Assembly: GCA_963697335.1 (NCBI GenBank)
Contig: CAVONQ010000014.1
Coordinates: 96,001 to 160,000 of the forward strand
Source of the DNA: an uncultured cyanobacterium
GTDB taxonomy: Bacteria; Cyanobacteriota; Cyanobacteriia; PCC-6307; Cyanobiaceae
Direction of reading: 5' to 3'
DNA: 64,000 bases
This document shows, in pieces, positions 1 to 64,000 of this stretch. Positions within the stretch are counted from its first letter, which is position 1. Each line of letters opens with the position of its first letter. Both the position numbers and the translations under genes were made by a program. Under the pieces are notes generated by a model. That model made no database searches. It worked only from the letters and a program-made list of their open reading frames with translations, and was not told where the DNA came from.

Positions 1-317
1 CCCACGGCATCCCCATGGCCCATGGCATGGACCACCAGAAGCTGGCCGTGGACTCGGGCCGCTGGCTCCTCTACCGCCACGACCCCCGCCGCGCCGAGCG
101 GGGAGAGAACCCGCTGCAGCTCGACAGTCCAGCGCCGCAGCGCTCCCTGCGGGAGGCGATGGCCGCCGAACAGCGCTTCGAGGTGCTCCGCTACAGCCGG
201 CCCGAGCGGGCCCGCGAGCTCCTGAATCAGGCCGAGGCCGAGCGGGCCCGCCGCTGGGCCAGCTACTGCGCCCTGGCCCAACCCTGGAGTGGCCAGAGCA
301 GCCCCAGCCGGCCATGA
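1..317 (+). CDS. nifJ: pyruvate:ferredoxin (flavodoxin) oxidoreductase, C-terminal fragment (5' part outside window)
   Basis: HGIPMAHGMDHQKLAVDSGRWLLYRHDPRR..GENPLQLDS matches the PFOR C-terminus; stop overlaps next ATG (ATGA). Confidence 0.85.
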   Translation, partial: HGIPMAHGMDHQKLAVDSGRWLLYRHDPRRAERGENPLQLDSPAPQRSLREAMAAEQRFEVLRYSRPERARELLNQAEAERARRWASYCALAQPWSGQSSPSRP

Positions 318-1348
318 CCGGGCCCGACCTCGCCACCACCTACCTCGGCCTGCCCCTGCGCACGCCCCTGGTGGTGGGTGCTGCCGGTCCGCTCAGCGAG
401 AGCATCGAGGCGCTGCAGGAGCTGGAGCGCTGCGGTGCGGCGGCCATCGTGCTGCACTCGCTGTTCGAGGAGCAGATCGAGCAGGAGCAGCTGGCCCTGC
501 ACCGCTATGGCCAGCAGGGTGCCGAGAGCTACGGCGAGGCCCTCAGCTACCTGCCGGAGGCGGCGCTGGAGCACGGCGGAGCCGACGCCTACCTGCGCCT
601 GATCGAGCAGGCCCGCCGCCGCCTGGCCATCCCGGTGATCGCCAGCCTCAATGGCCGCAGCCCTGGCCGCTGGGTGGAGACCGCTCGCCGCATCGAGGCG
701 GCCGGCGCCGCGGCCCTGGAGCTGAACATCTACGCCGTTCCCACCGATCCGGATCTCTCCAGCGCCGCGATCGAAGCCCAGGTGGAGGAGATCGTGCGGG
801 AGGTGCGCGCCGAGGTGACCCTGCCGGTGGCCGTGAAGCTGGGGCCGTTCTTCAGCAACTTCGGGGCGATGGCCCGGCGTGTGGAGGGCTCGGGTGCCCA
901 GGGCCTGGTGCTGTTCAACCGCTTCTACCAGCCCGACATCGACATCGAATCGATGACCGTGCGTCCCAACCTGCTGCTCAGCACCCCCCACGACCTGCGC
1001 CTGCCGCTGCGCTGGATCGCCCTGCTGCACGGCCGCGTGGGCCTGGACCTGATCGGCAGCGGTGGCGTCCACCGGGGCACCGATGTGGTGCGCCTGCTGA
1101 TGGCCGGTGCCGCCGCCACCCAGGTGGTGGCTGCCCTGCTGCGCCATGGCCCCGTCCGCCTGCAGGGGCTGGAGGATGAACTCGCCACCTGGATGCGCGA
1201 CCACGAGGTGGCGAGCGTGGCCGGCCTGATCGGCTGTATGAGCCAGGCCCAGTGCCCCAATCCCGAGGAGTACGAGCGGGCCCAGTACATGCAGGCCATC
1301 CACAGCTACAGACCGGGCGGCACGGCCACGGCCAGGGGCCCCTGGTGA
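314..1348 (+). CDS. dihydroorotate dehydrogenase-like flavoprotein
   Basis: DLATTYLGLPLRTP, SLFEEQI, ALELNIY, VKLGPFF, LFNRFYQPDID motifs; usual partner downstream of nifJ. Confidence 0.9.
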   Translation: MTGPDLATTYLGLPLRTPLVVGAAGPLSESIEALQELERCGAAAIVLHSLFEEQIEQEQLALHRYGQQGAESYGEALSYLPEAALEHGGADAYLRLIEQARRRLAIPVIASLNGRSPGRWVETARRIEAAGAAALELNIYAVPTDPDLSSAAIEAQVEEIVREVRAEVTLPVAVKLGPFFSNFGAMARRVEGSGAQGLVLFNRFYQPDIDIESMTVRPNLLLSTPHDLRLPLRWIALLHGRVGLDLIGSGGVHRGTDVVRLLMAGAAATQVVAALLRHGPVRLQGLEDELATWMRDHEVASVAGLIGCMSQAQCPNPEEYERAQYMQAIHSYRPGGTATARGPW

Positions 1349-2439
1349 GCAGGACCGGGGAGGTCACCGCGCTGGCCGCCAGGCTGCGGGCCACGGCCAC
1401 CCGTCCCTGGACGTTGATGGAGGTGTGCGGCGGCCAGACCCACGCGATCGTGCGCTGGGGCCTCGATCAGCTGTTGCCCGATGGGCTGCGGCTGATCCAC
1501 GGGCCGGGCTGTCCGGTGTGCGTCACCCCCGCCGCCAGCATCAACCAGGCCCTGGCCCTGGCCCGTCGCCCGGAGGTGATCCTCTGCGCCTACGGCGACA
1601 TGCTGCGGGTGCCGGGGAGTGAGCCGGGCGACGACCTGCTCCGGGTGCGGGCCGCGGGGGGGGACGTGCGCCTGCTCACCTCGCCCCTGCAGGCGATCGA
1701 GCTGGCCCAGGCCCACCCCGCCCACCAGGTGGTGTTCCTGGCCGTGGGCTTCGAGACCACCGCTCCGGCCACGGCGTTGTTGGCTCAGCAGGCGGCCCAG
1801 CTGGGTCTGGCCAACCTGTCGTTGCTGATGGCGCACGTGCGGGTGGTGCCGGCCATGGCGGCGATCCTGGCGGCGCCCGGCAACCAGGTGCAGGGCTTCC
1901 TGGCGGCCGGCCATGTGAGCACGGTGATGGGCCTGGAGGAACTGCGGCCCCTGGTGGAGCGGCATCAGGTGCCCGTGGTGGTGAGCGGCTTCGAGCCCGA
2001 GCAGCTGCTGCGCGGCGTGCTGCGCTGCGTGGAACTGCTGGAGGCCGGCAGGCCCGCCGTGCTGAACGCCTACCCACAGGTGGTGCGGGAGGGGGGCAAC
2101 CCCGGGGCCAGGGCCCTGCTGGAGGAGGTGTTCCAGGTGGTGGACCAGCCCTGGCGGGGGCTGGGGGTGATCGCGGCCGGGGGCCTGGCCCTGCGGCCCG
2201 AACTGGCCTGGCTCGATGCCCTCAGACGGTTCGATCTGGCGGAAACGGGCCGGGCCGAGGGGCCGGGAGCCCAGGAGTGCATTGCCGCCCAGGTGCTGCA
2301 GGGGCGGGCGCTGCCCAGCGACTGCGCCGCGTTCGGCAGCCGCTGCCGGCCCGAACACCCGCTGGGGGCGCCGATGGTGTCGAGCGAGGGGGCCTGCGCG
2401 GCCTACCACCGCTACCGGGCGGTTCCATGCAGGAGCTGA
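1345..2439 (+). CDS. hypD: hydrogenase maturation protein HypD
   Basis: MEVCGGQTHAI, HGPGCPVCVTP, GFETTAP, PLGAPMVSSEGACAAY; GTG start overlapping upstream TGA. Confidence 0.95.
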   Translation: MSRTGEVTALAARLRATATRPWTLMEVCGGQTHAIVRWGLDQLLPDGLRLIHGPGCPVCVTPAASINQALALARRPEVILCAYGDMLRVPGSEPGDDLLRVRAAGGDVRLLTSPLQAIELAQAHPAHQVVFLAVGFETTAPATALLAQQAAQLGLANLSLLMAHVRVVPAMAAILAAPGNQVQGFLAAGHVSTVMGLEELRPLVERHQVPVVVSGFEPEQLLRGVLRCVELLEAGRPAVLNAYPQVVREGGNPGARALLEEVFQVVDQPWRGLGVIAAGGLALRPELAWLDALRRFDLAETGRAEGPGAQECIAAQVLQGRALPSDCAAFGSRCRPEHPLGAPMVSSEGACAAYHRYRAVPCRS

Positions 2440-3449
2440 TCCAGCTGGCCCATGGCGGCGGCGGCACCCTGATGCAGCAGCTGATCGAGCGGGACCTGCG
2501 GCCCCTCTACGCCGACCCCGCCCAGGTGCTCCACGATGCCGCCAGCCTGGCGCTGCCCCATGGCCGGCTTGCCTTCAGCACCGACGGCTATGTGGTGCAG
2601 CCCCTGGAGTTTCCCGGAGGTGACATCGGTCGGCTGGCCGTGATCGGCACTGCCAATGACCTGGCCATGGCCGGAGCGCGCCCCCTGCACCTGAGTGTGG
2701 GCCTGATCCTGGAGGAGGGCCTGCCGCTGGCCCTGCTGCGCCGGGTGGTGGCCTCCATGGCCGCGGCCGCCAGGCTGTGCGGGGTGACCATCGTGACCGG
2801 TGACACCAAGGTGGTGGAGCGCGGCAAGGGCGATGGCCTGTTCATCACCACCAGCGGCATCGGCCTGCAGAGCCTGGGGGGAGCGCAGCCGGAAGCGCCC
2901 GATGGCCTGGCGATCCAGCCCACCGCAATCCGGCCGGGCGACCAGCTGCTGGTGAGCGGCGATCTGGGCCGCCATGGCGTGGCGATCCTCGCCGCCCGCC
3001 ACGGACTGCAGCTGGATCCGCCGGTTCTTTCTGACTGCGCTCCCCTCTGGCCCCCGGTGGAGCGGTTGCTGGCCGCCGGCCTGCGGCTCCACTGCCTGCG
3101 GGACCTCACCCGCGGCGGCCTGGCCAGCGCCCTGCAGGAGCTGGCCGAGGCGGCGGGGGTGGAGATGGCGATCGAGGAACCTCAGCTGCCGGTGATCGAG
3201 CCCGTGGCCCGCACCTGCGCCCTGCTGGGTTTCGAACCGCTGCATCTGGCCAACGAGGGCCGTTTCGTGGCGGTGGTGCCCCCGGAACACAGCGCCCAGG
3301 CCCTCGCCTTGTTGGAGCCCGATGGGGGGGCCTGGATCGGTGAGGTGCGGCCCGCCTCGGGCCGGCCGCGGGTGGTGCTGACCACGGCCCTGGGCACCGA
3401 ACGGCTGCTCCTGCCCCTCAGCGGGGACCTGCTGCCGAGGATCTGCTGA
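2427..3449 (+). CDS. hypE: hydrogenase maturation protein HypE
   Basis: IQLAHGGGG, FSTDGYVV.PL.FPGGDIG, TGDTKVV, RDLTRGG, C-terminal LPRIC. Confidence 0.95.
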   Translation: MQELIQLAHGGGGTLMQQLIERDLRPLYADPAQVLHDAASLALPHGRLAFSTDGYVVQPLEFPGGDIGRLAVIGTANDLAMAGARPLHLSVGLILEEGLPLALLRRVVASMAAAARLCGVTIVTGDTKVVERGKGDGLFITTSGIGLQSLGGAQPEAPDGLAIQPTAIRPGDQLLVSGDLGRHGVAILAARHGLQLDPPVLSDCAPLWPPVERLLAAGLRLHCLRDLTRGGLASALQELAEAAGVEMAIEEPQLPVIEPVARTCALLGFEPLHLANEGRFVAVVPPEHSAQALALLEPDGGAWIGEVRPASGRPRVVLTTALGTERLLLPLSGDLLPRIC

Positions 3450-3945
3450 GCGGCGCCCGTTGCCACAGGGCCAGTCCACCGCCCCGGCCCCGGGCCACCA
3501 GCCAGGCCCCATCGCCCTGGCGCCCCGTGGCGATCAGGGCGAAGAACGGCAGCGCCCGCGGCTCGGGGCGCTGCAGCGCCTTTTGCAGCAGCACTCGCTC
3601 CCCCCAGAGCAGTTGCAGGCGCTCGAACCAGAACACCAGCAGCGGCCGCCGCCCCCGCAGGGTGCCGGCGCCGTCAAAGCGGAGCTGCAGCCGGCCCAGC
3701 TGCACGCTGTTGGTCACGGCCACTGCGCCGTCGCTGCTGGGATGGAGCTCCAGGGTGGCGGCCAGGGGGCGCAGCAGGGCCGCGGCCGCCAGCGGCCTGG
3801 CCTGCTGCCGGCTCCAGAGCTGGCTCAGCAGCCAGGCCCCCTCCAGGTCAGTGGCGGTGAGGCCGGAGCCCTGGCTGCGGCTGCACCGCTCCAGCTCCAG
3901 GATCGCGGGGCCGTCGGGAGTGCTCACAGCCAGCGGGGGCACCAT
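3418..3945 (-). CDS. hypothetical protein (possibly fibrillin/PAP-like)
   Basis: LEGAWLL, NSVQLG.L.L.F.G, PFFALIA, WLVARGRGGGLALW resemble a conserved picocyanobacterial protein. Confidence 0.55.
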   Translation of the reverse strand: MVPPLAVSTPDGPAILELERCSRSQGSGLTATDLEGAWLLSQLWSRQQARPLAAAALLRPLAATLELHPSSDGAVAVTNSVQLGRLQLRFDGAGTLRGRRPLLVFWFERLQLLWGERVLLQKALQRPEPRALPFFALIATGRQGDGAWLVARGRGGGLALWQRAPLSRSSAAGPR

Positions 3946-4048
3946 GCTTCACACCGCGCAATCAATCCATGGGTATCCCTGCTCAATCTGCTTGCTTCCT
4001 GGACGCGCTGTTCATACGGTTCATGCACGTTCCCTCACACAAGACGCC

Positions 4049-4231
4049 ATGACAGCCTCCCACATCCACACCTCCTTCGCCCCTCGCAGTGGTGAACATC
4101 CCACCACCGCAGGATTCCCTGCTGCCGATCATGACCCGGTAGAAGCCTACTTCGAGTGCATCACCAGTTGCTCGGTTGACGACGGCGAGTGCGTGACCAC
4201 CTGCACCGAGATCCTGCGCGAACACAACTGA
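4049..4231 (+). CDS. 60-aa protein with Cx3Cx6Cx3C motif
   Basis: ATG 4049; MTASHIH...DPVEAYFECITSCSVDDGECVTTCTEILREHN. Confidence 0.7.
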   Translation: MTASHIHTSFAPRSGEHPTTAGFPAADHDPVEAYFECITSCSVDDGECVTTCTEILREHN

Positions 4232-4338
4232 AATACATGCCTCAACCGATCAGTCGGGGAGCGGTTGATTAACTCAACCGATCAAGGCAATCGACTGATC
4301 AAGCAGATAAGGTTACAAACAGAATTCGGGATTGACGC

Positions 4339-5193
4339 TTGGCTCTCACGCAGCACTCGGAGCCCTTTTCCCACTGGGCGTTCACCGATGCCTCCGGCGC
4401 GGAGCGGCTGCAGGTGGTGCCGGAGCGCGGCGGGCTGGTCACGGGCTGGCGCAGCCTGGGCCACGACTGGCTCTATTTCGACGCCGAGCGCTTCACCGAT
4501 CCCTCCTGTTCGGTGCGAGGCGGCATCCCGGTGCTGTTTCCGATCTGTGGCGGGCTGCCCGGGGATGCGGTCCGGCTGCCCCAGGGGTTGGTGCAGCTGA
4601 GCCAGCACGGCTTTGCCCGCGACCGCCCCTGGCAGCTGGCCGAGCGCGCCGATGGCCAGGGGGTGAGCCTCAGCCTGGAGCACGACGCCACCACCCTGGA
4701 GGTCTTCCCCTTCCGCTTCCGGCTCCAGCTCGACTACCGCCTCGCCCCCGGGTTGCTGGAGATCACGGCCCGGGTGGAGAACCTGGGTAACGAGCCGATG
4801 CCGTTCAGCCTCGGGCTGCATCCCTACTGGGCTGTCTCCAGCCTGGCGGATGTTCGCCTTGAGGGCCTGCCCCAGCAGGGTTTTGACCATCTCACCATGG
4901 CTGAGGCGCCCACTGCCGCGGCCCTGGCCGGGCTGGAGCAGGGAGTGGATCTGCTGGTACGGCCCAACGGGCCGGTGAGTCTGGTGGACGGGGTTACTGG
5001 CTACAGGGTGAGCCTGGAGCCCCAGGCACCCTGGGATCTGGCCGTGATCTGGAGCGATCCGCCCCGGCCGATGCTCTGCCTGGAGCCCTGGACAGGCCCA
5101 CGCCTGTCCCTGATCAGCGGCGATCGGCTGTTGCACGTGCCCCCCGCCGATGGCCTGAGCCTGGAGTGCCGCTACGTGGTGGCGTTGTCCTGA
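4339..5193 (+). CDS. aldose 1-epimerase / galactose mutarotase family
   Basis: VPERGGLV, VRGGIPVLFPICG, QHGFARD, GLHPY, CLEPWT. Confidence 0.9.
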   Translation: MALTQHSEPFSHWAFTDASGAERLQVVPERGGLVTGWRSLGHDWLYFDAERFTDPSCSVRGGIPVLFPICGGLPGDAVRLPQGLVQLSQHGFARDRPWQLAERADGQGVSLSLEHDATTLEVFPFRFRLQLDYRLAPGLLEITARVENLGNEPMPFSLGLHPYWAVSSLADVRLEGLPQQGFDHLTMAEAPTAAALAGLEQGVDLLVRPNGPVSLVDGVTGYRVSLEPQAPWDLAVIWSDPPRPMLCLEPWTGPRLSLISGDRLLHVPPADGLSLECRYVVALS

Positions 5194-6965
5194 GGGCTCC
5201 ACGGCGGCGGCAGGGTGCTGGGGTTGCCGTTGCGCATGGCGTGGTAACCAGGCGAGAGAATTTCGATCTTGGCGTCGGCGAACTGGTCCTGAATGGCGCC
5301 CAGCAGGGCGGAGAGGGTTTCGCGGTATTTCTTGGAATCGCGGATGCTGGCCGTGAGTTCGTAGCTGATGTTGAAGTCGTTGAGGCTGGTCTGCAGCACG
5401 AAGGGTTCGTCTTCACGGCTGATGCCCTCCACGCTTTTGGCGGCAGAGATCATCAGCTCGTGCACCTGGCGCCAGGGCACGTCATAGCCGATGGTCACCG
5501 TGGTGCAGATCGCCACCGGCTTGCGGATCTCACGCCTGGAGAAGCTGTAGTTCACCACCGATGAGGTGATCACGGCAGCATTGGGGATGCTCACCAGTTC
5601 ATTGCGGGGGGTGCGGATGCGGGTCACCAGCAGGGCCCGCTCCTGCACCAGCCCGATCACGCCGTTGATCTCCACCCGATCACCCTCCAGGAAGGCCCGG
5701 GTGTAGATCAGCATCAGGCCGCTGATCACGTTCGTGGCCACGGCGCTGGAGCCGAGGGCAGCCAGCACACCGAACAGCAGGCCTGCCCCCTGAAAGGCCC
5801 GGCTGTCGGAGCCCGGGATGTAAGGGAAGGCGAACAACAGGCCCGCCAGCACGATGAAGGTGTTGGCGATCCGGCAAGTGGGAATCGCCCACTCGCGGTA
5901 GAACCAGGAGATCTTCAGCCGGCCGCGCCGCAGGGCCCCGAACAGGAAGTTGCTGAGGCGAACCATCAGCGCAGTGCATAACCCGATGAACCCGATCCAG
6001 AGGAGGTTGGGCACCAGGCTGAGCACAGCGTCCACCACCTGCATGAACCAGGTCAGCAGCTGGCCCCGCAGGCCCGCGGCCATGGCCTGGGTGGGTGGGA
6101 AGAAGCCGAGCAGCAGGGGAATCAGCAGCCAGCTGATCAGCAGCAGCAGCCCCCAATGCACCGTGTTGAGCAGCAGCCGCGAGAGCCCGATCGTCTGGGC
6201 GGGGCTCACCAGGGTCTGGTCCCCCAGCTTCAACCTGGGCGCCAGCTCCACGCTGCGCCGACTCAGCCACAGCAGCAGGCGCCTGTGCAACCGCTGCTGC
6301 CAGCGCACCCACACCACATACACCGCCAGCACCAGCACCGCCAGCAAGGTGCCGACAATCCAGGACTGCCGGCTGTTGCGCGCGCGGTAGTCACGCACGG
6401 CGGCGCGGAGCTGGTCGCGGTAGCGCTCGGCCAAGGCCTGCCGGCTGACACCCGCCTCCTTGGCGGCTCGGTCATCCACGGCCAGGCCAGGCAGGAACTT
6501 GCGGTCGAGGGTGAGCAGTCCCACCGTGGCGTAGGGATCCTGATCCTGGACAACGATCTGATCGGCCCGGAAACTCGGATTGCGCACCAGGCGCTCGAGG
6601 TGCCCGGTGATGCGTCGGGCCACGTCCTTGGGGTTCTGAGCGCCGGCGGCACTCTTGATCTCGATCACCTTGCGGCCATCCAGCATCACCCAGGCGCCTG
6701 GATCCTCGGCAGGAGCCTTGGCGGGGGCCTTGCCGTCAGGCTTGGTGGTGTTCTGCTGCGCCTTGGCGGTGGATGGTTGACTGGCCAGGGTCTGCTGGGC
6801 GGCCAGCGTTGGCGACGGCACCAGAGGATGTTGCCACTCAGTCGGCTGAGCCAGAGACACCAGGTTGATCGGCCCGGCCGCCAGGGCCACGGCCACGATC
6901 AAGGGGCTCAGCCAGCGCCAGGTTGGCCCCGGCTGTTTCAAGCTGAACCAGCGGCGCATGGCCAA
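5172..6965 (-). CDS. MscS-family mechanosensitive channel with large N-terminal periplasmic domain
   Basis: several TM helices; NVISGLMLIYTRAF.EGDRVEI, LVTRIRT.RNELVSIPN, TIGYDVPWRQV. Confidence 0.9.
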   Translation of the reverse strand: MAMRRWFSLKQPGPTWRWLSPLIVAVALAAGPINLVSLAQPTEWQHPLVPSPTLAAQQTLASQPSTAKAQQNTTKPDGKAPAKAPAEDPGAWVMLDGRKVIEIKSAAGAQNPKDVARRITGHLERLVRNPSFRADQIVVQDQDPYATVGLLTLDRKFLPGLAVDDRAAKEAGVSRQALAERYRDQLRAAVRDYRARNSRQSWIVGTLLAVLVLAVYVVWVRWQQRLHRRLLLWLSRRSVELAPRLKLGDQTLVSPAQTIGLSRLLLNTVHWGLLLLISWLLIPLLLGFFPPTQAMAAGLRGQLLTWFMQVVDAVLSLVPNLLWIGFIGLCTALMVRLSNFLFGALRRGRLKISWFYREWAIPTCRIANTFIVLAGLLFAFPYIPGSDSRAFQGAGLLFGVLAALGSSAVATNVISGLMLIYTRAFLEGDRVEINGVIGLVQERALLVTRIRTPRNELVSIPNAAVITSSVVNYSFSRREIRKPVAICTTVTIGYDVPWRQVHELMISAAKSVEGISREDEPFVLQTSLNDFNISYELTASIRDSKKYRETLSALLGAIQDQFADAKIEILSPGYHAMRNGNPSTLPPPWSPQDNATT

Positions 6966-7025
6966 GGTGCTCGGTGGCTCAGGGCCCAGGTCGATGCCCC
7001 ATTATCTGGGCGGATCGACGCCGCT

Positions 7026-9299
7026 TCAAGGCGCCCCGAGCCGCCAGCGGTGGAACCGCTCCAACCAGCCCAGCAGCCGCTGGGGCGCCCGGGCCTTCTT
7101 CCAGGCCCCGGCGGCGTACTTGTTCACCTCAGTGAAGGTGGGGTAGGCGTGAACCGTGCCGAAGATCCGGCTCAGCCCCAGCCCCCAGCGCATCGCCAGC
7201 ACAAACTCCGCCAGCAGCTCGCCGGCATGCTCCGCCACGATCGTGGCCCCCAGGATCGTGTCCTTGCCGGGGGCTGTGAGCACCTTCACGAAGCCCCGCT
7301 CGGCGCTCTCCACGATGGCCCGGTCGAGTTCGTGCAGGGGCACCCGGGTCACCTCCACAGGGATCTGCAGGGCCGAGGCCTCCTCTTCCGTGAGTCCCAC
7401 CGTGGCCACTTCCGGATCGGTGAAGGTGGTGCGGGGGATCACCCGGTAGTCGGTCTTGAAGCGCCTCACGCTGCCGAACAGGGCATTCACCGCGGCATAC
7501 CAGGCCTGATGGGAGGCGGTGTGGGTGAACTGGAAGGGGCCTGCCACATCGCCGGCGGCATAGATGTTGGGGTAGAGGGTCTGGAGGTAGTCGTTGGTGG
7601 TGATCGTGTCACCGGTGGGGATGGCCAGCTCTTCGAGGCCGTAGCCCTCCAGCCGGGCCTTGCGGCCCAGGGCGCAGAGCACGGCATCACAGGCGATCAT
7701 GCTGCTGGCGCCCTCGTGCTCCACCAGCACCTGGGCAGCGGCGTCGGCGTTCTCCGTCGTCGCTGACCCGGTGGGCGCGGTCTCGCCGAGCGAAGCAGCG
7801 GCAAAGCCCAGAACCCTGGTCTGCAGCAGCAGCTGCACGCCGTCTGCTTCCAGGGCGCTGCGCACCGCCTCGGCGACATCGGCATCTTCCTTACGCAGCA
7901 GCCGTTCGCCGCGGTGGATCAGGGTCACGGGCAGGCCCAGCTGGGCCAGGGCCTGGGAGAGCTCGCAGCCGATCGGTCCGCCGCCCAGCACCACCAGACG
8001 CGGCCGCTCCAGGGGACACTCGCGCAGCCAGGTCCAGAGGGTTTCGCTGCTGAGCAGCGGCACCTGGGAGGCCCCCGGCAGGTCGGGCAGCACCGGCGCG
8101 GCGCCGGTGGCCAACACGATCGAGCGGCCGCTGAGCCGCTGCTCCTGGCCGTCCCGGCTGCGGATCGCCACGGTCCAGGGATCCACCAGGCGGGCATGGC
8201 CCTTCAACACTTCCACCCCCAGGGCCTCGTAGCGCTCCACGCTGTCGTGGGGAGCCACGGCGGCCACCTTGGCCGCTACCCGCTCCAGCACCTCCCGCAC
8301 CGAGAGGCTGGGTTCCGCCGGCCTGAGGCCATAGCGATCAGCCCGGCGCATGCGGGCCGCCAGCCGGGCTGAGGCGATCAGGGCCTTGCTGGGCACGCAG
8401 CCGGTGTTGAGACAGTCGCCACCCATCGCCTCCGCCTCAATCAGGGTGACGCGGGCTTTCACCGTGGCGGCGATGTAGGCCGTCACCAGCCCGGCGGCGC
8501 CGGCCCCGATCACGATCAGGTTGCGATCGAAGCGGCGCGGCCGGTTCCAGGGGCGGTAGAGCCGCCAGATGGCCAGGCGGGCCGTGGCGGCGCGGGCCAG
8601 CCAGGGGAACAGGGCCAGCAGGGCGAAGGAGAGCAGCAGGGACGGCGAGAGGATGCCGCCGAGGCCGCGCAGCTGGGCCAGCTGGGTGCCGGCGTTCACG
8701 TACACCAGGGTGCCCGGCAGCATGCCCAGCTGGCTGGTGAGGTAGTAGGCCCCGGCCCGCATGGGGGTGAGCGCCATCAGCAGGTTCACCAGGAAAAAGG
8801 GGAACACCGGCGCCAGCCGCAGGGTGAGCAGGTAGAGCACCCCGTCGCGCCGCACCCCCGCTTCGATCGGCGCGAGTTGGCGCCCGAAGCGCCGCTGCAC
8901 CAGATCGCGCAGCAGGGTGCGGGCCAGCAGGAAGGCCAGCAGGGCGCCGGCACTGGAGGCGAACGACACCAGCAGCGTGCCGAGGCCCAGGCCGAACAGG
9001 GCGCCACCGGCCAGGGTGAGCACCGCCGCCCCCGGCAGGGAGAGGGCCGTGACCACCACATACACGGCCATGTAGGTGAGGGCGCTCTGCAGGGGCGCCT
9101 CCTGACGCCAGGCCTGCAGGGAACCCTGGGCCTGCTGCAGGGCCTCCAGCGTCAGAAAGCGCTGCAGGCCAAACCCGAAGAACAGGGCCACCACCAGGGC
9201 GATGGCGGCCAGCAGGGAGAGCTTGCGCCAGCGGCCGCCGGACTGCTCCGGCTCAGGGGTGTCGTCGCCGGCGGTGGAACCTTCAGAAGAGGGGGTCAT
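7026..9299 (-). CDS. VTT/TVP38 membrane domain fused to pyridine nucleotide-disulfide oxidoreductase (MerA/Lpd-like)
   Basis: LSLPGA.VLTLAGG and LRLAPVFPFFLVN (VTT); IGAGAAG, GGDCLNTGCVPSK, YAAGDV, HAYPT. Confidence 0.9.
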   Translation of the reverse strand: MTPSSEGSTAGDDTPEPEQSGGRWRKLSLLAAIALVVALFFGFGLQRFLTLEALQQAQGSLQAWRQEAPLQSALTYMAVYVVVTALSLPGAAVLTLAGGALFGLGLGTLLVSFASSAGALLAFLLARTLLRDLVQRRFGRQLAPIEAGVRRDGVLYLLTLRLAPVFPFFLVNLLMALTPMRAGAYYLTSQLGMLPGTLVYVNAGTQLAQLRGLGGILSPSLLLSFALLALFPWLARAATARLAIWRLYRPWNRPRRFDRNLIVIGAGAAGLVTAYIAATVKARVTLIEAEAMGGDCLNTGCVPSKALIASARLAARMRRADRYGLRPAEPSLSVREVLERVAAKVAAVAPHDSVERYEALGVEVLKGHARLVDPWTVAIRSRDGQEQRLSGRSIVLATGAAPVLPDLPGASQVPLLSSETLWTWLRECPLERPRLVVLGGGPIGCELSQALAQLGLPVTLIHRGERLLRKEDADVAEAVRSALEADGVQLLLQTRVLGFAAASLGETAPTGSATTENADAAAQVLVEHEGASSMIACDAVLCALGRKARLEGYGLEELAIPTGDTITTNDYLQTLYPNIYAAGDVAGPFQFTHTASHQAWYAAVNALFGSVRRFKTDYRVIPRTTFTDPEVATVGLTEEEASALQIPVEVTRVPLHELDRAIVESAERGFVKVLTAPGKDTILGATIVAEHAGELLAEFVLAMRWGLGLSRIFGTVHAYPTFTEVNKYAAGAWKKARAPQRLLGWLERFHRWRLGAP

Positions 9300-9375
9300 G
9301 GGAGCGGACGGTCTTCCTCCCTACCTTCGGGGCACAGGAGCGGATTCGGGGGCTGTTGGCTCCCCTGAGCTCTGC

Positions 9376-9669
9376 TCAGAGGCGCACCCGGGTCACCTCC
9401 GCCTGAATGGGTCGGCGCTGGGTGCTGATGTCGATCGGGCTGCGGGTGAAGATCTCCACCCGGATGCCCAGCCGCGCCACCACCACCACGGCCCGGGCCA
9501 GCAGGGCGGCGATCCCCAGCGCTGCCCCCGGCCAGAGCAGGGCCCGCAGGGGCAGGCAGGAGCTCACCGGCGCGAAACCGGCCCCCGCCAGCAGATGGTT
9601 GAGCAGCAGGCCCAGGACGACACCGCCAACCAGTAAGGCGAGCGATCGGGGTTGGAGGAGAGCAGGCAT
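9376..9669 (-). CDS. small hypothetical membrane protein
   Basis: 97-aa ORF with two hydrophobic segments filling the gap between co-oriented genes. Confidence 0.5.
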   Translation of the reverse strand: MPALLQPRSLALLVGGVVLGLLLNHLLAGAGFAPVSSCLPLRALLWPGAALGIAALLARAVVVVARLGIRVEIFTRSPIDISTQRRPIQAEVTRVRL

Positions 9670-9772
9670 CAGACCAAGAGCCCCAGGCGGCTGCGAAGAA
9701 CAGACCCCCTCAACCTATGGGTGCGGCAGTGCCTCGAGACTGGGGGCCAGCAAGAGGAGCTGCGGGCAATCC

Positions 9773-10804
9773 CTAGGTGAGCAGGGAGCCCTCCACAAAG
9801 GGCTCTCCCACCACCAGAGAGCGAAGGTTCGCGCCGGTGATGCGAGCGATGTCGTTGAGGGCTTCATGGGTGAGAAACGCCTGGTGGGCCGTGATCAGCA
9901 CATTGGGGAAGGTGAGCATCCGCGCCAGCAGATCATCCTGCAGGACTGTTCCGGAAAGGTCTTCAAAAAACACCCCTTCTTCCTCCTCATAGACATCCAG
10001 AGCCACCCCACCCAGACGTCCAGTTTTCAAGGCCTCGATCAGGGCCACGGTGTCGATCAGACCACCCCGACTCACATTCACAAGGATCACGCCGGGCTTC
10101 ATGCAGGCGATGGTTTCTTGGCGGATGATGTGATGGGTTTCAGGCGTGAGGGGAACATGCAGCGAGATCACATCGCTGAGACTGGACAGGGTGATCGGAT
10201 CCACATAGGTGACACCTTCCCGGGAGGCCCAGGCCGCATCGGGATAGGGGTCGTAAGCCACGACAACCATGCCGAAGCCGCGCAGGATTCTGGCCAGGAT
10301 GCGGCCGATCTTGCCCGTTCCCACAATGCCGGCCGTCCTGCCATTGAGATCAAAACCCACCAGGCCCTGCAGGGAGAAATTGTGTTCCCGCACCCGGTTG
10401 AACGAACGGTGCACCTGGCGGTTGAGGGTCAGCAGCAAGGCCACGGCATGTTCCGCCACGGCGTTAGGGGAGTACAGGGGCACGCGAGTCACGGCCATGC
10501 CGAGATCGCGGGCCGCCTCGAGATCCACGTTGTTGAAGCCGGTACAGCGCAGGGCCACCAGCTCGATGCCCCGGCTCGCCAAGGATTCAAGACAGTCCCT
10601 GTCAATCACGTCGTTGACGAACACACAGACCGCTCGCGTCCCATCGGCGGTGCCCGCCGTATCCACACTCAGGCGACAATTCAGAAAGCGCAGGTCCACA
10701 TCGGGGCCCACAGCAGCCGGTAGATGCAGCAGGTCGTAGGGCTTTGTGTCATAGACGGCCACAGAGTAAGGCGTCCTCTGCATGAAGGTTGCGGGCAGGG
10801 GCAT
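9773..10804 (-). CDS. ldhA: D-lactate dehydrogenase / D-2-hydroxyacid dehydrogenase
   Basis: VAVYDTKPYD, ALRCTGFNNVDL, YSPNAVAEH, GTGKIG, NVSRG, LDVYEEE, TAHQAFLT. Confidence 0.9.
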   Translation of the reverse strand: MPLPATFMQRTPYSVAVYDTKPYDLLHLPAAVGPDVDLRFLNCRLSVDTAGTADGTRAVCVFVNDVIDRDCLESLASRGIELVALRCTGFNNVDLEAARDLGMAVTRVPLYSPNAVAEHAVALLLTLNRQVHRSFNRVREHNFSLQGLVGFDLNGRTAGIVGTGKIGRILARILRGFGMVVVAYDPYPDAAWASREGVTYVDPITLSSLSDVISLHVPLTPETHHIIRQETIACMKPGVILVNVSRGGLIDTVALIEALKTGRLGGVALDVYEEEEGVFFEDLSGTVLQDDLLARMLTFPNVLITAHQAFLTHEALNDIARITGANLRSLVVGEPFVEGSLLT

Positions 10805-11145
10805 GGTTCTGACGGCAGCACCCTAGCCAGGCCCCGTCCGTTCACCGGCTCTGGCCACGTCCCGTCAGGGAAGCCGGAAGTGTTCCGTCCAGAAGGGCGT
10901 CACAGGAGCTCCGTGACCACGTGATGGCCGTGAGTGCCCGATTCCCTGGAACGGCAGATTGCGTTGGTGGCAGGATTGCATTGAGGGCATGATTGCGCCG
11001 GGGACAGGATCCCCCGGATCACGGAAAGGCCCCTGCCTAACATCGACCAGAGCACAGATTTCTCATCTACAGACTCCTCCTCAACAGAGGATCCACCTGG
11101 CCATGGAGGACTGCTCGGATCGCCCGCTTGCCAGAGTCGCGCGCC

Positions 11146-11453
11146 TCACCCTGGCGCCTCAGGGGCCCCATAGCCCACCCGTTCCCGGGCAAAGGCGATC
11201 AGCTCCGCCAGCTCCACCGCAGGGTGGTCAGCCAGGGCCTCCTCCCCATCCTGGGGGCAGATGCTGGAGCCGTCGTGCACGGCAATCTGCTTGCGCCGGC
11301 CCCAGAACCAGAGGTTGCCGCCGCCATTCAACCGCATCTCATCGCCGCTGATGCAGCCCGCCAGCACCTGCTCTCCCGGCTGCAGCGCCCGGGCCTGCGC
11401 CAGCGACGCCAGCAGGGGGCCTCAACTGGCAGCTCGGGGCCGTGGCAGGACAT
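11146..11453 (-). pseudogene. hypothetical protein, apparently frameshifted at a 5-nt homopolymer
   Basis: ATG at 11453 (MSCHGPELPVEAP) joins the 11146..11367 frame (LLASLAQ..GDEMRLNGGGNLWFWG..) if one base is added to the G run at 11415-11419. Confidence 0.4.
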
Positions 11454-11554
11454 GGACTAGGCCCGGCAGGGGAATTGCATGGCTGGCACTCGGTCGGCCC
11501 TCAGGGAGTTTCTAGGCTGGCCTTCAACTGAGCCTCTCCAGAGAGTTCCTGCCG

Positions 11555-11728
11555 ATGCCTCTGCTGCCGCGCTGGCGCTACATGACCGATGAGGCCAAGG
11601 CCCTCACCAGGAGAACGGCGGTGTCGGCCCTGGTGGTGCTGGCGGTGCTGCTGGTGTTCAGGGCCCTGCTGCCCTGGGTGCTCGTGGCCGTGGCCGCCTG
11701 GTGGCTCTGGAAGGCGCTCAGCCGATAG
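11555..11728 (+). CDS. 57-aa membrane protein (below ORF-track cutoff)
   Basis: MPLLPRWRYMTDEAKALTRRTAVSALVVLAVLLVFRALLPWVLVAVAAWWLWKALSR; GC3-rich codon usage. Confidence 0.7.
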   Translation: MPLLPRWRYMTDEAKALTRRTAVSALVVLAVLLVFRALLPWVLVAVAAWWLWKALSR

Positions 11729-12147
11729 GGCCGCGCTCAACGGGCGGCAGTCGCCTGGCAGCTGGAATCAATGTGGCAGGTTCATGGCCTGATCTGATGC
11801 AATCGAGGGAGTTGTCCCTCTTCTCCAAGTGGCCTCACTTGAGCGCCGAGAAACTGAACGCTGGCCGGAAGGACTTTGTCAATCGAGTTGAGACGCTCGG
11901 GTTCACTTCTGAGCGGTGTTGTACAGATCTTGGCAATACGGCCGCAGAAGTAGTGAAGGGAAAACGCAGCAATCGCTCCTACGCGGTGGTCGCCATTGGC
12001 ACTGGGCCTTGCCAAACCTTGCCCTGCGACTTGGTCTTGTTGATTCCCACGCCTCTGCACTCCTGAGCCGTCACCTCCCTTCAGACTGCTCCCCAAGACC
12101 CGCTCAACCCTCCCGTTGGCCTGGTGATTCAGCGCGACACCACAGCC

Positions 12148-13665
12148 ATGACCAGCCCATCCCTGCCGCCGATCGCGGGCCGAGAAGCCGAGATCCTCGC
12201 CCTGGTGCAGCAGCGCCGCCCCGCTGTTCGATCCCCCCAGGGGCGAAGCCTGGAGCAGGTCCGCTCCGGTTTTGCCTGTGCCCTGCACATGCATCAGCCC
12301 ACGATTCCGGCCGGGGCCGATGGCGCTCTCGTCTCCCATCTCCAGTACATGCTGGAGCATCCCGGAGAGGGAGACAACCACAACGCAGAACCGTTTGCCC
12401 AGTGCTACAGGCGCCTGGCTGAGATCATCCCCCAGCTGATTCAAGAAGGCTGCGATCCCCGGATCATGCTGGATTACTCCGGCAACCTGCTCTGGGGCTT
12501 TGAGCAGATGGGCCGCCACGACATCCTCGAGGCACTGGAACGCCTCAGCTGTGATCCCAGCTTGCAGCCCCACGTGGAATGGCTCGGCACCTTCTGGAGC
12601 CATGCCGTTGCCCCGTCCACGCCCATTCCCGACCTCAAGCTGCAGATTCTGGCCTGGCAGCAGCATTTTGAGGCCCTGTTTGGCCCTGAGGCCCTGCAGC
12701 GGGTGAAGGGGTTCTCGCTGCCGGAGATGCACCTGCCCAACCATCCCGACAGCCTCTATGAACTGGTGAAGGCCCTGCGGGAGTGCGGCTACACGTGGCT
12801 GCTGGTTCAGGAGCACAGCGTGGAAAACATGGACGGCTCCAGCCTCAGCCATGGCCAGAAGTACGGCCCCAATCAGCTGGTGGCATGCAACTCCTCTGGC
12901 GCTGCGATGTCCGTCACGGTTCTGATCAAGACCCAGGGCTCCGATACCAAGCTGGTGGGGCAGATGCAGCCCTGTGATGAAGCCCTTGGGCTGGAGCCCC
13001 TCCGCCTGGCGGGAACCACGATTCCCGCCCTGGTGTCCCAGATAGCCGATGGGGAAAATGGTGGCGTGATGATGAATGAGTTCCCCTCCGCCTTCATCCA
13101 GGCCCATCACAGGATTGCCGCCCAGGGCAAGGAATCGGACCCAGGCCCGGCCACCGTGGCGATCAACGGCAGTGAATACCTGGAGCTTCTGGCAGCGGCC
13201 GGGGTCAGCTCAGCGGACTACCCCAGAATCCAGGCGGTCCAGCACCACAAGCTGTGGCGGGCCGTGGAGAAGCGCACCGCGGGGGGACCCCCAACCCCCG
13301 AGGCCACGCAAGCCGCCATCGCTGAACTCCAGGCCAGCGATCCCCAGTTCTCGATGGCGGGGGCCTCCTGGACCAACGACCTCAGCTGGGTGGAGGGCTA
13401 CGCCAACGTGCTGGAGCCGATGCAGCGCCTCAGCGCCCGCTTCCACCAGGTGTTTGATCCCCTGGTGGAGAACGATCCCTCAATCACCACCACAGCGCCC
13501 TACCAGAACGCCCTGCTGCATCTGCTGCTGCTGGAAACCAGCTGCTTCCGCTACTGGGGCCAGGGAACCTGGACGGACTACGCCCGCGAGATCCACCGGC
13601 GCGGCGAAGCGGCGATCGATGCCGCCGCCGCCCCTGGCGTCGTCCAACAACAGGCAGCGGATTAG
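12148..13665 (+). CDS. glycoside hydrolase family 57 protein
   Basis: ACALHMHQP, MLDYSGNLLWG, GFSLPEMHLPNHPD, QIADGENGGVMMNEF, ETSCFRYWGQG. Confidence 0.85.
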   Translation: MTSPSLPPIAGREAEILALVQQRRPAVRSPQGRSLEQVRSGFACALHMHQPTIPAGADGALVSHLQYMLEHPGEGDNHNAEPFAQCYRRLAEIIPQLIQEGCDPRIMLDYSGNLLWGFEQMGRHDILEALERLSCDPSLQPHVEWLGTFWSHAVAPSTPIPDLKLQILAWQQHFEALFGPEALQRVKGFSLPEMHLPNHPDSLYELVKALRECGYTWLLVQEHSVENMDGSSLSHGQKYGPNQLVACNSSGAAMSVTVLIKTQGSDTKLVGQMQPCDEALGLEPLRLAGTTIPALVSQIADGENGGVMMNEFPSAFIQAHHRIAAQGKESDPGPATVAINGSEYLELLAAAGVSSADYPRIQAVQHHKLWRAVEKRTAGGPPTPEATQAAIAELQASDPQFSMAGASWTNDLSWVEGYANVLEPMQRLSARFHQVFDPLVENDPSITTTAPYQNALLHLLLLETSCFRYWGQGTWTDYAREIHRRGEAAIDAAAAPGVVQQQAAD

Positions 13666-13847
13666 GAGGAAGGGGCTAGGGGCGGCCGGGGGCTGCCGCC
13701 GCCGCCCGGTGCCGGCGCAGCCCCTTTGCTGCTCTCCTGCTTGTCCTTGCAGGTGGAGCACAGCAGCCGCCCTTTCTGCTCCCGATAGAGCCGCACCGAC
13801 CGCTCGATCTGAACGCCGCAGCCCGCACAGGAGAACAGGGGACTCAT
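13662..13847 (-). CDS. small zinc-ribbon protein (CxxC...CxxC)
   Basis: FSCAGCG..RLLCSTCK, 61 aa. Confidence 0.55.
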   Translation of the reverse strand: MSPLFSCAGCGVQIERSVRLYREQKGRLLCSTCKDKQESSKGAAPAPGGGGSPRPPLAPSS

Positions 13848-14182
13848 CGGCGGCTCCAGGGTGGTCCTGGCTACCGGAGCCGGGGTCCACCTGCAGTGTC
13901 GTGCATCACCGAAGGGGTGGAGAGCGGGCGAGGCTGCCCTGAAACAAGTCTCCCAACCACCATCTGAACAACTTCACTGGGAGCAACGTTGCACGATGGA
14001 GATCTCCCGGAGGCCTTTAAAGGCCAAGGTAAAGAGTTGTTCCCGATGTTCCCTGTCTTGCCCCCGCAGTTCTCCTGTGGGCATCAGTCTATCGCCGTGG
14101 CCAAGGCGCCTTACGTCGGTTGACGGAATCCTGCTGCCAGGCCTAGATGCAGGACGTCGTGCAACCTTGGCGGGATAACTTC

Positions 14183-15409
14183 ATGACTACGTCGCAACAC
14201 TTTATTCTCCTCAGAGATCTCAATCAGGGCCGTCGTTTCACCGGGCTCTCAAGCCCTTCCCTTCCCTACCCCGGCGTGCGCAGTTTTGGCCTCGAACCGG
14301 CCGCCGACCTGCCTCCGGAGCCGGCGATCAGCCTGGAGACCCTCAGCCCTGCGGACCTGCGCGACGCAGCCCGTGACCCCGACGTGCTCGGTGTGGCCCG
14401 TTCCATGCCCACCCGCCTGATCGCCCCCACGGCATCGGACGCCCCCGGCACTGCGGGCGCGCCCACGGCGGTGGCCACGGGCCCCACCTGGGGCGTGCGG
14501 GCCGTGGGGGCTGACCGCAGCAGCTTCGATGGCTCAGGGGTGACCGTGGCCATCCTCGATACGGGCATCGACCGAAACCACCCCGCCTTTGCGGGAATGA
14601 CGCTCACCGAACTGGATTTCAGTGGCGACGGCGATGGCGATGTCAACGGCCACGGCACCCACTGCGCCGGCACCGTGTTCGGCCGCGATGTGGACGGCCA
14701 GCGCATCGGTGTGGCCCGGGGCGTGAACACGGCACTGATCGGCAAGGTGCTGGGGGATCAGGGCGGCGGCGGTTCCGAGATGCTGTTCAACGGCATGGAG
14801 TGGGCCATCCGCAACAACGCCCAGGTGCTGTCGATGTCGCTCGGCTTTGATTTCCCCGGCCTGGCGGCCAACCTGATCAGCCAGGGCTGGCCCGAGGCCC
14901 TGGCCACCAGCGCAGCCCTCGAGGGCTATCGCATGAATCTGCGCATGTTCGATCGCCTGCTGGCCATGCTGGAGGCCCGCGCCGCCTTCAACGGCGGCAC
15001 CGTGGTGGTGGCGGCCAGCGGCAACGAGTCCAGGCGGCCGGAGTTCGAGCTCTCGGCGTCCGTGCCGGCCGCGGCCCTGGGGGTGCTGTCGGTGGGGGCC
15101 CTCGGGGAGGGGCCGGCCGGCTTCACCGTGGCGTCGTTCTCCAACACCAACCCGGTGCTGGCCGCTCCTGGCGTGAATGTGGTGTCCGCCGCCACGGGCG
15201 GTGGGCTCAGGGCCCTCAACGGCACGAGCATGGCGGCGCCCCACGTGGCCGGCGTGGCGGCCCTGTGGTGGCAAGCGATCCGGGAGCGCGGCGTGCCGGT
15301 GAACGCCGGCGCGGTGCAGGCCCGCCTGCGGGCCATGGCCAGCCTCGATGGACTCGCTCCGGATCAGGATGTGCTCGACCGCGGCGACGGCATGGTGCAG
15401 GCCCCGTAG
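14183..15409 (+). CDS. S8 (subtilisin-like) serine peptidase
   Basis: catalytic motifs VAILDTG, NGHGTHCAG, AASGN, NGTSMAAPHVAG. Confidence 0.92.
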   Translation: MTTSQHFILLRDLNQGRRFTGLSSPSLPYPGVRSFGLEPAADLPPEPAISLETLSPADLRDAARDPDVLGVARSMPTRLIAPTASDAPGTAGAPTAVATGPTWGVRAVGADRSSFDGSGVTVAILDTGIDRNHPAFAGMTLTELDFSGDGDGDVNGHGTHCAGTVFGRDVDGQRIGVARGVNTALIGKVLGDQGGGGSEMLFNGMEWAIRNNAQVLSMSLGFDFPGLAANLISQGWPEALATSAALEGYRMNLRMFDRLLAMLEARAAFNGGTVVVAASGNESRRPEFELSASVPAAALGVLSVGALGEGPAGFTVASFSNTNPVLAAPGVNVVSAATGGGLRALNGTSMAAPHVAGVAALWWQAIRERGVPVNAGAVQARLRAMASLDGLAPDQDVLDRGDGMVQAP

Positions 15410-15412
15410 GGA

Positions 15413-16078
15413 TCACCAGGGCAGCAGGCTGCCGTTGGCGTGCCAGAAGCTGCCCGAGTTCTCCAGGGTGAGCGCGTCGATGCGCTGCAGCAGGCCATGC
15501 ACTGCCTCCTCGGCGCTGATCCCCTGGCTGGTGAAGCCCGTCATGCGGGTGCTCACCAGGCCCGGGTGCAGGATCGCCACGGCGATGCCACGGGGCCGCA
15601 GGTCGTGGGCCAGCGACTTGCCGGCCATGCCCAGGGCCACCTTCGACATCCGGTAGCCGTAGGAGCCGCCGGAACTGTTGTCGGCGATCGAGCCCATGCG
15701 GCTGCTCATCAGCGCCAGCTTCGAACCCCGGTGCAGCTGGCTGAGCAGGGCATGGGTGAGCCGCAGCGGCGCCACGGCATTGAGCTCGAACTGGCGCCGC
15801 AGGCTGGCGGGATCGAAGCGCTCCAGGCTGGTCCTCTCCAGCACGCCGGCGTTGAGGATCACCACATCGAGGGGCAGGCCCTCAAGCCGCCGCACCAGAT
15901 CCTCCACCGCGTCTTCCGCCGTGAGCTCCACCCCCGCCTCAATGCGCACGCCCAGCTGCTCCAGCTCCGGCGAGGCCGTGCGGCACACCGCGATCACGCT
16001 GTCGCCGCGGGCCTGCAGCTGGCGGCAATAGGCCATGCCGATGCCGCGGTTGGCGCCGGTGATCAGACAGGTGGCCAT
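15413..16078 (-). CDS. SDR-family oxidoreductase (CsgA-like)
   Basis: LITGANRGIG, ILNAG, SSRMGSIADN, YGYRMSK, LHPGLVSTRM. Confidence 0.9.
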   Translation of the reverse strand: MATCLITGANRGIGMAYCRQLQARGDSVIAVCRTASPELEQLGVRIEAGVELTAEDAVEDLVRRLEGLPLDVVILNAGVLERTSLERFDPASLRRQFELNAVAPLRLTHALLSQLHRGSKLALMSSRMGSIADNSSGGSYGYRMSKVALGMAGKSLAHDLRPRGIAVAILHPGLVSTRMTGFTSQGISAEEAVHGLLQRIDALTLENSGSFWHANGSLLPW

Positions 16079-16218
16079 GGCGGAACCCCGGCGACGGGTG
16101 AAGGCGGACTGCCGCACCCTCTCACCTCCCCGCGCTTCCGCAAAGCCCTCCCCGCTCCCCTTGGGCAGCTGCCGGAGCTTCAATGGTGGCCCACGCCTGT
16201 CGGAGCCCCCTCGCAGCG

Positions 16219-17058
16219 ATGGCCGAACACCTGGTGGGCCACGTGGAGGCGCTGTGGCGCTACCCGCTCAAATCGATGCAGGGCGAGCGGCCGCCGCGGG
16301 TGGACGTGACCGCCGGCGGCATCTGCGGTGACCGGGCCTATGCCCTCTGGGACCACGCCACCCAGCGGGTGGCCAGTGCCAAGAACCCCCTGATCTGGCA
16401 GGCCCTGCTGGGCTATCGCGCCCGCTACGGCTCACCACCGCAGCCGGGTGAGCCCCTGCCGGCCCTGGCGATTGCCCCGGAACAGCCAAGCGGTGGCACC
16501 TCAGCGGCCCCTCCTCTGCTGAGCAGCGATCCCGTCATCGATGCCGCCCTGTCCCAGCTGCTGGGCCGGGAGGTGAGCCTGCTGCACCAGGCCCCGGCGG
16601 GGGCCAGCCTCGACCAGTACTGGCCCGATGTGCCGGAGCGGGATTTTCAGAACGTGGTGAACGAGCTGCCGCTGCCGGAGGGCACGTTCTTTGATGCCTG
16701 CCCCATCCATGCCCTCACCACCGCCACCCTGGAGCGGCTGCGGCAACTGGAACCCCAGCTCGATTTCGCCGTGGAGCGCTTTCGCCCCAACCTGCTGATC
16801 CGCCCCTGCGGACCGGGCGAGGGGTTCGTGGAGCAGGAGTGGATCGGCAGCGATCTGCGCCTGGGCCGCGAGGCCCTGCTGCGGGTGGATGGCGGCTGCC
16901 CCCGCTGCGTGGTCACCACCCTGGCCCAGGGCGATCTGCCCCAGGAGATCGAGATCCTGCGGGCCACGGCTCGCCACAACAAGGTGGTGGCCGGCATCCG
17001 CCTTTCGGTGCTGGAGCCGGGGGCCGTGGCGGTGGGGGATCCGGTGCTGCTCAGCTGA
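16219..17058 (+). CDS. MOSC-domain protein
   Basis: LWRYPLKSMQGE, GDRAYA, RFRPNLLI, CPRCVVTT, VAVGDPV. Confidence 0.9.
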   Translation: MAEHLVGHVEALWRYPLKSMQGERPPRVDVTAGGICGDRAYALWDHATQRVASAKNPLIWQALLGYRARYGSPPQPGEPLPALAIAPEQPSGGTSAAPPLLSSDPVIDAALSQLLGREVSLLHQAPAGASLDQYWPDVPERDFQNVVNELPLPEGTFFDACPIHALTTATLERLRQLEPQLDFAVERFRPNLLIRPCGPGEGFVEQEWIGSDLRLGREALLRVDGGCPRCVVTTLAQGDLPQEIEILRATARHNKVVAGIRLSVLEPGAVAVGDPVLLS

Positions 17059-17085
17059 GCCCTACGTGGGGCATCAACGGCAACC

Positions 17086-17596
17086 TCAGCGAAAGCCCAC
17101 CGGCGCCGGCGCCGCCTTGGCCTGGGGGGGCACGGCCACCACATTGAAGGCGAGCGAGAGGCGATCCCCCTCACCCCGGAAGGGGGCGACGGAGTGCGGT
17201 TGCCAGGCGGGAAACACGTAGAAATCGCCGGGCACCGGCACCACGTAGTGGGCCATGCCGGTGCGGAAGCTCTGGATGTGCCAGTCCTCCGGGCCGTAGA
17301 AGCAGAGCTGGCCATCGAAGCGCTCTGCCGTGATCTGGGGGGGCACCTCCAGAAACACGACGCCTGAGAAGGTGCCGCCGTGGGTGTGGGTGGGGTTGTA
17401 GTCCCCCGCCCGCTGCACGTTCAGCCACACATCCACCAGCAGCACTTGGGCACAGAGCTCCACCACCGGGGGATACTGGGGCCCCAGCTCCCGCTGCAGG
17501 GGCCAGCTGCTGCAGGCCTGAGAGCAAGGGGCCGGGCAGCTCACCCTTCAGCAGGTGGCGGGGGAAGAGGCTCAACCCCTCCATGCGGGGGTCCAT
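17086..17596 (-). pseudogene. 2OG-Fe(II) oxygenase (TIGR02466-like), frameshifted
   Basis: N-terminus MDPRMEGLSLFPRHLL in one frame; WLNVQRAGDYNPTHTH..SGV..FPAWQPHSV.PF....RLSLAFN in another; switch near 17500. Confidence 0.7.
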
Positions 17597-17641
17597 GGCG
17601 CTGCAGAGCTTCCGGCAGAACTCTTGCAGAGTCCCTGTCTT

Positions 17642-18802
17642 TCAAGCCAACACCTCATCTGGGCACTCTGCCTCATGCCGCAGATCCAGAGAGAACAAGG
17701 CAGGCAGGGGGTCGTGCTGGAACTTCCGCCTCAGGGCGGCAGGAATTAGCCGTGCGAAAGGGATCCGGGGCAGGGGCAGTTCCTGCATCGGTTCGGAAGA
17801 ACCGTAGAGGTGGAGGTACTCGTCATAGTTGTCCCAGTCCTCCCGGGTGAAGCCGATACCGCGGAAGTTGGCGAAATAGGTTTCCACTGGCAGTCCATTG
17901 GCCCAGATCAGCCCGTGGGCTTCTAGCTCCACGTTGTAGTAGGTGTAGTACTCGTCCGCCTGGGCAGGATCCAGTTGTCTGATTGAGTAGTTGTTCAGCA
18001 GGGCACCGGCCTCCACGAGGTGACCATCGAGATCGATGGCATGGCTGGGGCTCATGAAGGTGTCGCGGCAGGGACCTAACTCACCGAGGGCTCCAGCGCT
18101 CAAGCGCACGGGCAGCTTGCCCATGGCCACAAGGGCGTTGCGATGGCGTCGGGTGCGGCAGACAAACTTCACAGGCTGGGGCCCTTCGGCGGTACTGATG
18201 AGATCACCGGGCTGCAGGGTTTCAATCTTCTGCTCTCCTTTTGGCGTAGCAATCAGGGTGCCAGGCAGGAAACAGACCACCCACAACACATCGGTAAAAT
18301 AGTTGTTCGCATTGAATGATTGCTGCGGGAAGGCACCAACCGCCTCTGCAAAAAGGCCATTACCGATACCCCCACCACTAAGCCCCAAGGGCTGGCCACT
18401 CGCAGGGGCAGACAAGAAACCACCCGGAGCGCTGTAGTCAGAATCGAAAAAAGAGCCCGTAAATGCATATGCATCATCAACACCATCATCGTCATAGCCA
18501 TAAGAAACGATATAAAGCTCGCCACCCGTGATCTGAATGGGGATGGGCAACGAGCCAACTTGCCAGCCGACATCGCCCACGCCGGAGCTGATCGTCAGCG
18601 ACACCAAAGGAGCACCACTGATGTTCCAAAGCGTCAACGTGCGCTCGTCCACATCCCCTGAATCTTCCAGGATGCGGTAATAGCGCAGACCTGTAATCAG
18701 CCCATCTTCGCTGGATCTGAATTTTGTAGCTAGCTCGTAGTCATTGGGGTCACTGCCTACACCCTGTGGCGTGAGACCAGTAAACAGGCTGAACGAAGTC
18801 AT
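17642..18802 (-). CDS. DUF4082-like domain fused to Hint_2 (bacterial intein-like) domain
   Basis: YELATKF..DGLITGLRYY..GWQ..YIVSY..NNYFTDV, then VCFLPGTLIATPKG..IETL.PGD..SPSH..YYNVELEAH..ANGLPVETY; start may be 18802 or 18901. Confidence 0.8.
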   Translation of the reverse strand: MTSFSLFTGLTPQGVGSDPNDYELATKFRSSEDGLITGLRYYRILEDSGDVDERTLTLWNISGAPLVSLTISSGVGDVGWQVGSLPIPIQITGGELYIVSYGYDDDGVDDAYAFTGSFFDSDYSAPGGFLSAPASGQPLGLSGGGIGNGLFAEAVGAFPQQSFNANNYFTDVLWVVCFLPGTLIATPKGEQKIETLQPGDLISTAEGPQPVKFVCRTRRHRNALVAMGKLPVRLSAGALGELGPCRDTFMSPSHAIDLDGHLVEAGALLNNYSIRQLDPAQADEYYTYYNVELEAHGLIWANGLPVETYFANFRGIGFTREDWDNYDEYLHLYGSSEPMQELPLPRIPFARLIPAALRRKFQHDPLPALFSLDLRHEAECPDEVLA

Positions 18803-20156
18803 GGCTGCGGTGCAGGCTGAAGACGATGATGAGGCTGTTGCTTGAATATCACTTTCGACGCTGACGAAGAACTGGACAGTCCGCTTCGACCAAGGGGTCA
18901 TCCATGGTGGGACAAAGACTTAGGCGCAGCAGAAGATTTACAGTAGAAGCGTTTACCTCGGAAGTACTTTCCGCACGATAGGCGAACCTTCAATGTAATC
19001 CTATGGTCAACCCAGCAAGAACGGAATGCGAATGAGCTCAAAGTTGCGTGATAGGAATAGCTTTGCACCTCTCTGACAATGGGGCAACAGAAGTTTGGAG
19101 GTGGTCGCGATGCGCCGCGAAAGCGGACTGACTGGGCCCAGAGCTCATCAAACGGCTGTCACCCAAGTCGTGACTGGGTCTGCAGGGGGCGTGCGGTCGG
19201 CTGATGCGTTTCTGCTTGGGCACGAAAATGCCCTTGCCAAGCCCCCCTCCCAGCCTGATCAACGTTCGTCGGATAGGCCCAATTGGCAGCGCCACCTGAA
19301 ACGTGATGGTCAGAGTACGTTGGGTAGAATGGGTTCACAAGTGCTGGCCGTAGCGAACGGGGCCACTGGGAATCGTTAGCCGTTGCCAGGAGCGACAGGC
19401 ATGACCAACTGCGTTGCGACTTTCTCCCGCTGTAGGCCTGCAGCTGCAGAGCAGGATCCCTGGCCTTCTGATCTGCTATCAACAGCGACAGGCCTGCAGG
19501 TGGAACAGCACCATCGCCGCGATAGATCCCATGGCAGCGAGAGGCACACCTCTGAGGGAGTCATCTGAGTAGCGCGCATGGAAATCCGCATGTCGCGAGT
19601 CGGCACGAAACGATGGGCAGGATGAACACCAGCGCCGCCCACGGTCGCAGGGGCAACCATCGATTCAGCTTTAAGCCAAAGAGAAGCGTTGGCAGGCCGG
19701 TTGGAGAATAGGAGGAAGAGCGTAAAGGGACCTTGATCCCAGCAAAGAACATACAGACCAACTCTTTTTAGGCAAAAGACAGCGACACTGAGGACATAAT
19801 AAAACCTGCCGATGATTCTTTTTGGACGGGCTGAGGCAAGCGAGCACTGGGGAATCGGGAACCCAGCCATCTGAAATGGAAACCAGCTGACGCATTTAGA
19901 TCAGAGATATACGGATTCCTGAACAACACAAGATTCAGGTATTTGTGGCTTTGCTGATCCAGCCAGGGCTCGTCTTGACAAGCGCAGCACCGACAGATAA
20001 CTTGCATTCTTGAGGGCCTAGGACTCCCCGAGCTCGCGTCACGTTGACGCCTCAAGGGATGTTTCCTGTCGCCTCAAATATGCTTCAATAGACCGCTCAC
20101 TATTCACTCGAATCTTTTGCCTCACGCCCAATCAGTTCCAAATTGCCAGCAACAAC

Positions 20157-22838
20157 GTGCACCTCTCAGACCTCACGCCCACCGAGAGCATCAACGGCTG
20201 GGGGCCTTACGAAGTCGACCGCAGCAACGGCGAGCGTGGTGCCAATGATGGCCGAACTCTCACCCTGAATGGCGTCACCTACGCCAAGGGCCTCGGTGTT
20301 CATTCCTTCTCATCGCTCACCTACGCCCTCGACAACCGTTTCAGTCGCTTCCAATCCTTCATCGGAGTCGATGATGAAGTAGGCAACTTTGGGTCAGTGA
20401 ACTTTAGAGTTCTTGTCGATGGACAGGAGATCTTCAGATCAAACACCCTTACAGGATCATCACCTACCCAGGCCATTGATCTTGACGTTTCGGGGAAACG
20501 GACTCTCCAATTGATCGTTGACAATGCCGACGGCAGGAGCGATTTCGACCACGCCAACTGGGCTGACGCCAAGCTGGTCAGTGCCCCGACCTCCCCTGCC
20601 ACCCTTCCCTCCATCAGTCTGGCCCTGGCCCCCACAGCCGTCCAGGAGGATGGGAGCCAAAACCTTGCTTACACCTTCACCCGCACAGGCGACACCAGCT
20701 CAGCTCTGAAGGTCAACTACACCGTCCGTGGGAGCGCCACCAACGGCACGGACTACTCCGGCATCAGCACCGCTGGGGCCACCAAAGCCGTCACCTTTGC
20801 CGCTGGCGCCACCAGCGCCGTTGTCACCGTTAATCCCACAGCTGATACCACGGTGGAGGCCAACGAAACCGTTGTCCTCTCGCTCGCGGCCGGCACCGGC
20901 TACACCATCGGCACCCAGGGCGCCGTCACCGGGACCATCAGGAACGATGACGTAGCCGCCCCGACACCAACACCATCACCGGCACCAGCACCGACCACAA
21001 CGTCGAGTCAGGTCAGCCTGCTTGACAGAGCTGGCGTAGGAGTCAACGGACGGGTCTATAACGATAATCAACCTGTCGAGCTTGGCATGGCCTTCAGTGT
21101 TGCCAGCAATGGCAAGATTGGAGAGCTGAAGTATTGGCGTGCCGCCGAGGACGCCAACGACACAGATGTGCGCGACATTCGCCTTTGGCGCAGCTCCGAT
21201 GGAGCCCTACTCTCATCCGCTAAGATCACATCTACCCCAGGTCAATCTGGGTGGCAGCGGGCACGCCTCAGCACTCCTGTTGATGTCGTGACAGGCCAGG
21301 AATACATCGTGTCCTATAGGACAAACGACAATTACTACGCGACAACTAACTTTTTCAGCCCTGCCAACGAAGCTGCCTTTGACGGCAGAGACGATAATAC
21401 CTTTAGCGACCCATCCGGAGTCATCCGTACTCCCCAGACTGGCGGAAGTTCAAGGAACAGCCTGTACAGCTATGGGAGTGCTGTGACACGTCCCAACCAA
21501 AGTTTCTCAGGATCAAATTACTGGGTTGATGCTGGCTTCTCCCCGCTCAGCACCTCTGAGCCTCCCAAGGAGAACAACAGTGCCGGTTCGCCGGCCTCCA
21601 TCAGCCTGGCCCTGGCACCCGCTGCGGTTCAAGAAGATGGCAGCGCAAATCTCACCTACACCTTCACGCGCAGTGGCAACACCAGCTCAGCACTGAGCGT
21701 CAACTACACCGTAGGCGGTACCGCCATCAACGGGAGCGACTACACCGGCATCAGCACCAGCGGGAGCACCAAGACTGTCAGCTTCGCCGCCGGCTCGTCC
21801 AACGCGGTTGTCAACGTCAATCCCACAGCAGACACCACAGTTGAAGCCGACGAAACCGTGGCCCTCTCCCTGGCAACAGGCAATGGCTACGGCATCGGCA
21901 CAACTGGTGCTGTCATAGGCACCATCAGCAATGACGACGTTGCGACGCCAACCCCGCCCTCCTTCCCGAGCGATGTGAGCATCCCCAGCAATGGCTGGTC
22001 GGTGAACGAAAACAATGTGGGCCTGGCGCAGTTCGGGATTGAGGGCGAATCTCTACCTGTCTACACCGGGCCCTATGAAATTCCAGCTGGCAGCGTGATC
22101 ACAGGCATGCGCTTCACCAGCCCTGTAAGCCTTTACCAGGGCAACATCACGATCGAAAAAAGCATCTTCCAGCCCACAAGTGCTGGTCGCGGCCTACCAA
22201 TCGTGACAACGACGAACTACAACGGCAATTACGAGTCTGCCAAGGGCAAGGTGGTGATCCGTGACAGTGAGTTCGACGGCAGCAAGCTCAACACCGAAAC
22301 CGCTGGCTGGGCCACCGCGTTCATCGGCGTTGCAGACCTCCAGCGCAACTATGTGCACGGCTTCGGAAGTGGCTTTGCATTAATGAACACCGGCAGGCAA
22401 TTTGACTCACTCATCGAGGGCAACTACATCACAAGATTGATTGCGTTTGGCAATCCAGCCACCACTGGCAACCACAATAATGCCTTCACCATCCGCGACT
22501 TTAGTGATGCCCAGCGCTCCGATCGCCGAGCCATCGTTCGGGGCAACCGCTTCGTTGCTGACTCCAACAACACCACCAGTGCGTTCTTCATCCAGGCCAA
22601 CACCGGACGAATTGACAACGTCAGCGTCGAGAACAATCTTCTTGAGGGCAGGGGTTACAACATTGGCCTGGAATCCAACAATGGGGGCTACAGCAATGTG
22701 AATGTCAGCAACAACCGTTTCAACCCCACTGGTTTTGGCGCCGCCTACGTCAATGGCGGCCCTGGGTGGAACAGCTGGAGCAACAACTTCCGTTACAACT
22801 CTGCCAACCCGAACGGAGCAGGAGCTGCCATCCTCTAG
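20157..22838 (+). CDS. surface/adhesin-like mosaic: NPCBM-NEW2, Calx-beta, DUF4082, Calx-beta, beta-helix
   Basis: HLSDL..NGWGPYEVDRSNGE..KGLGVH..DHANWADA (NPCBM); two Calx-beta repeats ending TI.NDD; VELGMAF..GWQ..SNYWVD (DUF4082); Asn/Gly-rich beta-helix C-terminus. Confidence 0.8.
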   Translation: MHLSDLTPTESINGWGPYEVDRSNGERGANDGRTLTLNGVTYAKGLGVHSFSSLTYALDNRFSRFQSFIGVDDEVGNFGSVNFRVLVDGQEIFRSNTLTGSSPTQAIDLDVSGKRTLQLIVDNADGRSDFDHANWADAKLVSAPTSPATLPSISLALAPTAVQEDGSQNLAYTFTRTGDTSSALKVNYTVRGSATNGTDYSGISTAGATKAVTFAAGATSAVVTVNPTADTTVEANETVVLSLAAGTGYTIGTQGAVTGTIRNDDVAAPTPTPSPAPAPTTTSSQVSLLDRAGVGVNGRVYNDNQPVELGMAFSVASNGKIGELKYWRAAEDANDTDVRDIRLWRSSDGALLSSAKITSTPGQSGWQRARLSTPVDVVTGQEYIVSYRTNDNYYATTNFFSPANEAAFDGRDDNTFSDPSGVIRTPQTGGSSRNSLYSYGSAVTRPNQSFSGSNYWVDAGFSPLSTSEPPKENNSAGSPASISLALAPAAVQEDGSANLTYTFTRSGNTSSALSVNYTVGGTAINGSDYTGISTSGSTKTVSFAAGSSNAVVNVNPTADTTVEADETVALSLATGNGYGIGTTGAVIGTISNDDVATPTPPSFPSDVSIPSNGWSVNENNVGLAQFGIEGESLPVYTGPYEIPAGSVITGMRFTSPVSLYQGNITIEKSIFQPTSAGRGLPIVTTTNYNGNYESAKGKVVIRDSEFDGSKLNTETAGWATAFIGVADLQRNYVHGFGSGFALMNTGRQFDSLIEGNYITRLIAFGNPATTGNHNNAFTIRDFSDAQRSDRRAIVRGNRFVADSNNTTSAFFIQANTGRIDNVSVENNLLEGRGYNIGLESNNGGYSNVNVSNNRFNPTGFGAAYVNGGPGWNSWSNNFRYNSANPNGAGAAIL
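20610..21944 (+). repeat. two diverged internal Calx-beta coding repeats (about 20610-20957 and 21597-21944)
   Basis: SISLALAP.AVQEDGS.NL.YTFTR.G.TSSAL.VNYTV...NPTADTTVEA.ETV.LSLA.G.GY.IGT.GAV.GTI.NDDVA present twice. Confidence 0.9.
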
Positions 22839-22866
22839 CTGAGGACCGAGGCCTGCCAGGCCTCGT

Positions 22867-24009
22867 TCATAACGGCTGCTTTGGGGAGATACCGGCGAGG
22901 CGAAGCATCTGAGCAGCACGGTTTGACCAGCCGTGCTCTCTGGCCAGCCGCTGGCGCTCTTCGGCGTCGGCCGGCGAAGGCGGTGTCGCGATGCACGCCA
23001 CCACGTGGGCTGCAAACGCCTCCGGCCCTCCGGCCAGACGGATGTGCTCGGTCGCCAACCAGCGCGAGGCATCCAGGTCCGTGGACACCACCGGCAATCC
23101 CGCAGCGAGATAGTCCAGGGTTTTGAGAGGAAAGCTGGCCTGGTTGAAGGGCGTGGTGCGATACGGAGTCAATCCCACGCGCACCGCACGCAATTCTTCC
23201 GCCACCCGTTCGGGGGGCATCCGCCCCAGCCACTCCACCCCCGGGCAAGCCAGCAGCTGATCCAACCGACTCCCGTAGTCAGGGTCGCGATCGGCACGAG
23301 GGCCCAGGACCCGCAGGTGCACGCCGGCCGCCACCACTGCCTCAAGACAGGCCAGATCAAGCCGCTCGTTCAGCTGGCCGATCAGGATCGCCACCGCGTC
23401 AGATCCATGGGGTGGCGCACCGGGGGACGGCGCTCCGTTAGGCAGCATCTCAGCAGGCACACCCTCCGCCCCCAAGGAGCGGAGCTGCTGGAGAAGCACC
23501 GGAGCCACCGCAGCCACGGCGTCCGCCTCGCGGGCGTTGGCCGCCATCACGCAGCGCACCCAGCGCCGCGAGAGTCCCATCAGGCTGGCGCCGGCCAGCC
23601 AGTCGTCTGTGGCGAACAGGATGCGCTGACCGCCAAGGCGGCGGGGAAACCGTGTCACCGGGTTGGCTACCACCACCGCCGCCGATTCAATCCCCGCGGG
23701 GAGAGCGCGCCGCAGCGTCCACCACTGCAGCAGCCTGGTGATCAGACGACCCGGCGGCTTGGTGAACAGGGGTGGGGCCGGCACTCGCACACGGAGAACC
23801 TGCGGCAGCACCTGCTCGATGGCAGGAGGCTTCCCCCGCAGCCAGCCGGCCCACTGGCCGCGGTGCGGGGAGTCGACGTAGATGACGGGGTGGGCGAGGG
23901 CGATCGCCTCCACCATGCGGCGTTCGTTACCGGGCAAGTCGTCCCAGCCGACGCCGGAAAGCCACACGATGGGGCCGCCTCTGGTGGGGGCTATGGTGAG
24001 GTCAGTCAT
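22867..24009 (-). CDS. glycosyltransferase, GT4/TuaH-like
   Basis: TDDWLAG, LPNG, IGQLNERLD, FPLKTLDYLAAGLPVVSTD, W.NRA. Confidence 0.88.
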   Translation of the reverse strand: MTDLTIAPTRGGPIVWLSGVGWDDLPGNERRMVEAIALAHPVIYVDSPHRGQWAGWLRGKPPAIEQVLPQVLRVRVPAPPLFTKPPGRLITRLLQWWTLRRALPAGIESAAVVVANPVTRFPRRLGGQRILFATDDWLAGASLMGLSRRWVRCVMAANAREADAVAAVAPVLLQQLRSLGAEGVPAEMLPNGAPSPGAPPHGSDAVAILIGQLNERLDLACLEAVVAAGVHLRVLGPRADRDPDYGSRLDQLLACPGVEWLGRMPPERVAEELRAVRVGLTPYRTTPFNQASFPLKTLDYLAAGLPVVSTDLDASRWLATEHIRLAGGPEAFAAHVVACIATPPSPADAEERQRLAREHGWSNRAAQMLRLAGISPKQPL

Positions 24010-25265
24010 GGGGAGGTCCTCCTGGTGCGGTCGGCGTTCTGGCGGGTCACGGGCCTGGCGTTGAAATCATCGGTGCGCTGCCGGCCCGCCAGCTTCCGCC
24101 ACCACTCGCCCGCCCCATAGGCGGCAAAACGCACGCCTGCCGCCAGATTCGCCGCCAAAGCGCCCTGCCGGGCTGGCCGCTCGAGGGCCTGCTCGTAGAG
24201 GCCAACCTGGATCCTGGCCGCTCGGGAGAGGGAGAAGCGCTCCACCGCCGTGGAGCGGCCGAAGTCGCCCAGCTCCTGCCTTAACGCCGTGTCGGCAAGC
24301 AGGGGCTGAAGCTCCAGCAGCAGGGTGGCGACACCGTCGCAGGCCGGGCCCCCGATGCCGTAGAGGCCGGTCCACAGGAAGTCGGCCAGGCTGTCGGGGG
24401 TGAGGGTGCGCCAGAACCCCAGCTCACCCTGAACGATCAAGGGCTTGCGAAACGCCATGGCCCGCAGGGCCGAGCCTCCCATCCCCAGGGCGATGTCAGC
24501 GGCCGCATAGGCCGGGCGCGGATCCTCCATCGCTCCCGTGAGGATCACCGTTCCGGCCCCACACCTGCCGTTCACCTGGGCAGCAAGGACCTCCACCTCA
24601 GGCCGCGCCGGGCCGTCCCCAACCAGAACCAGCCTGAGCCGCTGGTCGGAGCTGGTCTCGCCGATGGCGCGGATCGCTGAGAGGGTGCCCTCCAGCTTCA
24701 GCTCCCTGGACAGGCGGGCCACCGCCACCACGGCAATGGCGTCGTCAGGGATTCCCCAGCGGCGGCGAAACGCTGAGGCCTGGGCCTCGCAGGGGGCGTT
24801 GTGGTCGGTGTCAACCGGGGGCTCGAGCACCGACACCCGGCGGCGGCCGGCCTGGCGCTCGGCCTCGGCAATTTCCTCGGTACCCACCACCAGGTCGCGA
24901 TGGTGAGGAATGAACGGGGCGACGGCCATCGACATCACCGTGGTGATCACCCGGGTGGCCGGCCTGAGCGCAGCGGCCAGCTCCGCCTCCAGGGCAGGGG
25001 GCCATTCGTAGCCGTGCACGATGTCGATGCGTCGCTGCCGGGCGAGGCCCGCGATCGCCGCCACGATGGACAATGTGGGCCGCCGCCGGGGACGGGGGGA
25101 CTCGACGAAGCCCAGCCCCAAGTCCCGGATCCGGCTGAGCAGCTGGCCGGAGCGACCAAACACCACCACCTCATGGCCACGGTCCCGCACGGCAGCAGCC
25201 AGCTCGATGGCATTCAACTGGCTGCCTCCCAGCTCAAGGCTGTGGGGAATCACCATGATCCTCAT
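24006..25265 (-). CDS. glycosyltransferase family 4
   Basis: PHSLELGGSQLNAIELA, DIVHGYEW, LVGDGP, AMAFRKP. Confidence 0.88.
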   Translation of the reverse strand: MRIMVIPHSLELGGSQLNAIELAAAVRDRGHEVVVFGRSGQLLSRIRDLGLGFVESPRPRRRPTLSIVAAIAGLARQRRIDIVHGYEWPPALEAELAAALRPATRVITTVMSMAVAPFIPHHRDLVVGTEEIAEAERQAGRRRVSVLEPPVDTDHNAPCEAQASAFRRRWGIPDDAIAVVAVARLSRELKLEGTLSAIRAIGETSSDQRLRLVLVGDGPARPEVEVLAAQVNGRCGAGTVILTGAMEDPRPAYAAADIALGMGGSALRAMAFRKPLIVQGELGFWRTLTPDSLADFLWTGLYGIGGPACDGVATLLLELQPLLADTALRQELGDFGRSTAVERFSLSRAARIQVGLYEQALERPARQGALAANLAAGVRFAAYGAGEWWRKLAGRQRTDDFNARPVTRQNADRTRRTSP

Positions 25266-26596
25266 GGGTTGCTCCCCATGCCAACGCTCAACAGGGGGCG
25301 GACGAACAGTCTGCTCGGCCGCTGATGCGCCAGCCTGGTGAATTCAGGGCCCCCAAGAGAAGCAATCGCAGCGATAGTGACATAGAGAAACACAAATGAC
25401 TGATCATAATAAGCAATGGCAAGAGAGCTTGTCACATGGGAAAATAACGAGACACCAAGAGCCCAGTATAGAAAGGCATAGTCGGGCCTTTTTCTCTCCA
25501 TCAAATGCACTGACTGTCCAACCAAAGAAAAGCACTTGGCCAGCAGGATCACAAAGAGGATCAATAGCGGCAACCCACCAAGAACCCCTAGCAACAGGTA
25601 GTGATTAGTGATGTCGGTATGATTGGGGCTCCAGCCCACTCCGCTGGCAATCCAATGCCTGGTGAAGTCGGTTCCAGCCAACCACCACTCACCAAGATGT
25701 TCCATGGACGCCTCAATCAATCGGGCCCTGTGCCAGCCGGTGCTACCGCCGGTGAGATCAATCCGCGCCATCAGGTAATACGGGGGTGTCGTCATGATCA
25801 CCATCAGCAGCCCATAGGCAGCCAGGGCAGCCCAGCGGATTGTGGACATGGCAGCACGAATGTTCCAACACAGCAGCCCGACCACGGCCACCATGGCGCT
25901 CATCAGAGGTCCACTCGAAGCACTGGCAATCACCATGGTGACCGCGGCAAAGGCCCCTACCAAAGCCGCTCCCCGGCGCAAGTTCCACAGGCCAACGCAC
26001 AGCGGCAGCATGGCGCCCCCGACCGTGCCCGCCAGGATGGCGTGGGCAAAAGGGCCCTGGGCACGAACCCGTCCCCCGCGAATGTCGGGAACGGCGGGCA
26101 CGCCGCCGAGGTAGGAGAACAGGTTGCTGGCTGTGAGCTTCTCGTAGACCATCATCAGGGCCACCGGCAGCAGCAACCAGGCCACGACGCGGCAGAGGAA
26201 AATCAGATCGGCCGGGCTGCGGCAGAACGCGCGCAAGAGGATATAGGTGCCCAATGCGTTGAAGACCAGGCCGCCGTTGAAGGTGAGCGTGGCAACCGGG
26301 TCGGGGCGAAAGATGCTGGCGGCTAGCGCCAGGCACGACCACACCAGCATCAGACGATCCAGGGGGCTGGCTGGCAGGCCGCGATACTCACCGAGGACGA
26401 TGAGACGCACGAAGCCGGCAAGAATGACCAGCCGGATCGAAAAGAAGTTGAAGGGCCCCAGCATCACCCCCTGGGCCAAGGTGGTGTAGCAAGCCATCAC
26501 CAGAATGGGCACTGGAGCCCAGCGACGCGGAACCACCAGAATGGTTGGCAAAGCAACCACAAGCAGAACGATTCCTGGGAGTGTGAGGGGAAGCAT
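25262..26596 (-). CDS. wzy: Wzy polymerase / O-antigen ligase family membrane protein
   Basis: about 10-12 TM segments; R.QGPFAH.ILAG, SSGP, HTDITNHY; location in cluster. Confidence 0.7.
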   Translation of the reverse strand: MLPLTLPGIVLLVVALPTILVVPRRWAPVPILVMACYTTLAQGVMLGPFNFFSIRLVILAGFVRLIVLGEYRGLPASPLDRLMLVWSCLALAASIFRPDPVATLTFNGGLVFNALGTYILLRAFCRSPADLIFLCRVVAWLLLPVALMMVYEKLTASNLFSYLGGVPAVPDIRGGRVRAQGPFAHAILAGTVGGAMLPLCVGLWNLRRGAALVGAFAAVTMVIASASSGPLMSAMVAVVGLLCWNIRAAMSTIRWAALAAYGLLMVIMTTPPYYLMARIDLTGGSTGWHRARLIEASMEHLGEWWLAGTDFTRHWIASGVGWSPNHTDITNHYLLLGVLGGLPLLILFVILLAKCFSLVGQSVHLMERKRPDYAFLYWALGVSLFSHVTSSLAIAYYDQSFVFLYVTIAAIASLGGPEFTRLAHQRPSRLFVRPLLSVGMGSNP

Positions 26597-26626
26597 GGTC
26601 GGACTACATGGATCGCATGGAGATGA

Positions 26627-28489
26627 TCAACTCACTCTGGGGGACTGACCCGCCCCGGGGCCAAAAAACTCCTGGTACCAAACCTCCAGGCAGAGCAGGG
26701 TCCAGAGCCGGATCTCCTCGTTAGCCCGCCCCTGGCGGTGACGCTCGAGCAGTTGGCGCACCAGGGTGCGATCAAACACCTGACAGGCAAACGAATCCTT
26801 GGACGTGAGCGCATCCCACGCAAAGGCCTCAAGCCCGCCACGGAACCAGGCATCGAGGGGCACCTTGAAGCCCACCTTGCGGCGATTGACGATGTGCTCG
26901 GGGAGGTAGCGCAGCGCCACCTGCTTGACCAGCCACTTGGTGGTGCCGTTGCGCAGTTTCAAGCTTGAGGGCAGCGAAAAAGCGAGTTCCACCATGGCGC
27001 GATCGAGGAATGGGGGCCGCAGCTCCGATGAAGCCGCCATCGACATGCGATCCCCCCGTTCCAGCAGGTTGTCGGGCAACCAGCTCTGCAGATCAACCAG
27101 TAGCATCCGGCGCAGGGCGTCCCCGCGCGGCGGCCGCATCCAGCCCGGGGCTGGGTTGCTCGGGGCGGCCATGAGCAACGCCTGACGCTCGGAGGCGGTG
27201 AAGGGTGAGAACCAACCGCGAAAGCGACTGCTGGCGTCGCGCTCGGCCAGGGCCCGCAGGGCCACACGCAGGCGGCCCGCCGCAGGCGGCAGGCAGCGTT
27301 CAATGGCACCCAACAGGGCCGCACGGAGGGGGGTGGGAACAACCCCGGCCCATGCAGAGAGCTGGGCGTAGCGGTGTTTGGGGTAGCCACCGAACAGCTC
27401 ATCGCTGCCTTCGCCGGAGAGCACCACGGAGACGCTCCGCCGGGCCACTTGAGCAAGGCGAAACACGGCGATGTCGGCAGGTTCAGACATCGGTGCATCG
27501 CGGTGCCAGGTCAGCTGATGCCAGAGACTATGAAAGTCGCTGGGGGTCACTGTGACCTCGCGATGCTCCGTGCCAAGGAGTTCGCTCACCTGCCGTGCAT
27601 AATCCAGTTCATCAACGCGTGGATCCCCAAATCCAGCTGCGAATGTGCAGACTCCTTTCCCCTGGCGCAGCTCACTGATCATCGCCACGATCAGGCTGGA
27701 ATCCACGCCCCCACTCAAGTAGGCACCCACCGGAACATCGGCCACCAGGGAGCGGTCCACCGCCCCACGCAGCGTCTCAGCCAGCTGTTGCACCGCCTCG
27801 TCAGCAGTGGCTGGGATGGCGCTCGGCGCTGGAACCTGCCAATAACGACAGGGGGGCTCGATGCCCTGCTCACCCACCCGCAGCAGGTGGCCCGGCGGCA
27901 GTTTCCTGATGCCATGGAACAGCGTGTAGGGCGCGGGCACGGCCCGCTGGCTCAGGTAGGCGTCGAGGCTGAGGGTGTCCACACTGACGGCCGGAATGGC
28001 GGGCAGAAGGGCCTTGATCTCCGAGGCGAAAGCAAACAGCCTGGCGTCGACGTAGTAGTAGAGCGGCAGGATCCCCATGCGATCGCGAGCCAGCCACAGA
28101 CTGCCGTCGCACATATCGTGCAGCCCGAAGGCAAACTGTCCTTCCAGCTCAGAAAGGCCGGCAGCGCCGCGAGCCCCGTAGCAGGCCAGGATCGTCTCTG
28201 TATCGCCGTCGGTCCGGTAGGGGTAGGCGACTCGCCTGCGCAAGTCGAGGAAGTTGAGGATCTCGCCGTTAAAGGTGAGATGGCAGGCGCCATCCACCGA
28301 GGCCATGGGCTGACTTGAGCCATCCAGGTCAATGATCGCCAGCCGGCGATGGCCAAAGCCGACCGCCCCGCTGCTCCAGTACCCCTCGGCATCCGGGCCA
28401 CGGTGGGGGAGGCGAGCAGCCATGGCGCGCAGCAGAGAAGCCTCTACAGGACGCCCATCAAACCTGCGCATCCCGACTATCCCGCACAT
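26627..28489 (-). CDS. asnB: asparagine synthase (glutamine-hydrolyzing)-type amidotransferase
   Basis: MCGIVG, HRGPD, GHRRLAIID, NGEI, YLSGGVDSS, LSGEGSDELFGGY. Confidence 0.93.
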   Translation of the reverse strand: MCGIVGMRRFDGRPVEASLLRAMAARLPHRGPDAEGYWSSGAVGFGHRRLAIIDLDGSSQPMASVDGACHLTFNGEILNFLDLRRRVAYPYRTDGDTETILACYGARGAAGLSELEGQFAFGLHDMCDGSLWLARDRMGILPLYYYVDARLFAFASEIKALLPAIPAVSVDTLSLDAYLSQRAVPAPYTLFHGIRKLPPGHLLRVGEQGIEPPCRYWQVPAPSAIPATADEAVQQLAETLRGAVDRSLVADVPVGAYLSGGVDSSLIVAMISELRQGKGVCTFAAGFGDPRVDELDYARQVSELLGTEHREVTVTPSDFHSLWHQLTWHRDAPMSEPADIAVFRLAQVARRSVSVVLSGEGSDELFGGYPKHRYAQLSAWAGVVPTPLRAALLGAIERCLPPAAGRLRVALRALAERDASSRFRGWFSPFTASERQALLMAAPSNPAPGWMRPPRGDALRRMLLVDLQSWLPDNLLERGDRMSMAASSELRPPFLDRAMVELAFSLPSSLKLRNGTTKWLVKQVALRYLPEHIVNRRKVGFKVPLDAWFRGGLEAFAWDALTSKDSFACQVFDRTLVRQLLERHRQGRANEEIRLWTLLCLEVWYQEFFGPGAGQSPRVS

Positions 28490-29013
28490 GGCCCATGCCT
28501 CCCTGCCGGGGGTGCCGCCGACAGGGGCGCAGACCCCGGCCCCTGGATCAGATCACGAAGAGCTGTGATCAGCGACTCACTCGCATAAGCCCCAATCTCA
28601 CCGCGGGCACGGAGTTGATCCAAACCATCGAGCCTAGCCCTCAGTTCATGCTCATCCATGGCAACATTGATCTTCCCTAAAGCCATAAGATGTCGAGCCG
28701 TGGCGAGCTGGTGCTCATTCCGTTGCTCACCGAATGAGGCACGTCGGGGCATCACCAGGATCGGCTTCTGCCACTGAAGTGCCGAGAGAATCGTTCCCAT
28801 GCCCGCATGGGCAATGACGACATCCGCTGCTGTAAACCGCTGCCGAAATTCAGGCGGCTGCAAGAAGTTTGTCCATTCGATGGCAGCAGGCTGCCAATCC
28901 GTGGCACCAATCTGGGCAAAGACATCCTGCCGCGCCTTGGTCCGCGCCCAATCATCCACAACCCGCACAAGCCGATTGAAGGGCAGATCGGTTCCAACCG
29001 TCACCAAAATCAA
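28477..29013 (-). CDS. PssE/Alg13-like glycosyltransferase subunit
   Basis: MILVTVGT.LPF.RLV, VIAHAGMGTI, MPRR..GEQRNEHQ. Confidence 0.88.
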   Translation of the reverse strand: MILVTVGTDLPFNRLVRVVDDWARTKARQDVFAQIGATDWQPAAIEWTNFLQPPEFRQRFTAADVVIAHAGMGTILSALQWQKPILVMPRRASFGEQRNEHQLATARHLMALGKINVAMDEHELRARLDGLDQLRARGEIGAYASESLITALRDLIQGPGSAPLSAAPPAGRHGPCAG

Positions 29014-29501
29014 AGCACGCTACCTCGGTAATACGGGCCATTCTCTGAGGCCAGATGCGCCCACTGGGTCAGCCAGAGTTCAGCATGAGGGCCCGCTTTA
29101 CGACCAGCCAGAGAGAGTTCGTCGGCATTGGCAATGCTATCCACCCAGATCGTGCGAGCTCCAAAGAACCTGCCGATCCGAATCGCAAAATAGCCAGGTG
29201 CGGCACCGGTGGTGATCACAATGTCGGGCCGCTCCACCCAGATCAAGCGCAGGATGGCCCAGACGAGGCGCAGAAGGCCGAGCTTGTTCCAGCGGTTGGC
29301 ATCAGGGATAAGGCGGAATTCGTCCCCAGGGCTGAGGGTTTGGCGATAACCCGTGTTCGCCGTGGCGAAGACAACCTGGCAATCGGCGAAGGCAGGTCTC
29401 AACCGCAGAAGCTGCACCCAGTGGCCCCCACCGGAGGAGAGGGCAAGAACCCTGATCATCTGGCGGGCAGGCCGGGGGCGAGAAGGGATTCGCTTGAGCA
29501 C
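29010..29501 (-). CDS. PssD/Alg14-like glycosyltransferase subunit
   Basis: SSGGGHWVQL, RPDIVITTGAAP, IWVDSIAN, LTQW. Confidence 0.88.
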   Translation of the reverse strand: MLKRIPSRPRPARQMIRVLALSSGGGHWVQLLRLRPAFADCQVVFATANTGYRQTLSPGDEFRLIPDANRWNKLGLLRLVWAILRLIWVERPDIVITTGAAPGYFAIRIGRFFGARTIWVDSIANADELSLAGRKAGPHAELWLTQWAHLASENGPYYRGSVL

Positions 29502-29502
29502 G

Positions 29503-31122
29503 TCAATCTACCTCCCTGGCAGGGTCGAGAATAGAACGGAGCTTCGGCCATCTGCTTGCCGTTCCCGTCAAACGTAGCAAGGCGCGTAGGCAATACCACG
29601 TGCTGGCCACAGTGAGGCCAATGCCGAAGACAAGAGCTGCCCCCTGAGGTAGAACAAGCTGCAACACAAAGCTGACCCAGCAGGTCAGCAGAAAAGAGAG
29701 ACTTGCCCTGATGTTGTGAGCTGTAAACCTGAAGCCAGTGAGGCTTCGCGCGAGCGGGTAGACGACCAAAGCATGCAGCACGTAGGACAAGATGAAGGCA
29801 ACGCCAGCTCCGCCAAGCCCAAAGGTGCGCAGGCACCACCAAGTGGCGCCAACATTGAAGCTGGCCCAGATGAGCTCAGTAGCCAAGAAAGCGAGGCGTT
29901 TATTTTTAGCCACAATGATATAGCCCATCGGCCAGGTGATCACACGCATGGCCATGCCCAGACAGATCCAGCGCAAGAGCAAAACAGCTGCTTCGAACTT
30001 CGCGCTGTAGAACAGAAATACAACTACAGGTGCAAACGTGATTGTCGCGATGATGCCGGGGGCAGCTAGCAACAGACTGGCCTGGGTCTGCTCATTCACC
30101 GTGATATTGCAGACGTGATGGTCATTGATGACCCCTACGAGCCGCGGGTAAAAGTCCATCCCTAGGGCCTGAAGCACAAAGCCCACATAGAGCCCGCCCA
30201 ACGTCCAGGAGGCCTGATACATCCCTGCAGCATCAAGCCCCAGCGTTCGCAGCACTAATGTGCGTACCGCATAGGCCGCGCCGGCCATCAGCAGGCCGCT
30301 GCCCAGGAACGCCAGCCCCAGCTTGAAAAGTAGGGTGGACTCATGGACAATCTCTGCCGGCCTGGGAGAGACGGGAATGATCCGCACTTGTTGGCCATAC
30401 CACCAGGAAAGAGTGGCCGCAGCGATCGCAGCAGCCACCAAGGAGGGCACGATGCCCCGCTCGGCCATGCTGTAGACGATTGCCACGGTGGCCAGCCCCC
30501 CCAACAGCGCGCCATAGATGGCGACCTGCGCCATGGCTTTCATCCGGCGCATGCCCTGGAGCAGGGCCCCCTGCCCCCCTTCAACCACCCACAGGAAGAG
30601 GGCAAACGAGAGCAGCGCAATCGACGAGGCCTGCTCCTCGTTGCCGAAGGTCAGCCTCGACACGGCGCCGGAATTCATCCAGAGAGCGATGGCGCCGAGA
30701 GCGGCGCACAGCAGAGTCGTCCGCCGCAGCACTGTGGCGGTGAGAGCCAGGCGTTGCTGATCGCCTGAACTGGCGGCTTCAGCAATTTGTCGGACGCCAC
30801 TGCCGGTGAGGCCGAGCTGGGCGATGTTGCGGGACAGCTCCAGGATCATCGTGAACGCGCCCATCAGGCCGATGCCTGCCGGACCGAGCAGCACGGCAAG
30901 GGCCTTATTCCGCAAGGCACCAACAACGACATTGATTAGGGACGCCCCCCCGATCAACGCCGACGACTTCAGAATGGTGCCGAAGGTGCCGCTGGTTTTG
31001 GCGACCTCCGCGTTCGCCACTGCATCGCGGGCATCCGCACCAGTCCGTGACTGGACTGGAGGGGCCGCGGTGCCATCTGGCCCTGTCAACCGGAGCTCCT
31101 GATTCGGGGAGATGGTGCTCAA
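29503..31122 (-). CDS. wzx: Wzx flippase (O-antigen translocase)
   Basis: ILKSSALIGG, KALAVLLGPAGIG, DFYPRL, many TMs; TTG at 31122 lies just after the wcaJ stop (ORF track start 31197). Confidence 0.85.
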   Translation of the reverse strand: MSTISPNQELRLTGPDGTAAPPVQSRTGADARDAVANAEVAKTSGTFGTILKSSALIGGASLINVVVGALRNKALAVLLGPAGIGLMGAFTMILELSRNIAQLGLTGSGVRQIAEAASSGDQQRLALTATVLRRTTLLCAALGAIALWMNSGAVSRLTFGNEEQASSIALLSFALFLWVVEGGQGALLQGMRRMKAMAQVAIYGALLGGLATVAIVYSMAERGIVPSLVAAAIAAATLSWWYGQQVRIIPVSPRPAEIVHESTLLFKLGLAFLGSGLLMAGAAYAVRTLVLRTLGLDAAGMYQASWTLGGLYVGFVLQALGMDFYPRLVGVINDHHVCNITVNEQTQASLLLAAPGIIATITFAPVVVFLFYSAKFEAAVLLLRWICLGMAMRVITWPMGYIIVAKNKRLAFLATELIWASFNVGATWWCLRTFGLGGAGVAFILSYVLHALVVYPLARSLTGFRFTAHNIRASLSFLLTCWVSFVLQLVLPQGAALVFGIGLTVASTWYCLRALLRLTGTASRWPKLRSILDPAREVD

Positions 31123-31124
31123 GA

Positions 31125-32555
31125 TCAGAAGGCCGTATGGGAAAAGATGCTGATCGGCGTTCTCAGAAGAATTTCCAGATCCAGCATCAAGGACCACTCT
31201 CTTTGGTAACGCAGATCATCTTCAACCCGCGTCTGCATGGCCTTCAGGTCTGCCGTTTCGCCACGCCAGCCATCAACCTGAGCCAGACCTGTAATTCCAG
31301 GCTTACAGAGATGGCGCTCCATGTAGCCAGAAATCCGCTTACGGTAAAACTCATTGTGTTCGACGGCATGGGGCCGAGGACCCACCAGGCTCATCGAGCC
31401 ACTGAGCACATTGAAGAGCTGAGGAAGCTCATCCAGAGACCAACGGCGCAGGAAACGTCCCAACGGAGTCACCCGTGGATCGTTGCGCATGGCCTGTCTC
31501 AGGTGGGGCTGATCACCTCGCTCCATCACCGTCATGGTGCGAAATTTAAGGATTTTGAAGGGCCGACCATCAATCCCATACCGATCCTGCAAAAAGAGTA
31601 CAGGGCCAGGGCTGGTGAGCTTGATCAGGGCTGCGATGGTCAGCAGCAAGGGGGATAGCAGTGCCAGCAGACTGAACGAGATCAGAATGTCACTCAAGCG
31701 CTTGATCTGAAGGTCCATGAACACGGACTCCTTCCCCCAAAGACCAATGCAGAAGGCTGAACCGAGCTGCTCCACCTGAAAGCACATTGAGGGATGGGCC
31801 CATTCTGGGATATAATGGACGGGGCTACAGGTGTCTCCAAAGCACTTCAACAGTTCTTCTATCGGTACCGCATCGCCGGAAACATGACTGAAGAAGATCT
31901 TATCAATCCTGTTGGTGTTTAACCACTGCTGCATCTCGTTCAGACCGCCCGCACAGGGGGGCATTCCATCGGGGAGGTCAGGGGCCTGCCCTGAGGGATG
32001 GGGGCAGAACCACACCAGCAGCCTGAGACCCAGATAGGGATTCGCTTCCAATTCCTGGAACACCCGCATGGCCCCATCCCGGTTGCCCCAGAAGAGGACA
32101 AAGCGACTGTTTCCCCCACGACTGCGATAGAGCCGCAGCAGCTTTCGCCCACCAACATGGGTGACCACTAGGACGAGCCACACCGCAAGGGCCCAGAGCC
32201 CCAGATCAACCCGGGAAAGCTGGGTGCTGAGCTTGGTGGCAAAGGCTTCCAAGGAGAGTGCACTCAGCACCAGCAACCAACCCAGGGTCAGCTGGATGAG
32301 GAGCGTGGACAAGCTGCGCTGGCGAAAGGTCTCATAGACCCCGCAGAAAGGCAACACAACAGCGGAAAATATTCCAATCGTAATCACAAAGATCCAGAGC
32401 CATTCCACCGACAACGGAGATCGCTCCCAGTTAGGAATCAGCAAAAATAGCCAAGCGGGAATAAAAATGTCATGGACCCGAAGCAAGCGGGACAAGACAC
32501 CACCATAGAGTTGAAAGTAATGCGGGCGCATCGCTCTATATAGGAAGAGAGGCAA
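31125..32555 (-). CDS. wcaJ: undecaprenyl-phosphate hexose phosphotransferase (priming GT)
   Basis: IKRLSDI, KFRTM, NDPRVT..GRFLRRWSLDELPQLFNVL.GSMSLVGPRP, KPGITGLAQV. Confidence 0.92.
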   Translation of the reverse strand: MPLFLYRAMRPHYFQLYGGVLSRLLRVHDIFIPAWLFLLIPNWERSPLSVEWLWIFVITIGIFSAVVLPFCGVYETFRQRSLSTLLIQLTLGWLLVLSALSLEAFATKLSTQLSRVDLGLWALAVWLVLVVTHVGGRKLLRLYRSRGGNSRFVLFWGNRDGAMRVFQELEANPYLGLRLLVWFCPHPSGQAPDLPDGMPPCAGGLNEMQQWLNTNRIDKIFFSHVSGDAVPIEELLKCFGDTCSPVHYIPEWAHPSMCFQVEQLGSAFCIGLWGKESVFMDLQIKRLSDILISFSLLALLSPLLLTIAALIKLTSPGPVLFLQDRYGIDGRPFKILKFRTMTVMERGDQPHLRQAMRNDPRVTPLGRFLRRWSLDELPQLFNVLSGSMSLVGPRPHAVEHNEFYRKRISGYMERHLCKPGITGLAQVDGWRGETADLKAMQTRVEDDLRYQREWSLMLDLEILLRTPISIFSHTAF

Positions 32556-32986
32556 GGGCTGAGGCGCTGTTGCCTCGGAGCCATCAGCAGATGAATCAAC
32601 AAAAAGGCATTGGAGCGCCAGAATAAAATCACTGACGAAGAGTTATCTCCCCAGTCGCTACTGATTCGGCTTGTCTTGAGCCCAGTGGATTAGACCTTGA
32701 TCAGTTCATCCATGCTTTAGCTTATAAACCCATCACAACCTATGGGGCCCATCAGCTAGCAGACGCTGGTCCGACGCAGGCGCTGCACACCCACAACAAT
32801 TCGGCGCCATGCCAAAAGAGATGTTAAGCGTTGTTTACTCGACTCACTATCGACTTGGTGGCCTGTCTTTGGCAGGGATGCTGCACATTTACGCAGAATC
32901 AGCGCGTTGCAGCAAGGCAGAGGTGTTCAAGCGCCCCGGCTTTGGCCCAGGCGAGGCCCCCAGTCACTTTGGTGAGCCTTCGATCC

Positions 32987-35059
32987 TCAGGCCGTCGGAC
33001 GGTTGACCACAACCCCAAGCAGCTCAGCACCGAGGCTTCTGAAACGCTCGACCGCCTGGGCAGGCAGATCACGCTCCACCTGCTCCAGCCCCACCACCAG
33101 AATCACCCCATCGAGTTCCCTGCTCAACAGCAGGGCATCCGCCACCGCCAGACTGGCGGGGGAGTCGAACAGCACCGTGTCGTAGCCAGGCAGGTTGCGG
33201 ATCAGCGCGACCATGTGTCCACACAGCTCCCCGCTCCAGCTCCTGCAGACCGCCTCAGGGGCGGAGCCGGCGCTTAGCAGGTGCAGATTGGCGCCAAGGG
33301 ACTGGATCACAGCGTCAAGTGCCCTGGAGTCATCCGCCAGCAGGTCTGACAAGCCGACGCCGTTGGTGGCTCCCGCCATCCGGTGGAGACTGGGATGGCG
33401 AAGGTCAGCATCCACCACCAGCACCCGCTGACCCAGATCCGCCAGCGTCTGAGCGAGCCGGGTGGTGATCAGGCTCTTCCCTTCCCCGGCAGCGGCGGAT
33501 GCGATCAGGACCAGCCGCCGTTGGCGGCCAGCTGGCAGCAGCTCCAGCCTGCTGGCCAGATTGCGCATGCTCTCCTGAGCCAGGGGCACCGCATCCGTGT
33601 CCTCCTGGAAGTGGGGCAGATCTCCCAGCAGGGGCAGGGCAAGCTCCTGCTCCACCTCGCCTGAATGATGGTAGCGGCGATCCAGACGATCCCGCAGCAT
33701 GGCCGCGCCGCCGCCAGCCACCGCCCCAAGCACCAGCGTGAGAGCAAGGTTGCGGCCCATGTTGGGCTTGACAGGGCTGGGCTCGAAGCGGGGGGGCGAG
33801 ATGAGTTGCCAGGGCACCGTGCGCTGGGCCTCCTCCAGCCTGAAATCCTCGCGGGTGCTGATGTAAGAGGTGAGGTTCTGCCGTGCCACATCGAGGCGTT
33901 GCTGAATCGCGTCGTACTGCTTGACGAGGCCCGGGTTCGAGGCGAAGCGACGGCTCAGGGCCTGGGCTTGTCGCTCCAGCTCCCTCTGCTCACTCCTCGA
34001 TTCGGCCAGGGAGGCCTCAATGGCATCGCGATCCTTCCGCTGCAGCAGCGACCGGACACGGTTCAAACGGTCCCGCAGACTCCTCACCTGGGGGGCATCT
34101 GGCAGGAAACTCGCCTCAGCTTCGGCCAGTTGCTTCTCCAGATCGCTCACCTGGCCGGCCAAATCCTCTTCACCGCTTCCCTGGGAGCGGGGCACAGACA
34201 ACCGTCCCGAGCGCACCGTGGCCAGGTTCCCGAGCAGCTGGGCCTCCCGCTGCTTCAACGCGCTCAACTGGGCCTCGAGCTTCTGGCGTTGCTCCTGAAT
34301 CGCCTCCCCCTGCTTGAGCGGTTCGAGGAAGTCGTTGCGCCTGCGGAACAGGGAGAGTTGCCCCTGCAGCTCCACCACCTGACTCACCAGGGAAGGAGCC
34401 TGATCATCGAGAAAGGACAGGCCTTCGGCAAGCTTGTCCTGCCTCTGGAGCAGGGAGAAGTCCAGATAGTCTTTGCTGATCGCCTCAAGAATCTTTGCCC
34501 CTTGCCGCGGATCATTCCATTCGAGGGTCACATCGAGAACACCTTCGGCATTGAGGGCAGCCGTTTGAATGCTGAGGCCCTCTTCCAATTGATCCAAGCT
34601 CACCTCCAACCGCGTGGCAATCGGCTGGAGCAGCAACGGACTGCGCAGCACCTGGATGAGGTTGGGGATGTTGGCCGTACTCGAGGGATCCAGGGCCAGA
34701 CCCCTCAGGTTTCCCTGGTCGTTTCCACCACTATTTTCGTAATTGAGGGGATCACTGACGAGCAGGAGGAAGCTTCCGGAATACACAGGGGCGAGCAGGC
34801 GCTTGCCCAGGCTGAACAGCGCGCCCAGGGCAATGACAACGCTGAACACCGTCATCGCCAGGCGCCGGCGCCGTTTCAGGACATCCACAACAGCGGCGAG
34901 GCGCAAGGGCTCCTGGCCCGCTGGGCCGCTCGAGAAGCCGCCACCAGCGTCAGAGACCTCCTGGGGGATCAACACGACCTGGGCCTGGGCGAAATCCGCT
35001 GCGGCCATCCCCGACTGGACAGGGGCCGCTTCTGAAGGAAAGCGCGAGCCGGCGGCCAT
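32987..35059 (-). CDS. wzc: polysaccharide co-polymerase / BY-kinase Wzc (GumC family)
   Basis: two TMs flanking coiled coil, P..P..P motif, Walker A GEGKS, VDADLRHP, FDSPA. Confidence 0.88.
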   Translation of the reverse strand: MAAGSRFPSEAAPVQSGMAAADFAQAQVVLIPQEVSDAGGGFSSGPAGQEPLRLAAVVDVLKRRRRLAMTVFSVVIALGALFSLGKRLLAPVYSGSFLLLVSDPLNYENSGGNDQGNLRGLALDPSSTANIPNLIQVLRSPLLLQPIATRLEVSLDQLEEGLSIQTAALNAEGVLDVTLEWNDPRQGAKILEAISKDYLDFSLLQRQDKLAEGLSFLDDQAPSLVSQVVELQGQLSLFRRRNDFLEPLKQGEAIQEQRQKLEAQLSALKQREAQLLGNLATVRSGRLSVPRSQGSGEEDLAGQVSDLEKQLAEAEASFLPDAPQVRSLRDRLNRVRSLLQRKDRDAIEASLAESRSEQRELERQAQALSRRFASNPGLVKQYDAIQQRLDVARQNLTSYISTREDFRLEEAQRTVPWQLISPPRFEPSPVKPNMGRNLALTLVLGAVAGGGAAMLRDRLDRRYHHSGEVEQELALPLLGDLPHFQEDTDAVPLAQESMRNLASRLELLPAGRQRRLVLIASAAAGEGKSLITTRLAQTLADLGQRVLVVDADLRHPSLHRMAGATNGVGLSDLLADDSRALDAVIQSLGANLHLLSAGSAPEAVCRSWSGELCGHMVALIRNLPGYDTVLFDSPASLAVADALLLSRELDGVILVVGLEQVERDLPAQAVERFRSLGAELLGVVVNRPTA

Positions 35060-35242
35060 GGCGGAGGGCTTCCATTTTGAGCGAACCTTAGTCCAATTCC
35101 AAAGGCCTGATTAGAGAGACGCAGGCACCGGCGCTCCTGAAACTAAAAACTTGCGCGTTTGCACAAAAGTTGCCAGTGTGACAATCGCGCCATCATTTAT
35201 GGCTCAGTGTCTAGGGTTGAGTGGGCCAGATTCCTGGGCTGC

Positions 35243-36412
35243 ATGGATTCCCCAATGGTGCCTGTGAATGGACTGTGGCGTGGTGGACGGAGCAGGCCCC
35301 AGTGCAGAGCCTCCAGGACGCTGGTTGCTTTGATCGCCCTCGGCGGCATCCTGGCCACGAGCAGCCTGCCGCCAACCCCCGCAGCCGCGTCGCAGGCCGG
35401 CCCCCAGGCGATGGGCGGATCCACCAGAAGTCCCGGCAGCGATGCCTACATCCTCGGGCCCGGGGACCAACTGCAAGTCGAGATGCTCGACCCCGTGGTG
35501 AAGGACCTGGGCGGCACCTTCGAAATCCTGAACGACGGGAGCGCCAGCCTGGCCATGCTCGGCTCGGTGGTGCTCGAAGGCCTCACGCTCAACCAGGCGA
35601 CCCAGTGGCTCACCCGCGTCTATGGCCGCTACCTGCGTCGCCCCGAGCTCAACTTGCGCATCGTCCGCCCTCGCCCGGTCCAGGTGTCCCTGGTGGGCGA
35701 AGTGCAGTCCCCGGGCCTCTACGCGCTCACGGACAGCGAACCGTCACAGGCCGAGCCGGCCTCGTCCACATCCACCACAAGCGTCACCGGGTTGCCCACC
35801 GTAGTGACGGCGATCCGCAAAGCCGGCGGACTCACCGCCAACGCCAACCTCAGCGACGTGGTTCTGCGCCGGCGCCTGCCTGGCTCCAGCGAGCAGCTGA
35901 AGGAACGGCGCCTGGACCTGTTGGCCCTGCTGCGGCAGGGGGACAAGCAGCAAAATCCCTTCCTCTTTGATGGCGACACCCTGGTAATCGGCAAGGCGGA
36001 CGTCGTGGAACCCGACGCCATGGAACTGGCCGCCACCAACCTCGCCCCCCCGGAGATTCAGGTGAATGTGGTGGGAGAAGTGGTGGCTCCAGGCCGGATT
36101 CCGCTCCCCGCCAACACCCCATTAGTTCAGGCCGTGCTGGCGGCCGGCGGCCCCGTCACCTTCCGGGGACGGCGGAGTGATGTGGAGCTAGTGCGGATCA
36201 ACCGCAACGGCACCGCCACCCGTGAGTTCTTCCAACTGGACTATTCGCAAGGCATGAGCGGACCTCTCAATCCGCCCCTGCGCAATGGCGATTCGGTAAT
36301 TGTCAACCGCAGCGCCTACGCCAAGGTCTCCGATGCCATCGGCGCAGTGGCCAACCCGATATCGGGGCTGGTCAACATTTTATTGCTTGCTGACATTATC
36401 AACGGCTTGTGA
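35243..36412 (+). CDS. wza: polysaccharide export protein (OPX/Wza, SLBB domains)
   Basis: YILGPGD, DGSASL..LG, VGEV.SPG.Y, KAGGLT, L..GD, VVGEV..PG. Confidence 0.88.
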   Translation: MDSPMVPVNGLWRGGRSRPQCRASRTLVALIALGGILATSSLPPTPAAASQAGPQAMGGSTRSPGSDAYILGPGDQLQVEMLDPVVKDLGGTFEILNDGSASLAMLGSVVLEGLTLNQATQWLTRVYGRYLRRPELNLRIVRPRPVQVSLVGEVQSPGLYALTDSEPSQAEPASSTSTTSVTGLPTVVTAIRKAGGLTANANLSDVVLRRRLPGSSEQLKERRLDLLALLRQGDKQQNPFLFDGDTLVIGKADVVEPDAMELAATNLAPPEIQVNVVGEVVAPGRIPLPANTPLVQAVLAAGGPVTFRGRRSDVELVRINRNGTATREFFQLDYSQGMSGPLNPPLRNGDSVIVNRSAYAKVSDAIGAVANPISGLVNILLLADIINGL

Positions 36413-37290
36413 TGACCAAACCCAGCAACACCAAACCCAGCGTCCTCCAAGTCACCGTCGCGAAATCCGGCGGCTCCGTTCCCCTGCGCCGGTTCGTCGA
36501 TCTGCTCGGCCTGCTGGCCCACGCCGCCACCTTTCTCTGGATTCCACTGCTGGCCTGGGGCATCGTGGAGCGCTGGAACAGCGAGCCAGCCCCGACACTC
36601 ACGCAGCATGTTTCCCCCAGCCCGAGGAGCCCGATCCCCTTGCCGGCGGAGGTGGGGTTGCCCCTGCTTACTCCCTCGGCCCCGCAGAATCCCGCCCTGG
36701 GGGACCTGGGGCTTCGGGCACACAAGCTAGCGGCTCAGGCCATCCCGGCCTCCCTCGCCGTTGCCCTGGCCACGCCGCAACCCCACTCAAGTCATCACAA
36801 TGCCCCACTCACCCCGACGCTGAGCCTGCCCCTGCGCGGTGTCTCGGCCCTGGGCGGGGACATCACCCTCGACGACCTCAAGGCCAAACCTGTGCCGATC
36901 GCCGTGCGCGCCGAGCGCCTCATGTGGAGCCGCTCGCAGGATCCGTTGACACCGCTGCCCCGCCAATGGCGTGACGAGATGCGCACGGCCCTGCCAGCCG
37001 AGGCCAGGCAGGTGGAGGCCCAGGTGGTGCGGGTGCCGGCGCCCCACCTCAAGCAACCGGAGGAGGTGCCGATGGCGATCGACTCCCGTGGGGATGGCTG
37101 GACCCTTGTGACTCCCGCCTCGCCCGCGTCAAGGCAACTGGTGGAGCAGTGGGCCAGCCGCCAGACGCCCCCTCCAGAGGGCTCAGGCCGGGCTGTGGTG
37201 GTGACCCTGGAGCCCATCGACACACTGCCGCCAGAGTCAGAGTCAGGAACGATCACCAGCAGCCTGCCGCCAGAGCCCCCCTCCCGCTGA
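36409..37290 (+). CDS. hypothetical Pro-rich protein with N-terminal TM
   Basis: overlaps wza stop (GTGA); hydrophobic segment followed by Pro-rich region. Confidence 0.6.
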   Translation: MMTKPSNTKPSVLQVTVAKSGGSVPLRRFVDLLGLLAHAATFLWIPLLAWGIVERWNSEPAPTLTQHVSPSPRSPIPLPAEVGLPLLTPSAPQNPALGDLGLRAHKLAAQAIPASLAVALATPQPHSSHHNAPLTPTLSLPLRGVSALGGDITLDDLKAKPVPIAVRAERLMWSRSQDPLTPLPRQWRDEMRTALPAEARQVEAQVVRVPAPHLKQPEEVPMAIDSRGDGWTLVTPASPASRQLVEQWASRQTPPPEGSGRAVVVTLEPIDTLPPESESGTITSSLPPEPPSR

Positions 37291-37297
37291 TCGAGGG

Positions 37298-37915
37298 TCA
37301 GCTGTGCATCCGCGGCTCGGGGTGCAGCTCCGCCAGCAGCGAGGCCTCCAGGCTGGCCAGTTCCTCCAGCCGCGCCACCAACTGCTGGCGTGGCCAGCGC
37401 TGCTCCGCCAGCACCCAGTAGAGGCCGAAGTGGCGGGCCTCACTGGCGAGCAGCGTGGCGTAGAGGGCCCGCAGCTCAGGTTCCGGGCTGTGGGCGGCCA
37501 ACAGGGCCATGCGCTCGTGGCTGCGGGCCTCGATCAGGCCGGCCACCAGGAGGGAATCCAGCAGCCGCTGCGGCTCCTGGCGCCGCACCGCCTTGGCCAG
37601 CCCGGCGCCATAGGGCGGCGGCGCCAGGGGCCGCAGGGCCCCACCGCGCCGCTGCAGCAGGGCCACCACCTGCTCGAAGTGCTCCAGCTCCTCCCGGGCC
37701 AGGGGGCTGAGCGCCTGGGCCAGGGCTGCGTCGCTGGGGTAGCGGAACATCAGCTGCAGGGCCACCCCGGCCGCCTTGCGCTCGCAGTGGGCATGGTCGA
37801 TCAGCACCAGATCGGAATGGGCGATCGCCTGGGCCAGCCAGGCCTGGTGGGTGGGGGCCGCCAGCCAGCGAATGCGGGCGGCAGTCGGGGCGTTCGGGGT
37901 TGAGATCTGAGTCAC
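37298..37915 (-). CDS. miaE: tRNA-(ms2io6A) hydroxylase
   Basis: [36 protein letters not shown]. Confidence 0.93.
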
Positions 37916-38352
37916 TGACCGGCCCGCAGCTGGGCCACCAGGCCCTCAAGCCCCAGCAGGTAACTGCCGGCCCCGAAGCCGCAGATCACCCCCACGGCCC
38001 TGTCGGCCAGATGGGAGTGGTGGCGGAAGGGCTCGCGGGCGTGGATGTTGCTGAGGTGCACCTCCACGTAGGGGATGGCCACCGCCAGCAGGGCATCCCG
38101 CAGGGCGATGGAGGTGTGGGTGAAGGCGGCGGCATTGATCACGATGCCGTCCACGGCACCGCGGGCCTGCTGAACCCTGTCCACCAGGGCGCCCTCGTGG
38201 TTGCTCTGGACGCAGTCGATGCTCACGCCCAGGGCCGTGGCGCGCCCGTGCAGATCGGCATTGATCTGCTCCAGGCTGGCGCTGCCGTAGAGCCCGGGCT
38301 CCCGGCTGCCGAGCAAGTTCAGGTTGGGTCCGTGGAGGACGAGGAGATGCAT
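37912..38352 (-). CDS. aroQ: type II 3-dehydroquinate dehydratase
   Basis: [45 protein letters not shown]. Confidence 0.96.
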
Positions 38353-38406
38353 GGAGGACGGGCTGCTGCCGGCTGAGTCGGCTGGTAAGTTCTTGCGGTG
38401 TGGTTC

Positions 38407-38488
38407 GGGTCGGTGCCCGAGTGGTTAATGGGGGCGGACTGTAAATCCGCTGGCTCTGCCTACGTTGGTTCAAATCCAACCCGGCCCA
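38407..38488 (+). tRNA. tRNA-Tyr(GTA)
   Basis: GGGTCGG..CCGGCCC acceptor stem, GCGGA-CTGTAAA-TCCGC anticodon arm, long variable arm, GTTCAAAT. Confidence 0.97.
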
Positions 38489-38498
38489 TCCTCCACAT

Positions 38499-38570
<72 letters not shown>

Positions 38571-38649
38571 CTTCTTCCCGGTGGCACCCCGGGGAAACCA
38601 CGCTGCCCTGGCTGGAGGCGGCACACTGCGGCCTCTCGCTTGCCAAGCC

Positions 38650-39357
38650 ATGGCCCAGCCCTGCGGACCCGGCCTCGAGGCCTCAGCGCCCACGCCACCA
38701 GCTGAGCCAGTGCTGGTGCTGAGCGAGGCGGAGCGCTTCAAGCTCGACGGCAGCGACGACAGCCTTTTCTATGCCGAGCCGCGCCTGGTGCATCATCTGG
38801 ATGCCGGCTTCCGGCAGCGGCTCAGCGCCCTCTACCGCGAGCGGATCCCCCCCTGCGCCACGGTGCTGGACCTGATGAGCAGCTGGGTGAGCCACCTGCC
38901 CGAGGACGTTCAGTACGACACGGTGATCGGCCACGGGCTCAACGCCAGGGAGCTGGAGGCCAACCCCCGGCTCGACCGCCACTGGGTGCAGAACCTCAAC
39001 ACCAGCCAGCGCCTGCCCCTGGACGACGCCAGCGTCGACGCGGCCCTGATCGTGGCCGGCTGGCAATACCTGCAACAGCCGGAGGCCGTGGCGGCGGAGC
39101 TGCTGCGGGTGGTGCGCCCCCATGGGCAGCTGATCGTGGCCTTCTCGAACCGCATGTTCTTTCAGAAGGCGCCCCAGATCTGGACCGACGGCGGCGACCG
39201 CGACCACCTCACCTATGTGGCCAGGGTGCTGCTGGCCCAGGGCTGGGGCCAACCGGAGCTGGTGGCCGAGGCCACCCGGGCCCCGGGCCCGCTCGGCTGG
39301 GTGGGCGGCCATGGCGATCCGTTCTTCGCCGTGATCAGCGCCCGCCCCGGCAGCTGA
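38650..39357 (+). CDS. class I SAM-dependent methyltransferase
   Basis: DD.LFY.EPRLVHHLD, LDLMSSWVSHLP, GHGLN..EL..N, FSNRMF. Confidence 0.88.
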   Translation: MAQPCGPGLEASAPTPPAEPVLVLSEAERFKLDGSDDSLFYAEPRLVHHLDAGFRQRLSALYRERIPPCATVLDLMSSWVSHLPEDVQYDTVIGHGLNARELEANPRLDRHWVQNLNTSQRLPLDDASVDAALIVAGWQYLQQPEAVAAELLRVVRPHGQLIVAFSNRMFFQKAPQIWTDGGDRDHLTYVARVLLAQGWGQPELVAEATRAPGPLGWVGGHGDPFFAVISARPGS

Positions 39358-39387
39358 GCGAGGGCCCACGGCCCGCCCTCGGCATCC

Positions 39388-40830
39388 GTGAGACTGAACC
39401 CAAGCCTTGCCCTGGATGCCGTGACCGTGGAGAGCCCCCCAGCGCCTGCCGGCGCCCTGCTCAACGTGGCGGTGGCCGCCATGCGCGACCCGGTGAGCCG
39501 CGGCCTCACCCAGCCGCTGGCTTGGCGGCTGGAGCAGCTGCAGCGCTTGGAGCAGCTGCTCGACGACCAGGCCGAGGCCATCGCCGCAGCCCTGGCCGCC
39601 GATCTGGGCAAACCGCCCTTGGAGGCCCAGTTCGAGCTGGTGGCCGTGCGCCAGGAGCTGCGCCACAGCCGCCGCCGCCTGCGCCGCTGGATGGCACCGC
39701 GCCGGGTGGGGCTGGATCTGGCCCTCAGGCCCGGTCGGGCCTGGGTGCAAGCGGAGCCCCTCGGCTGTGTGCTGATCATCGGGCCCTGGAACTATCCGGC
39801 CCAGCTCTGCCTGCATCCACTCGTGAGTGCCCTGGCCGCCGGCAACACGGCGGTGATCAAGCCCTCGGAGCACGCTCCCCACACCGCCGAGCTGCTGGCC
39901 AGGGCCGTGGCAGCCTCCTTTCCCCCGGAGGTGGTGCAGGTGGTGACCGGCGACGGCGCCGTGGCGGCGGCCCTGCTCGAGGAGCGCTTCGACCACATCC
40001 TGTTCACCGGCGGCGGCCGCGTGGGACGGCTGGTGATGGCGGCGGCGGCGCGCCATCTCACCCCGGTGACGCTGGAGCTGGGGGGCAAGAGCCCGGCGAT
40101 CGTGCTCGACGATGCCGATCTGGCCGTGAGCGGGCGGCGGCTGGCCTGGGGCAAGGGCCTCAATGCCGGCCAGACCTGTATCGCCCCCGACCACCTGCTG
40201 GTGGCCGAGTCCGTGCGGGAGGCCCTGGTGCAGGCGATCGCCGCCGAGCTCACCGGCTTCTACGGCAGCGATCCCCTGGCCTCTCCCGACCTGGGCACGA
40301 TCGTGAACCAGGCCCAGTACGAACGCCTGGAGGCCCTGCTGGAGGGGGCCCGCAGCCGCGGCCAGATCCTCCACGGCGGGGCCTGCGACCCCAGCCGGCG
40401 CAAGATCGCCCCCACCCTTGTGGCCGTGGCGGATGGCGACGATCCCCTGATGCAGGAGGAGCTGTTCGGACCGCTGCTGCCCGTGCTGAGCGTGGCCAAC
40501 CTCGACGAGGCCCTGGCCCAGGTGCGCTCACGGCCCAAGCCCCTGGCGCTCTACCTGTTCACGCGCTCGGAGACCGCCCGGCAGCAGGTGCTGGCTGGCA
40601 CCAGCTCCGGCTCGGTGTGCTTCAACGACGTGGTGATGCAGGCCGGGGCCACAGCCCTTCCTTTTGGCGGGGTGGGCGAGAGCGGCCTGGGCCGCTACCA
40701 CGGCAAGGCCGGCTTCGACACCTTCTCGCACCAGCGCAGCGTGCTGAGCCGTCCGTTCTGGCTCGACCTGCCCGTGCGCTACCCGCCCTACGCCGGCAAG
40801 CTCGCCCTGGTGAAACGGCTGCTGGGCTGA
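39388..40830 (+). CDS. aldehyde dehydrogenase (ALDH3-like)
   Basis: IGPWNYP, IKPSE, FTGG, LELGGKSP, NAGQTCIAPD, EELFGP, PFGGVGESG. Confidence 0.95.
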   Translation: MRLNPSLALDAVTVESPPAPAGALLNVAVAAMRDPVSRGLTQPLAWRLEQLQRLEQLLDDQAEAIAAALAADLGKPPLEAQFELVAVRQELRHSRRRLRRWMAPRRVGLDLALRPGRAWVQAEPLGCVLIIGPWNYPAQLCLHPLVSALAAGNTAVIKPSEHAPHTAELLARAVAASFPPEVVQVVTGDGAVAAALLEERFDHILFTGGGRVGRLVMAAAARHLTPVTLELGGKSPAIVLDDADLAVSGRRLAWGKGLNAGQTCIAPDHLLVAESVREALVQAIAAELTGFYGSDPLASPDLGTIVNQAQYERLEALLEGARSRGQILHGGACDPSRRKIAPTLVAVADGDDPLMQEELFGPLLPVLSVANLDEALAQVRSRPKPLALYLFTRSETARQQVLAGTSSGSVCFNDVVMQAGATALPFGGVGESGLGRYHGKAGFDTFSHQRSVLSRPFWLDLPVRYPPYAGKLALVKRLLG

Positions 40831-40946
40831 GGCGGCGGGCGCCCCGGGGCTGCGGAGTGATCAGCAGTGGTGATCCCGCTGGGCCTCGGGGGGGCTGGAC
40901 GAGGCGATCACAGCCCTTACCTTGACGCCAGCTCTGCGTAGCGTCG

Positions 40947-42674
40947 ATGCACCGCGCCCTTGCAGCCCTGGCCCTGGCGATGGCGTCGCCGCTGCCCCTC
41001 CTCCTGGCTGGCCCCGCCTTCGCCCAGGTGGTGGTCCGCTCCGGCGAGACCCTCTCCGAACTGGCGGAGCGCCACGGCGTGAGCCTCTCGGGGTTGATGC
41101 AGGCCAACGGCATCAGCAACCCCGACCACGTGATGGTGGGCCAGACCCTGGTGATCCCCGGTGCCGCCCGCAGTGGGCAGCGGGCCTCAAGTGGCCGGGG
41201 CGGCAAGGTGACCGTGCAGCCCGGGGACACCCTCTCCGAGATCGCGGCCCGTGAAGGGGTGGGCCTGACGGCGCTGATGCAGGCCAACGGCCTCGGCAAT
41301 GCCGACCACGTGATGGTGGGCGAGCAGCTGGTGATCCCGGGCGGGGGGCGCAGCAGCTCAGCCGCCTCCGCCAGCGCGGCCCGCAAGAGCACCCCCACGG
41401 CGCCCTACACGGTGAAGAGCGGCGAAACCCTCTCCGACATCGCCGCTCACTTCGGCACCAGCACCCAACGGCTGATCCAGATCAACGGGATCAGTGACCC
41501 CGACCACGTCATGGCCGGCTCGCGGCTCCAGATCCCCGTTCGCCCCGGCGCCCGCCCAGTCGCGCCGAGCTCCAGCCCCGCCAAGGGCTCCGCCACGGCG
41601 AAAGAGCACCTGGTGAGCCCGGGCGAGAGCCTGGGCGACATCGCCAGCCGCTACGGCACATCGGTAGCCCGGCTCAGTGCCCTCAACGGCATCGACGATC
41701 CCGATCTGGTGCCTGCCGGCATGCGCCTGAAGCTGGTGGGCAACCCGCCCACCAAGGCCGCGGCGGCACCCGCCCCCAAAGCGGCTGCCAAGCCCGTCGC
41801 CAAGCCAGCAGCTCGGCCTGTGGCCAAGCCAACGGCGCAGCCAGAGCCCAGCTCCACTCCAGATCAGACAGCGGCGGCGCAGGAACCCGCCAGCACCTCC
41901 TCTCCCGCCAGCACCTCCCCTGAAGCGTCCACTGAAGAACCTGCCGCCGCTCCAGCAGCCCAGCAGCCCCTGATTCAGGCCAGCGGTGCCCTGGCGCCCC
42001 GCGCCGAAACCGCAACCGATGGCCTGGCCCCAAGGGCCAGCGTGGCTCCCGCAGCCACAGCCCTCCAAGCGACGACCCCCGCAGCCATGCCGGTCGCTGC
42101 CACGGCCACCGCAGCCACGGCCACGGCCACGGCCACGGCAGCCTCGGCAGCCACCGCAAGCAAAGCCAACGCAGCGGCCAGCAGCGCCCGTGGCACCACC
42201 AGCTCGCTGGCCACCAGGGCAGCCACCAGCACGGTTACCGCGGTGGCTCCCCAGGCCTCCAGCAGCCGCCTCGCCCTGGCCACCGCCGGGGTGGGCAGCA
42301 TGAGCCAGGCCACCGCCGCCCCAGTCAAGGCGGCCAGCGCCGCCGCGGCCAGCTCGACCATCGCCGCCCGGGCCGTCAGCAGCACGACCGCCAAGCCCGC
42401 CAGCACCAGCAGCGCCCCCGCCAGCGAGGAGACCCACGACTGGCGCAGCTATGGGCCCCTGCAGGTGGACTGGGCCAACTGGAAGCCCATGGGCGGCAGC
42501 TACGTGGCCCCCACCCTCAACAGCGCAGGAGACCCCCTCTACCTCGCCATCAACTGCGGGGCCCGCAAAGTGAATGCCACCAGCCAGTCGGGCCAGTGGA
42601 GCACCTGGGAAGACCCCTCCAACGACGACGAGCAGAAGCTGGTGACCGATCTCTGCAAGACCAAGGGCGGCTGA
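40947..42674 (+). CDS. LysM peptidoglycan-binding protein (4 LysM domains, Ala/Thr/Ser linker, C-terminal domain)
   Basis: signal peptide; four V..G(E/D)(T/S)L..IA...G......N.....D.V repeats; WRSYGPLQVDW C-terminal domain. Confidence 0.9.
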   Translation: MHRALAALALAMASPLPLLLAGPAFAQVVVRSGETLSELAERHGVSLSGLMQANGISNPDHVMVGQTLVIPGAARSGQRASSGRGGKVTVQPGDTLSEIAAREGVGLTALMQANGLGNADHVMVGEQLVIPGGGRSSSAASASAARKSTPTAPYTVKSGETLSDIAAHFGTSTQRLIQINGISDPDHVMAGSRLQIPVRPGARPVAPSSSPAKGSATAKEHLVSPGESLGDIASRYGTSVARLSALNGIDDPDLVPAGMRLKLVGNPPTKAAAAPAPKAAAKPVAKPAARPVAKPTAQPEPSSTPDQTAAAQEPASTSSPASTSPEASTEEPAAAPAAQQPLIQASGALAPRAETATDGLAPRASVAPAATALQATTPAAMPVAATATAATATATATAASAATASKANAAASSARGTTSSLATRAATSTVTAVAPQASSSRLALATAGVGSMSQATAAPVKAASAAAASSTIAARAVSSTTAKPASTSSAPASEETHDWRSYGPLQVDWANWKPMGGSYVAPTLNSAGDPLYLAINCGARKVNATSQSGQWSTWEDPSNDDEQKLVTDLCKTKGG

Positions 42675-42677
42675 GCC

Positions 42678-44279
<1,602 letters not shown>

Positions 44280-44323
44280 AGCTAGTGCTACGAGACCTTA
44301 ATCGGCCCCAGATGTGGGGTGGA

Positions 44324-45364
44324 TCAGGGCAACGGCGGGGCCGGCAGCTGCTCGGGGCTCTCCTCCACCAGCTGCAGCCGCAGCCGCTTGCCGCCGGCCA
44401 GCTCCCCCAGGGACACCCGCAGCACGTTGCCGCTGAGTGACTGCAGCGCGGTGAGCAGGTCGCGCAGGTGGGGCGTGCTGCTGCCGCTCTCCACCCACAG
44501 CCGTTCCTGCAGGCCGCCCAGCCGCCGCCAACTGGTGTGCAGCTTGAGGGCGGCCGCCTCGAGGGCCTGGGCCTGACCCACCGCATCGGCCAGCAGGCCG
44601 AGGGCGTCGAGGCGCTGGGCCTCCTGCAGGGCCTTCTCGAACTGCAGGTCCCCGTGCTGAAAGGCCCGCACCGCCAGGGCGGCCTCCGCCGCCTTGGAGA
44701 GCCAGCGGGCGGTGCTGGTCACGTCGCGGATGCGATCGAGCTCGGGCTCCTCCCGCAGCACCCGGCGCAGGTCGTCCTGCTGCTCCTCCGGCAACTTGGC
44801 CAGCTCCTTCACCAGGGGCGCCACCACCCGTGGCGGCAGCAGGTTCTCGGCGGTGCGCTGGCGGATCTCCTCGGGCAGCAGGGGGCTGGTGGCCGCGGTG
44901 AACTCGTCGCTGAGGCGCCGCACCTGCTTGCGGGTGATCTGCTGACCGTCGTTGGCGGCCTCCGAGATCATCTGCTGCACCTCCGGATCCGCCTGGGCCG
45001 TCTCCAGGAAGGCCCGCTTCGAGAAGTTGTTCACGCTCTGCTCCTCCAGCAGCCCCTCACCCACCAGGTCCTGGGCCGATTCGGCCAGCTGGATCAAGGT
45101 GTAGGCCCGGGTCTTGCTGATCTCCCGCTCCCGCAACCACTGCAGAAAGCCGGTGCCGCGGCCCTCGCCGCCCCGCTTTTCCCGATCCCGCACGGCCCGC
45201 AGGATCCGCCCCCGCCAGATCTCCGTCTGCAGGTCGAAGCGATCGCACACGGCCCAGGCCTCCTCGAGGCGGGCCAGGAACTCCATGGTGCTGATCGTGT
45301 CGCTGTCCGGATCGGGCAGCTCCAGGGAGAGAACGGGCGGGGCGGAGAGCTCCGTGGGCGCCAT
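44324..45364 (-). CDS. conserved cyanobacterial hypothetical protein
   Basis: [46 protein letters not shown]; coding-like codon bias. Confidence 0.8.
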
Positions 45365-45504
45365 GGGCCGGTGCCGGCAGCAGTGCCGCCGATGCTCCCA
45401 CGGGTTCGGTTCGGCCAAGGGCGACGAAACGTGACGCCGCCGCCAACGGCGCCTGGCGGGCCGGGTATCTTCCCTACGACAGCCTCCGAATCCACAGCGC
45501 AGCG

Positions 45505-45714
45505 ATGGCTATTTCCCGCGGCGACAAAGTGCGCATCAAGCGTCCCGAGTCCTACTGGTTCAACGAAGTCGGCACCGTCGCCTCGGTCGACACCTCCGGG
45601 ATCCGCTATCCGGTGGTGGTTCGCTTCGACAAGGTGAACTACAGCGGCTACAGCGGCTCCGAGGGCGGCATCAACACCAACAACTTCGCCGAAGCGGAAC
45701 TGGACAAGGCCTGA
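45505..45714 (+). CDS. psaE: photosystem I subunit IV
   Basis: [43 protein letters not shown]. Confidence 0.98.
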
Positions 45715-45828
45715 GCCTCGGCTCAGAGCCCAGGTTGATTCCCCTGCCTACTCGGTGGGGGGATCAGCTGCAGCGTTGTCATGGCAACGCAGGATGGCTG
45801 ACAACCAGCTAGTCCTTTCGCCTCCTCC

Positions 45829-46674
45829 GTGCCGGAACTTCCAGAAGTTGAAACGGTGCGGCGGGGCCTGGAACAGCGCACCAGTGGTTTCACGATCAAG
45901 GCCGTCGCGGTGCTCCGGGACAGGGCTGTGGCCAGCCCCCCCGATCCCTCTGCCTTCATCCATGCCCTGGAAGGCTGCACGGTTGAAGCCTGGAGCCGTC
46001 GGGGCAAGTATCTGATTGCGGAGCTCAGCCGCGGCGATTGTGATGCGGGCCACTGGGGCGTGCACCTGCGGATGACGGGGCAGTTTCTCTGGCTGGAGCA
46101 GCCGCAAGAGCCGTGCTCTCACACCAGGGTGCAGTTCTGGAACGCAGCAGGCCAGGAGTTGCGCTTCATCGACACCCGCAGCTTCGGGCAGATGTGGTGG
46201 GTGCCGGCCGGCCAGCCCGTTGACACGGTGATCACCGGCCTGCAACGGCTGGGCCCCGAACCCCTGGGCCCGGACTTCACAGCCACCTACCTGCGCCAGC
46301 GGCTGCGGGGCTCCAGCCGCCCGATCAAGAACGCCCTGCTGGATCAGGCCGTGGTGGCGGGCGTGGGCAACATCTACGCCGATGAATCCCTGTTCGCCGC
46401 CGGGATCCGCCCCCACACCCTCAGCGGCAGCCTCAGCCGCCCGCGGCTGGAGGGCCTGCGGCAGGCCCTGGTGGAGGTGCTCACCATCAGCATCGGCGCC
46501 GGGGGCACCACCTTCAGCGACTTCCGCGACCTCACGGGCACCAACGGCAACTACGGCGGCGTGGCCCTGGTGTATCGCCGCGGCGGCGAGCCCTGCCGGC
46601 GTTGCGGCCAACCGATCCAGCGTCAGAAGCTGGCAGGCCGCAGCAGCCACTGGTGCCCGAACTGCCAGCATTGA
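45829..46674 (+). CDS. mutM: formamidopyrimidine-DNA glycosylase
   Basis: MPELPEVETV, RRGKYL, HLRMTG, GVGNIYADESLF, C-terminal zinc finger. Confidence 0.97.
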   Translation: MPELPEVETVRRGLEQRTSGFTIKAVAVLRDRAVASPPDPSAFIHALEGCTVEAWSRRGKYLIAELSRGDCDAGHWGVHLRMTGQFLWLEQPQEPCSHTRVQFWNAAGQELRFIDTRSFGQMWWVPAGQPVDTVITGLQRLGPEPLGPDFTATYLRQRLRGSSRPIKNALLDQAVVAGVGNIYADESLFAAGIRPHTLSGSLSRPRLEGLRQALVEVLTISIGAGGTTFSDFRDLTGTNGNYGGVALVYRRGGEPCRRCGQPIQRQKLAGRSSHWCPNCQH

Positions 46675-46700
46675 GGCCTCTCACCCTCCAGCCGATCCCA

Positions 46701-47396
46701 TTGGCCGCGTCCGTTCTGCCCATCCCGGCACCAAACCCTCAGCCTCCGGACCGTGCGGCCCTGGCCAGGGCGCTGAGCGAGGCGATGGCCGCGGTGCATC
46801 GCCGGGGCTGGTGCGAGGGCACCGGCGGAAACTTCAGCTGCGTGCTCCGCCGGAACCCCCTCGCCCTTCTCATGGCGCCCAGCGGGGTGGACAAGGGCAC
46901 GGTGCCCCCGGAGGCCCTGCTCACGGTGGATGGCAGCGGCGCCGTGCTGAAGGGTCACGGCCACGCCAGCGCCGAAACCCTGCTGCACCTGGCCATCGTG
47001 GAGAGCACCGGCGCGGGCGCCGTGCTCCACACCCATTCCCAGGCCGGCACCCTGCTGTCCCGCCATCACGGGCCCTCCCAGGAGGGGGTGGGTGGGCTGG
47101 CCCTGCGGGATCTGGAAATGCTCAAAGGGTTGGAGGGGGTGCGCACCCACGCCACGGAGGTGGTGGTGCCGGTGCTGGCCAACGACCAGGACCTGCGGCG
47201 GCTCAGCACCAGGGCCCGGCCGCTGCTGCCCGAGGCACCGATGGGACTGCTGATTGCCGGCCACGGCCTCTATGCCTGGGGGAGCGATCTGCAGCAGGCC
47301 CGCCGCCATCTAGAGATCCACGAGTTCCTGCTGGAGCAGCACTGGCGGCAACTCCTGCTCGAGGGGCTGCTCAACCAACGAGCCGCTCAGCCATGA
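46701..47396 (+). CDS. mtnB: methylthioribulose-1-phosphate dehydratase
   Basis: GWCEGTGGNFS, APSGVDKG, SAETLLH, VLHTHS, HGLYAWG; start uncertain. Confidence 0.92.
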   Translation: MAASVLPIPAPNPQPPDRAALARALSEAMAAVHRRGWCEGTGGNFSCVLRRNPLALLMAPSGVDKGTVPPEALLTVDGSGAVLKGHGHASAETLLHLAIVESTGAGAVLHTHSQAGTLLSRHHGPSQEGVGGLALRDLEMLKGLEGVRTHATEVVVPVLANDQDLRRLSTRARPLLPEAPMGLLIAGHGLYAWGSDLQQARRHLEIHEFLLEQHWRQLLLEGLLNQRAAQP

Positions 47397-48169
47397 GCAC
47401 CCCACCATCACGCCCCACCGTGACCTGCCGGACAGTGACCTGCCGAGGCGTCAGCCACCTGCTGCTCGACATCGAAGGCACCACCTGCCCGGTGAGTTTC
47501 GTCGCCGAGGTGCTGTTCCCCTACGCAGCCGCTCAACTGAACAGCTACCTCCAGGAGCACGCCCACGACAGCCAGGTGTTGGCCCTGCTGGATGAGGCCG
47601 AAGCGGCGTGGGCCCAGGACTCTGACCCAGCCGCGCAACAGCTGCGCGCCCAGCCGGGCGCCCGGGTGCACGACTACCTCACCCTGCTGATCCAGCAGGA
47701 CCGCAAGCTCACCGCCTTGAAGCAGCTTCAGGGGCTGATCTGGGAGCAGGGCTACGCCGAAGGGGCGCTCCGCTCACCGCTGTTCGACGACGTGCCCCCA
47801 GCCCTGCACCGCTGGACCCAGCAGGGCCTGATCCTGGCGGTGTATTCGTCGGGATCCGTGCAAGCCCAGCAGCTGCTGTACAAACACAGCAGTGCCGGTG
47901 ATCTGAGCTCCTGCTTCAGCCACTGGTTTGATACCCGCAGTGGCGCTAAACGTGAGCCTCCCAGCTACAGCGAGATCGCCGAAAGGATGGAAGCTGCCGC
48001 CTCACGGATCCTGTTCATCAGCGACGCGCTGGAGGAATGCGTTGCAGCTGAACAGGCAGGCCTGCAGGTGGTGTTCAGCTCCCGACCCGGCAATCCCGCC
48101 AGGGATGCCGGGTCGTTTCCGTGGGTGGATGACTACGCCAACCTGGTGATCCAGCCTGCAGGAGCCTGA
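47393..48169 (+). CDS. mtnC: acireductone synthase (enolase-phosphatase E1)
   Basis: LLDIEGTTCPVSFV..LFPY, DRK.T.LK.LQG.IW..GY, YSSGSV.AQ, LFISD. Confidence 0.93.
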   Translation: MSTPPSRPTVTCRTVTCRGVSHLLLDIEGTTCPVSFVAEVLFPYAAAQLNSYLQEHAHDSQVLALLDEAEAAWAQDSDPAAQQLRAQPGARVHDYLTLLIQQDRKLTALKQLQGLIWEQGYAEGALRSPLFDDVPPALHRWTQQGLILAVYSSGSVQAQQLLYKHSSAGDLSSCFSHWFDTRSGAKREPPSYSEIAERMEAAASRILFISDALEECVAAEQAGLQVVFSSRPGNPARDAGSFPWVDDYANLVIQPAGA

Positions 48170-48185
48170 TCCTGCAGGCTGGATC
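48148..48185. terminator. perfect 16-bp hairpin between convergent genes (likely bidirectional terminator)
   Basis: GATCCAGCCTGCAGGA-gcctga-TCCTGCAGGCTGGATC, spanning the mtnC stop. Confidence 0.65.
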
Positions 48186-48216
48186 CTGATCCTGCCGGTG
48201 GAAATCCGGGGCCACC

Positions 48217-48810
48217 TCAGCGCGAGGAGTTGCCGCCGCCACCACCGCCGCCGCCATCAAAGCAACCGCCGATGGCACAGCCCACCAGGGCGCCGGCGGC
48301 AATGATGGGCAGCCAGATCCAACCCGGGGCTCCCCCGCCACCAGCCGCCGCCACGGCGCCCCGCTGCACCGTGAACAGCTTGGTGGCCTCAGTGCAGGAC
48401 GTCGCCCACGGGGCGGGGAGGTCGACCCGGACGATCTGGCCGACCTGCACGTCCTCCTCGTGGGGAATGGTGAGGGTGTTGCCAGAAATCTCGCCATTCG
48501 ACGAACTGATGATTTCGATGATGTTGCCATCGAGATCCCGCACCACCACCTGCTCAGCAGCCAGGGGGGCCAGGCTGCTATCGCAGCGGAAGGTGAAGTC
48601 ATCGGCGCCTCGGGCCAGGCGAATCACGTCATCGTCGTTGGCCTGGGCCTGGCTGATCAGGGTTGCCTGGGCGCGTTGCAGGTCGGGCAGGGCCTGGACG
48701 CCTGATTCATCGATCCTCACCACCCGCAGGCCAATCTCAGGCAAGGCCCGCACCGGCAACGCCGAGAGAGAAAAACTGGCAGCCATGGCGGCCGGGAGCA
48801 GAAAACGCAT
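48217..48810 (-). CDS. exported hypothetical protein with C-terminal TM and poly-Gly tail
   Basis: N-terminal signal peptide (..PVRA); C-terminus GGGGAPGWIWLPIIAAGALVGCAIGGCFDGGGGGGGGNSSR. Confidence 0.65.
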   Translation of the reverse strand: MRFLLPAAMAASFSLSALPVRALPEIGLRVVRIDESGVQALPDLQRAQATLISQAQANDDDVIRLARGADDFTFRCDSSLAPLAAEQVVVRDLDGNIIEIISSSNGEISGNTLTIPHEEDVQVGQIVRVDLPAPWATSCTEATKLFTVQRGAVAAAGGGGAPGWIWLPIIAAGALVGCAIGGCFDGGGGGGGGNSSR

Positions 48811-48909
48811 GACTCAGCGGGAAAAGAGGTGCTCAAAGGTGAGGTCGCAATGCTAGGCGCCAATCCAACTGTCAGGAACAGATCCAGCCGTCAGGCAGTC
48901 ATCACAGGC

Positions 48910-50103
48910 TCAGAACGATAAAGTCATTTTCCCATAGTAGCGGGTTTCGCAGGGATCACTGCTGCAGAACGAGGCGATGTAATCGGGGCGATTGCCGAGG
49001 AAGTCTGTGGCATAAAGCGACAGTGTGAGTGGAATCGCATCGATCGGCCGTACCGAAATCCCAGCACCGAAGCCGTAACCAAACCATTCAGCCCCGATTG
49101 AAACCCTGCTGTTGAGATAGAGCTGGATAGATCCAATCGCCGCCCAGTAGCAATCCGTTCCCGTGGGGAAGGTTGGGCTGCTGATGTTGTTGCCACTCAG
49201 ACAGTTGGTGGAGCCGAGGCTTCCCCTGTTGCTGGTGTTGCCATAGCCATAGAAATCAGAGCCGATCCCCACCGTTCCCACAGCCCACATCCCATTGGGC
49301 CCTTCTCCAAGGGGGATGGCCTGGGAGAGCACCAGATAGAAGTTGCGCCCCAGGTCAGTGCTGCTGTCGAGTTGCAGGATGTGCTCGCCGCCGAAGGCCA
49401 GGCCCGTGGTGGGAGTGAGATTCACCGCGGTGCGAAAGCCGAGGCTCTGGGCCGCGAATTGGGAGGTGCCCTCGTTGCGGCCGCTCAGGCTCTGCACGGC
49501 CCACTGGAAGCCCAGGCTGGCTCTCTCTCCCTTGAAGGGGGTGATTTCCAGGTAGGCCACCGCGTCGGCACAGTCGCTCGCGCTGGTTTCCCCTCCGACC
49601 CGACAGCTGCGGGTGCGGTTCACGCCATCGAGGATGGCGGACACGGTGAACTCCGGGTCCATGGCGAAGCCGTTGGGCACGAACAGGCCCGCATCGGGAA
49701 AGGGGTTCCCGTTCACGGTGATGCCCCTGGCCAAACCCCTGATCTGGGTGGGCTGGGGCTCCGGTTCAGGCAAGATGTCGGGATCGGGAGCCGCCAGCGC
49801 CTCCGCCACCGCAGCTTCAGGGTCGATCACCTCGGAGGCAGGCACCAGCTCCCAGGCCAACGACGCCGCAGGATCGATCTGTGCCGCCTCAGCAGCTGGA
49901 GCAGCTCCAGCTGCGGCATCAACACCCACGGCGCCCGTTGGTTCCCGCACCGGTTCCCAGCGAAGGGCGGATGACTCACCTGGAGCGGGAGGCTCGTCGA
50001 GCGTCCACACGCGTGACTGGGCCAGCGATGCGGGGGTACTCAGCAGGGCCAACGTAGGGCAGGCCAGAATGGCCACGGTGCTGGAGAGAAAGCGCAACAG
50101 CAC
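48910..50103 (-). CDS. putative outer-membrane beta-barrel protein
   Basis: signal peptide, acidic/Pro linker, alternating Gly/aromatic strands, terminal YYGKMTLSF. Confidence 0.65.
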   Translation of the reverse strand: MLLRFLSSTVAILACPTLALLSTPASLAQSRVWTLDEPPAPGESSALRWEPVREPTGAVGVDAAAGAAPAAEAAQIDPAASLAWELVPASEVIDPEAAVAEALAAPDPDILPEPEPQPTQIRGLARGITVNGNPFPDAGLFVPNGFAMDPEFTVSAILDGVNRTRSCRVGGETSASDCADAVAYLEITPFKGERASLGFQWAVQSLSGRNEGTSQFAAQSLGFRTAVNLTPTTGLAFGGEHILQLDSSTDLGRNFYLVLSQAIPLGEGPNGMWAVGTVGIGSDFYGYGNTSNRGSLGSTNCLSGNNISSPTFPTGTDCYWAAIGSIQLYLNSRVSIGAEWFGYGFGAGISVRPIDAIPLTLSLYATDFLGNRPDYIASFCSSDPCETRYYGKMTLSF

Positions 50104-50290
50104 GCCAAATCATCTGCCCCGCCAACCTTAAAGCCCCACCCCCCATCAGGTGGTATGGCAACAGGCCGATGATCAGATTGGGGCAGGGGCTGGCGGAGCC
50201 AGCACTTCGGCACAAGGGGCCCTGAGCCCAGGCTGCTGCAGCGGATACCATTAGCGTCAGCCCACGGCCCCTAGCTTCCCCACGGCACCC

Positions 50291-51394
50291 ATGGTTCGGA
50301 ACGCCCGCAGGTTTCGCTGCTTAGGTCCCCTGGTGGCGGTGGCAACTGCGGTCAGCTTGTCCATACCTGGTGCCCAGGCCCAGGGTCCTGGAGCGGTAGC
50401 TCCAGGAGAAGCTCTGATCCAGGAATCGATCCTGCAGGATGATGTCTACATCCTTGGACCGGGTGATGGCCTGCAGCTCAGACTGCTGGCCGCCACTGAT
50501 CTCTCTGGTCCGGTGGATATTCTCAACGACGGCACGGCGGCGCTGCCCTTGCTGGGCAATGTGGTGCTGTCCGGCCTCACCCTGTCGCAGGCCAGCCAAT
50601 GGCTGCAGTTGCTCTACAGGGAGCAACTGCTGCGGCCTGATCTGCAACTCAGCGTGGTGCGCCCGCGCCCCCTGCGGGTGGCGGTGATTGGGGAGGTGGA
50701 ACGGCCTGGGCTGTACACCCTCACCACCTCGGAAGCCTCCACAACTCAGGCCGCCGTGGCGATCACCGGGGTGTCCACCCTGGTGGATGCGGTTCAGAAG
50801 GCTGGCGGCATCACCGGGCTGGCCAACCTGCGCCAGGTGACCCTGCAGCGTCGGGTCCCAGGGTCACCACCTCGGTTCAAGCGCACCCGCGTGAATCTGC
50901 TTGATCTGGTGCTGGAAGGCGATCAGCTGCAGAATCCAGTGCTCTTCGATGGCGACACCATCCGGGTGGAGCGGGCCGTGGAAGAAGTGGCCGAGCTCAC
51001 CGAGCTGGCCGCCACCACCCTGTCGCCGCAGGCGATCGATGTGAATGTGGTGGGAGAGGTGAAGGCTCCTGGACGCCTGCAGGTGCCCGCCAACACGCCG
51101 ATGATGCAGGCGGTGCTGGCAGCCGGTGGGGTGCAGCCCTGGCGGGCCAGCACCTCAAAGCTGGAGCTGGTGCGGATCAACCGCAACGGCACCGTGACCC
51201 GCCGCCTCTACTCCCTGGATTTTGACCAGGGCCCCTCCAACCTCAAGAACCCCCCCCTGCGGCAAGGCGACACCGTGATCGTGAACCGCAGCCGCTATGC
51301 GGTCACCGCCGATGCTGTGCAGGCGGTGACCCAGCCCATCACCGGCCTGGTGAATGTGCTGGCGCTGATCCAGATCCTGGACAACACAAACTGA
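50291..51394 (+). CDS. wza: second polysaccharide export protein (OPX/Wza, SLBB)
   Basis: YILGPGD, DGTAALPLLG, IGEVERPGLY, KAGGIT, VVGEVKAPG; clear paralogue of 35243..36412. Confidence 0.9.
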   Translation: MVRNARRFRCLGPLVAVATAVSLSIPGAQAQGPGAVAPGEALIQESILQDDVYILGPGDGLQLRLLAATDLSGPVDILNDGTAALPLLGNVVLSGLTLSQASQWLQLLYREQLLRPDLQLSVVRPRPLRVAVIGEVERPGLYTLTTSEASTTQAAVAITGVSTLVDAVQKAGGITGLANLRQVTLQRRVPGSPPRFKRTRVNLLDLVLEGDQLQNPVLFDGDTIRVERAVEEVAELTELAATTLSPQAIDVNVVGEVKAPGRLQVPANTPMMQAVLAAGGVQPWRASTSKLELVRINRNGTVTRRLYSLDFDQGPSNLKNPPLRQGDTVIVNRSRYAVTADAVQAVTQPITGLVNVLALIQILDNTN

Positions 51395-51855
51395 TGGCCC
51401 TTGCCAAGAGCTGGGTGCTCACCGCCGAACTGGCGGTGGGCTCCGCCCCGCAGCACAACGAAGACCTTCAGGAGCTGTCCCGGGAGAAAGTGCGCTCCGT
51501 GCTCACCCTGTGCAGCCCCCACGAGGTGGTCCTGCCCCAGGCCCTGCTCCAGGAGTTCCACTGGGAACGGGCGGCCATGCCGGACCATCGCGCTGATCAT
51601 CCGCCCGCGCCGCATCATCTCGAGCAGGCGATCGACGCCCTGGCCCGGCTGCGGCAGCACGGCCCTGTTTATGTGCACTGCCTCGCCGGTGTGGAGCGCT
51701 CACCGCTGGTGGCGGCGGCCTGGCTGATGCGCGAACGCGGGCTCAACCGGCTGCAGGCTCTCGACTATCTGATGCAGGTCCATCCCCTCACCAATCCCAT
51801 GCCGGAACAGCTGGCGGTTCTGAGCGGCTGGGAACCCAGGGCCAGGGTGGCCTGA
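51394..51855 (+). CDS. dual-specificity protein phosphatase
   Basis: VYVHCLAGVERS (HCx5R P-loop), MPDH acid loop. Confidence 0.88.
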   Translation: MALAKSWVLTAELAVGSAPQHNEDLQELSREKVRSVLTLCSPHEVVLPQALLQEFHWERAAMPDHRADHPPAPHHLEQAIDALARLRQHGPVYVHCLAGVERSPLVAAAWLMRERGLNRLQALDYLMQVHPLTNPMPEQLAVLSGWEPRARVA

Positions 51856-52989
51856 GTGGGTATGGAACCTGAGGCCATCTATGTGACCAAGCCCCACCTC
51901 CCGCCTCTGGAAGAGGTGGTGAAGCTGCTGGAGGGGGTGTGGGACCGGCGCATTCTCACCAATGCGGGCCCGTTGCATGAGCAGCTGGAAGCAGACCTGG
52001 CCAGCCATCTGGGTGTGGAGCATCTCTCCCTCTTCGCCAATGGCACCCTGGCTCTGCTCGTGGCGCTGAAGGCCCTGCGGCTGCAGGGTGAAGTGATCAC
52101 AACCCCGTTCTCCTTCGTGGCCACCAGCGAGGCGTTGAGCTGGAACGGCTTGGAGCCGGTGTTCGCCGATATCGATCCCCGCAGTTTCGGCCTCGACCCC
52201 CGCAGCATCGAGGCCAGCATCACACCACGCACAAGTGCGATTCTGGCGGTGCATTGCTATGGCTTCCCATGTGATGTTGAGGCGATCCAGCGCATCGCTG
52301 ACGACTACAACCTGCGAGTGATCTATGACGCTGCCCATGCCTTCGGAGTGAATTGTCACTGTGGTTCGCTGCTGCAACACGGTGATCTCTCGATCATGAG
52401 TTTTCATGCCACCAAGGTGTTCACCACATTCGAGGGTGGGGCGATCGTGAGCCCCGACGCCAAAACCAAGAAGCGCATCGACAGGCTCAAGAACTTCGGC
52501 TTCGTGGATGAAATCACGGTGGCCTCCAACGGCATCAACGCCAAGATGAGTGAGTTGCACGCGGCGGTGGGCCTTGCGCAGCTGCCCGGCATCGACGACG
52601 CCATCGCCCGGCGGGCAACGGTGGCAGAAGCCTATGGCGAACTCCTCGCCGATCTATCGGGCTTGACACTGCCGGATTTCGGGCAGATGGACCGGCCAAA
52701 CTACGCCTACTACCCGGTGCTGGTGAGCGATCAGGCCCTGCTCAATCGCGACCTGCTCCTGGAGGAGATGCGGAGCCACGGCATCGTGCCGCGCCGTTAC
52801 TTCCACCCACTCATTCCTGAATTTCAGTATTACCGCAGCAATCCCAGTGCCGATCCCTGCCGCTATCCCGTGTCGGCGCGGCTGTCCGGCCAGGTGCTGT
52901 GCCTGCCCATCTATCCAGACCTCTCCAGGGCAGATGTGGAACGGATCAGCGCCGTGATCCGTGGGGCCCTCCGGGAGGAGAAGCTCTGA
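51856..52989 (+). CDS. DegT/DnrJ/EryC1/StrS aminotransferase (VioA-like)
   Basis: IYVTKPHLPPLE, LTNAGP, TTPFSFVAT, IYDAAHAFG, SFHATKVFTTFEGG, GINAKMSE. Confidence 0.92.
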   Translation: MGMEPEAIYVTKPHLPPLEEVVKLLEGVWDRRILTNAGPLHEQLEADLASHLGVEHLSLFANGTLALLVALKALRLQGEVITTPFSFVATSEALSWNGLEPVFADIDPRSFGLDPRSIEASITPRTSAILAVHCYGFPCDVEAIQRIADDYNLRVIYDAAHAFGVNCHCGSLLQHGDLSIMSFHATKVFTTFEGGAIVSPDAKTKKRIDRLKNFGFVDEITVASNGINAKMSELHAAVGLAQLPGIDDAIARRATVAEAYGELLADLSGLTLPDFGQMDRPNYAYYPVLVSDQALLNRDLLLEEMRSHGIVPRRYFHPLIPEFQYYRSNPSADPCRYPVSARLSGQVLCLPIYPDLSRADVERISAVIRGALREEKL

Positions 52990-54926
52990 TGGGGGCATTT
53001 CTGCCCAGGGTTGCCCGCGGCCTTGCCACCAGCCTCGGCATCCAGCTGAGTCAGGAGCCAGCCTCACGGCTGATCCGGCGAACCGCTCTGGAGCAGTGGA
53101 GGCTGCTGGCACTGGCCAGCATCAGCAACCTGGGCCGAGCCGCCCTGGAGGGAGCGAGCCTGGGCACGGTGTTCCTGGCGGTGGATCTACTCGGCCAGAA
53201 TCCCGCCGGAGCGGTGACCTGGCAGACCAAGCCCCTGATTTCTGGCCTGCCCGGGCTGGTGGACTGGCTGGAGAGCCTCTCGCCAGGGCGGCTGTTCCTG
53301 GGCCTGATCCTGTTGGCGGTGGGCCTCAAGCTGGCCCAGGCCCTGCTGCAATTTCTCAACAGTGTGAGCGTGGGCAGATTCACGGCCCGCTGCAAGCGCC
53401 GCATCCGTGCCCTGATCCACCACAGCATCACCGGCCTGAGCTTCGCGTGCGCCAGCGGCTACCGCGTGGGGGATCTCACCGAGTTGGCCGTTGAGGCCCC
53501 CGATACGGTGCGGCGTGAGATCGAGGCCAGCAATGCCCTGCTGATCCAGGGGTTGATGGCCCTCACCTACCTGGCCGTGCTGATCAGTCTCTCCCCCTGG
53601 CTGCTGCTGGCCGCAGGCCTGATTGTGCTGTTGGTGGTGCTGCTGCAGCAGCAGCTGCTGCCGCGCATCCGCCGCACGGCCTCACGGCTCACGGCGGCGA
53701 GTGTGGCGATCAGCAGCCGCCTCACCGAAACCATCCAGGGGTTACGGCTGCTGCACAGCCTTGGCTGGCTGGACACTGCCGATGCGGAGTTCCAGGAGCA
53801 GCTGGGGGAGCAGGAGCAGGCTCAGCGGCGTCAGGCGCTGCTGCTGGCAGTGCTGGAGCCGATCAGCGGCCTGTTGCCGCTGCTGGCCATCGCCGCCATC
53901 GCCCTGGTGAGCGTGATGGCCTTCGGCACCCGGGCCTCGGGGGTGCTGCCCAGCCTGGTGGTGTTCGTGCTGGCGTTGCAACGGCTCAACATGGCCATCA
54001 ACGGCATCGCCGGCAGCTACAGCCTGCTCAGTTCCAATGCGGCCAATCTGGAGCGGCTTAATACGTTCCTGCGGCCCGAGGGCAAGCAGTTCCGACGGTT
54101 GGGCGGCGTGCCGTTCGAGGGGTTCAGTGAGACCATCCGCCTGGAGGGGGTGGGTCTGCGCTACGGGCTGGATCGGCCCTGGGTGCTGCGCGGCATCGAT
54201 CTGGAGATTCGCCGGGGCAGCACCGTGGCGCTGGTGGGAGCCAGCGGCGCAGGCAAGAGCTCGATCGCCGATCTGCTGGCGGGCCTGTATGAGCCCAGTG
54301 AAGGGCGCATCCTGATCGACGGTGTGGATCTGCGGGAGCTGGATCTGGCCAGCTGGCAGCGCCGGCTGGGGGTGGTGAGCCAGGACACGTTTCTGTTCAA
54401 CGCCACCCTGGCGGAGAACATCGGCTTCGGCTCCCCTGGGGCGAGCCAGGCGGCGATCGCGGCGGCGGCGGCCCGCGCCCAGGCAGCTGAGTTCATCGAG
54501 GCGCTCCCTGACGGCTACCACACCCTGGTGGGCGAGCGCGGCTACCGGCTCAGCGGTGGCCAGCGACAGCGCATCTCGCTGGCACGGGCATTTTTGCGCG
54601 ATCCGGAACTGTTGATCCTCGATGAGGCCACCAGCGCCCTGGATTCCGCCAGCGAACGGCTGGTGCAGGAGGCGATCGAGGCCTTCGAGCGCGAGCACAC
54701 GGTGCTGGTGATCGCACACCGGCTGAGCACGATCGTGCGGGCCGATGAGATCATGGTTGTGGATGGCGGGCGGGTCGTCGAGCGGGGGCGGCATGGAGAC
54801 TTACTGAACCAGGAGGTCATCTACAGACGTCTCTGGACGCAGCAGGCCCATCTGCTACAGGGCACTCCAGGCCGTGATGCAGCGATTCGATCCAGACCTC
54901 AAACCAATGAACCACATCCCTGGTAA
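52989..54926 (+). CDS. ABC transporter permease/ATPase (HepA/PglK/MsbA-like flippase)
   Basis: TM domain plus GASGAGKS, VSQD, LSGGQRQR, ILDEATSALD, IAHRL. Confidence 0.92.
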   Translation: MGAFLPRVARGLATSLGIQLSQEPASRLIRRTALEQWRLLALASISNLGRAALEGASLGTVFLAVDLLGQNPAGAVTWQTKPLISGLPGLVDWLESLSPGRLFLGLILLAVGLKLAQALLQFLNSVSVGRFTARCKRRIRALIHHSITGLSFACASGYRVGDLTELAVEAPDTVRREIEASNALLIQGLMALTYLAVLISLSPWLLLAAGLIVLLVVLLQQQLLPRIRRTASRLTAASVAISSRLTETIQGLRLLHSLGWLDTADAEFQEQLGEQEQAQRRQALLLAVLEPISGLLPLLAIAAIALVSVMAFGTRASGVLPSLVVFVLALQRLNMAINGIAGSYSLLSSNAANLERLNTFLRPEGKQFRRLGGVPFEGFSETIRLEGVGLRYGLDRPWVLRGIDLEIRRGSTVALVGASGAGKSSIADLLAGLYEPSEGRILIDGVDLRELDLASWQRRLGVVSQDTFLFNATLAENIGFGSPGASQAAIAAAAARAQAAEFIEALPDGYHTLVGERGYRLSGGQRQRISLARAFLRDPELLILDEATSALDSASERLVQEAIEAFEREHTVLVIAHRLSTIVRADEIMVVDGGRVVERGRHGDLLNQEVIYRRLWTQQAHLLQGTPGRDAAIRSRPQTNEPHPW

Positions 54927-55051
54927 AAGCGCACCGGATCATCTCAAACAAGCTTAAGCCAATTGGCCCCATGCTCTTGCATTCAATGCTCATCCTACTT
55001 AACCCATCTTGCAAAGGATGGCTCCATTATCTCACTAAACACTAGTCAACA

Positions 55052-56059
55052 ATGAGAGATGTCCGCTGTGCAATCGTAGAGAGTCGAAGTTGGCCCAAGG
55101 CTGGCTCGCCAGACGAGAGCATTTATGGCTACAGGAGCTACAGGTTCTCATCATCGTGCAATCAGTACGCCATTAGCATAGACATAATATCGCCATTCTC
55201 AGAAGTCCAAAAGGGCTATCATTATTACTTTATTTCTGACGATCTATGTGACTCTGGTTTTCCAGCCTTTATTCCCTACAGGAACAGAGTCGCCCTGCTT
55301 AAAGAGTCTCCCAAGTATATCAGTCAATTACATCACGACAGGATATCCAAACTCTTTCCTCACATTTTGACAAATATTGAGTTTCTTGCTTTGCGGCATG
55401 ACAACTTCAGACTAGTTCCATTTTCATCCAATTTTCTCGGGATAGATTCTAGGCAGTCTGGATTTTCGCTTCCTTCACTTGAGGAGAAGTCAAAGCTCTG
55501 CTCAATGATTGCGAATTTAGGTCATGATTTACAGGAGGATGGCTACTCCATGAGAATGTCTATTTTTCGACTCGCCCAGAACTCAGCAGCTGTAGATATC
55601 TATGGCCGTGCTACTAGGCCCATCCACAGCAAAGCCGAGGCGCTAAGGCCCTATTGCTTCAGTGTTGCAATGGAGAACAACCGAGAGGATCTCTACTTTA
55701 CCGAAAAGATTATTGATTGCATTTTATGTGGCACTATACCCGTCTACTACGGCTGCCCTTCGATTTCACACATATTTGATTCGCGCGGAATACTATCCTT
55801 TTCGTGCAAGAAAGAATTCAATAACATCATTGGCAGCCTATCGTTTGATCTTTATCGTGATCTGAGGAGATACGTGGAATGGAATGTTAGCGAGGCATTT
55901 GCCCGACACTATGACAGCTTCGAAGGCTACCTTAAGCGTGCTATGTCTTGTCTTCTTGGCAGAGCACCATCCCCACCCACACCTTACAGGCTTCGTTACG
56001 GCATTGGCTCGAAGATAATGAGACGCTACAGACTGGTTGAATCGTTTACAGCAACATAG
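55052..56059 (+). CDS. GT10-like (alpha-1,3-fucosyltransferase family) glycosyltransferase
   Basis: K.EAL.PYCFSVAMEN....YFTEKIIDC...GTIPVYYG motif; AT-rich. Confidence 0.8.
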   Translation: MRDVRCAIVESRSWPKAGSPDESIYGYRSYRFSSSCNQYAISIDIISPFSEVQKGYHYYFISDDLCDSGFPAFIPYRNRVALLKESPKYISQLHHDRISKLFPHILTNIEFLALRHDNFRLVPFSSNFLGIDSRQSGFSLPSLEEKSKLCSMIANLGHDLQEDGYSMRMSIFRLAQNSAAVDIYGRATRPIHSKAEALRPYCFSVAMENNREDLYFTEKIIDCILCGTIPVYYGCPSISHIFDSRGILSFSCKKEFNNIIGSLSFDLYRDLRRYVEWNVSEAFARHYDSFEGYLKRAMSCLLGRAPSPPTPYRLRYGIGSKIMRRYRLVESFTAT

Positions 56060-56061
56060 AA

Positions 56062-57816
56062 TTGGCGATGATTACTAGAGCTGTCGTACTCAAGAGCCCT
56101 GGCTTTGCTGGACTTGGAGATCTGATTCTTGCTTTAGATCGAGCCCTGCAGCTAGCCCTAGCAACTGATCGGACGCTGGTGATCGATTGGCGAGATACGC
56201 CCTACAGCCGAGGCGAAAGCAACCTGGCCGACCAACTCTTTGAGCTGCATGGGGTGCACCATCTCCCGCCAATGGTACTGGCTAGAGCTACTGGAGACGT
56301 ACTGCCCGTGGCATGGCAAGGGCACCTGGATCAGCCGTTGCGACACGTGTATGCCAGCCTGCGCGCCGACAACTGGAATCGCGCTTGGGCCAGCGCCAAG
56401 CTAGATGCTGGGCTGGCCGCCCTGGATTCAGATGCCGCCTGGGTGGTGGTCTGGGACCACAGTTCTAAAGCACTGCAAGCTGCGGCATTGCGTCGCCTGG
56501 GATCTCCTGAAGCGCCGCCACTGAGCAACCACATCCTGCCCCACTCTGCACTCCAGGATGCGATCAGCACCTTCCGCCATCAGCACTTTCGCAAGCCCAT
56601 CATCGGGGTGCATCTGCGCGCGAGCAGCGAGGCGATGCGGGCAGGCAAGAGTGCCGATCTACATCAGGTTTTTCAGTGCCTCGATCAGCTGCAGGCCAGC
56701 CACCCCTGGAGCGACCTGTTTCTTGCCTCCGACAACGCCGCCGCCATCGAGGCCATGCGGGCACGCTACCCCGACGTGCTCACCCGGCCTAAATGGCTGC
56801 CCGCCATCGATACCCCCCTGCACCTGGCCGAAGGTGCCGAGCCTTCGGGCCTAGGCATCGCCCGCGACGCCCTGATCGAGCTGGCCCTTCTGGCCTCCTG
56901 CGACTGGCTGCTTCATCCGGCCCTCTCGTCGTTCAGCCTGGCCTCAGCACGTCTAGCTGATCTACAGCCTCACCAGCTTTTTCCCATTCAAAGCCCATCC
57001 CTTTATCCTGGCGCAGGGTCAAAAGCTTTCAGACCTTCCGTGAACATCATTAACTCACTGAAAAATGTATACAGACGTATCCGCTATGCGCATTCATGCC
57101 CGGTGTGCGGCGGGAGCTTTGATGCATTCACGCCAATCGATCCCAAATACCAGAGCGATCTAACGCAAGCAGGATCTGAAATTCTGTTGGATGAATTCGA
57201 AACTCTCAATACAAGCCAATATTCGTGCCCGCTTTGTGGCACAGCTGATCGGAACCGGTTAGCAGCCTTGGCATTAGCGAAGCTTCGGCCTGTCAGCCCT
57301 GAATTCCAGCTGCTCGATATCGCTCCATCGGGCATGCTCTCTGCCCACATCAAGAAAACATACAGCTGTCGTTACAGAACGGCAGACATTAACATGACAG
57401 GAGTAGACGAGAAGCTTGATATTCAAGACATGGCTGCCTACTCAACCTCCAGCTTGAATGGAATCATCTGCTCACATGTGCTTGAGCATGTTGAGAATGA
57501 CCGACTGGCGCTCGAGGAATTTTACCGAGTTCTTGATCAAAGTGGCTGGGCACTGCTGTCGGTACCGATTTATAGAGGAATATCCTCCACACTGGAAGAA
57601 GACGGGGAGCCATTGATCCCAGAAGAGCGCTGCCGGCGCTTTGGGCAAAACGACCATGCACGTCTTTATGAGAAAAACTCATTCATGACAAGACTAAAGG
57701 CAGCCGGATTTATCGTAGAGCGAATGGGCGTCGACACTTTTGGAGAACAAGCCTTCAGGCGACATGGAATTGCCCCCACAAGTGCTATCTACTTATGCAA
57801 AAAGGACGATCAATAG
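56062..57816 (+). CDS. NodZ/GT23-like fucosyltransferase joined to a class I methyltransferase
   Basis: GLGDLI...RTLVIDWR, IGVHLR, FLASDN, ALIEL.LL..CD (NodZ-like); CPVC..CPLC, ICSHVLEHV.ND..A..E..RVL, FGQ.DH.R.Y (methyltransferase). Confidence 0.75.
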   Translation: MAMITRAVVLKSPGFAGLGDLILALDRALQLALATDRTLVIDWRDTPYSRGESNLADQLFELHGVHHLPPMVLARATGDVLPVAWQGHLDQPLRHVYASLRADNWNRAWASAKLDAGLAALDSDAAWVVVWDHSSKALQAAALRRLGSPEAPPLSNHILPHSALQDAISTFRHQHFRKPIIGVHLRASSEAMRAGKSADLHQVFQCLDQLQASHPWSDLFLASDNAAAIEAMRARYPDVLTRPKWLPAIDTPLHLAEGAEPSGLGIARDALIELALLASCDWLLHPALSSFSLASARLADLQPHQLFPIQSPSLYPGAGSKAFRPSVNIINSLKNVYRRIRYAHSCPVCGGSFDAFTPIDPKYQSDLTQAGSEILLDEFETLNTSQYSCPLCGTADRNRLAALALAKLRPVSPEFQLLDIAPSGMLSAHIKKTYSCRYRTADINMTGVDEKLDIQDMAAYSTSSLNGIICSHVLEHVENDRLALEEFYRVLDQSGWALLSVPIYRGISSTLEEDGEPLIPEERCRRFGQNDHARLYEKNSFMTRLKAAGFIVERMGVDTFGEQAFRRHGIAPTSAIYLCKKDDQ

Positions 57817-58862
57817 ATGTTCTCAGGACTACACAACAGCCGAAACTGGGCATGGCCTGATGCGGGCTGGGTCTTCCGCGACCAGATGGCCGCCATTCCG
57901 GCCGAGGAGATCTCCGACCAGGCCGTGCTGGTGAGGTTACCGGCAGTTAGCGTGATCATGCTGGCCTACAACCATGCCCCCTGGCTGGAGGAGGCAGTGG
58001 AGAGCGTGATGCGGCAGCAACTGGGTGAGCCCTTCGAGCTGCTGATCGGGGAAGACCGCTCCAGCGACCACACCCTCGATCTAGCCCTCAGCCTGCAGCG
58101 ACGCTGGCCCGAACGTATCCGGGTGATTCATGCCCCAACCAACGTTGGCATGCGCGACAACGTGCTGCGCTTGCTGGTGCGGGCACGGGCGCTCAGTGAT
58201 TGCCTTCCTCGAGGGCGACGACCACTGGGTTTGCGACACGAAACTCAAACAACAGCTCGCGCTGTTGAGAGCCGATCCGCTCCCTCTCCTGCGTCGCTGG
58301 AATCACCCAGAATCGCCCCACGTCCCTGCCCCCGAACTCTGGCAAAACCGGTTCCGCGTTGCCAGATCTGCTGCGCCGCTATTCCGTTCACTTCTCGGCA
58401 CTGATGTTTCGTACCGAGCTGGCTATTCCCTATCCAAACTTCCCCGAGGGAGCCTTTGATTCGACGTTGCTTTGCCCTGCTCGCATCAAAGGGGATTGCG
58501 CCATGATCCCTAGCCTCTGTCTTACTACCGCCGCCATCCCGGCGGCTATTGGACGGGCGCCGATAGGCTCCATCGTCTGCAGATGAGCCGGGAGTGCATC
58601 GATGCCCTTGATGCCTATTTCTTCGGCCGTTTTCGACCGCGAACTCGCCGACCGAGAATTTTGGATCTACGGAATGGACTGGCAGCTGCCAGAGCGGCAG
58701 CCATGGGCACATTGGCGCCAGTCGTGGGGGATTCTGTACAGGCAGGCGCCCAGGCTTCTGGGCCGCTCGCCTCAGACGCTTCCTATTGCTCTTCTTGCGC
58801 ACCCTGCTTCAGCCGATGAGCTTCGCCATTCGTTGGCTGCGCCGCAGCTTGGCCCTAGGTAG
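57817..58862 (+). pseudogene. GT2 glycosyltransferase with multiple frameshifts
   Basis: VSVIMLAYNH, IGEDRSSD in one frame; IAFLEGDDHW..KL.QQ, VHFSALMFR, YRRHPGGYW and the C-terminal part in other frames. Confidence 0.75.
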
Positions 58863-58909
58863 CCGCCTCAGGCACCTCCTGAGCATGTCCCAGCCGTGAG
58901 TGCGCTCCC

Positions 58910-59562
58910 TTGCTGCTGTTCGGCGCCGGTGGCCATGCCCACGCGCTGCTCGCCGTGCTGCAGCGGCACGGGGGATTCACCCCTGTGGGCCTGATCGATT
59001 CCTTCCAGGTCCCAGGCACCCTGGCCCACGGGATTGCCATCCTTGGGGCCGAATGCGACGTGCCGCACTTGTGCCAGTCCCATGGGGTGCGCCATCTGCT
59101 TGTGGCCGTGGGCGACAACGGCCAGCGCCAGGCGATCACCCGCCGATTGGCCGCCTCCGTGCCGGATGCAATCTTCCCCACCCTGATCGATCCCACCGCT
59201 GTGGTGGCCGCCGATGCCCGGCTCGGTTCCGGAGTTGTGGTGATGGCCCAGGCCCATGTGGGCGCGGGCTGTGAGCTGGGCGAGGGGGTGCTGGTGAACA
59301 CCAGGGCCAGCCTGGATCACGATTCGCGCCTGGGCGCCTTCTCTAGCCTGGCCCCGGGGTGATCACCGGCGGCCGGGTGAGGCTCGGTGAACGCAGCTCC
59401 ATCGGCCTTGGCGCGATCCTGCGCGACGGCATTGAGGTCGGCGCCGACACAGTGGTGGGGGCCGGCTCTTTGGTGCTGCAGTCCATCCCTTCAGGGGTGG
59501 TGGCCTACGGCTCGCCTGCCCAGGTGATCCGCAGCCGCCAGCCCGATGAGCCCTATCTCTGA
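58910..59562 (+). pseudogene. NeuD/PglD/VioB-family sugar acetyltransferase, frameshifted
   Basis: LFGAGGHA, AVGDN..R, LIDPTA, hexapeptide repeats; break at G run 59356-59359; continues ITGGRVR..VAYGSPA. Confidence 0.8.
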
Positions 59563-59568
59563 GCCCGG

Positions 59569-60534
59569 ATGCCGATGAGCGAGCGCCTCGTTTCCACCAT
59601 CATTCCGGTGTTCAACCGCCCCGTGATGGTGCGGGCGGCCGTGGCCTCGGTGCTGGCCCAGACCCATCGGCCGATCGAGATCCTGCTGGTGGACGACGGC
59701 TCCACTGACCACACGCCCGAGGTGCTGGCCGAGCTGCAGGCCGCCCACCCCAGTGAGATCCGGGTGCTGCGCCAGGCCAATGCCGGTGCCGGCGCGGCCC
59801 GCGAAACCGGTCGCCTGGCCGCCCGCGGCGCTTTCATCCAATACCTCGACAGCGACGATCTGCTGCTACCCAACAAGTTCGCCGACCAGCTGGCGGCCCT
59901 GGAGGACCATCCCGACTGCGCCATCGCCTACGGCACCTCGCGCCACGTGCATGCCGACGGCCGGGTGCTGGAGGATCCCAGCCGCCACACAGCCGAGCAG
60001 ATCGATCACCTCTTCCCCCTGCTGCTGGTGGAGCGCTGGTGGCACACCCACACGCCGCTGTTTCGCCGCTGGATCAGTGATGCCGCCGGCCCCTGGCCAC
60101 CCTTTCGCCCGGAAGACTGGGATCTCGAGGCCCGCATGGGCGCCCTGCGGCCCCGGCTGATCCACTGCGGCAGCACTGTGTCGGTGCAGGTGGACCACGA
60201 GTCCGCCAACCGGGTGACCCGTGGACCCAGTGTGGACGCCCTGCGCGACACGGCCCGCTTCTACCCCCGGCTCTACGCCGCTGCCCTGCTGGCAGACGTG
60301 CCCTTCGAAGCCCCCCAGTGGCAGCGCTTCAGTGATGAGTGTTTCGTGCGGGCCCGGCTGCTACATCAAAGCGGCGATAAGGCTCTCGGCGATCGACTGC
60401 TGAGGCTCGCCGAACTCAGCTCCCCCGGCAGCGGCCGGATGATCCGCAGCTACGGCCTGCTGAGGCGGACGGTGGGGCCGGCGCTGGGCTCCCGTCTTGC
60501 CCATCTGGCCCGAACGGGCCACTGGCCGGCATGA
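59569..60534 (+). CDS. GT2 glycosyltransferase
   Basis: VSTIIPVFNR, VDDGSTD, N.G...AR..G, YLDSDD, EDWD. Confidence 0.9.
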   Translation: MPMSERLVSTIIPVFNRPVMVRAAVASVLAQTHRPIEILLVDDGSTDHTPEVLAELQAAHPSEIRVLRQANAGAGAARETGRLAARGAFIQYLDSDDLLLPNKFADQLAALEDHPDCAIAYGTSRHVHADGRVLEDPSRHTAEQIDHLFPLLLVERWWHTHTPLFRRWISDAAGPWPPFRPEDWDLEARMGALRPRLIHCGSTVSVQVDHESANRVTRGPSVDALRDTARFYPRLYAAALLADVPFEAPQWQRFSDECFVRARLLHQSGDKALGDRLLRLAELSSPGSGRMIRSYGLLRRTVGPALGSRLAHLARTGHWPA

Positions 60535-61474
60535 CCATTCAGCCCTTGGTGAGCGTGCTGATGCTCACCCGCAACCACGCTCCGTTTCTGGGGCAAGCCA
60601 TCGCCTCGGTGCAGGCCCAGAGCCATCCCCACTGGGAACTGCTGATCGGGGAGGACGCCTCCACCGACGCCACGGCGCAGATCGCCGCTGCCGCAGCAGC
60701 CGCCGATCCGCAGCGGATCCAGGTGGCCAGCTCACCCGAGGGCCCCCTTGGCTTCCATCGCAACTTCGCCCGGCTGCTGGAGCGCGCCGGCGGCCGCTAT
60801 GTGGCCTTTCTGGAGGGCGACGACGCCTGGATCGAGCCCTCCAAGCTGGAGCGCCAGCTGGCCCTGCTGGAGGCCGATCCGAGCCTGGCGTTCTGTGGTG
60901 GCCGCACCCGAGTGCTGGATCAGCGCCAGGCTGCGGCCGCCGGTACCGCACCAACGGAGATCGGCCCCCCACCGGGAACAGACCGCCTGGGCTTCGAGCA
61001 GCTGATTGAGGCCTACGGCTTCCACTTTTCCAGCGTGCTGATGCGACGTGAGGCAGTGGAGCTGCCGGGCTGGATCTTCCGGCAGTACTGCCTTGATCGG
61101 CCGCTCTATCTGCTGGCGGCCTGCCATGGCGATGCGGCGGTGCTCGATCAGGTGGTGTCGGTGTACCGGCTCCATGGCGGCGGGGTGTGGGCACCCCTTT
61201 CGCCGCTGCAGAAAGCCCGCCGAAGCCAGGAGCTGTTCCGCAGCTTTCGGCGCCACTTTCCTGCTCGCTACGGCCCTCGATTTCGCACCGCCCTCAGCCA
61301 CATCCTCTGGAGCTATCTGGCAGAGGCGCTCGGCGGGGTGAGCGCCGCCAGGCCCTGTTGATCCTGGCGATGGGAGTGGCCGCAGCACCACGGCTGCGGC
61401 TGCTTCGGCAGCTTCGGATCACCCTTGGCGCGCTGCGGCGCTGCCTGGTCGCCTCCGCTGCCGTGGCGCCATGA
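60531..61474 (+). CDS. GT2 glycosyltransferase (C-terminal frameshift at G run 61335-61338)
   Basis: VSVLMLTRNH, GEDASTD, AFLEGDD, YRLHGGGVW; adding one G extends the ORF to TGA 61474, overlapping the next ATG. Confidence 0.82.
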
Positions 61475-62645
61475 CCGTGATCGTGCTTTGCGAGGGGCTT
61501 GCCCAGGAGGGCGCCGTGGCCACCGTGGCCTGGCATCAGGCCCTCGGCCTGGCCCGGAGCCAGCCGGTGTGCCTGATCAGCGATGGCCTCAGCCCCCAGC
61601 GTCGTGATCGGCTGCAGCAGCTTGGCGGCTTCTGAGGGTGCGGCTGCTGTCGGTGCCGTCGATGCAGTCACTGCGCCGCTTCGCCCACCTTCCCCGCCAA
61701 CTGCTCTGGATCCTGCTGGCCCTGCGCAGCACCGCTCGCGAGCTGGACCCGCCACGCAGCCCCCCCACTGCTGTGCTCTGCCACAGCCATCCCCTGGCAG
61801 CGGCTGTGGGCTGGTGCTTTGGCCGCCGGGTGCGACTGGTGCTGGTGAGCCATGGCGATGTGTTCCATCGACCTCCCGGCAGCTACGACCCCGCCGTCAC
61901 CTGGCTATACCGGCGCACCACGCGCCCGGCCCACCGGCTTGCCACCGCCAATGTGGCCCTCTCGCCCGTGATGGCGGAGCGTATCGCCGCCCACGGAGTG
62001 CCGGCCTCGCGCATCGCCCTGATCCCCAACGGGTTGGATGCCGCTGAAATCGGCCTGGCCGAGCCACCCTGCACGCGCGCCGAGCACTGGCATCAACGCC
62101 CACTGCGGCTGCTGTTCGTGGGCCGCATCGACCCTGTGAAAGGGGTGGACGTGCTCCTGGAGGCCCTGGCCCTGCTGCGCGATCGAGGCCTGGCCATGCG
62201 GCTGGATCTGATTGGCCGCGCCAGCCCCAACCAGAGCCGGGATCTCGATGGACGGATCCACCGGTTGGGGCTTGGCGGTCTAGTGGATTGGCTGGGAGTC
62301 GTGCCCCGCCACGAGCTGGCTGATCACTATGCCTGTTGCCATCTGGTGGTAGTACCGTCTCGCGACGACCCACTGCCCACCGTGGTGCTGGAAGCCATGG
62401 CCTGCGGCCGACCAGTGTTAGGCAGCGCCGTGGGGGGCATCAGCTTCTTGGTGGTTCAGGCAGTGACGGGCTTGCTGGTGCCGCCCGGGGACCCCATGGC
62501 CCTGGCTGATGCCCTGGCAGCACTGGACGCAGATGCCAATGCCTTGGCATCCCTGGCCCAGGCTGGGCTCAGCCGCGCAGGCCTGTTCAGCTGGCAGGCC
62601 AATGGGAAGGCCCTGCAGAACCTGATTGCTCCGCTGCCACTGTGA
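61471..62645 (+). pseudogene. GT4 glycosyltransferase, frameshifted near 61630
   Basis: MTVIVLCEGL..GAVA (61471-61635), then IPNG, FVGRIDPVKG, VVPSR.D....VLEAMACG in another frame. Confidence 0.8.
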
Positions 62646-63727
62646 TGACTTCTGCAGCCCCCACTCGTCCGAGCGTCAGTGTTGTCATTCCCACGTTCAA
62701 CGGGGGCACCTGGCTACTGGACGCGATCCGCAGCTGTGTGGATCACCAGAGTGTGAACTTGGAGGTGATCGTGGTGGATGACGCCTCCACTGACGACACA
62801 CCGGATCAGGTGAGGTACAACTTCCCGGCAGTGCGCCTGATCCGCCAGCCCCACAACAGCCGCTCGGGAGCGCGAGGCCGCAACGCCGGCTTGCAATGCG
62901 CCACTGGGGTTTACGTGAAGTTCCTGGATCACGACGATCTGCTGGAACCGGAAACGTTGTGTTTAGAAGTTGCCGCGGCAGAGGCTGAAGCCGCCGACAT
63001 GGTGATGTGTCGATGGGGAGATGTACGCACAGATTCGGACGGCACTCTGATCGAAGCCACCAGAAGGACGTTCATTCCGCCGGCACCAGAGCGGCTGGTG
63101 GAAGCCATTCTGATGGGAGAAAAGGTGCCCTACACCGCAGGCGTGCTCTATCGGCGCAGCTATATTGCAGATCAGCGTTGGGATCCCCGTTGCACCATCA
63201 ACGACGACTTCGACTGGTTCTGCCGGAATGCCCTGAGAGGGGGAAGATCATTCGCCTCGATCATGTGAGCTACTACTGGCGACTGCATCCAAAGTCCATC
63301 CAAGGGAGCCAGAACTTGAACCCCATCGCCTTCGTGGAATCTGTCTGCATCCACGATCATGTCTATCGATCTATCGCAGACGCACTCGGGGAACGCCAGC
63401 AGCTGACACCACTCTATAGCTATCTTCTAGCTGGCCAGCTCTACATTGGACTGAGGGTGTTGTCACGCTTCCATCCGGCTCTTTGCCGCCAGTCACTTCA
63501 GCGGATTGAGGAGCTTCGATACCGGCTTGCCGGCCCAGCACTGCTCAGGAGAGCTCCAAGTGGGTTCGATGGGCAATAAGGGCAACAGGATTGAGAGTCT
63601 TCCTATACTTATATCGTTTGGCAATGACCATACCAGACCACCTACGCTTCGACAACCAGAGGATGAGGTTTTTCGACCGCCTTGGCCATGGGGAGAGCTA
63701 ACAATGGTGCGCAATTACTATTTATAG
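62642..63727 (+). pseudogene. GT2 glycosyltransferase, frameshifted (G run 63239-63243, probably again near 63520-63545); 3' end uncertain
   Basis: VSVVIPTFN, VDDASTD, RNAG, FLDHDD, DDFD, then KIIRLDHVSYYWRLH in the next frame. Confidence 0.75.
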
Positions 63728-64000
63728 TGGAGGAGGGCGCCCGCAACCGCCATGGATTCGATTCAAATCGGAGGGCACCTACCTGTTTGCCTCTGCATGC
63801 CTTGAGCAACGGCTCATCTTTCCTTGGCTCGGAGATCGGCGGTAGATACTAACCTCCAAAACCCGAACATTTTTCTGCCATGATACCCTCAGTTTAATCA
63901 TTATGCAGATAGCTTCGAAATTAATTTGCAATGCCAAAAAGTTTCGACTTCAATTAATCTGGCTTCTACGATCGGTTTTTGTCCTTTCTGATGTCGAGGC

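Follow-up and report, generated by a model that had tools for sequence, protein, structure and literature searches.

A probable horizontally acquired surface island of a Cyanobium-like picocyanobacterium with an exopolysaccharide cluster, a beta-helix protein and a DUF4082-Hint protein

The window considered here is a stretch of 64,000 nucleotides from a Cyanobium-like picocyanobacterium, and between positions of approximately 17632 and 37296 it contains one block comprising a polysaccharide cluster and two divergent genes for DUF4082-containing proteins. The block and its genes are listed below in window positions.

17632..37296, no strand assigned: strain-specific island of lower GC content, 19.7 kb (roughly 20 kb), from GC profile and flank comparison
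17642..18802, minus strand: DUF4082-Hint_2 gene, 386 aa (Pfam), 100% identical to the 386-aa database copy P0001
18803..20156, no strand assigned: divergent intergenic region of low GC content, 1.35 kb, between the DUF4082-Hint and 893-aa genes
20157..22838, plus strand: 893-aa multidomain protein, GTG start, NPCBM/Calx-beta/DUF4082/Calx-beta/beta-helix (Pfam)
22867..24009, minus strand: GT4 glycosyltransferase, TuaH-like (Pfam; NCBIfam TuaH 72 bits, far under cut-off)
24006..25265, minus strand: GT4 glycosyltransferase (Pfam)
25262..26596, minus strand: putative Wzy polymerase or O-antigen-ligase-like polytopic membrane protein (hydrophobicity, ESM Atlas)
26627..28489, minus strand: AsnB-type glutamine amidotransferase (Pfam; passes TIGR01536, 431.9 against a cut-off of 267.1)
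28477..29013, minus strand: PssE/Alg13-like half of a split glycosyltransferase (Glyco_tran_28_C)
29010..29501, minus strand: PssD/Alg14-like half of the split glycosyltransferase (Pfam and best NCBIfam match, below cut-off)
29503..31197, minus strand: Wzx-type flippase (Polysacc_synt_3, 54 bits against a cut-off of 23)
31125..32555, minus strand: WcaJ-type undecaprenyl-phosphate glucose phosphotransferase (passes TIGR03023, 418.5 against 410.75)
32987..35059, minus strand: Wzc-like protein, a chain-length determinant with a fused tyrosine autokinase (P-loop families)
35159..36412, plus strand: Wza-type outer-membrane polysaccharide export protein (Poly_export and two SLBB)
36409..37290, plus strand: putative 293-aa ORF overlapping the wza stop, last gene of the island

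GC content amounts to 55-65% in the island against 68-74% in the flanks (GC profile). In the closest same-genus genome, G106, both the left flank (14160-17444, 91.7% identity) and the right one (37295-48151, 87.6%) are present and contiguous, about 30 bp apart, the island being cleanly missing. The left flank alone (query 1-2131, to window position 17630) matches as conserved DNA in all 30 sampled same-genus genomes, while conserved island DNA was found in none of the 30 over the query reaching position 35400, the matches inside the island being patchy and confined to the level of domains; since that query stopped at 35400, the right border is set by G106 alone. Direct repeats of at least 8 bp and att-like repeats are absent from the borders, and no phage structural, integrase or replication genes were found inside. 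The block is best explained as a strain-specific cell-surface island gained by horizontal transfer; the Hint gene, the beta-helix gene and the cluster all lie within the one block missing from G106 and are co-inherited. The divergent intergenic region contains neither an Rfam match, nor a sigma-70-like consensus site, nor a convincing ORF.

Pfam and NCBIfam matches agree with the description given in the earlier note of a Wzx/Wzy/Wza/Wzc-type cluster ending at two divergent DUF4082 genes, with wzy being a lead only. The candidate wzy product has zero Pfam matches even at E<=10; its overlapping hydrophobic windows merge into approximately 7 regions, and its nearest ESM Atlas clusters are named "O-antigen ligase family", with Wzy_C on 14% of one of them. 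The identities of PssD/E and Wzc are best matches under curated cut-offs (PssE 94.6 bits against 120, with WelK at 77 bits, for the PssE-like protein; TIGR01007 91.8 against 108 for the Wzc kinase domain). The best NCBIfam match of AsnB is eps_aminotran_1 (TIGR03108, WbpS/WbqG type; 467 bits, under the cut-off of 816.9), a family in which WbpS and WbqG are uronamide-forming (PMC7468200, in excerpt). The wzx ORF start overlaps wcaJ, the real start being probably further downstream. The 36409-37290 ORF, matched by neither Pfam nor NCBIfam, has a single hydrophobic stretch and a tail rich in Pro.

The DUF4082-Hint protein is composed of the following parts.

18275..18802, minus strand: head, residues 1-176, DUF4082 lectin-like beta-sandwich (AF2 model, pLDDT 83.5)
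18272..18274, minus strand: codon of Cys177, first Hint residue, with the predicted scissile junction V176/C177 (alignment A2)
17870..18274, minus strand: Hint_2 domain, residues 177-311 (PF13403)
17645..17869, minus strand: 75-aa tail after Hint, conserved in the family (alignment A2)

The ORF runs to 18901, with the start at M34 in database copies, and its stop lies 10 bp from the island junction. Over the ORF (17642-18901, minus strand) both DUF4082 (E 5.1e-22, 78.8 bits) and Hint_2 (E 2.5e-29, 103 bits) exceed their cut-offs of 28.4. VIA comparison relates the head model to the lectin-like domain of Cwp84 (Z 12.5), PHR domains (Z 10-12), phage capsid and tail decoration domains (Z 10-11) and CBM32/F-lectins (Z about 6). 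The N-terminus, MTSFSLFTGL, is devoid of a signal peptide. The last DUF4082 strand, NYFTDVLWVV, directly abuts Cys177 without a linker, and all 21 sequences of A2, the alphaproteobacterial member P0051 included, retain C177, H254 (of the S-P-S-H block), H296 and E307 without exception. The tail, with the motif WDNY..Y..LYG....ELxLPRIPFARQLP, has no Pfam model and matches nothing at E<=10. The Hint autoprocessing assumed in the earlier note agrees with the retained Cys1 and block-B His (A2); the covalent coupling by Hint chemistry suggested there is purely inferential.

Of 400 family genomes, 29 encode the cassette formed by Hint_2 and the tail (query 175-362), as the C-terminal end of frames ranging from about 60 to 2847 aa. 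The product of the DUF4082-Hint gene belongs to a large set of B-type BIL-like proteins in which a variable head precedes a constant Hint_2-and-tail part. RTX repeats stand just upstream in about 62 of the 120 longer Hint_2 proteins listed, some of which bear the source annotation "type I secretion protein". Fusion of DUF4082 with Hint_2 was met in 3 of 61 near-length matches, in none of the 120 longer matches listed and in none of the 400 family genomes.

The 893-aa protein has no signal peptide, and 150 family genomes yielded no homologue over its whole length; its modules are the following.

20160..20576, plus strand: NPCBM, residues 2-140 (PF08305, E 2.2e-47)
20604..20966, plus strand: Calx-beta repeat 1, approximately residues 150-270 (Pfam, repeat-level matches)
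21054..21527, plus strand: DUF4082, residues 300-457 (PF13313, E 7.1e-29)
21594..21947, plus strand: Calx-beta repeat 2, approximately residues 480-597 (Pfam, repeat-level matches)
21954..22835, plus strand: right-handed parallel beta-helix module, residues 600-893, 294 aa (AF2, pLDDT 94.6)

With Calx-beta recognized over two stretches (E 5.4e-14), all four domains for which HMM scans had been proposed, DUF4082, Hint_2, NPCBM and Calx-beta, score in Pfam. Pairwise alignment of the two DUF4082 domains gives 33% identity over 170 columns (E 6e-19; 33-36% across comparisons), and the acidic segment reported earlier for both genes is located at residues 40-59 of the 386-aa protein (window 18626-18685) and 325-344 of the 893-aa protein (21129-21188), so that this observation stands. 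Of the four DUF4082 copies in the C18 giant protein of this genome, three carry the same Asp-rich segment (the fourth was left out of alignment A4), as do P0062, P0064 and P0070 and both aligned copies of G110:C31, whereas more distant members have an "NTGTH" version. It is a subfamily trait, not private to the pair.

Residues 600-893 have no Pfam match, Pfam Beta_helix missing the protein, and no Foldseek match at E<=1e-3. VIA comparison of the AlphaFold model gives Z-scores of 16-20 and puts the beta-helix in the lyase/epimerase/glycanase kind, lyases and epimerases being those named in the earlier note: alginate epimerase/lyase 8ja4 (19.7), cyanophage Pam1 tailspike (19.6), GH87 (19.4), AlgE4 (2pyg, 19.1), NosD (17.9), AlgG (4nk8, 17.8), PfbA (17.3) and the Vibrio lyase RbmB (9ozd, 16.6), with Vag8/pertactin-type helices also among the matches. 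The scores are nearly tied among enzymes, the adhesin PfbA and NosD. The module family, unstudied but widespread, numbers 254 cluster representatives at E<=1e-3 and has no Pfam or NCBIfam model. Alignment of 35 sequences revealed 25 invariant columns, His, Arg and Asn among them (G613, W614, H773, R780, R790 and N797 are invariant; D707, E754 and D781 nearly so); none of the catalytic motifs of known CAZy families was recognized, and catalytic residues are not assignable. The module stays constant at the C-terminus while the binding modules ahead of it vary, which is the usual layout of carbohydrate-active enzymes, and it is probably the catalytic unit of its family. DUF4082 accompanies it in 40 of 56 matches and in 14 of 120 scanned representatives, the other partners being NPCBM, Laminin_G_3, GH16, Ig, fn3 and cadherin-like domains; actinobacterial members have signal peptides. 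As the module was found neither in 400 sampled cyanobacterial genomes nor in 150 family genomes, its role in the cyanobacterial phylum rests on this one locus.

Of the 15 distinct long metagenomic contigs with module relatives, 5 place them in polysaccharide clusters and the other 10 show no polysaccharide genes, two of the latter looking phage-like. On metagenomic contigs the relatives recur beside orthologous AsnB, GT4 and Wzy-like genes: an AsnB orthologue (40-63% identity) is situated 140-6322 bp from the module gene for 7 of 36 distinct metagenomic genes (6 of the 19 whose flank spans 3 kb or more), the closest AsnB/GT4-module spacing is 140-152 bp on the same strand, and a GT4 resembling the 22867-24009 product adjoins AsnB in L039, L045, L049, L063 and L070. 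The proposed link of the DUF4082/beta-helix gene to the AsnB-containing Wzy cluster type is supported by these neighbourhoods, whereas the expected co-occurrence of DUF4082-Hint with either partner is not: the 15 contigs contain no Hint_2 gene near the beta-helix relatives, not one of the 18 Cyanobiaceae Hint loci is part of a Wza/Wzc/Wzx cluster or has a DUF4082 or beta-helix gene as its neighbour, and the fusion was met in only 3 sequences. These counts give no support to a conserved two-protein system, the pair being held together here by co-inheritance on one 19.7-kb island. All that ties the Hint protein to the polymer is its position and the shared domain type.

We consider it somewhat more probable than not that the locus is an acquired surface island uniting a polymer pathway, a processing enzyme of 893 aa, a cleaving Hint protein and type I-like export. 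Its core would be a Wzx/Wzy-dependent, Wza/Wzc-exported pathway, in which the WcaJ-type glucose-1-phosphate transferase starts the chain, the split PssDE/WelK-like transferase, probably a glucuronosyl one, follows together with the pair of GT4 enzymes, and the AsnB/WbpS-like amidotransferase most likely turns a uronic acid into its amide. The 893-aa protein would be held on the glycan by NPCBM, two Calx-beta and the lectin-like DUF4082, its beta-helix acting as a lyase, C5-epimerase or glycanase on the uronate-containing chain, and may trim, epimerise or set the length of nascent or released polymer in the manner of WceF, PlyA/B or AlgG. In the 386-aa protein, where the head is fused to B-type BIL/Hint_2 and the conserved tail, an N-to-S acyl shift at Cys177 would produce a thioester resolved most likely by hydrolysis, freeing the head from the Hint-tail cassette; the latter may serve many surface-type proteins as a common module for processing or sorting, exchanged between them by recombination. 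Signal peptides are absent from both proteins, and the export route proposed as most likely for them is type I-like and depends on the C-terminus. Against this reading, RTX repeats are missing from both, no transporter is encoded nearby, and the highest-scoring HlyD-like gene of this genome is under cut-off and on another contig.

The Hint gene itself could, with a probability well short of even, be a passenger unrelated to the polysaccharide, a mobile head with a Hint cassette serving, for instance, as a surface protein for evasion of phages or grazers. Its location at the extreme left border would suit this, as would recombination of the cassette, exemplified by P0002 (head 98% identical, 172/176; cassette 77%, 162/210), and the very varied contexts of the family, with several members per genome, sometimes in tandem (four in L089, two in L096); against it, the gene is missing together with the cluster in G106, and its head is of the domain type most frequently partnering the beta-helix family. 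The earlier note's reading of a dedicated protein layer, here with a polysaccharide hydroxyl or amine attacking the Hint thioester so that the DUF4082 head becomes covalently attached, as Hedgehog is to cholesterol, seems unlikely. Inheritance of both genes and the cluster as one block, the common Asp-rich DUF4082 subtype, intact Hint catalytic residues abutting the head, the glycosyltransferase or dTDP-rhamnose genes at 10 of 18 Hint loci of relatives (a count with no background control) and the glycosyltransferase-Hint_2 fusions P0285, P0291 and P0296 argue for it, and covalent attachment of protein to glycan via an amidotransferase-dependent linking sugar is known for the type IX system (PMC7468200, in excerpt). 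But the Hint gene and the beta-helix gene are unpaired in the loci counted above, the fusion is rare, the acidic segment is not pair-specific, and the DUF4082 of the Hint protein resembles the C18 giant protein (39-43% identity) more closely than it does its island neighbour (33-36%).

The 893-aa protein might alternatively be no enzyme, its beta-helix only binding and thereby tethering polymer or cells as an adhesin or matrix protein. Four of its five modules are of binding type, PfbA and Vag8/pertactin-type helices are among the structural matches, and neither a CAZy motif nor Pfam Beta_helix is recognized; yet the His/Arg/Asn/Asp/Glu columns conserved across phyla, the relatives of 300-400 aa consisting of the module alone with a signal peptide, and the tight same-strand coupling to AsnB and GT4 genes suit a pathway enzyme better and leave this reading improbable. 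Derivation of the gene from a domesticated or remnant phage depolymerase on a prophage-derived island seems highly improbable: the Pam1 tailspike ranks among the best structural matches, and relatives L057 and L072 are on phage-like contigs with dGTP diphosphohydrolase, Macro and dCMP deaminase genes, but neither phage structural, integrase or replication genes within the island nor att-like repeats at its borders were found, and biosynthesis genes surround the gene here as they do in relatives.

Alginate C5-epimerases, epimerase/lyases and RbmB are pathway-encoded beta-helix enzymes modifying a uronate polymer after polymerisation. They are the best or near-best structural matches of the module, although at 13-18% sequence identity, with no motif established as common to them and with Z-scores tied with those of unrelated beta-helix enzymes and adhesins. 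WceF of Pantoea stewartii (PDB 6tgf) is likewise a right-handed parallel beta-helix encoded in a Wzx/Wzy exopolysaccharide (stewartan) cluster, acting on its own anionic polymer and showing lectin-like binding (PMC7949094, in excerpt); it enters the Foldseek list weakly (E 4.3e-2) with no sequence similarity detected, and differs as a tailspike-like trimer without the DUF4082, NPCBM and Calx-beta modules. BIL domains of B-type (Amitai 2003; Dassa 2004; via PMC7765530, in excerpt) share Cys1 and the block-B His with the island Hint protein, autocleave at their ends, as would be expected of the island protein too, and reside in hypervariable, non-conserved surface-type proteins; here the DUF4082 head is a rare partner, and the subgroup, cyanobacterial and alphaproteobacterial, shares the conserved tail of about 60-75 aa having no model. 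The uronamide-forming WbpS and WbqG are encoded, like the island AsnB, in a surface-polysaccharide cluster beside wzx-type genes (PMC7468200, in excerpt). In Rhizobium leguminosarum, Rap lectins and PlyA/PlyB glycanases, signal-peptide-less proteins secreted by the PrsDE type I system, bind or cut the acidic pss-type polymer (PssD/PssE) and set its length at the surface, matching exactly the "protein layer" of the earlier note; their domains are Ra/cadherin-like instead of DUF4082/NPCBM/Calx-beta, with no Hint in the excerpt of the same source (PMC9298526), and a PrsDE-like transporter is present in Rhizobium and not in the island. An exopolysaccharide with secreted lectins and glycanases is an arrangement already described for Rap/Ply and WceF, and the 893-aa gene most likely encodes a polymer-processing enzyme with lectin-like targeting modules of the known WceF/Ply/AlgG kind.

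Two genes with DUF4082 domains at a polysaccharide cluster had been described in the earlier note, and this observation is confirmed, Pfam agreeing with the domain calls. The genome carrying them (2.58 Mb, ~68% GC, 18 contigs; those homologues that bear names are Cyanobium/Synechococcus proteins) has a GC content of 55-65% between ~18 and 36 kb of the window versus 68-74% in the flanks. With window positions 15500-35400 used as DNA query against 30 same-genus genomes, conserved DNA was confined to query positions 1-2131, up to window position 17630 and thus 10 bp short of the stop codon of the Hint gene, while matches further inside were patchy and domain-level (Hint cassette, Calx-beta, pieces of WcaJ and Wzc). 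In the closest same-genus genome (G106), the counterpart of window 14160-17444 (91.7% identity) abuts that of 37295-48151 (87.6%), leaving ~30 bp where ~17632-37296 stands here; the right border is set solely by this comparison, as the 30-genome query ended at 35400. Flank contiguity in G106 and the congener DNA search together define one 19.7-kb insertion/deletion block (hereafter, the island) with the following content, its right-hand neighbor included:

17642-18802, minus strand: 386-aa protein, DUF4082 head followed by a Hint_2 domain and a conserved 75-aa tail (Hint_2 and tail together, the cassette)
1.35-kb spacer between the two DUF4082 genes
20157-22838, plus strand: 893-aa protein, NPCBM/Calx-beta/DUF4082/Calx-beta and a C-terminal beta-helix module (residues 600-893)
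Full polysaccharide cluster, in the order GT4, GT4, polytopic membrane protein, AsnB, PssE-like, PssD-like, Wzx, WcaJ, Wzc-like, divergent Wza
36409-37290: 293-aa ORF, terminal gene of the island, with one hydrophobic segment and a Pro-rich tail
38407-38571: tandem tRNA-Tyr(GTA) and tRNA-Thr(GGT), 1.1 kb right of the right border

The start of the 293-aa ORF and the stop of wza share 4 nt, and no family matches this ORF. Scans of the 1.35-kb spacer for Rfam families, tRNAs, promoters/terminators and small ORFs were all empty, and no direct repeats of at least 8 bp were found at the borders. The tandem tRNA site may be an island hot spot. The block shows that both DUF4082 genes are co-inherited with the cluster, which does not demonstrate joint function. 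Picocyanobacterial surface islands determine who gets eaten or infected, and their gene content is largely unannotated; the clean borders against a close relative offer a natural knock-in/knock-out pair.

The cluster had been called complete; in it, WcaJ, Wzx, AsnB (by its general model) and Wza are all above curated cut-offs. The initiating polyprenyl-phosphate hexose-1-phosphate transferase is present (TIGR03023 WcaJ_sugtrans, 418.5 versus cut-off 410.75), as are the Wzx flippase (Polysacc_synt_3, 54 bits versus 23) and the Wza/Wzc export pair, in which Wza is the stronger half (Poly_export 48.6 versus 28, plus SLBB), while Wzc (PCP-2a) reaches the cut-offs of P-loop families and stays below that of the autokinase model TIGR01007 (91.8 versus 108). 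PssD/E, a WelK-like glucuronosyltransferase, the Wzc kinase model and eps_aminotran_1 are top matches that fall below cut-off; for AsnB, which passes TIGR01536, the best-scoring model is TIGR03108 (eps_aminotran_1, WbpS/WbqG) with 467 bits against a cut-off of 816.9. The putative Wzy has no Pfam match at E ≤ 10 and is a lead drawn solely from its polytopic topology and from ESM Atlas similarity to O-antigen-ligase-like clusters. The best NCBIfam matches of the island AsnB, GT4 and Wza belong to XrtA/PEP-CTERM-system models, all below cut-off, and an exosortase gene (EpsH family, PF09721, 56.9 bits) is located at 182333-182956 of the same contig, ~22 kb past the window end. The window also holds a second polysaccharide/glycan cluster at 50291-63268, in which GC sinks to 55% over 54-58 kb; it comprises a Wza-like gene (Poly_export/SLBB), a DSP-type phosphatase, a DegT aminotransferase, an ABC exporter (ABC_membrane and ABC_tran), GT10, a NodZ-methyltransferase fusion, several GT2 and one GT4.

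The DUF4082 domains of the two proteins are indeed related: both pass PF13313 (78.8 bits in the 386-aa and 101 bits in the 893-aa protein versus a gathering cut-off of 28.4) and they share 33% identity over 170 columns (E 6e-19). The acidic segment proposed as a common mark occurs in both, but it is not private to the pair: it represents an Asp-rich version of the loop linking two conserved strands, common to a cyanobacterial-type subfamily that includes both aligned copies from contig C31 of genome G110 and the database homologues P0062, P0064 and P0070, and found as well in the three copies aligned, of four, from a giant protein encoded on contig C18 of the same genome as the island; distant members have NTGTH in its place. 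This giant (G000:C18:123908-129676, minus strand in the fetched locus L079:9909-15677) is a 1923-aa frame with DMFA2_C, four DUF4082 domains of this Asp-rich subtype and Calx-beta, which adjoins CobW, ATP-grasp and transglutaminase genes outside any polysaccharide cluster. Folded alone from an 18-sequence alignment, the head of the 386-aa protein is modelled as a beta-sandwich (pLDDT 83.5) with the lectin-like domain of Cwp84 as best structural match (Z 12.5). Next come PHR domains at Z 10-12 and, at Z 10-11, domains that decorate phage and virus particles or form their tail tips; the N-terminal domains with which carbohydrate esterases bind polymers reach Z 8-9.5, and CBM32 and F-lectins lie near Z 6. 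As modelled, the head suits a binding module. The literature excerpts retrieved for DUF4082 mention it incidentally, none dealing with function, and the domain can now be tested as a module that targets glycans.

In the 893-aa protein, NPCBM (2.2e-47), DUF4082 (7.1e-29) and Calx-beta in two stretches precede residues 600-893, for which neither Pfam at E ≤ 0.01 nor NCBIfam gave any match. The fold of this module is settled, at the level of prediction, as a right-handed parallel beta-helix because three approaches agree: AlphaFold modelling from a 35-sequence alignment (pLDDT 94.6), Foldseek against PDB, where all top rows are right-handed parallel beta-helices with no match at E ≤ 1e-3, and VIA-align structure comparison over 48,161 chains, with 143 chains at Z of at least 8. 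The latter placed alginate epimerase/lyase 8ja4 first (Z 19.7, rmsd 3.5, 228 residues aligned), followed by the Pam1 cyanophage tailspike (19.6), GH87 (19.4), AlgE4 (19.1), AlgG (17.8), PfbA (17.3) and RbmB (16.6). Since enzymes and adhesins are nearly tied, the fold does not fix the chemistry. Columns invariant in the 35 sequences are of G, W, H, R and N types, and among them H773, R780, R790 and N797 are candidates only for catalytic residues, as judged from conservation. Assignment to described sequence families (Beta_helix, Pectate_lyase_3, NosD, CAZy) was rejected by Pfam, NCBIfam and a PDB profile search, the last giving nothing better than chance matches at E 2.2; PF13229 (Beta_helix) matches 3 of 120 family representatives, all distant.

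Scanned in full with HMMER, 1.84 billion cluster representatives yielded 254 members of the family at E ≤ 1e-3 (186 at E ≤ 1e-10), with the match nearly always extending to the protein C-terminus. Among 56 homologues of 491-1563 aa, DUF4082 stands directly N-terminal to the module in 40, three of them (Microlunatus, Nocardioides, Acidipropionibacterium) being named "DUF4082 domain-containing protein"; domains present in others are GH16, Laminin_G_3, Ig, alpha/beta-hydrolase and fn3. Pfam analysis of 120 representatives assigned DUF4082 to 14, NPCBM to 2, Laminin_G_3 to 2, GH16 to 1 and Ig, fn3 or cadherin-like modules to several, the majority consisting of the module behind a short leader and nothing else. 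Actinobacterial members possess signal peptides, which are absent from both the 893-aa and the 386-aa proteins. The closest, metagenomic relatives of the 893-aa protein (P0062 and P0064) have the module twice, one per end, with Calx-beta, DUF4082 and Calx-beta in between, and likewise are without a signal peptide. Neither 150 genomes of the family nor 400 sampled across the phylum yielded the module, and family- and phylum-wide searches gave no full-length relative of either protein; in this lineage the module is a rare import.

Scanning JGI metagenome contigs with the module alignment gave 42 loci, reduced to 36 distinct ones once six near-identical pairs were merged. Pfam was run on 17 long loci (15 distinct contigs), and on five of these contigs the module stands among genes for polysaccharide biosynthesis:

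Polysaccharide genes around the beta-helix module on long metagenomic contigs
L039/L041: GT2, NodZ, Wzy_C, AsnB, GT4, DUF4082-beta-helix, GT4, GT2, PglD-like, epimerase, Wzx
L045 and L059 (single contig): Wzy_C, GT2-Rhamno_transf, two GT4, AsnB, beta-helix, RmlA, RmlCD; also a second DUF4082-beta-helix gene with WsaF, ABC, GT4
L049: Wzy_C, DUF4082-beta-helix, Rhamno_transf, two GT2, AsnB, GT4, UDP-glucose dehydrogenase
L044: GT2-Rhamno_transf
L070: Wzy_C, epimerase, Bac_transf, GT4, AsnB

The other 10 of the 15 (L036, L043, L050, L051, L053, L054, L057, L066, L072, L073) are without such genes. When proteins of the island cluster were compared with all 42 loci by tblastn, an AsnB orthologue (40-63% identity, full length wherever the contig permits) was detected at a distance of 140-6322 bp in L039=L041, L045, L046~L047, L049, L063, L070 and L075. 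This concerns 7 of the 36 distinct module genes, and 6 of the 19 that have 3 kb or more of flanking sequence on one side; in five of these seven loci a TuaH-like GT4 lies beside AsnB. By an informal estimate, this proximity is far above chance for a gene type with few copies per genome. Two of the contigs (L057, L072) are low-GC and phage-like, and their beta-helix family members are accompanied by GDSL lipase, Macro, dCMP deaminase and dATP/dGTP diphosphohydrolase genes; in phages, the module may act as a depolymerase as well.

As far as gene order can tell, the proposed link to the exopolysaccharide cluster is thus supported for the beta-helix gene, because its neighborhood is conserved, but for the Hint gene co-inheritance is the only support. 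The idea of a conserved two-protein system is not supported: no Hint_2 gene occurs on the 15 distinct long contigs with the module, and none of 18 Hint loci (one from the same genome, 17 from genomes of the family, with Pfam run on their ORFs) adjoins a DUF4082 or beta-helix-family gene or lies inside a Wza/Wzc/Wzx/Bac_transf cluster. Glycosyltransferase or dTDP-rhamnose genes are present at 10 of the 18, a raw count without background control:

Glycan-related genes near Hint genes
L089, L091, L094, L096: rmlABCD
L089, L091, L092: TPR-Gly_transf_sug
L086, L090, L095: DUF4915-GNAT-TPR-GT41
L093: GT2-GT4
L082: GT10

This company may only reflect residence in surface-glycan islands. Besides, GT4-Hint_2 fusions are present among the longer Hint_2 homologues listed, and a further cassette gene of the same genome, on contig C11, adjoins an NKWYS capsule-type gene. 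The cassette genes of L086, L089, L090, L091 and L094-L096, sometimes in tandem arrays of two to four, are repeatedly found near rmlABCD, TPR-Gly_transf_sug and DUF4915-GNAT-TPR-GT41 genes, a hint that Hint_2-cassette proteins are glycosylated or part of a rhamnose-glycan surface system. In L080 (contig C8 of genome G092) a 2502-aa Hint_2-tailed LTD-domain protein is arranged tail-to-head with a 2496-aa RTX/CARDB/cadherin giant.

The 386-aa protein, which corresponds to the database copy starting from M34 of ORF 17642-18901 on the minus strand (DUF4082 E 5.1e-22; Hint_2 E 2.5e-29), has a nearly complete Hint_2 domain (103 bits versus 28.4, profile positions 1-145 of 147). The nucleophile and block B of B-type bacterial intein-like (BIL) domains are recognizable as C177, the first Hint residue, which the final DUF4082 strand enters directly without a linker, and H254 in S-P-S-H; none of the 21 aligned sequences deviates at these two positions or at H296 and E307. 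The domain terminates with ...ANGLPVETYF, which contains E307, and is followed by a tail of ~60-75 aa kept even in an alphaproteobacterium. Only P0001-P0003 of 61 near-length homologues combine DUF4082 with Hint_2, the others sharing just residues ~175-362 (45-65% identity) behind unrelated N-termini; the combination is missing from the 120 longer homologues among the matches listed, and a search of GTDB species genomes for orthologues of the fusion gave one locus, with the Hint part only. Among the listed longer homologues, ~62 of 120 have RTX repeats upstream of the Hint domain, and further heads include cadherin/VCBS, FG-GAP, autotransporter-type repeats, a metalloprotease and a GT4 domain. 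The cassette occurs in 29 of 400 Cyanobiaceae genomes, some of which have four or more, and forms the C-terminal part of frames of ~60 to 2847 aa; the C11 gene of the same genome is an 825-aa frame. Heads and cassettes appear to recombine, because the head of P0002 is identical to that of the 386-aa protein at 172 of 176 positions and its cassette at just 162 of 210, and P0003 shares the head and then diverges. The cassette behaves like a fixed C-terminal unit joined to exchangeable heads, frequently behind RTX repeats, and probably serves processing or sorting.

B-type BIL domains are described, in an excerpt of one account, as residing in non-conserved proteins of bacteria, within hypervariable regions, and as cleaving at their N-terminus the way inteins do (PMC7765530). 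Cys177 would form a thioester, from which the DUF4082 head would be released. No paper pairing "Hint domain" with "Synechococcus" was found by literature search, and the 386-aa protein provides a small model that makes the long-open question of the purpose of B-type BIL domains approachable.

In a polymorphic toxin with Hint release a variable toxin domain would be expected behind the Hint domain, with an immunity gene next to it; here, the variable part is N-terminal, and only the conserved 75-aa tail, without a toxin domain or Pfam match, follows, so that this reading is rejected. Sorting by the exosortase/PEP-CTERM route is disfavored by the C-termini, neither protein ending in a PEP-CTERM-like tail. 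Type I substrates carry their secretion signal C-terminally, where the cassette sits; on the other side, neither protein has a HemolysinCabind match, the island encodes no transporter, and the best HlyD-like gene of the genome, on another contig, scores 185.8, below the cut-off of 208.65. A far bolder and quite improbable reading takes the cassette as a general module of export-coupled release or transfer, by which the lectin head is covalently planted on the polysaccharide of the island. The tail would export a signal-peptide-less surface protein by a C-terminus-dependent route, a surface-glycan nucleophile rather than water would resolve the Hint thioester, the acceptor here would be the amidotransferase-modified polymer of the island itself, and the beta-helix/AsnB/GT4 triad would supply and tailor it; if true, this would be a bacterial counterpart of Hedgehog cholesteroylation. 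All activities, export and cleavage are what we infer.

With regard to known systems, the excerpted description of WceF presents a beta-helix enzyme that is encoded together with its pathway and acts on the anionic polymer of the producing cell (PMC7949094), and AlgG/AlgE and RbmB are enzymes of the same kind according to their PDB titles. Rhizobium leguminosarum, in the portion of the source available, combines an acidic pss-type polymer with signal-less, type I-secreted Rap lectins and Ply glycanases setting polymer length (PMC9298526). Because of the WceF/AlgG/RbmB and Rap/Ply precedents, the island arrangement as such is, by analogy, of an already known kind. An amidotransferase-dependent sugar forms the amide link of secreted proteins to surface glycan in Porphyromonas, as stated in an excerpt (PMC7468200). 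What is new is the beta-helix family, which is without a model or a sequence-related solved structure and has DUF4082 as its favorite partner; the conserved way in which this family is coupled to the amidotransferase and GT4; and DUF4082 as a rare head of a Hint_2 cassette. The family has 254 cluster representatives and, in several phyla, is repeatedly coupled to genes for a WbpS-like amidotransferase, GT4 and Wzy-like proteins; it can thereby be tested as an enzyme dedicated to modifying the polymer of its pathway.
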